Of a stretch of 64,000 nt of DNA, positions 1 to 64,000 are shown in pieces. Positions within the stretch are counted from its first letter, which is position 1, and the number at the start of each line of letters is the position of its first letter. The DNA is from Raillietiella orientalis. Taxonomy: Eukaryota. The notes under the pieces are model-generated. The model saw only the letters and a program-made list of their open reading frames with translations, ran no database searches and was not told where the DNA came from. The stretch spans positions 744,001 to 808,000 of the forward strand of contig JAYWIR010000036.1 in the NCBI GenBank assembly GCA_036172245.1, given 5' to 3'. Made by a program: the position numbers and the translations under genes.

Positions 1-12
1 CTGACTAACTAC

Positions 13-669
13 CTTTTAATCTCTTCTCGAATTTCTTGAGTTTGGATTGCTTCTTCTGCAGTGCTCTTTGTTGTTTTTCTAACTCTAGAGTTTCCTCTGA
101 TCCCCAAACCTCTAAAGCACGTTTCTCTACCTAGAATGTGCCCCTTATCAGGAATGTATCATTAAAACAAAGAATTACCTGCTGATAAAGATACAGTTTC
201 ATGATGCCCCATTGAGGATTATGTGGATTAGCTTTTGTTAGAAATAATAAAGGTGGTTCTCGAACATCCAAGTCACAGTCCTTGAGAAGAAACTGTTGTT
301 TGGCATCAGTACGAGCAATGAGACCATATTTTCCCTCTGAATGTCGACATAAATTGCAAACATTAAGTTCGAAATGTTTCAAAAGGAATGAATCCAGAAA
401 CAACAATCCACAATCGGTGCATGTACATTGCCCTGAAACTGGAACAGAGGCACTAGGTCCTTTTGTTATCTGGAAAGACTATTCAAGGCTGTCATGGAAA
501 TATTCTAACCTCGTGTTCTTCAGGAATTTCTTCTTCTATTAGAAATCCTGCTTGGGTATCAATGAATTTTTTACCATTCACCTTTACCACTGATTCTGCC
601 TTTCTAAACACATTATTAGAAAGTCAAACTTTAAATTCCTTACCTTTTGGTAAAATTGTTAGTAGCCAT
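13..669 (-). CDS. XPA: DNA repair protein XPA (3'-partial, runs off the left edge). Exons 669-644, 603-510, 469-179, 130-13
   Basis: The spliced translation contains IDTQAGF, a C4 zinc finger (CTDC...CNLC), AKQQFLLKDCDL, NPHNPQWGIMKLYL and RALEVWGSEE. Introns are GT-AG of 40, 40 and 48 nt. The start ATG at 669 is the best guess. Confidence 0.93.
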
Positions 670-2951
670 TACACATAATCTGTGTCCTCAGATCTTTACA
701 AAAGTGCTTGAATTTTTTGTGTAGCTTGTGTCTTCTTTTCCTATTTTTCTAAGAGATGGCTTCATCACAGTTTTATACTTATGGACTGCCCTTCTTTTTG
801 TTTGTTGTTGGAGGCTCCTTTTGCTTGAGTCAATTCACAGCCCTTCGGTGAGTTAAACTTGCACTTTCATTATCAATGACTGTCATGGTTTAGATACAAA
901 TTCAGATCGCAAAAAAGTTTTCGAAATGAGCTAGAAGCTAAAGGCATAGAACTTAGAAATGAAGAAGAAATCACCTTGGAAGCCGAGTATGAAAAAACTA
1001 AACATGTATGTAATTTTTAGTTAGAATTTGTTTTATATGGCTAATATTAGTAGTGATTTTGTATTTTTCCTTTTGGCTATAAAATACAAAAACTTATTTT
1101 TACCTTGTATTTATGCATTCAATACTTTTCGTGAGTTTAGGAATCGAAAAATTGCGTATCAAATTCGCTTATGCATTGTAAAAAAAAACCAAAAGTTGAA
1201 TTAATACTTTCAACTTTTCAGTTAGGAGAAAAAGATTGGGAAAACGTACGAATATCTAGACCATGGGAAGAAGGAAATGAATAACACCAGAACAATGTGC
1301 CTTCTGTTTTTTTTTATCACACAAAGATGCCGTCTTTCTCTCAATTAAATTAATCACATGGTGTTATCAGGTCTAAAACTTGTCTCTAAACATACAATCC
1401 AAAACATACAATCCAGCGATAGAATTGCTTTTCTCACGTAATGATGCCACATCCAATTGCCCCCCAAAAAACTTGGTGTTTATGACTGAACGATCGCTGG
1501 TCCCCCAATACCTCAGTGTAGCCACTGACGTCCAGGTTCAACATGTCTCAGTGCCCCTCATGTGCCCGCACGATGTTCCCTAGTGGATTCCAAAGCTTGG
1601 TCAGAACTGAACTTCCCGAAACATCATCAAAGTGATCTTCGTCGGCTTTGTGCTTTATTAAATATCTCTTCTGATTTATTGATCATTAAATGCTATATAA
1701 AATGCAGTTTTCATAATAAATCTTTAAGGGTAATCGTTAACACCTCAAAATATTGTCATCATCTCTGCAGTAACACGAGATTAGTTTTTTGCCACCTTAT
1801 TAATTGTAGTATTTAAAAAAAATCTGCAAAAGCATCTAAATTTGGAAGAAAGTTTTCGTCGAATTTAGGTTGTAGGCAGAGAAATTTGTCTACCAGAGAC
1901 TGCAAATTGCCAGCTTTCTTTGGTTAATGTTCATTGCTAATTCTAGCCTTTGTGGATTAGCGTAAAAATGAACTGCATTGACTGAAATTAATAAGGTGAA
2001 GAGAGCTGCATAAAAGGCGGAATTATGCACTTGTAATTAAGTAACTGATTTGTTTCGAATTATTCCGATGCAAAATCATAGTGTATTTCAAAGTGCGACA
2101 ATTAGCTAGATTTTTTTAACGTTAGAATGTTAACAAATTGTGCTAGAAGATAGGAGGCTTCACGAAATACGGTGCAGATAGCAATGCAATTTACGAATAT
2201 CAATTTCTCTCGTCATGCATATTCAGTCAGCAGAAGACTTCCATTGCTTAATTCATTTAGGACTGACAAATTAACCTCATTCATCTTCAGTCTCATTAAC
2301 CTCAACACCAACCTGTCCAAAAATATCATTAAGAAATAATCTCTACTTTCATTGCATTTTTTTTAATCAACTTGAGCACAAAGTGGAAAATTTTGCGGCT
2401 AGGGCACAGAATTCTCTCTCTGCGCTCAAAGGAAAATAAAAACATTTCATTCTGGCGCTTTATTTTATGCAAATCATTCGTAGTACTCAGTGATATGATG
2501 TAATCCAATTACTATGATGAGAGATAATCTAGCAGTACGATATCCAGCATTGCTGGTAATTGTCCTAACCCTGTGGAAGAAGAAACTACTACTGATGTAC
2601 GGAACGGTTTACCACTTTTTTGTCAAGAGGATCTGCATTGTGGAGTCAAACAGATACCGGGCGAAAAACCATGGAGAAGCATATTGTGTGGCTCGTATGG
2701 TGAAATAGCAACAAAAGTACATATCTTCAACTTCCCGACGTTATGGGACTATTGGAAACAGAAATTGTAAATGCTCCGGCAAAGGAAAAAGAGGGCATCC
2801 TGAGAGAATTGTTCTAAGGCGACCAAGATTCTCCAAGGTACAGTCCACTAGTGTGGATGTTTCCCAGACTTCTTCATCATAGAGGTACTATACGAAGTGG
2901 ACTATGTAGGTTCCTAATAATATCTCATACTCTTATGTATCATATCTGTAG

Positions 2952-2971
2952 GTGTGTGTTTGTGTGTGTGT
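2952..2971. repeat. Short (GT)n microsatellite
   Basis: gtgtgtgtttgtgtgtgtgt read directly. Confidence 0.8.
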
Positions 2972-3869
2972 ATAAAATATACTAACTTGTCTATTGATGA
3001 TAAGTGAATATTTTCAGTTAATTATGATTCACCAAGAAAATGATTTTTGTAATTATCTAATCCCACGATGTAAACTTCTCTTTTGATTACTACCCAACTG
3101 GAAAAAGCAAACTTGAAATTAAATCGAACTCGAAATAAATAGAGTGATTTTCTTTATTTTCTCACTTGTAATTGTACCTTTTTTCTGTGTGTAATGCATG
3201 CACCAACATATTCGGAGATCTATTGCATCTCTCAAAATAGTAAATCATGCGTTCTCATTGTTTAGGAACTCACAGAATTTAAAGTTTTTATTAATCTTCT
3301 ACAAGGGATGTTGTGCAATTTTACAACACTGCTTTATATTAAAATTTAGTTCTAAACGATGCATTTTAAAGAAAAAAGACTAAATTAAATATTCTGTTCT
3401 TGGGAAAACAATAGGTATTTTATTCTACTCCTACTACTAAACATTTCTCTATTTTGATATTCGTAAATTTTTTGCTTGTTAATCATCAATCTTTTGTTTG
3501 TTTTTATCCTTTATCTTTTTATCCATATTCCCTTGTGTACATTCTTGGAAAGTGCACTGTCAAGAACTCTGTATTGATGAATTAACTCTTATAAACAAAA
3601 GGCTTTATTTGAATGATGGATTGTTTAAATGCCAACGAATTGACGAAAATGATTCCATGAAACCGAAGCTGGTAACTCCAACAGCGTAAAGTCGTGATAT
3701 GTAATGCAGCATGTAGGCGAATTGTTCGTGTTATTTTCTCGAGTATCACTTTCAAGTTATGGAGGTTGTATACATTTGTAGTGCATCATCGAAGATTATT
3801 TCCGAAGTGAAGCTTATCATAAATATTAGCGCATCTTATCCTTGAGCGTACAAATTGCAGCAAACGAGA

Positions 3870-4653
3870 ATGTTCAAAAGGTAAATGTTACGATATAAGT
3901 TTCCCGTTTGATGTCGGGACATAGGTTTGACGAAAAAGAACAAATATCAGGCATATTGCAGTTGAAGTCCTCAATACAGAAAGGAATTCGAAATAAGATT
4001 GTTGAAGATTTCCCGTACATCAAAGACTACATTGATGAAATTATGCCAAAGAAGGACCTTCTTCGAATTGTGAAATGGTAAGCGAAAGGACACAATAAGC
4101 TTTCGATAATTCCTTGTAGCCACGATCATATTGAAATTCTTGTAAATAGCCAGGGGAAACAGTTATTTTTCAAACAGCGTGATGGCCCTTTTATACCAAG
4201 TTTGAGGTTGCTGCATCAGTGTGAGTTTCATATTTAAATCTTTGCAAACAAGTTTTTGTGATTTCATAGATCCTTTCATTTTACCTTGGGAACAAGTTGA
4301 CAAGGGGGCAATCAAATTTGTCCTTAGTGGAGCAAATATTATGTGCCCTGGGTTAACTTCAGCTGGTGCAAAAATGACTCCTGCACCTGAAAGCTCCATT
4401 GTAGTATGTATGCTTGTAGCAAATAACATGTATTCTGTAAAGCAAATATAGGCAATAATGGCAGAAGGCAAACAGCATGCTTTGGCAGTAGGCCTGACAA
4501 AAATGTCTACAAAAGACATGTGAGTTACTATATGCATGTTCTGTGATAAAGAAGTGATATTTCAGCCTGCAAGTAAACAAGGGAATTGGGGTAGAGAACT
4601 TGCACTATTTGAATGATGGTCTCTGGAACATGAAACCTGTCAAAGGATTATAA
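3870..4653 (+). CDS. MCTS1: MCTS1/Tma20 PUA-domain translation re-initiation factor. Exons 3870-3880, 3925-4077, 4120-4220, 4270-4403, 4452-4519, 4566-4653
   Basis: Translation MFKRFDEKEQ...[10 protein letters not shown]...[22 protein letters not shown]...[11 protein letters not shown]...[17 protein letters not shown]. Five GT-AG introns of 42-49 nt keep the frame. Confidence 0.97.
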
Positions 4654-4659
4654 AATAAA
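4654..4659 (+). promoter_or_regulatory. Polyadenylation signal of MCTS1
   Basis: AATAAA immediately follows the TAA stop. Confidence 0.6.
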
Positions 4660-4696
4660 ATAAGCAGTTTAATATGAGATATATTTTTGAGTAGTT

Positions 4697-8409
<3,713 letters not shown>

Positions 8410-11118
8410 TCCTCAAAAATTCACTAAATATTCTAAGTTCTCAAAAATATTGGCCTGGCCTCAAGTAATACCCATTGCTGGTTTCAAAAGTGGCAGCGAA
8501 ACAGAGTTGCGACACAACACCCCATAACGCACGTGATACATGCAAATCAAACTTGTGAAATCATGCTTTCTACTGTTCGTTGGGGAGCTGAGATTGGAAA
8601 CTGAAGGAGCTTAAACGCTGGAAGCCTTACGTGCAAATTAAAAAATTCAAATAAAAAAAATCCACTTTGCACTCTCTTTTTCTCTCTTCCCTTATTCCCT
8701 GTTTTATTTCTTCCTCTTTTTTTCCTCCTCTTTCTTTTCTCGTCACTTTACTCGAAGTTCACATATTTTAGTCCCAGCTTCAAGTGGAAATTCTTATGAA
8801 ACTTCAGATGCTAACATACTAAATGAGAGTCATCATCATGAAGATGAAGCATCTCGGAAAAATTCGATGTCGATTTCAATCAAATATCAATTCCTCTTGG
8901 TATTCCAATTTTCAATCTGCATTTCAGTGCATCCATTTAGATCTCCTATAGAAAACTCCCATGGTCACTCTAAAACTGAGAGAACTCTACAAACATCAAC
9001 ATCTGCTGATTAATGGAATAACTTTCAAAAGGCAATGTCAAAATGAGAAACAAAAAATACATTAATTCATTTAATCGCTTCTCGCATAACATTTACAATC
9101 AGAAATGGAGTATTACACAATTCAATCAATAATCGCATGCCATTTTGAGCAAATCAGATTTTTAAAGTTTAAAAATACATCATATATTGTATGATGCTAT
9201 CTGTTACCTTTCCATTCAGTCATTCTACGGTAAAATGGAAACTTCTTGATCAGAAACAAAGCCATAATCACTGTACTTTGCCTGCATTTTACACAGACAT
9301 CGTACTTTTCGAAGAAATGAGTCGTTAACATGTGATGTGAGAGATGACTCACACAAACCAAAAGCTATTTTATTGCTCTTTGTTGTAAGTTTTGTTCAAC
9401 TGTGCAACCATGGAACACGATTCGAAATATGCGGGGATTTTTTCCCCCTCTTTAAACGGTTGGAATAATCAAATAGTACGATTGTTGTTATCTTGCAATC
9501 AAAGGCATCTTTAATGATATAAACGTGTATTTCTGTTTAAAACTAGGAATTTATTTCCGAGTACTTTTATCGTTAACAGTGACTTACTATTACTTCTTAC
9601 TTCCATACTTTTTGTTTACTGCATTCATCAAGTTCTACAATCGATCTCTTCGTGAAAGAAAATTTAGCAACATTATGCCATTTCATATGCAACTTTGTAT
9701 TTTGACATTTATTTTAAAAAAAACCAGGAAACCAGAAATGAGATTAATAAAATGCATACCATGAACGTAAAATGTTTTCAACTTTCGATCCGTTAAGGTT
9801 AGTTCCCAATTTTCAGATATCATAGTCACGATAGAATGAGCAAAGACAAACATACGTAATTTCTAATTCAAGAGAACCAAATTTAAGAATTCCAGATTCC
9901 TCTCAGAAACAAACAAAAGTGAATACATACAAAAGCATTTACAAACAAATCCCGAATTCGCTCAGTATTTATGCGAGCAAGTCAATCTAGTTCGAAACAA
10001 ATTATAAAAGCATCACTCAGTATAATGGGTACAAGATGCTTCAACAAGGACAAATAGAGTGCAGAGTCAGTTTTATAAAGGTTATCTTCACCTTGAACTC
10101 GGTAAGGTAAAACTCTATACACTTTATAATAATGACTCAAAGGGAGGATTTGTTTTGATTTGTAAAAAGCAGTATGCTAGGGAACAAGGAACATATTCAT
10201 GTTTACAGAAGAAAAAAGAGAACCACTAGCTTTTCCGACTCCATGATTGCAGTTCACCATTGGTTTGGTTTGAGTAATGCCAATACCTTGAATGAAAAAC
10301 CAGACGAAAACCAGAGTATGATGGAAAACCAGTTACCATTACGGAAATAGATTCCCTTTGAAACCTTTCCTCCGACCTTCTTGCATGCTGACTCTTTATA
10401 AGTGATGACCGCTTCTGAATTTCCACACGAATTTAGACCCCAGTTCAAAGAGGAAAGCAGTTTACAATAAATTTTTAGTTTTCAATCTTTCCATTTGAAG
10501 CATATCCGTCGCCATATGGACTGCTGACCGTCTACAAATACTTTCGGAAAAGCATCCCGTTTCTCATCCGCATTTTGTACACATTTGCACACATTCAAAA
10601 CTGTTTCCTGCCCTCGAACATTCTCTGTTGAGCTCATTGAAGTCACGAATGTTGTTATTAATTTTCATGTTGTTAATCAAGCACGCTAGTTCTTTCTACC
10701 CAAAGTTCTCGTTGCTGGTGGAGTCGTGATTTGGCTAGCATGGCTGTTGACAAGCAGAAAATGGTGAGGATCGCCCAACACTCTCAGATTAGCCGCTCAC
10801 TTACTCTCAGGACGTCGTGCTGGAAACTGAAAGGCAGTTTTGATAAGAATCGGGAGGCGCTAAGGAGAGAATCGGAATGCAAATTTGCTGTCCATTCGGA
10901 GATGCTGGCAACGCCAAGGTGCTTCCACTTGTTGGTTCGCTTGCTGGACTCTGCAATCGATAGTGCGCGCGTAGCCTGCTCGTGTTGTGCTCCGGTGTCA
11001 GTCAAGTGTTTCTGGTAAACACGGGTTTCTGGCACTCCAAAGGCTGCATTTGTCCGTGATGGTACCGCTGTGGCTATAGTCCAACATTTGCTGTTTTGGA
11101 GCATGAAGAATCGTCAAA

Positions 11119-13306
11119 ATGGGTGAGAGGAACGTCATTTTATTTGATATTTCGAAAAACGAAAGGCATACGCTGACGGAGAACTTTAGAATGTTGTCAT
11201 CGCAGCTGAAGAATCGCTGGGATGTGTCTAGGTAACTAACATTCTCCGTGAAATTTGCCACCTTCTCAAACTAGTTGCAGCATGTTGATGTCAGAAAGCT
11301 TGAAAAGCGCCAGAGTTTTTGTGTTACCCAACCCTAGAGAAAACTTTACTCTGGAAGAAATAGAAGACCTAAAGCAATACTTAACTCTGGGAGGAAGCAT
11401 TCTTGCACTGATTGGCGAAAGCTCGGAAAAAGAGTATAATTCAAACATCAACTTTTTTCTGGAAGAATATGGAATAATGGCTAATGATGGTATACATTTT
11501 GTGAAGCATTATGGTCATTGATGGTTTGCATGCGTTATTTAATAAGTATCGTTGATTAGTATGAAAGTAACATTACAACAAGGATGACAGGCCAATGAAT
11601 TTTAGCATTCGATTCAAGAACTTACTCCAACACCTGAGAGCTCATGCAAACAGACTTCAGGGGAGCTAATGAAGTATTCTAAATGCAGCTGCAGCACAAT
11701 TTGTTCATTCACAGCAAATGCATTCGATGCAAGCACTCTACCATTGAAATTTGTTTTGGTTTGAGCAAAACAAATTTCATGTCATGTGAGTGTTGCAAGG
11801 AGTTTCACAAAATGAGCACTGATTTTTGTCCAGAAAAGTGACAAGCTCATAATACATTTATCTTTTTGTTCCTGCAGTAAGATTAGCATGCTTGATTTCC
11901 CATTTTCGTTTGATGTAAGCTGATCAGATTATGTGCCAGGTGTCTGCTAAACATTTTTGTATATTTGAGTGCAATCTGAAAATTTTGGTTGACTGTGATA
12001 ATGCATTACAAAAATAGTAGAAGCAGTAATAATTAGACAAGTGGCATTGGTGTTTCCCATTTTAATTTGCAAACTGATAACAGTATGTGTGCATTAGTGG
12101 AATTTGCAGTTGTTATTTGTTTCTTTAGACTGTGCAATCAGGATGACATATCACAAGTATTTTCACCCTAAGGAATGCTATATAAGTGATGGACTAAGTG
12201 GACATCATCTTTTAAAGATCATGGAAAAACATGTCCCATTGCTTGATAAACTGGCAGAGAAGTAAGAGATCTGTGACATCAAAAGCACTCATGATGTTAG
12301 CACTTCAATTCACTTTGCACCCAGTAGCACATTGATCTGTGGTACATGCACGTTTATTTGTGTTGAAGGAACCTGAGATTTGTATACCCATTTGGAGTAA
12401 CATTAAATGTAGCTCCACCAGCAGTGCCTATTTTGAATACAGGCAGTGTAGTCTTGCCAAATCATCGTCCTATTTGTGCAGCCTACAGAGACAAAAACAG
12501 TGGTGGTTGCCTGATTGTTCTTGGCTCTGTTGAGCTCATGGGAGACAACTATCTTGAAAAAGAACAAAACATGCTTCTCAAGGATATGATTTTTGCTTTG
12601 CTGACATCAGAAGCACCTGATTTGCAAAAATGGGAAACTGAAGAGCATGAGGTTGCAGCATTTTGAATTGTTGCTTGCATCAGATTGCTAGCATGTTTTT
12701 GTAGATTATAGATTATGCCTGGAAACCAAACATATCTTACCTGGCGAATCGCTTGCAAATGTGTCTCCAAATGTCACAGCAAATGTCTATCAATGTAACT
12801 CAACTTGTTGACCGTAAAATGGCCTCTCTTGATATGAAAATTTTTACTGATGTTTTGAATGGCTATTCAGAGCTAGCAGTGCCCTATGAACCACTCCATC
12901 TTATTCATCCACAATTTCAAACACCCTTGCCTGCACTGAAATTGGCTGTAAGTTGTATTTTGCAGTTTGACATGGAGTAGCTATTCTTACCATTCTATCG
13001 AGAATTGCCTTGTCCGGCTCTTGAACTGTTTGACTTGGATGAAGCAGTAAGCACAGAGAAAACTCAGTTGGCACAACTTGCTAACAAGTGCACTGATGAT
13101 GACTTGGAGCATTATATCCAGACTTCTGCCCACATTGTTGGCATCACTCAACAGTTGCCAGAACACAATCGAGATGCTCGCCATATTCTCGAATTTCTGT
13201 GGACACGTCTTTGTGAGGAGAGGAGATCAGCAAAAGTATGCTCTTGTAGCCAGAAACTAATTTCTGAATCATGGTTTTGTAGATGGTCTTTAACAGAAGT
13301 CCATGA
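11119..13306 (+). CDS. IFT52: Intraflagellar transport protein 52 (OSM-6). Exons 11119-11231, 11275-11489, 12129-12261, 12301-12341, 12413-12651, 12705-12947, 12981-13235, 13283-13306
   Basis: Motifs PRENFT, NINFFLEEYGI, YHKYFHPKEC, TGSVVLPNHRPI, EPLHLIHPQFQTPLP, LELFDLDE, LAQLANKCTDDDLE. The last micro-exon is less certain. Confidence 0.93.
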
Positions 13307-13559
13307 TATTATGGGACAAGCATGCCCTATTTGCTCCAACCGTGTTCGTGAAACTTGGGTCATGATGGTTTAGGAAGCAATGTAGGAAACTATGTTGCAG
13401 AGAATTCTAGGGGATTTGGGGTTACCCGTTATTTGTTAGAATCAACAGTCAAAAAATCATAACATGGGAAATGGTTTATTTATTTGCACATTGGTATTGA
13501 TTATTTGTAAACAAAAACGATGAATTATTTCAACAGGCTTTGGACATACCAAGTAGATT

Positions 13560-14291
13560 ATGAAATGCAGTCCTTTTGTTAAACATTTACGGTTTCAGTT
13601 TTTCTTCACGCATTCCACAAAAACAGCGATGTTTGCAAGACAGGATGGTTACAAGTAAGCATGTGAATTCTGTTCTGTGAATATCTTCCTTTTAGAATTG
13701 ATGCTGAAGGCTATGTCCATGTGTATACAGATGGTGCATGTGAATCTAATGGGAGAAAAAAAGCAGCTGCTGGTGTTGGGGTGTGGTTTGCTAATGGACA
13801 TGCCAGGTATGCACATTGCTTCTGCATTAAGTAATAGATCATGGTGCAGAAACCTATCCCAACGAGTTGTAGGACGACAGACCAATAATGTGGCAGAGAT
13901 TCAAGCTGCTATGTTAGCTTTGCAACAGTGTAAAGATGCAGGTCTGCATGGGAAGGGTTCCTTCTTTTCTTATCCTTTGGTGTTAGGCCTCAGGAAAGTG
14001 TGCATTCATACTGACTCCAATTTTCTTGTTCAGAGTGTAACAAACTGGCTCCCAAAATGGAAGCAAAATGGGTGGAGGCTGGCAAACCGAAAAGTAGTGA
14101 AAAATAAAGAAGACTTTCAGGAGTTAGAAAAAGCCATGGATGCTATGCTTATTAGATGGGTACCTATTAACCAGTGTTAAGAGTAGTGGATCTAGTACTG
14201 TTATGTGAAGATCTGGGTTCCTGGCCATGCAGGTGATTCTGGTAATGAAGCAGCAGATAAGCTTGCAAGACAAGCACTGCAATTGAAGTAG
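13560..14291 (+). CDS. RNASEH1: Ribonuclease H1, catalytic domain only. Exons 13560-13654, 13696-13806, 13850-13941, 13987-14159, 14211-14291
   Basis: VYTDGAC, QTNNVAE, HTDS, WKQNGW, VKNKED, WVPGHAG and GNEAADKLA give the full D-E-D-H-D set. Four GT-AG introns of 41-51 nt. In-frame ATGs at 13560 and 13629. Confidence 0.93.
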
Positions 14292-14799
14292 GTCAGCAGG
14301 ATGCATTAGTGACAAAAGCATGATTGGAAAAACCAAATTAAAAACCTCCAACGTTGTTTTTGGAAGTGACTACCAAAACATGTGCACCAAAGTGCAGGAA
14401 TTATCATAGTCTCTTTCAACATTTGTGCGATGTCCTTCACTTTTGCAACCATTTCCCAAATTCGCTGTAGGGGAACATCCATGAGATGCGCAACATGCGA
14501 AACCAATGATACTATGCTGAAGAACCAAAGTAGTGTGCAGGATTCCTAGAAGAGTTCCTAAACGACTGGCAAAAGTCCCGCAGTTCATAAACAAAAAAAA
14601 GCTACTGGAAGAAAAACTGTATTTCCTTGTTTTTTTGAGTGATTGAAACCATTGGATTCCCTGGATCCACTTTCTCCCAGAAGGCATTGCAGCTCTCTCT
14701 GCACACTGCCTGCAGTCGAAGGTAAAAAACATTTCCCGCGGCTGAACGCTCCAGGTTCATCATCTGCCGTGTTGTCTCGTGATGCGGAAGTTGCATCGA

Positions 14800-15250
14800 C
14801 GGGACACTCTCCGAATCGAAGGTTTCACTACTCGACAACACGTCGGTTTTCCGAGACGCATGGATGCGATCCGTTGCGGTGCTGCTTCTGCGAACGCTTC
14901 ATCTGGTCAACACGCGAAGCCCTGTCTACCCGTCAACCTTGCAGTCCCTTTCGTGTGTTCCGAGGCTGCCATGCGAAACCACTGCATTCCGATTCTGCAT
15001 TTTCCCCGTTTGCGACAAGGCGGCCTTAGGTCTCAGAAATCCTCTGGAAGAGGGTGAATGGGTCGCAACCTTGCTCCTTCCTTCTGCACCCTAGCAAAAT
15101 GTGTTGCCCGCAGGCACCGCGAAGTCTCCCGTGCTAGATCAGAGTGACCGAAACCTCGCCCGGCGTCCGAGAAAGTGCTAATCGAGGTTGTTCCCCTCCA
15201 TTTTGCCCGGACATGAGCGTTTCGAACCAGCAGCACATATCATATGGTGG
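14800..15250 (-). mobile_element. Possible heavily decayed CR1/L2-like LINE RT C-terminal remnant
   Basis: GC-rich block with frameshifted fragments loosely resembling post-RT thumb sequence (SKVATHSPSSRGF..). Weak. Confidence 0.25.
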
Positions 15251-16017
15251 TTTCGTCACCTTCCGAATGTCGTCGGGGGCCATTTTCGTTCGGCTCCTAC
15301 TGCAAGTGGGTTTCCGAAATCGCAGCCCGACCGCCGCCGACCTGCGGGTGAGTTTGGCCCACGGTTCGCGTCTTCGTCAAACGGGAGGCTGCCGAGGAGG
15401 AGGTCTTCATGTCTCGTTGGTGCTGCGACACAGTGCCCGTCGGCGCACGCAGTTGGGTTTTTGCGAAACGTAAGGACATCCCCACACACGCAAAGCCCCA
15501 CATTTCACACCACCAATGCAAAAGCGGCTTGGAAAGCGCCACAACGAGACCGCACCAGACTGCCAGCCACAATTCTTGCGGCGGGAGAGGGTGTGCGCGT
15601 GTGTGTACGCATCACGCTACCGCATCTCCATCTCCCAGGAAGTCTTCCCCACTCGGACGCCAACCCTGCGGTCGAGAAGTTGCACTGTGCCCCCTTCCCC
15701 TCCGCTGGAAGTGTGAAAGAACGTCACTTGGCTTTGCCTTGACGTCTTCCTGATTCTCTAGGCTATCAAATGAAACGATTTTGCTTCCGTGCAATCCAAG
15801 CCATCGAACTTTATTTCTTGCCGGCCGAATGCAATCCCGAGTTGGATAACTCGAACACTTTGAATGCACTTGAATGCTGACGGCATGATACCGCAGCATC
15901 GTGCCACTTTATTATTCAGACAAGACGGCTCTGAACACCGATGATGCAAATCGAGTTCCTCTCAATAGTGCATGCCGATGCTTCCATCCTGAGATAATCG
16001 ATTACACACTGCAGAGT

Positions 16018-17625
16018 TCAAATACCGGCTGCGTATTTCACTTCGTCAAAAGCTTTTCTGGCTTTCTTCAACTCCTCGTTCATTGTCAACAAATCTTTCA
16101 GGCGAGCGTACTTCCGGGCGTCTTTACGGACCAAGAAAATTATGTCCTCCACTTGCACCCGGCCGACTCTTCCTATTTCCAGTGCTTTGTTGGTCTACGG
16201 CAAGGAGAATCATAAGGACATTGGTACACCCCAACCCGACACAACCCTCATGCAAAAATCCGCCTTCGATTAAAGATCCAGGTGCGCCTGGATCGGCAGC
16301 TCCCGACAGTACTCCGGGCAAAGCAACTCGCTGCACGAAACCGCTCGGCGCGCAAAAACGGGAACCGTGTACACCACGTGTATACACCACCCACACAACC
16401 ACGCAACACCCGCGATCAGATTCAGGAAGTTTGCCTCGGGTCCTCCCGCGAGCCATCCTCACGCGGTAACTGCCTGCATTTGGGACCCCTCGGCTTTCGT
16501 CCTTCCCACGCTTGCTGCAGGCGCTCAACGGACGCTCTCGGACGGTCAGCGAAAGAGCGAACGGACACACCCGCAATCACACCTGTGCAACGCTGGCCAC
16601 CGAGGCGGCGCATCACAAATACCACGCGGCTCTTTCGTACACCGGCAGTAAAGAGGCAACAGCACCTCAAGGCAGCAGGCGGCACTCGCGGACGAAAGCC
16701 TTGTCTGGCACACCACGAGGGAAAACGAAACAGGCAGAGGAGCAGCCGTCCGCTCCTCCCCACCTATGCAGGCGCTTCCGAAGTGTGCTGCCAAAGCGCG
16801 GGAAGACGCGACACCAAAGCCGGATCCCCAGACGCAACGCACTTCCACGATGTCCCAGACCTCCGCAAGGGACCCAAGACGAACCAAGAATCACCGTTCA
16901 CCAGGCAAAGAGAAGACTTCCGAGAAAGTGGCGTGCAGGAAGAAAAAGGAGGAAAACTGTTACTTGGGTGCATGCACAGGCAGCATCAGGACTGTTTCAA
17001 CAGTCGACAGATGGCATAGGGCGGTCATCGACGCACGTTGCTAGTGAACGAGATTGCGGAAACAGCACAGCAACACCGCGATCCAACCAGTCAAAGTCAC
17101 CTCCCCGATGCTGAAACATCGCGACGCCCTTGAGGAGGAGGAAAAACCTGTCCATGCATTCCGGCATTCAGCTGAGAACTACGCGAAAGCATTCCGTACC
17201 GAAAACCGCAGGTTAGCTGCGAAATGCACCACCCACTGACGAAAAAACGGCTACTCGTGAAAGCATCGCATCCATTGCACACCGCAACACCACACATCCG
17301 AAGCGTCAGCTGCTGCTGATGTGCGTATCTACTAGTGCAGTTTTACGTTCCCTTTCGCACTTTCTGGGCTGCCACAAACACTCCGCACTGTCCAAACGAT
17401 ACTGCACACTTTGATGGTAACCATTCTTCATATACATAAAATACGTACCACTTCCATTATGTATTCGATCACAAGGTCCTCCAGAAAGTCTACACTTTCC
17501 GTGTACGGATTCTGATCATCGCCGAAACCATACATCATGCATCTAAGTTCCTTCGAAAACAGTCTCTTTCGTTTGTCTTCTCCTTGAAAAATCTCAGCTT
17601 CTTGCTCCAGAATATCATCATCGCC
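16018..17625 (-). CDS. TAF13: TFIID subunit 13 (5'-partial). Exons 17625-17449 and 16194-16018; start exon not located
   Basis: GEDKRKRLFSKELRCMMYGFGDDQNPYTESVDFLEDLVIEYIMEV / TNKALEIGRVGRVQVEDIIFLVRKDARKYARLKDLLTMNEELKKARKAFDE. Joined by a 1254-nt phase-0 GT-AG intron. Missed by the ORF track because each exon is 59 codons. Confidence 0.96.
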
Positions 17626-18635
17626 CTAGGAGCAAGTGAAAGTCACTTTAACATTCGAGGAGGAGGCAGTCCACAGCACGAAAGAAAAAGCGAAAACTGA
17701 TCTCCCTTCCTCACCAATGTTTCAACCTTTCCTTTGGCAAACGCAGCCAACCAGTGTGAACGAAGAATGCGCCCAATTCAATCCTCCAGTTCCAAGTAAG
17801 TGGCTATGTCTACGCCTGCTTTGAGGAAATCCGCCCTCGAGATCCCATTTTCGAATCCTACAAATGTTTGCCACAAAAGAACGTGGAAAGGACAAGGAAA
17901 AACATGCTCAGGATGCATTTCAAATGAGAAGAAACATGCAAGGCACAAGCACGCACCATTCTGCAAAACAGAACAGCAGCCAATCTTCCTAGTCTACACC
18001 TCAATTTTGCAATGCCAACTACATCTTTGGTGGTGAACAAGTGCAACCTCTTAAGATTTAAACACATGAATGACTGAAAAATGCCGTCACTTTTTTGAAG
18101 AACAAGCACAGGCAAGAAATGATGAAATGCACAATGATTCACGTTCAACCCATGCCCAGCTGTCAAAAAATTTGGGTTCCCACCACCCACTGCACCCTGA
18201 CATCAGATGCACAAAGTCGTGCCACTTTTGCACTCATGACAACTGCTGCACTCCTCTGCCTTCAAACCCTGATACAACTCTGCAAAGAAGCACTTTCTAA
18301 CTGCAAATAACGTTTTTCCCTTTCCTCTGACTGCATCTTTGTTGTACACAAAATAAAAATCCAAACAAGCAACAACTCTACTAATATTAGAACCTGGTTT
18401 CACTCTCTATCAGACCTTTCATCATTTACTATTTGCAAAAACCAACCAATCATATACTCTGGTCTTCCCACTTGTTCCTTCCCAAACTATTCACCACAAA
18501 TCCAGGGTGCACTCCAGCTAGGGAACACACACATTGAATTTTTAGGCACTCAATGAAATTATTAAAGCAGAACACTCCTTTTTAGCCAAGCACTTTTGCA
18601 TGCCATTTTCCAAGGGAATTTCTGCTCTTTACTGG

Positions 18636-18670
18636 CACAACCAGCAGCTTCAATGAAACTGCTGGTTGTG
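18636..18670. repeat. Near-perfect palindrome
   Basis: CACAACCAGCAG-cttcaatgaaa-CTGCTGGTTGTG, a 12-bp perfect outer stem. Confidence 0.85.
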
Positions 18671-20107
18671 TGAGTTCCTGTGTTTCATGCTACACTTTTC
18701 TTTAAGTGGAAAAAACTTGATGATCATACACTTGCTATATTTGCTTTTGGAAGTAAACAACGATTAGTCTTTCTGACCTCATTTTGATGACACATGATAA
18801 CATAATTCAGCTCTCATAATTGAAATACATAGCAAAGTTTACTGAAACATAAATTCCAGTCTTCGGAAATTTACCAATCAGATTCAATTCCCTACATCAC
18901 CAAATACCACTCTTCAAAGATTGTCAAACAGATCCTCCATACTTTGGTTAGAAACCACTCCACCTTCATCCTCAGGAATGAGGCTCACCTGCTGTTACCA
19001 CAAGGAAACGCTCTTATCCTAATTCCAGTTGTCATTCAACAAGCCAATTCTACAATCACATTCTGAAAACTTGTTCCAATCAACCCCTATCGATCGATTC
19101 ACATGGCTGCATCATATATATAAGGCATTGCATCTTGCAAATCAAACCCATACACACATACAGGGCAGGCAACTCCGGCAAATGCCATTTTGTTTCATCT
19201 TCAAGAGCAGCATGAAAACCACAATTGAACACTCAATGAATCACAACAAAGCTTCTAGTTCATCAATCCCATTCTAAAATCTGATCAATCCATTAATTCA
19301 GTTTCCAGTGAAACATCTCAAGAACTAGGATACCTATGCTATGGACCTGTCACCAGCAATCAAACCAACCTGACAAAGCATGTCTTCCACCACACAAGTG
19401 GAAAATTCTCGGGAGGGCTGGCTCATTCATGTACAATCTACTGATGACACTAACCAAATGCAGGGCAAGACTACCATAAACAACAAAGAGGAGAGTAATT
19501 TTCCAATTATTCCAAAGAGGAAAAAGACACCTCAGGGCAATCAAGATGGATTCTGCTCATGGATTAAAAACAACCACCAAGTTGATAGCTTAGCCACCCA
19601 CACAACCAAGCATGCGCTAGCATCCCTTCAGGGGGTCCCGCGCGTGAACGAAAACATGCAAAAGGTCTCCTAATCTCCAGAAATAGTTACATGAGAAAGT
19701 GCTAAAACATCCTTATTTTAAGAAAAGATATGGGCAAGCAGCATCGAATACCACAATCCTAAAGGATATTGCCAGATAAAAAGCACAATCACGACCCAAA
19801 ACTTTCTTGAGGGATGCTGTGTGGCATCTACAGAAAATTCGGCGTGAAAAACACGACCCATAAGACACCAGAACATCGAAATACTTTCAAGTGGTCCCCG
19901 ACTGCGTATCCCACCAATTTACCTGATCGAAACTATCATCTGCAAGGTAAGTGGCCATTGGCAACCAAGGAGACTCAAGTCAATTTATCCACTCGACGCT
20001 AAGAAATACGCACGACACTTTGCAATTTCATTTTTTCCCGACACTGCTCAACACGCTGGAAACTAACCACTGCAGAAGCTACCTGCAGAAGCCGAACACA
20101 ACACAGT

Positions 20108-20280
20108 CAGGGTTGCCAACAGCAATAAATGAAACCTTGCTAAACGGCCTTAGAAAACCCGTGATTTTCCAAAAAAAAATCCCCAAATTTTAATGCCTAG
20201 GAATTTATGATTATTACTATTATCAAAACATTTGATGTCAGTTAATCTTGAGATTCAATAGTACAAAAATACAATACAAA
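20108..20280 (+). mobile_element. Possible single end of a hAT-like DNA transposon/MITE
   Basis: Starts CAGGGTTGCCA (hAT-type terminus) followed by AT-rich sequence. No partner TIR found in the window. Confidence 0.3.
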
Positions 20281-20292
20281 CTAACACTTAAT

Positions 20293-20810
20293 TCTCGATC
20301 CAAGGTAGTGGTCCCAGGGCCATTTGCAAACGCTTCTCCGCTCGTGCTGCGCTGCCGCCAGCCGCTTCCCTTGCATTGGTCTGATATTTTTGCAGGATTC
20401 TGGAGGAGTGGAATGGCAGAAAAAGAGGCCTAAATAAAGAGGACTATATCCACTGGGCCACAATCTTGAAGACCGCATCGAGATGGCTCCATCCGAGGGA
20501 GATACGGACAGAACTAGCAATCATGCCAAACAGGATACTGAGGACGCCTCCCAGAGCCTCCCGGTCCCCAGCTTTGGAGAGGGCCTTCCCTCTCCAAAGC
20601 AGAACTTTTCCTCTGGTTTTTCTCTTTTTTTGTTTATTTTTTTTCTTTCCGGTTTTCCCTTGCCCGTCTCTGAGGTCGGCTTCCACCTCGCCGGTCTATG
20701 TTCCCGTCACGCCTAATTCCGTACACGGTGAAGCCAAGTGTTTCACCAATCCTGAATATTTTTACTAGTATTTTATTATCATTTTGCGTAATAATAGTAA
20801 ATGCAAAACC
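20293..20810 (+). mobile_element. LINE lineage B copy 1 (5'-truncated 3' end)
   Basis: Translates to ..IHWATILKTASRWLHPREIRTELAIMPNRILRT, homologous to the C-terminus of ORF 45847-47040. Followed by a pyrimidine tract and hairpin GGTGAAG-CCAAGTG-TTTCACC (20727-20747). Confidence 0.8.
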
Positions 20811-20812
20811 AA

Positions 20813-23800
20813 TTAGGAAAGTTCTGTAGCATCTGCCGTTGTCGCCGCCTTCAAGACGATGGTCCTGCTTCCGTCTCCCTTTTCTCGATCCTCTCCCTTT
20901 TCCCCTGCTTCAGATCTCTTCAGTACGACGAGACGGGTCTGTTCCACGATTCCATTCCGCACTCCAGTTGTAACTTTCTTTGCATTGTCACTTTCCCCGT
21001 CAGAACACAAAAACTGCCGCGGCAGCGCTGTCTAGGCAGGGTATTGGGCAAAGTTTTCAACTAGCAATCATTACGCCTTAGCTTCCCTGCTTTCTCGAAT
21101 TCGACTCGCGATAGGGTAAATTTATGAACACACTCATGCATACCACCAATACACAAGCAGAAACAGAGCTGAATCACTGTTACGGCCTTCACGGGTACAA
21201 CAAGACACCGTCCTGGCAACCCTTCACCAAGCTCACCTTTCTGAGGCAATGCAGGAGAGACCAAGATGAAACTCTTCCGCACACCCGGATATTTATTTCC
21301 CTTTTCAGGAGTCCTGTTAGGATGTCCCGGGAATTCGAGATATGTCCTTGGGTAAGTTTTGCTTTTCTGATGAGGATGCTCCTCAGGAAGAAGGCGACGA
21401 ACAACCGCACGGTAGGACTGTATCGCGAAACGCCGTCTCCGCCTTCGAAAAGTCTTCGCAGGATTTTAAACGTTAACGCGTCCTCCATCTATACTGCCCG
21501 CCTCACTACTCTCCAATCCCGGACGAGGGTTCGGCAAGTGTAAATGTGCAGGTCGTCTTCTATCGACCCTCACTCGGGACACCGATCGTCGTCGCGGTTC
21601 CTTGTCTAGTGCTGGAACCTCGTGCCGCACTGGATGCCTCCGCAGTAGAGCATCGGGAGACCATCCTGGATGTGTGGCGGCAAGAAGGATCTACATAGGA
21701 CCGTACCGATCACCTGTGGGTAGAGGACAACGTTGCCCAGACTGCATCTCATCCTGTCGTCTTGCACTTGTCGTGCATGGATTACCACTCTCGTTGATTG
21801 TCTCTCGCATTCTTCCATGGTCATTTTCTTCTCTTCACTGACACATGCTGCTGTATCCCAAGAGACGCTGATAAACAGCGGGATCACCTTGATGAGTTCT
21901 TTGATTCACAGCACCTTGCTCTTCGGCACAATCTTCAACTTTAAGTTCCAAGGAGACGCTGGATTCCTGTCCACGTTGGATCTACTTTGTTCCAGTCGTC
22001 CGCGGTGAAGGCCATGGAGGACATGATGCCGTCAGTTCCGCGTAAGAATCTTGCGAAGGCGCGAGGGAACGCGAACGGCCACTCATCCCATGCGCTGACG
22101 ATCCGGACCAGGTTTCTGAGGGCCTGGAGCTACACGGTGTTAGCGATATCTCGCATGCCGGTAATTCCTTCCGTGTGCAGGCGACAAAGGTACTTCAACT
22201 GGGTCTTCTGCCGCTCCAGACAAGATTCCTCTGGATATCGGCTAGTTCTTTTGCCGTTCTTGAGAAAATCGTCAGGAACGACTCGGCGAAGAGAAACTTC
22301 TGTGCCATCACCTCGTTCCAGAGGTTGGCCTTGTCCTTTTGCGAGGAGTTCCGATGTATTGGCTGAATTCTTCGCGCAGCTTGGCCAGGATGGCCGACCA
22401 TTGCTGCAGCTCCAGGGATGGTGTTTCGTCGCCGATGCGTACCCCGAGGTACTTAACGTTGTCCGCAATCCGAAAGCCATGGGTGTGGAGGACGGTGACG
22501 TCTGGTATTCCCACGGCTAGCAGGTGGGATTTGTTAGGGTTCACCTTGAGTCCGTGGCCGTATTCCATAGCTTGAAGGATGTCCAGGAACACAGTCTGAT
22601 CCTGCTTGTCCGACATGACGAAAAGCAAGTCGTCGGCATAGACCAGGTACGTGATGTTGACTTCTTCTCCCAGGTTGATACCTTTGAGCCTGCTCTCTCG
22701 GTGAACGAAGGAGCTTACTGCCTCCATGTACAGAACAAAGAGCATGGGTCTCAAGGCGTCTCCCTGGCAGACTCTTCTCCCCCATTTGGATGTTCTGCGA
22801 AGTAAGCCCGTTGACGTCGATCGTAAAGTTGACCTCCTCCAAGGTGTGTGCCGCGTACTGGACGAATCTCCCTTTGAAGCCCAACTTCCCCGGAATCTTC
22901 AGCATAATGGCGTAATCCATCGCGTCGAAGGCCTTCTCAATGTCGGTGAGAACCCAGCACCAGGTCATCGCCCAGGATGCACTTGTATTCCAGGAGTGCC
23001 AGGGAGCAATTCAGGTTATCCCACATGCGTCTGCCTGGCATAGCACACGTCTGAGTAGGAGAAACCACCGACTTCAGAGATTTGTTCAGCCGATTGGCCC
23101 AGAGTTTTGACATCCACTTCGCGTTGAGTTCCAGATGAAGATGGACCTTCACTGGGTGAAGTTGCGGTGGTTCCCGCCACTCTTGGGAAGCAGCCTCATC
23201 CTGTTTCGGTGGAAGGAGGCGGACAGTCGTTCTTCTCTGCGGATGCAGTCTAGCAGCTGACGGAAAAGGTGCACCTAGGAAGACAGGTGCCTCTTGTACT
23301 GCGTGACGGGCACGCTTTTGGGACCCGCCGCCACGTTCTTGCGCAGTCCATCGAACGTCACTTTGACCTCGCCGTCTGTGAAGTCCTGATCCAAGTCGTG
23401 TAGTTCTTGGGAGGCCAGGCTCTTCACTTTGCGGAGAATCCGCTCCTGGCCTCCGGGGTCCAGATTCCTTCTTCTGAACAGTTCGGAGTAGTTCTGGAAG
23501 GCATCCAGTACTTGCTCCGAGCTTCGACAGTCCTTGTCCTGGTAACGGACGTGGAAGATGTCCGTCATGAGGTTTCGTTTCTCCAGCCGTCCGATTTCTT
23601 TCTTGACGCTCCTGTCGAGGAAGCGCCTCTGGTATTCTTCCCAGTACACAGAGTGGAAGAAGTGGAGTTGGTGGATTTCCCTGTACTCTTCCTCGCGGAG
23701 GTCCGGGTCACCGTATTGGAGGTTCGAGAAGGGATGCACGATGTGTTTAAAGGTGCCCCAGTCGTCCTCGCGCAGGATGTCGGTCATGGCCAAGCTGGTC

Positions 23801-26100
23801 TCCACGATGCGCTAGTACGGGGGGAAACGCTCGTACCACTCTGGCATGCAAATGAGCGCCTCCCGGGGCATTGCGTTTTCCTTCCTAAGATTCCTCGACG
23901 TCATTTTCAATGGAAGCAGAAGATGGTCCCAGATTCCAGTGTTGAGTTTTAGGATCCCCTGGATGCGATCAAGGAGAACCTCTGAATGCATGACGTGGTC
24001 GATGCGGGTCATGTTCCCCCCCTGCACAGGAGGGCGAGTTCGTCCTCCTTGTGCCGGTAGTTGGTGTCGGTGCCCGTCTCGTCGTGGCGAATGCCGTCCA
24101 GGAGTTGAAGTCGTCCGCTATCACGTTGACTTCGGAGTGACCTTGCTCTTCACCAACTCCACGAGGGCATTCGCGAAGGGTTTCTCGTTGAGCAGTGGTC
24201 CGTACACGTTCACCACGAAAAGATGTACGCTTCCGGACCACGCCATCCTCAGTCCCAAAACGCGACCTGCTCATCCGTGGAATATTTCCAGGACGGTTGA
24301 CGCTAGGGTCTGGTTCACAAGGATGGCGACGTCCTTGCGATTTCTCGAACCCTGGTTGACATGGATGTTCACTTGCAGATCCCTCGCAAGTTCTTCGCAA
24401 GTTTCCGGCGTCATGAAATTCATTTCCTGCAGGAAGCCGAGCAAGAGAGCCACTTCATTTACCTCCTTTTTGTCGGGTTCGCGCATTCGTTGATGTTCCA
24501 GGATGAGAACCCGATCTTTCGGATTGACGAAAGGGACTGAGCCATTTACGGACAGCTGGGTCGCTCGAGTTGATTCTTCTCTTTTTCTTGACAGCGGCGC
24601 CCTGATTTTCTGGGCGCGCATGTCCCTTCTGTTTTGGCTCCTTGTGTGTTGTACGGCTGCTATTTTCTCGTCAGGAATATCCTCTTCCGAGGTGTAGCAG
24701 CTCGTCGCTCTCTCTTCCCCTTCCGGGACTGCGGACGCCTCGGTGCTGTTCGGCTCCGCCGCCGGCAAACGTTCCTCTCTCTTTTTCTGGTCTGGAAGGA
24801 GGAGTGAAGTGAGGCTGATTCTCACGTACATCTGGTCTTCCAGATGATCGCCTCTTCCCTAAGGTGTTCCAGCAGATCTTTCGGCTGCTGGAATACCTGT
24901 CCCTTCTGCTCCTCATTAGGGATCTCTCTAATTGCGGAGTCCAGGCCATCGATTTTCGCCTGCAGCTCTTCGATCTCAGATTTCTGACCGATCTCCTTCG
25001 CGGAGGTCGTGGTGGCGGGTACTGTCTTGGCTGCGGGCTCTCCCTCAGTCGCGGTCTTCTCTCCCTTTGCGGGAGGTGTCTGTTCCAGGGATGGTTGGGT
25101 TTGCACCTCCACCTGTGTTCCGGCAGAGTGCAATGGACAAATCCAGACGAACAGTGATTTCTTCCGTGCCTAACCCTCCCCCTTTTAATTCCTGTTTTTT
25201 GTTTGTATTTGTTTGGCTTGCCTTCCTCATTGCCGTTGTAGAGGAACACACAGGTCTACGAACCAGTTTCCGGCAAGTCAACCGGAATAAGTAGAACCAA
25301 GTGTTCTACCATGATATCAATATCATTAACGACATTATTGAAAAAATTATTGTAGAAAAATCTTAATAATAAATGCACCAGCCAACCCGGGTGACAAATC
25401 TCGGAAAGGGCCAAGAATTCTCGACCCAACAGCAAATGCATCCCACCGCAATTCGGAACGGGATAAACTGGCAAGTCTCAGGGCTGCTGGATTCCTGCGG
25501 CGCGGTTGCTCTACTTGGCTCGCGTTGCTGGGTCGGAAGTCGCCTTCTTTTCTGACTTGGTAGCCAGGGGCGGGGAGGGCTCAGAAGGAGCAGCGGTCCT
25601 CGTGCAACCGTGCTGCTGCTGCTTAGTCAATTCGCGGGGACGGCGTCGGTCGGGGCTTTGCAGAGCACGACAGCGGTGCCACTATTCTCGACGGCGAAAG
25701 CTGCATCCTTTTGCTGGACCATGCGCGCCGCTGGAAGCGCGATCGGTCGCGCGCGGCTTCGCGGGCGAAAACGGCTTTCAACTCCGCTCCATTGCGGCAC
25801 TTTAGGGTTGCGCGTCTTCCAATTTCTTCGCTGCGTCTTTCCCGCGTGCGAGTTTTGGGGCTGCGTTTTTCCGTGCAAGTGCCGGCCGCTTCGGCAGATC
25901 GTGTGCTCCTTCCTCTCCATGTGGTCTTGTAGCCGAAAGGCACGCTTTCCGAAGATACCTCTCCTGGCAAGATTTTTTGCGCGCTGGACGCTTGCCTGCG
26001 TCCCAAAGGTGGACGACCGCGTCTTGCACGCGTAGCTTCGCAGGCAGTTGTGGGCGGTAGGAGCACGGGGAGTCGAACCGCGGACACTGCGCTGTGGATG
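20813..26100 (-). mobile_element. L1/Tx1-like non-LTR retrotransposon, lineage A copy 1, near full length but frameshifted
   Basis: In order: ORF1-like coiled-coil/CCHC remnant (24.8-25.9 kb); APE endonuclease (GFLQE, DDFN, RIDHV, WDH; 23.9-24.5 kb); RT (QTCAMPGR, DIEKAFD, LFVLYME, YADDL, YLGVRI; 22.3-23.3 kb); C-terminal region to 20813. The 5' boundary is approximate. Confidence 0.9.
25122..25398 (+). mobile_element. LINE lineage B copy 2, short 3' fragment nested antisense in lineage A ORF1
   Basis: RVQWTNPDEQ* (compare RMQRTNPGAQ*), pyrimidine tract, hairpin GTAGAAC-CAAGT-GTTCTAC (25291-25309), AATAAA 25368-25373, end CCCGGGTGACAAA. Confidence 0.85.
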
Positions 26101-26334
26101 GACGGACAGCCCTTGAGGTGTTCCGCCTCCCCCGACAGCGCGTCACGAATTTGTGACGAATTTCGCCATCGTGTTCGGATATTTCCGGTGCGAAACCTCC
26201 ACCACGAGCGACTCATCCAGAAGTATCCTTCTGTTTGGAATTCGTAAGTTTCCTTCATAGAAGTACAAGCAAACCTGTATATTTCATGTGCCACGAATGC
26301 CCATTTGCAGCTATCAGACACATCAGCTGTGGAG

Positions 26335-26379
26335 AAGCAGTTTACCGCTAAACACAAAGTGTTTAGCGGTAAACTGCTT
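26335..26379. repeat. Perfect 21-bp inverted repeat with 3-nt loop
   Basis: AAGCAGTTTACCGCTAAACAC-AAA-GTGTTTAGCGGTAAACTGCTT. Confidence 0.95.
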
Positions 26380-27900
26380 AGTGAAGAAAGGAGTGAAGAA
26401 AAGTGAAGAAATATCACAGCTCGAAGTTTGCAGCAAACTTTTCATCTCTTACAGAAGCTGGAAAACCCTGTGGGTACGGCTGTTGTTGGAATCTGGGTCG
26501 ATCCAGGAGGAGAAGTGATTGCAGGAAAGGGAGGAGATTATGAAGAATGAAAAAAAATTCGCCACTGTTGGTAGGATCTCGGAAGGGCGGTCAGCGTGCT
26601 GCACAAAGTTTAGTGGAAGGACTGACCCAAGTTTAGTGGGAGCCAAGGCACTGTGCATAAAATGTCTTCCCACTTCCGTTCGATGTTAGGTGGGGCTACT
26701 TGCAAGCTCGAAGAGCCGTGGCATTCGCAGTCACCAGGGCTGTGGCCTACCAAGCAGATGACAAGAACATCAAGAATGAAAAAGTAATTCCCTATGCCTT
26801 CCTTCCTGTCTTCTCCCAGGAGTATCAGGATCGCTTCCCAGAAATTGAATGACATTTGGAACCAGAAGAAGAGAACTGGGATCACGCGCACCATCGAGCG
26901 TGAGGGCATCATGTGTCTACAAGAGGCCCACGAACATCCTCAAAGGACTCGTGAAGAAGGAAATAAGGATCAGGAATCGTGGACGCATTCAGGACTTATC
27001 GTTACATCCTGCAAAGGACTGAGGAACTTACCGAAATGAGTGGAACCTCCACAAGGACTCATTGATCTTATTTCCTGAGCGTAACGAGCAAGTGACACTT
27101 TGTGACACTTAAAAGCGTCAGTAAAAGTGAAAGCGATTGATAGACTGTTGTACTGTTAACTGCTGTAATAATATTCTAACCTAACGTCATACAATAAATC
27201 CACCTCTTAGCGAGTCGGACTGGGATAACTGTGGCCTACCTCTCTTTCCATAGCTTTTCACGCCTCATGATTGCTGCCAGGATGCCGCATAGTTAGCAGC
27301 AGGCTACATCTACTTTCTCTGGAGTGGAGAATCTTTAGGGAAGAAACAAGCGCCTTGCAAGGTCTACAGAAATGTCGTTTGGATGTGAGCGGGCTGCCCA
27401 TCCTGACAGAAGCGCACCACACTGCAGCAAGAGGCGCGAGATCGTGTCGATCACACCTCAACTTAGACAGTCCATTCAGGAACTCATCACACACGGCTCC
27501 ACCGACGACGTCGTTGATAACACGGAGGTTCTCTCTTCAAAAACAGATGTTGTGTGATGGGGTGTGAGAGGAAGTAGGGAGCTGACCAAGATTGGAAGGA
27601 CCTCCCGTTCTACTAATGGAAACCCCTCAATGGTCTGCGCAATGTCCTAATCACACACGTTCGAGTTGGACGTGGAGTCTCCTAGCTGCCGTCCGCCAGG
27701 GATCTTCTCCGAGTCTGATCGCTAATGCAATCCTTGTCATTCGAGATGGGGCAAAACTCTTCTGGTCCGCTGTCTAGAAGCCGACCCCAGGTATCTATTA
27801 CTTTCGGCAGTCACATGTTATTTCGTGGCAGTGCAGGGGTATGTAACTATGTTGCTTCATGATGGAGACCAGCCGTCGTACCACAGCAGTTGTGCAATCG

Positions 27901-28450
27901 TTGCCACCCGGATATGCCAAGACGTTTATTCAAGTCATTAACAGAACGTGGTACAAGGCCCCACTAACTGCCAACACAACGCCGGACCTGCCGGGACGCC
28001 GGTTCGCAGACCAGAGTGACTCTCCTCGGCAGTGGACGGGGATGGGGGAAAAAACAAAAAGACAAATAAAACATAAAGGAAAAAAAAAGAATTGTTTGGA
28101 GGGCCGGAAAGAAATCACTGCTCACTGGGAGGTGGGTCCATCCTTCGCAGGATGCCGTCGAGGTCCTTCTGCAGCTCCAATTGTCTTGGTGTCCCGATTC
28201 CGAGACCGACGTCTCCACGTGGAGAGAAAATGTCCTTTGACCGAGCTTCCCCCACTGGAGTCCTAAGAGTTCTTCCGTAATAGAACAGCGGCCCCTTGCT
28301 TCGTCGTAAAGAAACAAAAAAACAATGGTGTTTAATGCTGCAGTCCATCCAGACACAGAGAACTTGTAGCCCACGAGAGGGCGATCGTCTCCTCTGCATT
28401 CCGTAGACAGCTGGATAAACGAGTCCTGTCCTCCAGAAGTGGCCCAAAGT
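27901..28450 (-). mobile_element. LINE lineage B copy 3 (3' end, possibly two tandem fragments)
   Basis: ..KDLDGILRRMDPPPSEQ* (stop at 28115), pyrimidine tract, GGTCTGCGAACCGG hairpin, end AATAAACGTCTTGGCATATCCGGGTGGCAA. Confidence 0.8.
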
Positions 28451-28469
28451 AGTAGATTCAGTTAGTTTT

Positions 28470-29010
28470 TCATTGTCAGCACAGAAGACGCGGAGGGTGG
28501 GAAGAGACGACAGGCCACATCACCAGCAGACTCGTCAGCCATGGTCGGTAGGCATGTGGGCAGGAGCGGCCCAGGTCAAAGAGTCCTACTCCGACACTCC
28601 GGAAGTTGACGTCAGTTCAGGCGACGCAGACCCGGACCGAATCCCAACCCAGACGCAGAGCTCCAGGGTGAAGTCACGCTGGACAACTCTGGCCCTTGCA
28701 AGTGCGGGAGTCGAATGGCGACGGAAGGCCGAGCTAGCTACAGGGACTGACTGGTCGCTTTGCCTCCGAAGAGGTGTCCGCGACCGCAAGAGCTATCTTC
28801 TCACGATCTCCGCGGTCCTGGCATCCAAGAGACGACGATGCCTCGGAAGAGCGGAGAGTTCCTCAGAAGCAAAGAGATGCTGTGCTCTTTCGAGCGTCCA
28901 GTATTCCCAGGATGTCCAGCATTCCGGAACGCAAAGGACGGGCCATCGCCCGGAAAGGAAGTCTTCGAAACGCAGCAAGAGTTGCGTGCAACAGCAAGGA
29001 GAGGAGGACG
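28470..29010 (-). mobile_element. Possible decayed APE endonuclease fragment of a LINE
   Basis: Fragments LDILGILD, VVQRDFT and PTDHG in the order expected for DILxxQE / GDFN / SDH. Degenerate. Confidence 0.3.
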
Positions 29011-31206
29011 GTAAATAAAACTTCTCTCTTCATCCGTCTGCACCTGCGTTCCGGAAGAGGAAATCGAAGTTTGGCAGTTGCAGTCCTGGAAGTTTCGTGT
29101 TCTGCAGCTGCATCCTGCATTCAGACTGCACCGCTCCCAGCTTTAACTGCTGCTTCCGTTCATCTTTTCTTGTGATTCGTGAGCGAATTTCATCAAAAAC
29201 CATCGTCTTAAGCGCGATCCATTTCGGCGATTTTGACCTGAATTGGAAGCAGCTGCGAACATCTGCATTGTAGCTGAATCTTAGGCGGCTGAATGAAGGC
29301 AAAATGCTGAAGCGTTTCTGGGAACTCAAGGAAGGGATCGGGTTGTTCGCGGACAGGAAGCCCAAACCGGTCTCTGGAATTTAGAAATTAAGATTGGTTT
29401 TGTGATGCAGCATTTCTCGCAGATGCTGCTGCTCATCAGAACTTAATCTTTGGACTTCAAGGTCCTGCTCATGTGATCAACTCTCTGTATCAAAGTATCA
29501 CAGTCTGTCAGACGAAACTTGATTGGTGTGGAAACCAGTTCCCTAACGACGAAGAAACACATTTCGCCACATTGCATTCAATATTTCAGCGTCTAATGTG
29601 AAAGGTGGGAAAAAATGTCAAAGTTAGAGAAGAGTTTGCAGACAAGTCTGGAGTTTTTTGAGAAATCAACGCAGAGTGGCACGTTTTTTCTTGTCCATTC
29701 TCAGTACAATCAGACACAGTTGCTCCCAATTTTCAGCTTGTGTAAATTATTTGACCAATAGACTTCGGTCTAACTTCGGCCCACCTCTACTAGCGTAATT
29801 TTTAAAAACCCGTCTTCCTATAGAAAGGTATCCTTTGAAATGCCTTGAAAAGAAATACTCTTTTCAAGCCGTATATCGATTTTCTCCAGAGTGACTACTG
29901 TACACCAAACAAATTGGTTTTGGATCGCAGATCAAGAATTGCCAAGATTCTTGGCATCCTCATTTGCTTACTCACAGTGTTGTGTTTATATGGACAAGCT
30001 TGCACAACAGAAAAAATGCAGAGCTTTCATCAAGATGCACTTCTAATCAGCCATATTAGAGAACAATCAATTAGTAAAAATTAACAATTCCCTTTTTAAA
30101 TTAGTTTTTGATTGTGCTACACTTTGATCTTAGCCAAAAGGCCGAGAAGCGATCTTTTGGTTGCTATATATCCTGCAGAGAAATATGATTCATACATAGA
30201 GATATATTTAAATTTCAAGTGATTCCAGTGATTTTTCAAGTATTTTTGCAACCATAAAAAAGTAAATCTTTTCCATCTATGTCTACATTTATCTACGCCG
30301 CTCGGGAGAAGCAAACTGTAGTAACGAAATTGAACAAAGTTAAAATTGGTTCCAACATAGAAATAACTGGTTACCCCGGTTTTATTTTAAATTGCAATCT
30401 TTTTGTTTCCCTTTTCAACTATCTTGTTTAATATCTCATTAATAATTGCTATGTAACAAAAGAAAACTATCTTTGTTTTATTTATTTTGTTTTGCGCCTT
30501 TCTTCGGCCCTGACAACTGGAGCAAGAGCGGCCTTACTCCAGTTAGGTAATGTAACTTGTCTTACCCGTCATCGTATTGGTGAAATCAAGAGCAAAAAAG
30601 ACCGAACATTACGAAACTGACCGTAGGAAATTTCAAGTTTTGAAAGTCGTTCGTTGCTGCGTTCAAAATAGTGATCTGCAGTATAATTCTTTACCATATC
30701 CAGCCAATTAGACAAAAAGGTCCTCAGGAATGATGTAGACTTTATTAACATGAAATTTAGCATTTCTACATTGAAACAAATCAGCTGCCTACTTGACAAG
30801 TGTATAAACAGAACAACATATTTGTCAGCAAAATACATTTGTGTCTCCACTGTTTGATCCACATTGCCATCAAAATATCTTGAATGTGCTTTCCAGTAGT
30901 TTGATCAGAATGCTGAAACCCATCCGTAAATTTCCACATTCCTTGATGCTCAAATGATAATAATCGATCAACAGATAAATAAGTGAATTGTACAGCATTT
31001 TGGAATTACATTTATTGAGATATATTAAAAATACACGACTTCCCTTATACAATGTATACTTATCTGCAGTTAAAAAGATCCAATTTAAGCATAAGATGTT
31101 TGGTAAATTTAATGTTCAAATGTAACAATTGAAATATTCCTTGAGAATTCCTTGGGAGTTCACATTTCTCCTACTTTTATACCTAGTTCCTGAACAATAT
31201 TAGTTG

Positions 31207-31785
31207 CTATGAAAATTGCTTCAGGAGATCTTGCATTTCTTTAGAAGAAGCCATATTGAGGAAAGTTTGTTTCTGTTGAGATAACAAGCTTTTCAAGGAG
31301 GGAGATATTTCTAACAACTTTTGAGCTAAATGAGCTTGGTTTTCTTTTACAGCTTTATGCAAGGCAGTCATTCCATCACTATCTACTAAAAATACATCTG
31401 CATTGTTCTCTAACAGTATGTCTACTATATTAGCATGACCTTGATGTATAGCTCTATGTAAAGGTGTAGAACCTCCATTTGTTTGTACATTAGGATTTGC
31501 ACCAGCTTTAAGTAATACTTCACAAACATTTAATTTACCATTTCTTGCAGCATAATGCAGAGCAGTGTAACCACTGCTGTCTTTTGCATTTGGATCCTTT
31601 CCTGATGCCAAGTAGTCACATACTTTTCCAATATCACCATCGATTGCTGTATAAAATCATAAAGCAACTTATCTGTACAATGAATCTTTATTACCAGCAG
31701 ACCATATACCTCTAGAAAAATCTAATTCACTTAAAGACTGCTGTGGACCATGAGCGCAACAACAAGTATGATTGTTTTTCTCCAT
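31207..31785 (-). CDS. ANKRD39: Ankyrin repeat domain-containing protein 39. Exons 31785-31695 and 31646-31207
   Basis: [35 protein letters not shown]...DSSGYTALHYAAR...GGSTPLHRA...DSDGMTALHKA. One 48-nt GT-AG intron. Confidence 0.92.
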
Positions 31786-32299
31786 CACTCTGATACAAAA
31801 AAAATATTTGATCACCTTTTAAAAAGTGTCTATAGTACACGATGCACAAACACGTATTTTTATTGGGTATCGTGAATTACATCCTCAGAAATTATCAATG
31901 AAATGTTACCAGACGACTTCAAACTGCCAAATTATTCTCGAGTTTTCGCACAGAGTTACTTTGTCAAATGCAGACATTGTAATAGCAAGAAAATAAAAAA
32001 CATTTCACTAGTAGAAAAACTATCGTTACTTTTTTTTTTCTAATTTATACGAAAGACTTACGAACTTTCTAACTTATTCTTTGGTTATTAGTCTTTTTCG
32101 CGATTCGAATCAATTTTGGGTTCTTAAAAATCTATGATTTTCATAATTACAACTTTAAACATATTAAATCTTTTCGAAAATTGGTAAAGGAACTGATTCC
32201 ATCAGATTTCGACATTACTGTGCAAATATCGAGGTATATTACCTAGCTCTTTGCATATGGTAATACATTCATACTCACAGGAACCTGGTCGCCTCCGAG

Positions 32300-33900
32300 A
32301 AGAATGCATCTCCACACACCAGGCGTTGTAAGTGTCTGTCGCATTTAATTGGACTCTTCACAAGGAAATAGCCTGATGCAACGCTGCACTCTTGCTTTTG
32401 TGTTCAGATGATCCAGTTTGGAACGAAGTTGCCGCCTTAGCAACCAGAATTTCTTAAGGTAAGAAATAAGGTAGGAAAATACGTTCGGAGGCAGTCACAG
32501 CTAATACATGGGACCATAGTGAAATTTCCTGAATCCAGAGAATCCCTTTCCTGTTTTCTGTATCCGATTCTTGTTTTGTCAGACAGAAACTAGTGCTCTG
32601 TTCTAAAATGTCAGTATCAGAGCTCATGAAGAGGTGGGATGGTAAGTGCTCATGGATGCAGCCTCTCTTCAGAACCACTCTGTCGACTAGCCAACAGGTA
32701 TCTCTTGAGTGTGACTCACGTCGCTAGTACATTTGGGTATTTCCACCCAATGCCTATTCATTAAATATTTCTTGCAGATTGAAAACTGCCTGTGAGGATG
32801 CGTGTACTTTTGTCACTCATATCCTCAGAACACCAAGAGTACGAGGATTCTCAGGAAGAGATCAAGCAGTGATCCCTTGAGAATCCTGGTTCCTTTGGTA
32901 CTCTGAGGATGCGACCGGACAGAAGTAGATTCCCTCCGCTTTCTCTTTTTAAACGTTTCTATCGAACCTGTTCTTCTCACGTTTTCTTGAGAAACGTTAC
33001 TGGAAACTCTTTGTTGTCGTATACCTATTACTTACTGCTGCTGAGAGTGTCAGAAAATTCTTTAAGAATCCATCTTTTGTCAGAAAACCGGTGTTCAGCA
33101 GCTGGGTTCTCCGTGCATCTCAAGAAATGTGTCACCCTTTGCTACTCAAAAAAAGCGCCCTATTTTTTTTAAGCCATGAAGACATATTTTTAGATTAACA
33201 GGGTAACATCCCCACTTTCTGACTCTCGGAAGCATATAAACATCTGGGAAAACCTTTCGGATGGGATATCTTCCTGTCTAAGCCTATTAAAAAACAAATC
33301 ATAACCAAGGAGGAGACTATTTTAGAGCGTGCAGGAAGATCGATGCCATGCAAACGCTATACTCGTGCAGCTTTGAGCACCAATAAAGGTTGAGTATGCA
33401 TCAAAGGCGACCGGTCAGCTATCAATAATAAGATCAAGCAGCTGGTCAAGAACTTCTTCCATCATCCGCGAAAGGGTGTGAACGAATACCTTGACTCTGA
33501 ACTCTCCAAGGGATGTCTCGGGCTTATGAATCTCTCCGACGAAGCCGAATTGTTGATAATGGCTTGAGACTTGAATTTTTGGAAACCAAACATTCTTGGG
33601 ACTTTCTGGGAACCTCTGCGAAATATAGTTGGCGAAAGAGTACTAGCTCCACCCAGAGACGAAAGCCAGGGAAAAGTAATGTTGAGAGACGTGTCTGAGA
33701 AGCAGAATGAACTAATACCCAGAATTATTCATTTCTGCGTAATGCTAATCCCACAAGCTCCAAACAGCCAAACTCGAAATTTTAAGGCAAATACTGATCT
33801 ATCTACAAAGTGTCTCTTGAATTTCTGTCCATCTCTGATTAAAGGTTGTATAAAAATCTCTAATCGAAATTCTCTGTATATCGATCGATCCTCTCCCAGC
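32300..33900 (+). mobile_element. Possible decayed non-LTR retrotransposon remnant
   Basis: GC above the flanks; fragments EAYKHLGKPFG (RT motif 7-like, about 33230) and IKQLVKNFFH. Many stops. Confidence 0.3.
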
Positions 33901-35821
33901 TATCTTGATTCATAAAATGCAGTCTTAAATATCACACGGAAAGAAATGAAACGGGCCGACGACGGGTGACAATCAGCAGTCAATGGAATTATATGAAAAC
34001 TTTTAAACAACCTCAAATCCAGAATAATGCTTTAATTCAATATTTTAAACTAAGGGCAGCATCTTCGAACCATCCAGGAGAGAAAACAGTATGCTTAAAA
34101 CTGCAAACTACGCCCAAAAACAAATATGAAATGTAATACATATCATCAAAATCACTTGGAAAAAAGTACAAATCAAATTAGTCAAGTTTAAGTGTTACTT
34201 GAGTGATTGGTTCAGAAACACTTTTTCTAACCATTTACATACATTTGAAGATATTCATTTTACTAAACTTTGTTTCCAATAACAGTTTCATCCAATATTT
34301 TGTATTGTTTAAATTCTTCATATTTATCTAGCTGCTTACTCCAAATGGAATCAACTTTGAATCATTTTTTTTCCCAAAGTGCTCACAAAGAATAGAACAA
34401 CAGGGATTATTTCAAATAGCAATGGGATTCTGGCAAACAATTATTTAAATCACAGCACATTGAAATGTCGGCAGGAAAAAAAATATCAATTTTCTAAAGT
34501 TCCTATTTTAAGCGAAATCAATTATATTTCTAGACAAGGAAATGTGGGAGTTCTAAAAGCTCTTGTTTCTCAAAATTCCACCATATAGACTCCATAATTC
34601 ATTCTGGTTTCCGATTTCGAATTAAGAAGATAATGGAAGGAGTCTGAAGCTCAGCTGGTGGGTTTACTTTATTCCTTTGACGATCATACAATTTTATATA
34701 TACTTCTATTTACGTTGTCATCAAATACCTTTGAATCCTACGAATGTAGTAAATGAATAGTCTATCAATAATCAGATAGACTTTCTGGTGTTTTCATAAC
34801 TGCTCTTCAAAACAAAACCTAACATTCTTAATGATCAAAATCAAATCTCTCTGAAGGTGCATATTAAGTTTTATTAGAATTCAGAAAATAGATGAACACT
34901 GGAATAGAAGCAAAAGTTTTGAAACTTAATCAAATTGAATTAGCATAGTTTTGTTGAGAAATTTCGCTATATTTTTTAGAGTTAGCCTAATCTTTGAAGA
35001 GCATCTTTAATTGGTTTGTGTGCCTGCGTCTTCTGGGACTGAAATAGTAAATGGCAGCATTATTCCTTTAATGAAATAAAACTGGGAAAGTTTCTGAATC
35101 AATCAAGTTTAATTTGATTGGATTTCCGGAAGTTATGTACATTAGAATGGAACATCTAAGAACAGAATAGAATTTCTTAAATTACCAATAATTTGATGAA
35201 TGCAAACGAAAGAATGAAAAATAAATAAAAAACGCGGAAATAAATAATACCAGAATCCATGCATTTAAGGAGTTAATAATTAATATTGACTAGTTCATCA
35301 ATTCACAGGAATGTAATTAACTTTATTTTGACAGCAGCATTGGAAATTGAATTCATGAAATGCATCTCCAGTTGTTACATGTTCTTTAAAGATTCAAATA
35401 TAAATGCAATCCAATGTCTTGTTTTCACTTGCTCTCAGAGCCAGGAAGAATTTCTTAGTTGCTTCTTTTCACACCAGTTCACATCTATTGATTATTTGCA
35501 CGGTTCAGCTTGAGAATTTCTGTCTACAGTAAATGTTTTTGTCTTGCAGAAAGGAAAACATCATTTTCCCTATTTTCCCTGTTTTTTCTATGAATTTTTC
35601 TTTTTTTTAAACAAATGGATATTTTTTCGTCAAATAATGCTATTTCTCAAAATAAGGTAAGGAGTAATTGTCTTTAAATTCATGAGAAGTCATTCATTAT
35701 CATTTATTGTTATCAGAAGGCTTGTTTTATCTCAAACCCAAATAGTGATTTGGCATTCCTTACACCAAGTTGTTTTGGTATGCACGTTTTAAGTTTCTTG
35801 GTATAAAGTTTCGTACCGAAG

Positions 35822-37635
35822 ATGTCGGGAAGAGAAGGTACAGTGTAAGATAATATTCAATTTTGATAGCTTATGAGTGAACAAAAATTTTTCTTAACAT
35901 ATTTTTGGTTTCAATTGATTTGGAATAAATTACAGTGCGCCTTAACATTGAGTCAAACTTCTCAGTGCAGTGTCTTTTAAATTCTTTACCTCATTTTGCA
36001 TACTTTTTTTGTTGCCTAATGTTTAAATGAAATGTACAGTCATTTTTATTTCATAATTCAGGAGGCAAGAGAAAACCCTTAAAGCAGCCCAGAAAAGAGA
36101 AAAAGGAATTCGATGAGGTATTGAAAAAGAGTTGTGTTGATATTTGTGACTTTAAGTTTGATGTGGCACTTTTGTATCTGTACTGTGAATATGAAGAAAT
36201 TACTTTGCACTTCTTTATTAAAAATAAAGTACTGCATTAACAGCTTGTTCTGTAAAATGTGTGGTAATTGTTCGTGAACTGGTAACATTTGCCACCCAGA
36301 ATCATCGCAATTCTCCACTTTTAAATAAGCCCGAATAAAGTTTCCCTTTAACAAGATGGAAAGTACTAGTGTCCATAGAATATGTATCGGAACCAATATT
36401 GGTATTTTTTTATGTAAGTGGCAAATGATGAATGAAGGAATGAAAATTTAAATCACGAGTTTGAGGTGCTTTCTTGAAAGAACTTCTCAGTCATTTCACA
36501 GAAGAAAAATTTTCTATGAGAGTGTTTTACCTTCTTGTAACGTCTGTTATGATGCAGCAAAGCTTTAGGACACAAACATTCTGTTTTGAATGCACATTAC
36601 TATAACAATAGAGATGAAATTGAATATCAAATTGAATTTATAATTTTAATTGCATTATATTATAGCATTAATAAAACAGATAGAGACATTGGAAAATTCT
36701 CTCGTTTGTGTTCCAGAATTGGTACACTTTGGGAAGTTTTGTTGTTTCTGAGTTCATTTAAGTTTTGTGTCAATAGACACAACTAGTGAGTGTATATTAA
36801 CCACATCTAAGTGATATTTGAATTTAGTGCTTGTGTGACCAGTTTCTAATATTTTAATATTTTTGTAAGTTTCCGAATGAGAGAAAGCATCATAGTTGAT
36901 TAATATATGTGGTGATAAAATAAATGTTAGAATGATTAGGGAATTCATCATTCATTATCATTTTGTGCTTATAAAATTGAAAGGATTGATTCTGTGTTTG
37001 TGGGTTATGAGTCTAACCACTTATTTTCTACCACTAAGTGAAGCATATATATTGTATTATGAAAATACTTGCAACGCACATAAGCATTTTTATGTTTCCT
37101 TTTGTTACTATTGGCAAGGAAAACTGTGCTTAGCTTTAAGAAAAAATGTTTACAATTGCATAAAAATCCTAACACTGACAAAAATGCAGAAAGCTTTTGC
37201 TTATTTGGCAAAAATCTTGACAAAATTACGGCTATCAGAGGGGCTTTTTTTTTTAGTTAGGATTTGGAGTTGAGTGTCACTTAGTAGCTGCTGTACTGAC
37301 TTAATTAAGAGAACATACAATCCCATAGAAATATAAAAGAATACAGATTTTGGTCCAGTACAAATATTTGTATTAGGATTCCACATTTCCAATTTTTTTT
37401 TTTCTTTCTTGTTTCAAGCGTACATTTTTTTGCATGAATAGTTTTCTTTGCAATAGACTGATGCCGCTTTAAAAGCAAAGCAGAAACAAGAGGAAAAACT
37501 TCTGGCTGAAGCACGGGCCAGAGCAGCAGCTAAGGGTCCTATGGGTATGGCATATTCCGTTGAGAATTTTTTAAATGACATTCCTTTGGTTCTGATTTAG
37601 GTGTAGGTGGAATCAAAAAGTCCGGGAAGAAATGA
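35822..37635 (+). CDS. TMA7: Translation machinery-associated protein 7. Exons 35822-35837, 36062-36117, 37457-37544, 37601-37635
   Basis: Spliced product [64 protein letters not shown]. All introns are GT-AG and phase-compatible; AATAAA at 37741. Not in the ORF track. Confidence 0.96.
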
Positions 37636-39369
37636 TCACAATACTTCAGTGAAGCTTACTCATATATTCTTCCTGCTGAGTTTCAGCACCAAGTCCAAAA
37701 TGTGTCTGTGAATTGTGCTACATTGGGGACCAATGAAATGAATAAATCACTCATGCTTATGTGGAGCTTACATTTTTCATTTTATTGAATTTTTGTGCTT
37801 ATGGAACTCTTTATGTCTGCATAAAGCATTTGGAGAGGTAAAGTTGATTACAGTGATCATGGGTCATTGCACATGTGATTTTTGCTTATAATCATTATAC
37901 ATTATGTATGCAGTATGCCTGAGATTGAGCAGCGAATTTGTTATGTAAAGGATACACTCGACGCAAGATGAATTTTTGATCCAACAATCTGCAGCATTTT
38001 ACGGAATGCTGCATCCAGCACCAAGATTGCTAAGAGCAACTCTCTGGTGTCTGCACATATGCAATGTTTACAAGCTTGCCACAAATATTCCTGGCGGAGC
38101 TAGACTGCTCATTGATCTTTTTTTTTTTTTATAATCCCCAGAAGCTCACTTTGATTGTATTGCTTTTTTTCTTTTCACTCAGAGATGCTTTCTCATCTTT
38201 TTTGGCTTTCGCCGCAAATGCTTTGCAAAATCAAAACTTTGAACGTTTTTTACATGCTTGAAAACATCAATTTGCAAATTTACCAAAAGTTGCGAGTCGT
38301 ATCCGAGTCACGAACAAGAAGCCAAAAAAAAACGAAGCCATTTGCAGAGTCTGCCGTTTGTTTGGATAGACTTTTAATCGTTTTTACCTTTATTCACGAA
38401 AGATCAACGGACTTGCTGCCAAACATCCCCCATGTCTCGGAAGCTCCCCTCTTTTTTGTGCAGCTTTTGTGTACTCCGACGTGTTTTCTGAATAGTGAGC
38501 TAATCGAGCAGGTGCTGTTGTCTTTGGCACACGTCAGCATTGCATTCGGACGGAAGACGTGAAATGTTGAACATTTGTAACCATGGTGTTCTACAAAGAC
38601 CAGATGCACACCAGCAGTAGGTTGAGCTTTCCGTTATCTTTTCACAGCACGTAGTTTTCAATCTGGTAACAGGTCAATTGATTCATTATCTGTAACGTGC
38701 TGCATGCTCTTCACGTGTGTTCCAGAGAAACAACAGCTTCATTAAAACAGGAGCAGATGAGCATCTTGGTAAGAGCCAAGTCTGGCAAAGGAAAACCTAT
38801 ACGTATGGGGTGCAGGGTATGGGTATGGAATACTGGAAGGTGTTTCTTTCTTTGCCTTACACCCAACCCAGTCTTTTCTTTCTTTTTTTTCCTGCTCAGA
38901 CATTCCGCGACAGCAAAAACATCTCCATCTGTTTCATGGAGCTATCCAGGAGTGATTTGCAGATAAAGTCGATCAGAACTTCGCCACAAGGTGCAAGTTT
39001 TCCTACTCGTGACATTGACCAAGGAGAAGAGGAAGCGATCTCGACCTCGGAAGTGCTAGCGAGAGAAAGAATGATTTCACGAAATCACAGTCTGCTGAAA
39101 TACTTTTTCACATAAACGCAAAGTGTTTTAGAGATTATGAATTGTATAAATGTACGAAGAACGAAAGAAAGAAAAATACTTTCAAAACTTGAAAAACTTG
39201 AATTTTTTTTTTTTTTCTAGTTCCACTCTAAATTTGAGTCGTCTACACATGATCACATTGCTGTGGGATGAATCTATTTCACAACTTTATGCAATCACAA
39301 CAGCTTTTCATCGCACTAAGGATGGCACTTTGTTAGCTGTTTTACACAGTTTGTGTCACTTTCACTGTC

Positions 39370-42340
39370 ACGATCGGGGTCGTGTCTTTCTAGATGTGGT
39401 CCTAGAGGATGGCGGGCAGCATTTTCCTCACTTGGGTAACATCCGCAATCTTCTTCAAGATGTCCAAGCGGGTTTTCTGCCACAGTTCCTGGTCGTGATT
39501 TCTCCCTGGATTACACCTCGTAGGAATTCAGTCGTAGGCACTGTTCTGCTGACGTTGTATCCTTGCTCTTCTGATCGCAATGCTCGTGATGAAGAGGGCG
39601 ATGGTAGTGCGGATCATGGGATTCTACCGGGAAACGTTCTCGTTCTCTTCGAACATCCCCGCCAGGATCTTCATCTTCGTCTTCGTCTGCAGGCTTGTCA
39701 CCGCCTTCAGCGTTGTCCAGTCCTTGCGTAGCGTCGGGCAGGTGAAGACGTGGTTTCCTTGTCTCCTCACGCCTTGCAGAGTACATCCTGAAAGTTGCCT
39801 GTCCAGTGTGTTTCTCTGGATCCACTCAGGATGCCCCCGTGGTGGAACATGAGGAACTCATCCCGAGTGTCCGGTGGTAGGTCGCTCCTCCAGGTCATCT
39901 GTCCAACCACTGGTGGGTTCACGTTGCGGATCCCGAAGCGGTTGACAGCTCTTTTGAGGCACCGCCTTCTTCCTTTCGGAGGGTCATTACTTGGTGGATG
40001 TTAGTTCTGCTGGTAAGGCAAGACAAGAAACAAATGCAGGATGCCTTCGTTTTTAGTTTTTTCCAAAGGTCCTGAATCTTGTGGGTGAATTTTCCTGCCA
40101 TCCTTATTGTGTAGCGATGCAATGGTGCATTTTGTGGCAATGGCCACTCGTGACGAACCGTTCGCAGTTGTGGGTGGTCATTCCTATCCACTTCCAGATA
40201 TCCCAGGGGACCGGTGTGAAATACGGGATAATCATTGCCAGTTCTTCCTGACAAAGTTCCTTGCTTCTCGGAAGATTTTGCATTGTTGAGTCGTCACCAT
40301 TTTTTGTTTTCTCTTCCAAGTGGGGCTCTATGTTACCCCATTCTCCAATTTTGCCTATTAGTGCTCACATCAGGACACTCGAGCTGTTGACCAACTTCAC
40401 GCAGGATGTGTGTCGCATAAGACCACTCTTCTCATTTTATGGTGAATTCCAGGAGTTGTTGCGCATCCATATCCTACATGGCTTGGTCCAGCGACTTCAT
40501 TCGGATCTCAGCTTCCTCTTGCAGGCGGTATAAGACTTTCAGACGAACCGGTGGTTTATGTTCTCTTCGGAGTTTCTTCCGCTGAAGCTACTTTACTTCC
40601 ATCCTCGTTTTCTTATCCAGTCGGCAAAAGGCCGCTCCGGAGAGCACCTTGGGAAGGAGGACTCCGTTCCACAACTTGGCCCCTGCTTGGTGTTGAAGTC
40701 CGTGCAGATGTACCTCTTCAATTCTCTTCTGGCTTTCCCCAGGATTTCCGTCCACGACGTTTGTGAAGCCGGGGCTCTCCGATGCGGATTCCCAGGTACT
40801 TAATTTCATCCACCACTAGGGAACCCTTTCCTGTTAATGCGGAAAGATTCAGGATTCTGATGGGCAGCATCTGGGACTTCTGGGCATTGATTTTCAGGCC
40901 CAGTCCTTCTTATATTTATCTGACAACTTCCAGAAACTCGTGCTGATTCTTCTCGTCCTTCAGGGAAGAAAGAAGGGAGGAAAAATGAAGAAGACCGTCC
41001 GCATATGGCTAAACAGATCAGACTGTCGTCTCCGATTGCGAGTCCTTGGAGGATGATTATTCGGTCGATGATGGATGACACAGCTTCCGTGTAGATTACG
41101 AGCGGCCTTTGGACTCGGGGCATCTCCTTGACGGGCCTTCCTTTCTGCCCGGATTGCCACTGTCTCGTTTCCTTTAATTCGGATCCTGAAGTGTGCGTCT
41201 TTGTGGACCACCTGCACGTACTCTAGGAAGTGAGTAAAATCAAGTTGTGAAGTAAGAGTATTATAAGGTCTATATATAAAATCTATAATGAATTTAAGGG
41301 ACGATTATAGATTATAGATTTTTCACTATAACAGTAAATTCAAAAATACAAAACAAGACAGCTTTGCTCAATACAATCATTCATGCTATCAATTAAATAG
41401 CTAATTATTATGCTACCTTAGCACAGTCAAAATACCACAGCTGTTTATTATACACCGTGCAGACCCTACCTTATATCATTCATAAGAAAATGTTTTTAAG
41501 AAACATGTTAAACAAATTTTTGCCGAGTTCCTTATCATATTCTTACTTCACAACTTAATTTTACTTAACATTTTTACTAATTAAAACATTATTTCACATA
41601 AATCATTAGTAATTACATTCCATTTACATAATATTTTAAAAATCGATATTAACTTAGTATTAAAACCCTATAATAGCTACCTCTAAGCCCATGATCTATC
41701 GTTATCATTCTACATTTACGACTGTGGGAAGCCCATCTTTTCCAAGATTCGCAGAAGCAGCATCCCGTGGTCCACGGTATCGAATGCCTCCTCAACGTCC
41801 GTGGAGGCCAACACCAGGTTGTCACCGACGCACCGGCCGATGGTGGCCCGGGCGCGATTCAAGTTGCCACACATGCGCACAGCGCAGGTCTGCGTCTCAG
41901 AGATCAACGACGGCAGGGCCTTCTTCAGATGGCTGGCCAAGACCTTTGCCAACCATCTGACATCCGCCTTCAAGATGAAGATGGGCCACCGCTGCATGAC
42001 TTTCTCGAGCCACTTTCGCCACCTTTCGGCAGCAGCCGCATCCTACTTCGTGGAACGACTCCAGGACCTTCCTTTCCTCTCGGGTTCTGATGGTCAGTTC
42101 GTGGGACAGGCGCAGATAGGGGTGCAGATACCTCAGACAGGTAGTGCGAGATGGGAACACTGTCTCCGCCTGCCACCACGTCTTTGCGCAGTTCTGTGAA
42201 CTCCTTCTTGACTTCCTCGAGGGAGATGCCCGCATTCAGTTCTTCTTTCGGCGCATGCTCAAGTTTGCGCTGCAGGTGTCGCGGGATCACCTGCTGTTCC
42301 ATCGGGCAAAGATCATGTCGTTGGAATAAGTTAGCGTAGT
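39370..42340 (-). mobile_element. L1/Tx1-like LINE, lineage A copy 2 (5'-truncated, decayed, interrupted)
   Basis: WPIFIL..QTCAV..DVEEAFDTVDH..LEKMGFP (41.7-42.0 kb); RQGDAPSP..VIYTEA (41.1 kb); C-terminal KILAGMFEENENVSR..IALFITSIAIRRARI, matching KILRRLFEGGDGVSR..VAFFLRSILIRKAKL of copy 1. Confidence 0.85.
41233..41718. mobile_element. AT-rich insertion of about 490 bp splitting the RT of lineage A copy 2
   Basis: RT reads ..EKMGFPQS | HFLEYVQVVH.. across an abrupt AT-rich block whose ends are GTAAA / TTTAC. Confidence 0.55.
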
Positions 42341-42991
42341 GGCCTTGGAACAGCTTCGTGATCCCTTTCGACGTGTGCTGAACCTCAGTGGTGGAGATGT
42401 CGGTGACAAATGCTTTCCTTCTTTTATCTATCTATCCATCCATCTATCTATGCATCCTTCTGTGAGCTACCGGTTACCCGGCTTGTTTCGACCCGGATCG
42501 CGAAGCAGATGCTGGTGTTCTCGTGGTTCCGTCCATGGAATCTGTTAAGAACTGGGGGTGCATTCCTGCTTGACTCCCGAACCGGTCGAGGTGGTCAGTG
42601 GCGGTTCCCTCTTGCGCAGTTGTGGATGCGCGCTCACAAGATTCCTTGACAGTCGTCTCCACACCGTCCTCCTCCTCCTCCTCTCCGCGGGCAGCAGCAG
42701 CTCTTGCCCGAGCTCCTGCGAACGCATGCGTGGGGCCTCGGCGGGTTCTCGCGGCGCGGTGGGCGGAAGAGGATCCGGCTCTCCTAGCGACGAAGAACCC
42801 GATTCGAAGGAGAGCTGTTTCTATGGGGGTTCCCTCCACGCGGAAGGAACCCCCTTCCGATTTCGAGGGTGAACAGAGAGCCGCACTCGAGGTGCCTTGG
42901 AGGTGCGCGATGGACGCAGCGCCCCCCCTCCCCCCATCGTCGCTGCCGTCCAACCGATTGCTCTCGCAGATGCCGAAGGGGATTCGGGAGA

Positions 42992-44640
42992 TTTCCCACC
43001 CGGTCACTTCGGGCATTTCTTTCATAAAAAAGGAAACCAGTCGAGAATGCGCTGGTTCCCAACCGACGACCACAAAAAACAAAGGGGAGGGTACATCGAC
43101 ACGCAGACTGGGATTACGAAAAGTTCGGAACAGGGGAGGGGATCGGGGGACAACAACAACAAAAATAAAGCAAATCCGGTAGGATGGGAAAGGAATCTTT
43201 GAGTTGGCTCCGTGAGCACCGGGTTCAAAACAAAAAGCACCGGGGAAGTTTCGGAACGAAATGGGGGTGGGGAATGAGAAAGAAAAAAATAAAGGGAGAC
43301 AGAAGATAGAAGTCACCGGGGTCTGCCGTTCTTAGTTCTCCTCAAACCGGCGGTGGATGCCGGCAATCTCCGCCTTCGCTTCATCGTTCATGTGAGACCA
43401 CCTCGCAGCCGTCCTCATGTGGGAGGCTGCTATCCCGGTGACCTCCCATTGCGTCGTCGTCGTCTCCAGCACATGGCGGGCCGTGACGATGGAGCGATGC
43501 AACCCCGTGGTTGCGACCACCGCTCCCGTTGAGAGTCCTCCCGGAGTCGAAGAACCGTCGCAGCACATCTTGGGCGGTGTCCTCCCGGAGCAGGAGCGCT
43601 GACGCCAGCCCCCTCCGCAGTTTCTGGGGGAGCACCGCAGCCCAAAAGCAGGAGCGGCGGGATCGACTCCGCCGACCCACACCTGGCGCAGTTCGGGGAT
43701 GCAACCCCTGCGGGAACGAGGGTGCCTGCGCTCATTGCACCTCAATCTCCAGTGCAGGAAGAGTAGCACATCCTGTTTCTACGATAGCAGGAACACGGAA
43801 GCGTCCAACCAATGGGGAGGGACTTCGAGTTCTTCGGGGACAGGACTCAACAGTTCGCTCCACCGAAGGAGTCCCGTTGCCACAGCACACGGAATGGTAG
43901 ACCCTCCGCCAGCCTACGCGTCTTCCAGCAGCCAAGGAGTTTCGTCCTTTCCGCGATGGTGCAAGGAACTCTCACCTCGCCGGTTGGCCGCTGTCGTCTC
44001 TTGCCCTGTAGGATTTGGGAGCTGAGGCTGCCCACGGGTGCTCCTGCCGGCTCGCATCGGCGCCCTCCCTCAGTCCGAGGCAGGTCGGTCATCTGATCCC
44101 AGCAGTGCTGCCTCCGGATTCGCCGACTCGCGTGCATTCTAGGAGGTTCCTCCTGATGTTGAGGAGGAATGCTTCGCCCTTGTGCGACGGCGCCCATGAG
44201 ACCTCGCCGATCCTAAACGGTGTGCGCCTCCTCCCCCTATTTCGTCCTCTGTACTCGGCGTCGAGGGGTCTGCGGTCTCGAATGTGTTGTCCACTTCCGT
44301 AACGTGAATCCAACTGCTCGTGCCTTGTGAGCTCCGGAAGTTCCCTCTCTGCCCCCTTCGACGCATCCGGAATGACCTCCGTCGAGCGACTGCACCAGGT
44401 TTGCCTGCTTCCTCCTTGGCATTATCGCAGGAAGTCCTGCTTTACGGACACCGCGGTCTTTTCCCGTCAGTTCAGGACGACTCGATCTCCGAGTCCACGG
44501 GTCCTTCTGCTGCACCAGGATCTGTTTCGGGTGGCAATTCGGAGTTCGTTCTTCTATTTTTCCTATTCCTGGATGCTCTTCGTGAACATCCGTGCATCCT
44601 TTGCACCAATCACTTCCACCTCTCCCTCTCCATCGATGTG
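42992..44640 (-). mobile_element. LINE lineage B copy 4 (post-RT region plus 3' module)
   Basis: LLFLHWRL, CARCGSAESI..C (zf-RVT-like) and HMRTAARWSHMNDEAKAEIAGIHRR; end AAAGAAATGCCCGAAGTGACCGGGTGGGAAA. Confidence 0.75.
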
Positions 44641-45357
44641 ATTTCATTTCTGTATTGTTCGTCTACGTTCTGACTTAACGTCATTAAAAATAATCAAGGT
44701 ACATTATGCAGTCACTGGAACATTATGATACTGGAACACTAAACCCATCTAGATCCTTGGCAAGTTTCAAGTGGCTGCACAGTACATAGATATTTCGTTT
44801 GGCATCCTTTTCAGTTTCAAGCCATGGACAATACATGCAATCAACCTTCACAGGATTTGAATCTGAATCCTCCAACTGAAAACAAGGCCTCACATATACA
44901 GATGCTGCTCTAGACTTGAATTCATAGAATACAGATGACCTATTTTGATGCTAAGTTAAATTATTCCAGATGCTACCGTATTGATTCTCATCAAGAGTAT
45001 GAGACCCAACCGATTAATTAATTCAACATTTTTCCCATTTGATGCCTCGTATGACCTACAACAGCGTCCTAGATAAGTAGAGAAAAACAGGCCTCGGCTC
45101 ATAGAGACATCCTAAATGTTTAGATTATTAACAAATAATAATCAATGTCCCATAATATAGCGAGGAATATTTGAGCTGAATAGTAAAATAAGTCTTCCCA
45201 AAGCCTAAAGAAAAAATGGCTTTGTAGCGTATAATATTTTTATATTGCAATTAACGTAGGTTAGAATATTCGTTGGCATCATGCAAAGAAGGGGGCGTCG
45301 ATTGATTGGTTGTGCTGCCGTACAATGAAGATGGTTGAATGATGAATTGTGGGAAAA

Positions 45358-45594
45358 CAGGTAGTACTGGAGTTAACGACGGGTTTCCGTGCCAACGTCG
45401 TTGCTCCGTCTTCCCCTCCGCCACTGGAGCGGACCTCACCGGTCTTTGGCAAGTCCCTCCGCTCGTGGTAGAACCAACTGTTCCACCACGACATAAAAAA
45501 AAATTACGACTTTATTATAAAAATTTTTAAATAATAAATGCCCCGGCAAATCCGTGTCACAAACAAACGTCTCCGTCGCAAATCGGTTCTGACG
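45358..45594. mobile_element. pogo/Tigger-type terminal and subterminal sequence, interrupted by lineage B copy 5
   Basis: CAGGTAGTACTGGAGTTAACGACGGGTTTCCGT resembles the TIR at 50240-50259. CGGTTCTGACG (45584-45594) is the exact reverse complement of CGTCAGAACCG (49038-49048) in the Tigger subterminal region. Confidence 0.55.
45400..45563 (+). mobile_element. LINE lineage B copy 5 (3' module only)
   Basis: GGACCTCACCGGTCT, hairpin GTGGTAGAAC-CAACT-GTTCCACCAC (45465-45489), AATAAA 45533-45538, end CCCCGGCAAATCCGTGTCACAAA. Confidence 0.8.
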
Positions 45595-47845
45595 TTTGTC
45601 ACCCGGATATGCCGGGGTATTTACTAATCTAATTAATATAAAATTAGTTAATAAAGTCAATTGATATGTTTTTGTGGGAAAACACTTGGTTTTCCCACGC
45701 TGGCAGACGTGTCGGGAGCCGGTGCCGACACCGGCTAGGTCCTTTCCCGAGGCGCAGGGGAAGGGGAAACTGAAACAAAAAGAAACAAAAAGAGAAATAA
45801 CGGGGAGGGAAACAGTTATATGGGGGAGTGGGGGGCAGGGAAGGGATCACTGGGCGCCTGGGTTGGTCCTCTGCATCCTGTTCAGGATGCAGTCAAGCTC
45901 TGCTTTTACTGTGGGAGGTAGACGCCATCTTGTCGCCGTCTCCAAAGAGATCGTCGTCCAGTGGATGGCGTCCCTGCATCTTGGGCCTCTTCTTCTGGCG
46001 TGCCACCTTTGCACGATGCCGCGCACGCAGCAGAGGACTGCTAGAGACGCAGCGGGGCGCAGGCCGTCACGCAGAAAGAGGCGACGGTAAATTTCCTTAG
46101 GGTCGCCTACTGGAAGATGGAGGATTGGGGCGATTCGACTCCAGAGTCCATCCAGGGCGACACACTCGAGGGTGAGATGCGGGAAGGTTTCTCTTTCTCC
46201 GCACTCGACACAGCAGGCATCCACATTTCCCAGTGTCCAGTGAGACAGGCGTGCTCTGCTTAACAGTCCCCAGTGCAGAAATAGAAACGCCGTCTCCTGC
46301 CACTTTAACGGAAGGGTGCCGCAATCCCAACACGCTGGGGGCCACTTCACCTCCTCCGGAGGTATAGCGAGCAGCTCTCCCCAGCGCGCAAGTCCGTGAG
46401 GCGGGACGCTCGGGGTGGCAGCGTCCGCTAGCTCCCGAGTCGTCCACGCCTTTAAAGGTTTTCTCCTGCCTCGGATGAGGCAGGACACTTCCCACGATGC
46501 TCCCTCGTTGCTGCTCCTAATGTTCTTCAGGGAGGACAGTACGGCGGCAAGGGGGCTGAAAGAAGCCCACAGAAACTTCCGGGGCGTGTTGATAATATCC
46601 TGCAGCAGCTGTCGAGCGTACGGTCCTTGATGTAGGCAGTTGTATTCCACCTCGCTCGTGCCGTTGATCTTAGCCCACGCGGAGACTGACTCCTGAAGCC
46701 AGGCAGTGCAGTTCGCGGGGAGGCAGGAGATCCAGGTATTCTCCCTCATCAGGGCGACCATCTGGCGCAGATGAAAGCCACAGTTGTTGCTGAGGCTGCG
46801 CTGGTAGGCCACGAGGATCGAGGACAATCCTTCGCAGCCGGTCGCTCTTCTGGCGAGGAGCCGTGTCGGTTCGCACCATGGCGTCATCCATAAGCTAGCC
46901 GCAAGGGCTAGCTTCCGAAAGTTGATTTGTTTTTCCATGCGCTCCATAGTCAGGAGGCCCAAACCACCGTCCCTGCGTGGAGCGCACAAGTCTTTCAATC
47001 GGACTCGCGACCTCGCTGTGCCCCAAAGGGCAGTGCTCAAGAGGGCTTTGGTCCGTCTCTATATGATTGGGGGGGCGGAGCAAACAAAAAGTAAGGGGCG
47101 AAGGAGTGGGGCCGCGAACGCGTTCCACACTGCGGCCCGCTCCTGCAAGTAAAACTTGCCGTTCCGGAACGGGTCGATCGCCAACTCCACCTTTTGGAGA
47201 CGGTCGGAACAGGCTCTTGCAACGCAGAAGTCCTCCAACGGAACGCCAAGGTACTTCAAGCACCTGCCCGTGGGGATACCCAAGCGGATCCAGTCCGGCC
47301 GTCCGGCCCACGCCGTATTGTGAAAAAGCAGTGGTGATGTTGGAACAATTGAAGATTTTTCTCTGTTCACCTCGAGGCCCGGCCTGCGGCGCAGCAACTC
47401 AAAGAAATCTTCCAGCGCCGACGCCGGGGTGGACCCGGGGAGCAGGAGCAGAAGGTCATCGGCGTACGCCGACACGGCAGGCGTGCCAAGACACGAGCTC
47501 GGCAGGGTTGCCAGAGTCTCCCTGTATGCCCTCAGCACCAGCTCGAAGTAGATGCTGAAGAGCAAGGGGCTCAGACTGTCACCCTGCCTTATGCCACGAC
47601 GAACCGGCACGCCGTACACGTGCCGGTCGCTAAAAGTGATGTTAATCAGCGCGAAGCGCCAGCAGGAGCGCAGGTAAGCCCGGAAGACGGCCGGGAATCC
47701 CAAGCGTTCCAGAAGCTCCAGGAGGAGTTGCTTGTCGACGCAGTCGAACGCTTTACGCAGATCGACTGCGACCGCAAGGGCTCCGGGCGCCGCTTCACCT
47801 CTTCGGCTTCCCTCCCCCCGATCAGTGGAGAGTCCAAAACTTGAC
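45595..47845 (-). mobile_element. LINE lineage B copy 6: RT motifs 3-7 plus zf-RVT, one in-frame stop, complete 3' module
   Basis: AVDLRKAFD, GIRQGDSLSPLLFSIY, AYADD, KYLGVP, DGGLGL, CVECGERETFPHLTLEC. ORFs 47059-47922 and 45847-47040 are in the same frame, separated by one TAG at 47059-47061. Confidence 0.93.
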
Positions 47846-48186
47846 GACGCGGGATCGTCGCTGCTTGGAGTAAAGCAGCGGAAGGATCCAGAGGCAGGGA
47901 TGCCATCCACTTCGCCGTCCAATTCATCAGGATAGCAACGCGATGGCCCTACTTGGAAAACGACATCCAGAAAGATCTTACCGACATCCCTTCCCGCACC
48001 CCCTAAAGTGTATTTATTTTTTTTGTTTGCTCCCTTCCCTCTGCTGCCGTGGCGGACCGCGCCGGTCTAAGACCCGGCGACCCGGCCCAGGTCTCCATGA
48101 AATTGCGCGTGGCTAGACCACTGGTCCAACCACAGCTCTTGTTATATGTTTGTTTTAGTAATAACACCCCGGCGCACCGGGTGAAA
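47846..48186 (+). mobile_element. LINE lineage B copy 7 (3' end), head-to-head with copy 6
   Basis: RGIVAAWSKAAEGSRGRDAIHFAVQFIRIATRWPYLENDIQKDLTDI; CGCCGG-TCTAAGAC-CCGGCG hairpin; end AATAACACCCCGGCGCACCGGGTGAAA. Confidence 0.85.
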
Positions 48187-49048
48187 GCTCGACTTACGGC
48201 GGTTCGCACTTACGACGGCCGATCCTCTAACTCAACCAAAGCATCCAGAACATAGGAATTTCATGGAAGGAAGTATCAGAACAATCATGCGAGGAACCCG
48301 GAAGAAGTTACTGCCATTGCAGACACTCCAGGAACGACATGGTATGTTAGAACAAACTGAGGAGGAGATCATATAAAAATTGCAAGAGAGCTGGATCTAG
48401 AAATCAATGCTACCGACATAGAAGAATTAGGGAAGCACGATCAAGACTTAATTTCCAAAACGAAAGAGCTAAAGAAGAAGGAATCAATGAATGAGAAAGG
48501 TGGAAAAGAGAAGTGGTTAAAAAAAAAAATACTATAAAAGGATTAGCTGAAGTATTTTCTAAGCGAAATCAGGGAATTCTGCTAATCGAAAATATTTAGC
48601 AAGAGACACTGATGGCTTTGCCAAAGTCGAAAAGTAAATCCGGGAAGCAATTAGACGTTACCGTCACGAAATATATGGCGAGAAAAGAAAAACACCAACG
48701 GACAACACAAACTAATTTTTCGATGAAAAAAGCGGCTCCCGGTTGGGAAGAATAATGATATCGTTCAAATTAAAAAATCATTTCATTAAACACCGTTAAT
48801 AAGTTTTTTGGTGTGTGTTTGCCCCATTTTCGATATGTGTGTATGTATTTTTTTCTTAAATTTATCTTTCTTAATTTCATACTTATGTATTTACATATAT
48901 ACTAATAAATAATTTATAAATGTTTGTGTAAGTGTATACATTTTTTTAACCATTTTAAGTTAATTAAAAACCTGTCATGAAAATGCTATAATAGAAATAA
49001 AAACAAATCAATAACGAAAAGAAGCAGCCCCGACTTACGTCAGAACCG

Positions 49049-49179
49049 GGAGGTCAGACACAAGCACAGGGAGGTCAAGAGAATCCTGGATTCTCCTCTG
49101 ACCAGGAAGGGGACGCCCTTGATGGAAGAGCCGCGCCCGGAGACCTTGAGGTCGCAGTCGATCTGCGTAAAGCGTTCGA
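49049..49179 (+). mobile_element. Short lineage B RT fragment
   Basis: PGFSSDQEGDALDGRAAPGDLEVAVDLRKAF matches FGLSTDRGEGSRRGEAAPGALAVAVDLRKAF of copy 6. Confidence 0.8.
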
Positions 49180-50238
49180 TTTTCACCCGGATTTCTCCGG
49201 GTCGTTTATTAAAAAATAAACTTTACAGTAAAAATGTCAGTGGCTGTAGCAATGCTGCAGCCAAGCACGAAGAACCACGGAGCCTGCCAGGTCACCGGTT
49301 CGCAGACCGGTACGGTCCACCAAGGCAGCAGGGGAAGGGGGAAAAACAAAAAAACTAAACAAAAAGAAAAAAAGAGTGGGAGGGTACGGGAAGGGATCAC
49401 TGTTGCTGCTGGGGCCGCATCATCCTTCTCAGGATGCCGGCAAGCTCTTGCTGCATTTGAGGATCCATCGCGACATCCTCCTCAGGAATTGGGAGGCGCA
49501 CTGGATGGCATCCTGATCGCTTGGTCCTCCCTTTGCCGTGCTCCATGCGGCGACGATCCCGCGAAGGCAGCACAAGGCCTCTATCGAGGCCTCTGGCCGA
49601 AGGGCGTCGGCAACGAAGAGGGGTTTCAATGCATCCCTGGAGTTGCCTTCTGGGATTTCAAGGACCGCGGCAATCCCGGAGGAGCCGGAGGGCAACACAG
49701 TACACTACCCCGCACCTGACACAGTTCGGATCCACACACCCCAGCGTCCAGTGGTGACGTGGGTGTTGCGTGGGAGACCCCAATGTAGCACCAACAACGC
49801 CTACTGCAGCCACTTCAAGGGGAGAGTGCGGGTGTCCATGAGCACCGGGGGCCACTTCAGATGTTCCAACAGAACTTCCAGCAGCTCGTTCCAGCGCGAG
49901 AGTCCGTGGGGCGGTGAACTCGGGGTCGCAGCGCCGGTGAGCTGGTCCGTCTTCCACTCACCCAGTCCTTTGTCCCTTCCGGAGATCATTGCTTTAACTT
50001 CCTATTTCTCCAGGATGCTGTTGCTCAGGTGTTCCCCAAGGGAGGGCAGCGCTGCGGCAAGGAAAGTTGTTCCTGCCCACGCGCTTTTTCTGGGATCCTC
50101 CAGGATCTCTCGGAGCGTGCAACGGTTATTGCGCATGAACAGGAACCTGAGCACCTGCTCCGTTCGTTGCTTCTGGCTCCTCGCCCAGGTGCGAACAGTT
50201 TCCTGGAGCCAGACACTACCGTTCACGAGGAGGAATCG
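49180..50238 (-). mobile_element. LINE lineage B copy 8 (post-RT region plus 3' module)
   Basis: WLQETVRTW, PPHGLSRWNELL, TLPLKW, CVRCG, LCCLRGIVAAW; CAGTGATCCCTT; end AATAAACGACCCGGAGAAATCCGGGTGAAAA. Confidence 0.88.
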
Positions 50239-51559
50239 CCGTAAGTCGGAGACCACCTGTAAATGAAACATAGGATTAATGCTTGGGGTCTGCCTCCCCT
50301 CGGACTGATGGAGTCCACTGGGGCATCCAGAGCCTGCCGTAGAATTCCGCGGGCACAGGGATCACGTGAAAACATCAGGTTCATCTCAGATGTCAGCTTC
50401 CGTCTTTCCCTCCGAGTGCTCCTCCCTCCTTTCGCTCGAATTGAGGATTTCGTGCCGACTGGGCGGATCCTTCCGTTCACGACAAACGGATTCTGGGGTG
50501 GGAGGTCGAGTTCTCTCCGCTAGCCACCGGTTACGAGTGGACCGTGTGCACTCTGGGTCTGCGGTCTTCTTGAACGTGCCAGCATGTGCGGTTAGCCGGT
50601 GCCTTCTTGTGGGGAAAAGCTCGTTTTGCATTCTGGTTTGCTGCGTTCGAGTGCTAATGGTAGATCGGCTTGCACACGTGATTGGAGTACTTCCGGCCTG
50701 CAATGTGATGTGCCCACACTTTGCACGCGTGCGCTTCTTTGCTGCATTCATTCGATATGCGATTTCCGCCTTTGGACCTGACCGCTCACCTCTGTGAGCT
50801 CTGAAACGAAACGGCAGATTTCAAACAGGCAGGTCAGCGGCGGCGGCAACTGCTGAAGGCATGTCGGATATCTCTACTGAAGTGAAACCTCCTCTCCGTT
50901 TTCCATCTATTTCCATCGAATACTTCCGTTGTGTCTTTTCTCTCGGTTGCCCCGTTCTCTCTGCCCCCGATTCTCTCCAGAGAGGTGAAAGGTCCTCTCC
51001 TCTGGCTTTTCTCGAAATGTTGGAACGTCAGTCCAGACATACGTCAGCCTACACGGGACAGAGCAATCCAAGAAGGCTACGGCACAATTTTCAGTCCCTC
51101 TTCCTCTTGCCGTTGGCCTGCTGGTGTTGGTTCCAAACTTCAAACAATCAAAATGCCGAAAGATAAAAAATAAATAAAAATTAAATATCCACGTTTATTA
51201 TATAGATCAATGTATATTTTATAGATTAATTTGCATTTGTGTAGATTAATGTGTATTTACATAGATTAATATTTATTTTTTAATATACATTAATAAATAT
51301 TTTGGATATTATAAAAACAAATATATATTCATGTATACAATAAATATGTATTAAATAATCATATAAATATCTAATTATAAAAAATCATGGCAAGTATCTA
51401 AAACGGTGGGGAAAAATTAAAAAGCAGGCAGATTAAAAAAAGGAAAAAGAAATTTGGTATTTCATTTTTCAACGCTCAGTAAATGAAACTTCCTCAACAA
51501 TCGATGGATTCTATTTTCGAAGTTTTGATCGTTTGGTAAATATATATGTTTATAAAAAC

Positions 51560-52180
51560 AATAAAAACTCAATTCAATTGAAAAAACACAATTTAAAACA
51601 CAATTAAATTAAATTCCTCTGGTGAACCGCTTGGTTCACCACGTCATTGCAGCTGGTCAGCCCTTGGTCTGTAGACCGTCGAGGTCCGTTTCCGCGGCGA
51701 AGGGGGAGGGAAGAACACAAACGAAACGAAGCAAAAAAAAAATGGGAAAAAGGGGGAGGGCGGAAAAGGGATCACTTGTCGCCTGGCTACGTCCTCTGCA
51801 TCCTTTCCAGGATTCTGACAAGTTGTTGCAGTCCTTTGTTTCCCAAGTGGGACCATCTCCATGCTGTCTTAAGAAAGATCCGCCCACAGTGGATGGAGTC
51901 CCTGCCATTCCGCCCTCTCCTTGTCCGTTCCAGCATGCCACGGTTCCACGTACACAGCAGCAAAGAACTGCTAGGGCCCGCGGCTGGAGGGAGATCAGTA
52001 CGCCGGAGGAGGAGTCGGAAAATGCCCCTTGGTTCACTCGCCAGTTTTCCTAGGAAAGGAAGGATCATCGAGAGACGGATCCAAAGGGGTCGAAGGGCAA
52101 AACCGTCTACGAATAAGTGCGGGAAGGTCTCTTTGTCGCTGCACCTTTCACAACGGGCATCGACGCGCCCCCGTGTAGGG
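51560..52180 (-). mobile_element. LINE lineage B copy 9 (zf-RVT to 3' UTR; terminal hairpin not seen)
   Basis: CERCSDKETFPHLFVD, LAVLCCCVRG, FLKTAWRWSHL..ILERMQRT*; hairpin TGGTGAACC-AAGC-GGTTCACCA (51620-51641). Confidence 0.83.
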
Positions 52181-52210
52181 ACACGGGGGAGCGTCGATGC
52201 CCCCGTGTAG
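52155..52210. repeat. Fold-back palindrome plus short direct duplication at the 5' truncation of copy 9
   Basis: 22-bp arms (52155-52176 and 52181-52202) with one mismatch; CCCCCGTGTAG is repeated directly. Confidence 0.9.
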
Positions 52211-52356
52211 ATATGAACATGTATATATATGTATATTTTATCACTATATATATAGTGATAAAATATACATATATATACATGTTCATATCTATCTATATTT
52301 TGTCACATATATATACATATATATGTATTTTTGTATCACAATATATTACATATATG
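52211..52356. repeat. (TA)-rich low-complexity tract
   Basis: Degenerate TATA/TACATA repeats. Confidence 0.8.
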
Positions 52357-53212
52357 AATGCGGAAAACTCAGTAAGCAGCAGCTCTGTTATTTCAATATC
52401 TAGCAAAAGCATCTTGATCCTGTGGGACCTCGTTCTTGTCAAAGTCTTTGGCAGAAAGGGGAATATGCTATTGGAAACCACTTTTTGCCAACCCTTCGAA
52501 TCTTGGGCGGACCTTGCGTAGGACGGGAACGCGCTCCTGCGTGGGGGTGATGTAACCTGGCACCTTGGTTATCTGTCAGTCCCTTGCCGTGCCACCGCAC
52601 CCCATGGGCTACTGCTTGAGTGTTCTCTGCTGGGAAATGAGTCCGGCGGGGGACGACTTCTGAACACCGCGCGCGCTCCTGGTGAGCGCGATCTCCCGGT
52701 CGTCCGGGTGCACCTGGGCGGCGCGCGACAGGAGCGGGTGGACCGGCAACGTCCGGCGCTCGCTTCCGCAAGCGCGCGCGCGCGGCCGCCATTTTGTTTC
52801 CATAATCTGCACTTCGGGAGCCGACACCTGTCACCGGAGAGAGAGCAAACAAAGCCGTTGGGTGTATCGACCTTCGGGGATGCACAAGCGTGGGAGTGCA
52901 TGCCCGTTATCGGCGGGTCGGCCGGTCGCCTTCTCTTTGCGGAACCTCGAAGTTCCCTCCACAAACCGATTTGTTCCCAGGTCATTATCGCTGCTAACTG
53001 TGTTATTAACACATATCTTCTTACATAGAAAGGAGCTCAGGAGTGGTCAGCTGCACGAGCAAGTGCTTCATTTCAATAGTGAGTCATGTCAGCTCATGTC
53101 CCATAGAGTGGTAATGTCTGCTCGAGAGTTCACCATGGATTGAAAAAGGACCGATCTTCCACTTGCGATTTCCCTCTTGCAAGATGTGGATAACCGAATT
53201 CATCACGTGGTA

Positions 53213-54036
53213 TACGAGGCGCATCTCAGAAGCAAGGGTCGCTCGGATACAAGGAAAGAGCAAATAAGAGAAACAAAAAAGTGTGTTGATGGTTCGAAAC
53301 ACGTACATCCCCGTGTCATTTTTCTACGTATCCACCATTTTTTTCCCGAAACACTTTTGATCCCGTGGAACCAGCTTTTTTCCTTTTTTTTTTTTTGAAT
53401 CCTCTGCATCAAATTCCGCCGCCTGGGGGGTTCAGCCAGCTCTGCAAAAAGTTCCCGTTGGAATTTCTGGATTGTCTGGACAGCAGTGGGTAGGCCTGCG
53501 TTGTCGTGAAGAACCATTCCTGACCTCAGCATTCCACGTCGTCGGTTCCCAATGGCACGCCGTAGTTTTGAGAATGTTTCCACACAGTCGACTCCCGAAC
53601 CCATGGTCGATCCAGGCTCCATGAAGTCCACCAACAGCACACCCTTCTGGTCCCACACACCGCTGTTCGATCAATTCAGAAATTCAAATGGGAACTTGCC
53701 GATCATCCACCTTACAGTTCCTGACCTCGCACCCAGTGACCACCGCGTCTTCCTGCACCTCAGCGATTGAGTGGCTCAACGATTCTAGGGGGAAAGTGAG
53801 GCGTGGAAAACCGCAGTGCTGATGAACTGGCTGGACTTCCAGGCGGCGGAATTTTATGTGGACAGTTTCAAAAAGTTGGTTCCACGGTATCCAAAGTGGT
53901 TGGAAAGAAATGGTGGCTACGTAGAAAAAATGACACGGGCATGTACGTGTTTCGATCCACCAACACACGTTTTTGTTTCTCTTATTTTCTCTTTCCTTGT
54001 ATCCGAGCGACCCTTGCTTTTGAGATGCGCCTCGTA
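53213..54036. mobile_element. Non-autonomous mariner made of two inverted 3' halves, flanked by TA
   Basis: TA-CGAGGCGCATCTCA(G/A)AAGCAAGGGTCGC at both ends, with inverted arms of more than 150 bp. Transposase remnants WDQKGVLLVDFM..LHDNA (minus strand) and PDLAPSD..KLVPRYPKWLERNGGYVEK (plus strand). Confidence 0.9.
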
Positions 54037-55699
54037 AATTGTATGTAAATTCGTGTGCACCGTGGGGCACACATGTTGAATTCATACCCGCGCATTGTAT
54101 ATGGTCCTTACGCGTGTTCATACATGATAATAAAAGTATGCGTGCGTGAGGTCATCAAGTTTTCATTCCAAACTGCGAACAACCGCCGAGGCTTTTTTTT
54201 TTTTTTTTTACTTGCCCTTCTTTATCACTGCGTTTCCATGATTCTCCGAAGATGTGACCTTCCTTGTTCCGAAGACAAGCAGCTTTCGGAGACAGCGGAT
54301 TCTGCAGCCGAAGTCTGTGCTAGAGGCTCACAGATCCAGAGCAATCCATCAACAGCATCCGAGCAAAATTCTTCAACGGACTCGTCACTGGGAAGGGTCA
54401 ACAGCGGATGGCTTAGGCATAGCTCTTGGTGGCAACAGACGGACGTCGGGTCTCTTGCAATCCAGGGTTGACTCGGGCAAGGTGTACTTTTTTGCACTGG
54501 ATATCCACGGAACGGGACAACCGTCCGAACTTTTATGGCGGCTCCCTGATTTTGCCAGTCGTGGAACCAAGAAGCACCTACTTGCACGGCTGGAGACGCG
54601 CGGTCGCGATGCGGAATGTTCCCCGGAGAATGGAGAAATCTTGGCTTCCTGATAAGCCCTTGATCTTCCAATTTGTCATTTCGTGCCGACCTTTTGATCT
54701 CTCATCCTTCCCTCCGGGCAATGAAGAAAGTGAAGCCTTCGGAGGTGTTACTGACCTGCTCAGTTTCCTCGGAAAACGAATCGGTGCCCATTCAGCTTGT
54801 GACCTCGGTATTGGAAAGAACCGTTGGAGGTCCATGAATCCTTCACATACTTTCGTGTTCACAATATGCCTGTAGGCCACTGCGAAAGCTCATGGGTATC
54901 GCTCTAACTGCTGTACTATTAGAGTGCCTTAGAGAATTTCGCGTCGTTTCCACAATTTTCAATCTTTTGGAATGTATCTGCTTTCGTACGTCCATTCATG
55001 CCAAGGGGCAAGTGTCTGATTGCCTTGCAGAAGTTCGGTCATCATATCCCTTTCCGCAAGAAGGAATGTTCTCGAATCCTTGCTTTCTGAGTGTTTTCCA
55101 CGCTGTAATCTTCCAGCATGAAAGTGAAACCACCATCCCGCATTTCGGTATGGGCCCGCACTTCAACATCTGAGCTGCCCGGTTGCCATTTGATCCCTTC
55201 CCGTTTCGGGAAACGCTTCCCGTTCGTCTTCAGGGGTCGGATGCAGGAAGAGGCCCACTAGTGTCCAGAGGAGAAGGATGTGGGCGCTTTTTTTCGTTCA
55301 CGCAAAGGTGTACTGTTGCGCTTGGACAAAAGCTCGGGAAAGACAACCGGTGTTGTAAAAGATTGCGGTCAGAGTGGGTAGGTGTGAAGATTCCTTCCGC
55401 CATGCGTGTATGGTTTCTGGCTACAAACAGATGACGGGATATCCTTTCGGGTTCTTCTGCATTCTCTGCTTTCCTTCCAGCCTTTTTTTTTTTGCCTCTC
55501 GAAAAATACTGAAGAACCGTTCGCTTCTTGAGGGGGACTCACAAAGCTGCTCGCGCGCCACCTGAGGGTGCTCATGACTCTTCGGGTCGGTGGAGCAACC
55601 CCGCAGGGGCCACCCTATGAATCCAGGAAGGCTCCAGAGGAAGGAGTCTGTTCCTCTCTTAATTCTTGTTAGGGAACCTCTAAGGGATTTGAGAAAGGA

Positions 55700-58200
55700 T
55701 CCGCTCCTTGTTTGCTCTTCGGGGAGATGATTCGGCTTCGTTTTGCAGAGCGTTACCTAGAAAAGCGCGCTGTATTCGGTAAGCCCAGTTCTCGGCTGCT
55801 GCTCTCATGGACAATTCTGTTATCATTTGAATTCAAACGACGAGATCTTGCTGAAAGGCTGCAGTATCTCAGCAGATCCCTCCGAAAACGATGATAGCAC
55901 AAGATGGGTATGCGAGGCCCCTTTGCCTAGCAACGAAGCTAGCGATTCCATCTGCATCGGGCTTGGCAAGGATGCAAATATCCGCAACATGCCTTTCGGT
56001 GGTTCCGTGTGGTCCGTTCCTCAAGAGGGGGCAGCGATGCAACTTTTGTGACCTTCGAACTTTCCGAGGAGCAAACAGACCTTGCGAGCACAGAGCAAAA
56101 TCTGTCTGGAAGTGATGCTGATCTGGAGCTCCGAAGAAGGCTGCACTCTTTGAGTGCTGCTTTCGTCTTCGGCAACGGTCGAAAGAACGCGATAGTGGTG
56201 GGACTTCCCGGAGCTTCAGCTGACTCTGGGAAATCATTCTCCCTTCCCTCTCCCCTCACCCCCCGGGTACTGGCCGTTTTTGAGCAGTCCGAGTGGACCA
56301 CTTGCTACAGATTTTTTTCCCGGGACAGGATCATGACAGATTTTGCAGCTGTGGGCAGAAAAGATTCCTTCACAGGAAAGAATTCTTTTTACGGGAAGCC
56401 ATGGTATGGCTGATGCCATACCACCAGAGGAGTCAAAAGCTCACCGGAAGATTTGAAAAGAAAAAAAAAGACCAAAAGAGTATTGTTGAACTCTTAGAGT
56501 TTTTTCGAGTTGGTTCTCGCGAAGACCAACTCGAAAAAAAGACTGGAGTGTGAGACAGACGTTATACAAACGTTCCTTCTGGAGGTAATAATGAGGAAGA
56601 AGAACTTTTCTGATTCACCGACGACTGGGAGCCCACCTGGGCATGCTTAATGACGAAGGGGTAGCTCACACCGTGAAAGCCGTGAATGCCTTCAGGGATT
56701 CGTGCTTCCAAAATCGTAGAGTTCCACCAGAGCTCTCAGTGGCGGAGGAAACGTCCTTGGGTACAAGGGAAAAAGGACCGACGCTTTCCAGGAACTTGCC
56801 TCGGCAGATTCCCCAAACCACCCCTTCAGAGAAACGAACGGATACTTTTGGCACACGTGCAGCGATGGAAAGGAAGTGCAGTCCTGCCATTGTTGCCGAG
56901 TCAGCGGAAGTGCAGGGGTAGCAGTCTCGACAGGAAAAATTAATTTCGTCCTCAAACCAGCAGACAAATCCAAAACGTAAATGGGTGGACGGATGAAGCA
57001 GATAACTACGCTCGCCGGTTTGAAGAACCTAGGTTCACACGAAATGCACACTGCTCTCAGGGACGTTTATTAAGTCGAAAAAATTCTTCGGAACTTCTTA
57101 GCGTTCGAATTTTTTTTCCCTTTTTTTACGTCAAATCTTTGTTGGCACCCCTGCCGTTTTTCAAAGATACGCGGATCAGTTAGCGATTTCGAAAACGAGT
57201 TTGCGATCTTTTAAATGCTGCTCCAACAGTCCTCAATGCCCCCATGAAGGAATTTCTTTCAGATGGTTCGACAGTTGTGATTCACGCCTTTATTCAAAGA
57301 AATGCAAATATTTGAAACAGAAGCTCGTCGTAATTTATGAGCTTAACAGAAACTTTTGCTTCCTGACGCATTTTTCATCGGGATTCAAAATGGCAAACCA
57401 CTTTCTCATTTTTCAACTTCTTGGCTTCGAATGTCGATGCCGAAAGGGTCCGCCATGAGAACAAGTTTCCAAAGAATCGTTCTGGACGCCCGAGGATGTC
57501 GTCACTACTTTCCTCTATTCGTATTTCAGGCGCATCTTTCAATCTATCTGTTCTCGTTCCTCCTGGATGGACAAGAATCCTGCTTTGCATTCGCACTACT
57601 CGATTAGTGTATCCCTCTGGACGGTTCTCTCCTTTCTTTGCCATCTTCGCAAAGACTCGGAACAAGAATCTGAAAACCTAATCTAGTCCGCACAAGTCCC
57701 ATATTGATACAGATGGCAAGCGTGGTTTCGGAACTGAACCTCCTATCCTCGACCACGCCGGCCCTACCTTCGTCTGGAGTTCCGGAAGTCCCTGCACCGA
57801 TCCCGCAAAGAGGGAAAGAAACAGTGGACGCATCCCGGTACGAAACACAGGGGCTCAAAAAGCAATAGGAATCTCATCACCACTCCGAGGAAACACTCGC
57901 ACTCGATGACTCAATAAATAGCAGTAGCTTGGGTTGGTTTCAGAGGTCGATTGACAGTTTTAGAGGACGTGCCGCATAACAGACACGGATCGCCCAGCCG
58001 AAATCCCTTGGTTCCCGCAAACGCAGTCTGCAGCAGCCGTTCCTTCACGGAATGAAAAGTGTGGAGACCTTTCAACGCGAAAAGCATTGCTGCGATCTCT
58101 GTTTCATGTTCGCGGAGGTGCTGAAGGCTTCCAGAATTCAATGCACTCCAAAGCATTCGAACCTTTAATACGTTTGTCCGGCATCCACCTTTTGAAGATG
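55700..58200 (+). mobile_element. Decayed CR1/L2/Jockey-like LINE remnant
   Basis: Ordered degenerate RT motifs WKGSAVLPLL (about 56865) and SSGVP (about 57770). Many frameshifts; boundaries approximate. Confidence 0.45.
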
Positions 58201-59834
58201 CCTGCTGTACTGGAAAGTTCTTCAGCATTTGAATCGAAAAAAAGAAAAGAAGAAAAAGAACACGTCCACTTTTAAGTTGTGAGAGTGGACTGCATCCCGA
58301 TCTGCGTGTGCAATCCTTCTCTTAGAACCTTTCTTTGAACCGAATTCTTTACTCGATCAGCAAGTCGCGAATCGACATGACCTTGCGCTTCAAGAGATGG
58401 CTGCGTCAAGAACGAACATGGAGGTCCGGAAGCAGGGCAGCGGTGCATCCGCTGCGAGATGGCGATTGCTGTGGGCTGTCGCTCATCCAGAAGTAGATGC
58501 AGCCCTTTCCCTTAGCAGGGTCCCTGGCCTCCTGGTTTCTTCCGTCTCCACCACCGCGTGAGACGGTCGCTCGGTCGTCCTTCCTGCCCGAAGACCATTT
58601 GCGTGAATCCACGCGGAGCTGGAACCAACGCTGGATTTCTGCAAGCAGAGAGGGATGAAGTGTGAGACACTGCGAAGATGCGACCAGCACGCCCGTTCCC
58701 GTCGCGGGGTGCTTCCGTTCGTTTCCGAGCCCAACCCGGTAAAGCCGCAGAAGAAGGAAAGGGCGATCCTAATTTCTGCAGCGACCCAAAGCTCTTAATT
58801 GCACTGCTTCTTCTTACGAAAGGGCAGCTATTGACGAACTCGCTCCTAGGAGAGGGTCAGCAAAGGAAGAGCAGGCGTGGACACTTTGGCAACGGAGGAG
58901 CACTTATAAAGATCCGCGCTTACATCACGTCGTGACGTAACCAACCTTGGGCGCGGCACGAACGCATGGAAACGGACGGTACTGACTCCGCAGGCAAAAA
59001 TGAATGACCCTTTTGGTCACGAAGATGGGCGGCGTTCGACCCGGGCTGTCGGGACGCCGCGCACGGGAAATTTGCGGGCATCCCTACCCGGAAAGGGTTG
59101 GCCATCTTGGATCGCCTTTTTCTGGACTGTGCTTTAAGGGGTTCTGCTGCGTGTGGTCCCAGATGGGCCGTCCGCAACCACGTGAAACGCTCGGGTCCAT
59201 GACCCAGCTTCCCCGGTCTTCGCAAAATTTCCCTTCCGGAGAAGCGAGGAAATTCATTTCCCCGTCGTTCCTCCGCCTGCCACCAGGTTTCCGTTGCGAC
59301 GCTCATCCGGGACGCGGAGGTAAGTAGGGGGGGATACCAGAACGGTACACGTAAACACCGTTCCCGGCATTCCCCGAGTTTCCCTGGGGCCGCGACAGGC
59401 GCGTATCGATTTCAGAGGTGGGAGCGCCACGCATATCCGGTGTGCTGCAGAAGGCAAGGTGAAGATGGAACACTTTTTTTTTTTTTTTCGTACCTTTTCC
59501 TCTGCATCCGAGGCAAGTGTGAGAGAGATGCATCCGGAAGGCGATGCTATGCGCGAACTCCTTGAGAAGGGGGGGGGGGGGAGGGGAGAGAGAGAGAGAG
59601 AGGAACCAGACGAGGAGGAGGAGGTGGGGACAGCGGCACGTGGATCGTTTGTTCGGTGAAGAGAAGAGGAATGTTCAGGAAGGAACGGGAGCACATGCAT
59701 CGATCACAGCAGCGCGCTCGAGGAGCCTGAGAAGCGAAGGGGCAGTTGCAAAAACGGAACGGAGGGGGGAGGGGGAGAGGAGGAGGAGGGAGAAGGACGG
59801 ATCCGCACGCTGACGCGGAGCGGCTTTCTCCGTG

Positions 59835-60330
59835 TCAGTGCGCGCACACCGCAAGTGCGTCGTCGAACATCTGCTGGCTGGCTGCTGGCGCGTCGTAGGT
59901 GCGAGCTAGTGTGCCAACATGGAGGCGAAAGTCGCGGACGTCCTGAAGACGAGTCGCATATCGGATTGCTTCGACTTCCTTCTCGAGGTGGTTCCTCGTG
60001 AATACGGAGAGATTGGTTTCGATTTCGGTAAGAACGTGCCCTGTTTGATAGACAAAAACAACAACCGCCCGTGGTGATCGAAAGAACCCGCCCCCCACCC
60101 GAAGTAACTCGAAATAACCACCACCCCCTCTTTTCCTTCCCCCCCCCCCCCCCCCCTATTCACCCCCTCCTCACCGCCTCCATCGCCACTTGCCGGTTTG
60201 AACTTTGGCGCCGTCGTCATGGTTGACGCTCGCGGAGCGAGCAGCGGCTTCGCGCCAGTGCGAGAGAACGCGGGCCTCATTTTCGAATAGTGTGCGTGCC
60301 GTGTCCCGTGAAGTTTGCCCACGTGTTCTG
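59835..60330 (-). CDS. Last two exons of an unidentified protein-coding gene (60330/60327-60194 and 60040-59835)
   Basis: Both exons follow pyrimidine tracts plus CAG. A G|GCAAGT donor joins them in phase to give ..RTLFENEARVLSHWREAAAR..KVQTGHVLTEIETNLSVFTRNHLEKEVEAIRYATRLQDVRDFRLHVG..AVCAH*. No homolog recognised. Confidence 0.5.
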
Positions 60331-61322
60331 CTGAGACACGGGAGAGGAAAGAAAAACGCAGGGTTCCCCCCCACCCCCACTCCCCCCCGTCTTGTTGTGG
60401 GCATCACCCACATCTTGCGCCGTGTCTCAAAGAGACTGTTGGCCTGTTGCAGAATGCTCTCTTGAGGGTGGGTGGGGGTCGGGGTGTTTTTTCTTCCGTA
60501 TTTCTTTCTGAACGGATTATCCCGTGTGCTCTTCGCGAACCGTCAAAGGTGCGCCCTGGGGTACCAGTCCTCCGCAGTTTGCGCAGATTATCGGAAAAGA
60601 AAAGCGTAATCCGCAAATCGGCAGCCAACAATGCCCGTGCTAATTCTACTCCGATTACCGAATCGCGGGGCTGAGAAGAAAAGGCAGGAGGATTTCCTGC
60701 TTTTTCTTTTTCGTTTTCTTTTTTCTGCCGAACAGAGAGATAAGTGTTATCATATCTAGGAATGCGTGCGGAAAAACCGGTAACATACCACGGATCCCCC
60801 CCCTCTGGCCTTTGCCGCTGTCGTCGTTGTCCTCTGATGGTATTCCTCTTCCGTTCGCTCGCGGATTTCATCTCTCCGGTACCGCGGTTTCTATGGCAAC
60901 CTGGCTCTCGTTTCTAACAGGTCCAGGAATTCCACTGGACCTGTTAGAGCTGCTGGTGGCTTCACTATCCCCGCTTCTCGCCCACGAGCTCCCTACGCGT
61001 GTCCAAAGATCCTGCATTACTCGATCCTCTTTTTCGATCAGGAAAAATCACGTCCGAGAACTCCAGAGTTTTTCGTTTTTGAGGGGACGTGGTCCCGTGG
61101 TGCGCCGGGAACGAGCAGGGGACTCCGGAAGACAAGCACGGCTGTACCACGCCGAAATAGTGCCGCGTTTGTTGATCCCCAGGCTCTGAATCTTCTGCTG
61201 TTCCGGGTCGGAAACTTCCCGGACCATGTGTGCCAGCTCCTTCGTCTACACGTTTGCTGATTGCCACCACGGTGCGCTAGTTACTTTGACGTTACTTTCG
61301 ACGTCTGCTTCAATCCTGGAGA

Positions 61323-62440
61323 TCGTGGGTTCGAATTCTCCGAAAGAATCGACTCAGTGCGTCGTGGGGTTCCGAATTTCACCCCACAAGATGATTCTGG
61401 TGGCCTACATTCATCCGAGTGCGGCACTGGTAGCGGTTGAAACCAGATGCCCCGATGAGGGCCGGGGCGAATGGGAGTCGACCTCCGGGTCCTTCCAGGA
61501 ATCACGGAGTGGGGAGTTCCCCCTCCGGTTGTGAAGGAGCGGACCCCCTATTCCGGGGTAACCTTCCTCTCCGTACTGATGGAGTAGGTGTGTCGCCACC
61601 ACTTCTCCAGAGAGTGCAGAGAAGCGAGCCGATCCCTTCGAGGAAGCTGAGTCCTTCTGAATTCCGGAGGGTAAACAGAAGCGTCGTTTCTGGGTTCTCT
61701 TCAGAGGGGTAAACAGGAGCGGATCCCTTGCAGGGATCCCTCCGGAGAAGAAATTCCAGGATCGGATCCTTTCATTTCCGGGTTCCCTTCAGAGAAGAAA
61801 GAATGGAGAGCACCCCCTCGGGGGTCCTCCGGAGAGAATAAGAAAGGAGGATTCCCTTCTGGATTCCCCTTCGGAGACAACCAGGGTGGAGGTGGTCTCC
61901 ATTTCCGGGGAGGGGTCCCCAGGCGTGAGAGGAACGGACTCCGAGTCCTTCTTCGATTCATAGGGCATACCCCTCACGGGGTGCCCTCTATCTTGAAGAA
62001 TTACCCACTCTCGGGTGTCCAAGAACTGCGAAGACAGAAAAGAAGGATTTCCATCATTCTAGGCCAATAGTAACCCAGAAGGGAAGCTTTCGAAATTCAG
62101 AAGGGCGTCTCCCCTAAGGGAACGTAACTCTTCTCTGCATTCTGGAGTTAACACACCTACTCCAGGGTACGAGACGGACGGTGCTCCCCGAAGGGAGGAA
62201 GGGGGGGAGGTTCCGTTCCTTTGCACAACAGGAGGGGTAGTTACACACTCCTTGATTGTTTCCTGGAAGGATCCTGCTGGGTCGACTCCCAATCCCGGCC
62301 ACTCATCGGGGGCATCCGGTTTTAACCTCTACCAATGCCGCACCCGGATGAATGTAGGCCAACCAGCGTCATCTTGCAGGGTGAATTCCGTAACCCCACG
62401 ACGCACTGAGTCGATTCTTTCGGAGTATTCGAACCCACGA
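61323..62440. repeat. Diverged inverted repeat pair of about 300 bp (61323-61620 and 62133-62440) around a degenerate minisatellite of about 43 bp (61690-61880)
   Basis: TTCGAATTCTCCGAAAGAATCGACTCAGTGCGTCGTGGGGTT versus AACCCCACGACGCACTGAGTCGATTCTTTCGGAGTATTCGAA; the unit GG(G/A)TYCCYTYMGAGA recurs five times between the arms. Confidence 0.8.
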
Positions 62441-63456
62441 CGCATGGTGCGACGCACGGAGACCACCGTAACCACACGGCCTCCGACGCGGGATCTCTCA
62501 ATGCCCATCGACGCTTGCTTCCTTGCACTCTCTGGAGAGGCGGGGACTCGGAGAGTCCCCCTGCAACAGGGAGGGGGGGGTCCGCTCCTTTAAACAACTG
62601 GAGAGGATTTGTTCGAACCTAAGCTCCAGGATTTTTCCAGGGAGCCGCCGCTGCTGCTGCTGCTGGCTCCCTGCTTGCAGCCTTCTGTCGCGGTCCGTAC
62701 GAAATCACCGCATGTTGCTGTGATTTCGCAGCATCGTGGTTGCTTGTTTTGGGCATCGCGAGCCTCAGCGCGGCCTGCTTTCTCTGTCACCTGGAAATTC
62801 CGGCCAGCTTAATGACATGGTACCCCAAGATAAACTGTGCGTTCCTCAAAACAAACTGAACCTTCAATTTTCCGACGAGCAGCGGCAGTCATTACCTCGG
62901 TCGGTGCGTTTGCTGAACGCTGATTCTCATTGGAAATGGTAAACTCTGTTCGGATCAGCTATACATCCAGACAGGAGGAATCTGTGCTCCACGTGGAAGG
63001 ACCCAGTGCACTTTCTGTTTCCCATGTTATCAGATTAACATGCCTGTGCTATGGGCGGAATTATGCAGTAATAGGTCCTGATTCTCCGGAAAGGTGCATG
63101 CCCGACCTCTTGCTTAGGTTTCGGGTGCTTCCTCCTCTTTATCGAAGTTAAGTTGGCTTCAGGAAGAATTCCTTCATTTCTGGATTGCACCTTCACCAAT
63201 GACGAGAAAATGCTACCGCAGAAATGCCTAGAGCTCGGTTTCTGCGATTGCATTTTATGCATACCTCTGTGCTATGTGCTTCCCCCCCCCCATTCGTATG
63301 TCAGATAGTGTCCCGTTTTCCTTTTTCATCAGCGCGCTGTTCTCCGTTCTGCTAGGGGCACAAGACGATGTTTCCGACGCCTATATCACGACAGTTAGAT
63401 TGAGACATAGAAAGCACTTGTGGAATGTTAATAGTAGTCTGTGTGTAGATCACGCG

Positions 63457-63459
<3 letters not shown>

Positions 63460-63488
<29 letters not shown>
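63460..63488. repeat. Poly(T) run
   Basis: About 29 consecutive T. Confidence 0.85.
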
Positions 63489-63497
<9 letters not shown>

Positions 63498-64000
63498 GTA
63501 GCATATGATAGGAAATCACGAAGGTATCATCCATACACAAATACAGGCTCTAAAGACGAATAGCAAAAAAGATGTGTGTTTTGAAAGTTCCTTCGAAGAC
63601 TTTAAGGGTACTTAGAAGCAACTTCTGTGGACCAGATGCCTACAGTAGATGCGTGAAATAGAGAAATCACGGATCGATAACCTTGGAATGGTAAATACGG
63701 CGCTATTAAATGCAATCATTGAGAAACAAATACTTCGTTGCCTGGGTAGAGTAAGAATCGAAGGTGCATCTTCGCACGAAGAGCAGTGCGGGTCGGTTCC
63801 AGTGGTTGATCGTTCATAACAAACATGTGCTGAGAGAGACGTTTCTCCAGACCAAGTTCCACTTTTTATAGTATGTGTACAGCCAAAGCGTGTTCCACTA
63901 TTCCATTGATAGCAACGAGGCTTCGACAGGCCATAGCACTAACATTGGTATTTCCTGTCAGGCGGTCATGGTGTTCTTATAATGTGGTATTTGCATCCGA

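Follow-up and report, generated by a model that had tools for sequence, protein, structure and literature searches.

Introduction

The 64-kb window analysed here (64,000 nt of one contig of Raillietiella orientalis) holds a series of similar LINE tails, which raise the question whether an L1-type element of an animal could choose its own RNA as template by means of its 3' UTR. The L1 clade is the textbook example of 'relaxed' LINEs, which copy any polyadenylated RNA. L1-clade LINEs that depart from this by having a specific 3' handle are, in the literature surveyed, known only from monocots and a single green alga (PMC3472496). An animal example would bear on whether the L1 superfamily as a whole began with specific recognition, and a natural L1-type RT/RNA pair would help the study of template choice by such enzymes.

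Results

All nine 3' ends reported in an earlier note on this DNA were found at their positions when the sequence was read directly. An nhmmer profile built from the nine tails returns the same nine places (E <= 3.8e-26) and no tenth copy in the window, the next match not falling below E = 4.2; being built from its own matches, this profile is circular for membership and informative on the absence of a further copy. Pairwise likeness among the copies is 68-81% over local matches, and the region is best explained as an accumulation of nine dead copies, all 5'-truncated, from several old subfamilies of one LINE lineage (Table 1). No subfamily has a second copy in this sample, and with one copy for each, changes in the active lineage are inseparable from decay after insertion.

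Table 1. Location of the nine LINE copies and their parts in the window (z, dinucleotide-shuffle score of the tail)
Feature	Position	Strand	Description
c45595	45596..47781	-	best-kept copy; z -4.46
c45595 ORF2	45850-47778	-	RT to stop; one in-frame TAG at 47059-47061
c45595 stop	45847-45849	-	TGA, then ~250-nt 3' UTR
c45595 core	45728-45742	-	GGACCTAGCCGGTGT
c45595 hairpin 2	45674-45698	-	10 bp, loop CAAGT
c45595 3' end	45602-45616 (terminal hairpin)	-	AGTAAA; CCCGG-CATAT-CCGGG; last letters GTGACAAA
c45563	45411..45565	+	155-bp 5'-truncated tail, starts inside pyrimidine tract; z -3.29
c45563 hairpin 2	45465-45489	+	11/12 positions paired, loop CAACT
c45563 3' end		+	AATAAA, CCCGG-CAAAT-CCGTG, last letters GTCACAAACA
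c45563 flanks	45394-45410 / 45566-45577		imperfect direct repeat
c25398	25125..25398	+	~275-bp 5'-truncated copy; z -2.99
c25398 coding remnant	25155-25157 (stop)	+	last ~10 codons (..RVQWTNPDEQ), stop TGA
c25398 hairpin 2	25291-25309	+	7 bp, loop CAAGT
c25398 3' end	25387-25398 (last letters)	+	AATAAA; CCGGGTGACAAA
c20810	20397..20823	+	ORF2 tail 20397-20558, then pyrimidine tract; z -1.63
c20810 hairpin 2	20727-20747	+	8 bp including one G.U, loop CAAGT
c20810 3' end		+	AT spacer, AGTAAA; no terminal GC hairpin
c27901	27901..28519	-	decayed ORF tail, stop TGA 28115-28117; z +0.26
c27901 tail	27948-27964 (hairpin 2)	-	pyrimidine tract, GGTCTGCGAACCGG core, weak hairpin 2
c27901 3' end		-	AATAAA, CUUGG-CAUAU-CCGGG with two G.U pairs, last letters GTGGCAA
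c42992	42993..43874	-	most diverged copy; ORF remnant 43728-43874; z -0.49
c42992 tail		-	long doubled pyrimidine tract, AAGAAA, CCCG-loop-CGGG, last letters GTGGGAAA
c48186	47848..48186	+	5'-truncated, no stop; z -0.94
c48186 core	48054-48068	+	GGACCGCGCCGGTCT
c48186 hairpin 2 variant	48109-48133	+	9/11 positions paired, loop ACT
c48186 3' end	48168-48181 (terminal hairpin)	+	AATAAC, CCCGG-CGCA-CCGGG, last letters GTGAAA
c49180	49180..50358	-	stop TGA 49397-49399; z -3.07
c49180 ORF2	49459-50358	-	decayed; 38% identity to best-kept copy
c49180 core	49304-49318	-	GGACCGTACCGGTCT
c49180 hairpin 2 variant	49240-49264	-	9/10 positions paired, loop ATT
c49180 3' end	49186-49201 (terminal hairpin)	-	AATAAA, CCCGG-AGAAAT-CCGGG, last letters GTGAAAA
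c51600	51549..52176	-	ORF2 tail with CCHC remnant 51775-52176; z -2.95
c51600 stop	51772-51774	-	TGA
c51600 core	51673-51687	-	GGACCTCGACGGTCT
c51600 hairpin 2	51620-51641	-	9 bp, loop AAGC; AT-rich sequence after
c51600 3' end		-	no terminal GC hairpin; assigned end approximate

Two minus-strand stretches match the Pfam domain RVT_1 (E 4.5e-17 at 47059-48066 and E 3.5e-13 at 22308-22898), and a zf-RVT match (E 1.3e-5) reaches 26.2 bits against a cut-off of 27.5, that is 1.3 bits below it; the zinc motif CVECGERETFPHLTLEC, CX2CX7HX4C (CCHC), is readable in the ORF. No APE domain was found in the window by Pfam (E <= 10), nor by tblastn with eight relatives, mostly full-length and APE-bearing; all copies are 5'-truncated or decayed. 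Among the matches listed, the best named ones are plant L1-type proteins at 25-31% identity, and relatives other than two metagenomic fragments show about 31% identity or less at full length and at most 36% over short RT stretches. The nearest full-length relatives among these matches, about 30% identical, have an APE+RT(+zf-RVT) layout: of 12 full-length relatives (1139-1280 aa), picked from the best 30 of 150 matches listed, ten have an N-terminal APE and five a zf-RVT. This layout supports an assignment to the L1 superfamily. The phmmer comparison with the PDB was not discriminating (R2Bm 1.3e-14, human L1 ORF2p 3.3e-12).

The ordered tail module described before is real, with a stop context, a pyrimidine tract, a GGACC-N3-CCGGTCT core, a second hairpin (hairpin 2), an AT spacer, an AATAAA-type hexamer, CCCGG-loop-CCGGG and TGA(C)AAA, and its motifs are far more frequent than in shuffled sequence. 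Allowing two mismatches, GGACCNNNCCGGTCT occurs 13 times in the window against 2.5 expected (0/100 shuffles reach 13), seven of the 13 inside copy cores; the stop context CAGTGATCCCTTCCC, allowing three, occurs 11 times against 1.7, six of these at copies. Exact CCCGG-N4-6-CCGGG occurs four times against 0.09 expected, three times at copy ends; the fourth match (52695-52708) lies in unrelated GC-rich DNA. Mean pairwise identity, with random baselines in brackets, is 0.57 (0.50) in the final 120 nt of the ORF, 0.65-0.69 (0.43) in the 17-nt core, 0.65 (0.47) in the terminal 36 nt of the seven hairpin-bearing copies, and 0.41 in the spacer. The tail thus consists of conserved islands within otherwise near-randomised copies, and by these figures its 3' end is better conserved across diverged relatives than the remainder of the element, which is a mark of stringent LINEs.

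A hexamer (AATAAA, AGTAAA, AATAAC or AAGAAA) is located 20-25 nt before the end in seven of the eight copies with a definable end, and 20-25 nt is the usual spacing between hexamer and cleavage site. In three copies it is predicted to be paired inside an AU-rich hairpin (pair probability 0.91-0.97). The absence of a long poly(A) is likewise borne out, as no end has more than 4 A; the A run is 2-4 nt at all seven definable ends, and these copies differ widely in age and family.

The earlier note had called the tail a covarying multi-hairpin module, and this holds for hairpin 2, with double changes among five copies, but not for the core and terminal hairpins, which are conserved in sequence only. 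The five pairs of hairpin-2 arms quoted there are each found once, at the copy concerned. In these five copies hairpin 2 is kept at 7-11 pairs (c20810 8, c25398 7, c45563 11 with one mismatch, c45595 10, c51600 9), with double changes at 3-4 stem positions and a nearly constant, CAAGT-type loop. In alignment A3, both sides have changed in 4/10 pairs and 78% of cells are paired, values reached by 13/500 and 23/500 shuffles, and slid controls remain at or below 56% paired. From the hairpin to the hexamer downstream of it the distance is 60-100 nt. In c20810, c25398, c45595 and c51600, four of its five carriers, the hairpin is located 29-33 nt after GGTCT; the scan for uninterrupted stems that gave this offset skipped the one-mismatch stem of c45563. 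As single sequences, only the stems of c45595 and c51600 clearly beat mononucleotide shuffles (reached by 1 and 22 of 1000, with 63 for c20810 and 91 for c25398). Compensatory changes support a 3' stem-loop at hairpin 2 only, in a small sample of nine copies.

In the core helix 87.5% of cells are paired without any double change, and 500/500 shuffles are as high; in the terminal helix, which is missing from c20810 and c51600, 88.6% are paired, again without double changes. Lacking two-sided changes, both helices may be conserved as sequence, for instance as protein or processing sites, and not as structure. RNAalifold gave almost no consensus fold for eight tails (-0.49 kcal/mol, 3 pairs), and dinucleotide-shuffle z-scores are -2.95 or lower in five of the nine tails and between -1.6 and +0.3 in four, which fold no better than shuffles. 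G.U pairs on the sense strand are present in hairpin 2 of c20810 (one), in the terminal hairpin of c27901 (two) and at the base of the core helix in 7/8 copies, and covariance model R1 scores 38 and 34 bits on the sense strand versus 17 and 19 bits on the antisense strand. The Rfam check proposed earlier showed that no curated family (LINE 3' elements, ribozymes, ENE) matches the tails: a gathering scan of the whole window yielded a U2-like match alone, and in E-value scans of 20200-28400 and 42900-52200 the tails had no match below E 0.39.

Discussion

On balance, I lean towards the view that these are dead copies of an APE-type L1-superfamily LINE with stringent, 3'-UTR-guided template choice in an animal genome. 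The element RNA would be made by Pol II and cut about 20-25 nt past the AAUAAA-type hexamer, directly behind the small GC hairpin. The ORF2 protein would find its start by binding its own 3' UTR, at the GGACC-N3-CCGGUCU core, the CAAGU-loop stem-loop and the terminal GC hairpin, and reverse transcription would begin at the first poly(A) residues or at the UTR end itself, so that new copies would carry just 2-4 A in a final ...CCGGGUGA(C)AAA. Polyadenylation at that site, the protein binding and the start point are inferred from the sequence. L2, CR1 and R1-clade elements are known for stringent template choice, as are some L1-clade LINEs of plants and algae, and recognition of the tail structure by the RT in this manner is plausible.

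The conserved hexamer, hairpin and CA/A-run could also be ordinary 3'-end processing signals. It is conceivable, if rather unlikely, that the tail parts serve the mRNA (cleavage and polyadenylation, export, stability, translation) and not template choice, with L1-like poly(A) priming, in which case the short A runs would stem from priming near the UTR/poly(A) junction or from later loss of the A-tract. The usual cleavage spacing of the hexamer in 7/8 copies, its predicted place in an AU-rich hairpin in three, and the terminal and core helices conserved in sequence only all agree with this. However, the decay of long tails would leave varied A-rich remnants instead of 2-4 A at all seven definable ends, and hairpin 2, well upstream of the hexamer, remains paired through double changes, which processing signals do not need. 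I consider it quite improbable that the tail has no function at all and reflects leftover ancestry among decayed copies, with chance palindromes. The missing RNAalifold consensus, the z-scores of four tails and the very small number of sequences would suit such a view, but the end of the ORF is near random (0.57 vs 0.50), against which the core and terminal motifs are conspicuous, motif counts far exceed those in shuffles, and five stems of 7-11 pairs carry a near-constant CAAGT-type loop, four of them at much the same distance from GGTCT.

The stringent L1-type reading also has to be weighed against two others that bear on the kind of element. The name 'L1/Tx1-like LINE' given to it earlier keeps its L1-superfamily part through the layout of the relatives, and Tx1 is not supported, as insertion sites differ. 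Some families of the Tx1 group target snRNA genes, and U2-like and U4-like sequences are present within the same pile of transposable elements. However, none of the nine copies abuts either, and the 200-nt 3' flanks of eight copies have in common only words of 9-12 nt, as by chance (E 0.014-0.88), barring a tail-to-tail pair whose flanks run into each other's tails. As unrelated flanks indicate no common target site, and Tx1 calls for one repeated target, a Tx1-type, target-specific element is hardly credible; one flank, that of c49180, is the antisense RT of another copy, making c49180 a nested insertion. It is equally hard to believe that c25398 and c45563, described before as SINE-like, module-only copies, are a SINE borrowing the LINE tail. 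At about 275 and 155 bp the two are short and hold little besides the tail, but both are 5'-truncated LINE copies: c25398 still has the last ORF2 codons and the stop, and c45563 starts within the pyrimidine tract, beside a direct repeat. LINE copies are as a rule strongly 5'-truncated. Furthermore, ARAGORN found no tRNA gene or tRNA head in the window, Rfam no 5S or 7SL match adjoining the two copies, and their likeness to each other is only 69% over 108 nt. No partner SINE with the same tail was detected in the 64-kb window by nhmmer, by covariance model R1 with filters off, or by ARAGORN.

Comparison with known LINEs

The stringent LINEs of the L2 clade have short tandem repeats at their ends, which serve for slippage. 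In eel UnaL2 and zebrafish ZfL2-1/2 a 3' stem-loop near the end is bound by the ORF2 protein and needed for mobility, and there, as here, the loop is conserved and the stem variable; they belong to another clade, and binding is known by experiment in L2, whereas here it is suggested by sequence (PMC4176376). Human L1 resembles the present lineage in three respects: its domains follow the order APE-RT-Cys motif of the closest full-length relatives, a hexamer of AATAAA type is found close to the end, and copies are often 5'-truncated. However, as a relaxed type its copies end in long poly(A), on which its mobility depends (PMC3472496), in contrast to the 2-4 A found here. A conserved 3' stem-loop has been proposed even for human L1 by Grechishnikova and Poptsova in 2016 (PMC5135761), which together with PMC3472496 makes the premise that L1-type elements have no 3' structure a dated one.

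The tail agrees with a kind of LINE known before from plants and green algae. In 2012 Ohshima reported stringent L1-clade LINEs from monocots, in which a conserved 3' stem-loop shows compensatory changes, so that the present lineage would join a known kind; that study describes a monocot group around LINE1-1_ZM, with ZmSINE2/3, and Chlamydomonas L1-1_CR, whose tail is common to SINEX-3_CR (PMC3472496). These LINEs likewise have an L1-clade ORF2. The monocot ones are best conserved at their 3' end, and in their stem-loop, as in hairpin 2, stem letters vary with compensation while those of loop and flank are fixed. RT recognition is deduced from sequence alone in both cases. The hosts differ, being plants and a green alga there and an animal here, and the named elements end in poly(A), each with a partner SINE, whereas here only 2-4 A are present and no SINE is seen in the window. 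The tail here has several motifs over about 150 nt, as compared with one element of ~45 nt in PMC3472496. The present result amounts to annotating a family of dead copies, in which one hairpin is reasonably well supported. More tentatively, and with some doubt, an animal L1-superfamily lineage may have structure-guided, stringent template choice, no need of poly(A) and a fixed start behind the terminal GC hairpin; if true, it would provide an L1-type RT that is compact and has a defined RNA handle, and Ohshima's model of a 'stringent ancestor of L1' would extend from green plants into the Metazoa.

Results

Direct inspection and alignment of the nine LINE 3' ends (each copy is named by the position of its 3' end, as in c20810) show that the order of tail parts described in the earlier note is correct. 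The open reading frame (ORF) stops in the context CAGTGAT(C/T)(C/T)CTT and is followed by a pyrimidine tract about 75-100 nt long, the core GGACC-N3-CCGGTCT, a second stem-loop (hairpin 2), an AT-rich spacer, one of the hexamers AATAAA, AGTAAA, AATAAC or AAGAAA, a terminal hairpin CCCGG-loop-CCGGG and, finally, TGA(C)AAA. These motifs occur far above chance: with up to two mismatches, the core has 13 matches (2.5 expected), a number that none of 100 shuffles reaches, and seven of the 13 are located in copy cores; the stop context is matched 11 times (1.7 expected), six times at copies, and the terminal palindrome four times (0.09 expected), three times at copy ends and once in unrelated GC-rich DNA. 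The sequence features of the tails are real, and a profile built from the nine tails recovers these nine places and no further tail copy in the window.

The copies are old and diverged, with a likeness of 68-81% over local matches. Their tails sort into about three types, with c42992 apart: the terminal GC hairpin is missing from c20810 and c51600; a loop of the CAAGT type goes with a long AT spacer in c25398, c45563 and c45595; and hairpin 2 is weaker and of another kind in c27901, c48186 and c49180. Along the 3' region, the final 120 nt of the ORF are near random in their alignment (identity 0.57, against 0.50 for random sequence with the same aligner), and the spacer, at 0.41, does not stand out. 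The 17-nt core (0.65-0.69, random 0.43) and the final 36 nt (0.65, random 0.47) do stand out.

The suggestion that c25398 and c45563 are module-only, SINE-like copies had to be abandoned. The former retains the last ten or so codons of the ORF and the stop (..RVQWTNPDEQ, where the best copy, c45595, reads ..RMQRTNPGAQ), the latter starts within the pyrimidine tract at 45411, and neither has a tRNA-like head; each is an ordinary LINE copy with strong 5' truncation. The flanks of c45563, AACGTCGTTGCTCCGTC (45394-45410) and AACGTCTCCGTC (45566-45577), are an imperfect target-site duplication. A candidate target-site repeat of c25398, GACAAATC, was rejected because its upstream copy falls within ORF codons (WTNPD). 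Copies c45563 and c45595, which belong to different subfamilies, lie tail to tail 30 bp apart, and their terminal hairpins and AT spacers make a large imperfect palindrome, across which runs a weak Rfam miRNA-like match (45527-45632, E 0.43); the 30-bp gap has 7-nt inverted ends.

The ORF of the best copy extends from the reverse transcriptase (RT) to the stop with one TAG, and holds RVT_1, a zf-RVT domain just below the Pfam cut-off and a readable CX2CX7HX4C motif. A HMMER search of this ORF against 1.84 billion representative proteins gave 7094 matches at E <= 0.001 and only two at E <= 1e-30: P0001, a short fragment listed from a JGI source and 64% identical to ORF2, and P0216, a 132-aa fragment 81% identical over 85 residues. 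Among the matches listed, identity to full-length relatives does not exceed about 31%, a few other proteins attain 32-36% along short stretches, and every match apart from the two fragments is confined to the RT; beyond those fragments, the C-terminal ~330 residues of ORF2 have no detectable relative among the matches listed, except for the zinc motif. Twelve full-length relatives (1139-1280 aa), chosen from the best 30 of 150 listed matches, have an N-terminal APE domain in ten cases and zf-RVT in five. The best named matches in word-based searches were plant L1-type proteins (25-31% identity), and L1 and R2 were not told apart by a search of PDB sequences. RVT_1, the near-threshold zf-RVT and the APE-bearing relatives bear out the L1 superfamily proposed in the earlier note, which on these sequence comparisons is a well-supported assignment. 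An APE domain is not detectable anywhere in the window, all copies being truncated or decayed. The narrower attribution to Tx1 is not supported: the 3' flanks, compared for eight copies, are unrelated to one another (one is the antisense RT of another copy), so there is no sign of a common target.

Relatives were also sought in DNA. Scanned against metagenomes, the C-terminal 403 aa gave 27 pattern matches and no relative, and the alignment of the ORF and P0001 gave 241 pattern matches and one locus, L001 (36% identity over 76 residues), on a 2602-bp contig that ends ahead of any 3' UTR. The DNA pattern GGACCNNNCCGGTCT-N95-125-CCGGGTG matched 15 viral-contig and at least 120 prokaryote loci, all GC-rich bacterial or viral DNA, and an nhmmer tail profile run on 136 loci (the pattern loci and L001) found nothing below E 0.07. 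Among sequencing runs, one DNA run was listed, with a share of 0.10, and no RNA run.

Hairpin 2 has 8 pairs in c20810, 7 in c25398, 11 (with one mismatch) in c45563, 10 in c45595 and 9 in c51600, and its loop is CAAGT in c20810, c25398 and c45595, CAACT in c45563 and AAGC in c51600. In a stem scan it starts 29-33 nt after GGTCT in four of the five copies, a figure that leaves out c45563, whose stem the scan did not pick. On the MAFFT alignment used for counting, 78% of cells are paired and four of ten pairs change on both sides; only 13 of 500 and 23 of 500 shuffles attain these values, and a slid-partner control is at most 56% paired. The double-change count errs on the low side, since the loop of c51600 differs by one base and its 3' arm is therefore misaligned; when compared by hand, three stem positions toggle A-U/G-C or U-A/G-C, and both partners of the mismatched pair of c45563 are absent in c51600. 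At the same place c48186 and c49180 have a 25-nt hairpin closed by a triloop, with 9 of 11 positions paired in the former, 9 of 10 in the latter, and one C-G to G-C swap; taken alone, this hairpin is unremarkable against shuffles. With filters off, a covariance model of hairpin 2 matches nothing in the whole window beyond its five training hairpins. It scores 38 and 34 bits on the sense strand against 17 and 19 on the antisense strand, and these much higher sense-strand scores, together with the sense-strand G.U pairs, point to an RNA rather than a DNA structure.

Of the covarying multi-hairpin module in the earlier note, the covariation thus stands for hairpin 2 but not for the other two helices. 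In the core helix GGACC/GGUCU, 87.5% of cells are paired, a level reached by 500 of 500 shuffles, and no pair has changed on both sides; in the terminal helix the paired share is 88.6%, again with no double change and with two C-to-U changes that keep G.U pairs. Both helices are conserved as sequence only. Nor does a consensus fold emerge, as RNAalifold gives three pairs and -0.49 kcal/mol over eight tails. Against dinucleotide shuffles, five of nine tails are clearly better folded (z -2.95 to -4.46) and four are no better (z -1.63, -0.94, -0.49 and +0.26). In four copies a possible long-range stem, [C/T]TGCC(G)/(C)GGCA[G/A], can be made out by eye around the core, out of register in MAFFT. 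The proposed Rfam check, now run, gave no model matching the tails and no ribozyme. A self-cleaving ribozyme was set aside for want of an Rfam match; a triple-helix (ENE) element likewise has no Rfam match, and by eye the U-rich tract is a single run and the flanking stems required by an ENE are absent.

Features of the window, with the search evidence for each
Feature	Position	Strand	Evidence
XPA	134-478	-	Pfam
Lon protease	5100-5967	-	Pfam
IFT52	12981-13370	+	Pfam
RNase H domain ORF, mobile-element remnant	13659-14177	+	E 2.1e-17
U4 snRNA-like sequence	20994-21117	-	Rfam U4 28 bits (gathering score 46); E 0.00017 on 501 nt
Second, more distant LINE family	21186-23430	-	RT at 22308-22898, 33% identical to P0001
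Near-perfect palindrome, ~50 nt	26332-26382		mir-299-like on both strands, 34 and 32 bits (far below gathering score 67)
U2 snRNA-like gene or pseudogene	29995-30153	-	46.2 (Rfam gathering score 46)
Ankyrin exon	31210-31656	-	Pfam
c45563	45411-45565	+	
c45595 (best copy)	45596-47781	-	
ORF of c45595	45850-47778	-	RVT_1
Mariner-type transposase fragment, weak, mobile-element remnant	53206-53670	-	E 1.7e-4

The window is eukaryotic DNA carrying AT-rich host genes, and GC-rich transposon debris occupies roughly 14-30 kb and 38-64 kb of it. For the Lon exon, the nearest sequences are the mitochondrial Lon of arthropods and vertebrates (66-70% identity), with no closer species, which makes the host an animal from a thinly sampled group. 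The second LINE family has the CAGTGATT stop context in common with the nine copies and lacks the tail module. About 70 nt 3' of its stop (about 21186), in the same orientation, lies the U4-like sequence, with the central U4 region and an Sm-like site well preserved; the pair could be a LINE-snRNA chimeric retrocopy or chance neighbours. The U2-like sequence begins with 37 nt that match the 5' end of U2 perfectly; its branch-point-binding stretch and the remainder are diverged or missing. The palindrome lies within GC-rich repeat DNA.

Discussion

An end can be defined in eight copies, and in seven of them 20-25 nt separate the hexamer from the last base, the spacing usual between a polyadenylation signal and its cleavage site. 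The main rival explanation, that the conserved tail parts serve mRNA 3'-end formation and stability, I consider rather unlikely. The copies end in GTGACAAA, GTGAAAA, GTGAAA, GTGGGAAA or GTGGCAA, and since no end exceeds four A, the absence of long poly(A) reported earlier is confirmed. The hexamer is predicted to be paired inside an AU-rich hairpin in three copies, which in AT-rich sequence carries little weight. The simplest reading of these ends is that the LINE RNA would be cleaved and polyadenylated directly behind the terminal hairpin, and that reverse transcription would start at the first tail residues or at the UTR end, so that long A tracts would never be copied. From nine dead copies I infer, with a slight leaning in its favour, that the stringent-type mechanism of the earlier note, in which the RT recognises its own 3' structure, is the most likely one.

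The concept of a stringent L1-clade LINE is already in print (PMC3472496). In full-text searches, the titles, abstract openings and selected passages of the listed papers revealed no animal L1 or Tx1 lineage of this kind, a weak negative. Even human L1 has been suggested to carry a conserved 3' stem-loop (PMC5135761). Green-algal L1 families often have non-A repeats or none at their end, Chlamydomonas has an L1/SINE pair with a common tail, and a stringent ancestor was proposed for plant L1s (PMC3472496); a 2013 review restates Ohshima's work and counts more than 800 L1-clade entries, with only three SINE partners known (PMC3747384). In a monocot L1 lineage, the 3' end is far more conserved than the remainder of the element, and its stem-loop shows compensatory mutations while loop and flank letters are fixed (PMC3472496). 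The conservation argument that Ohshima used for these monocot L1s is identical to the one used here, although the contrast is milder in the present copies.
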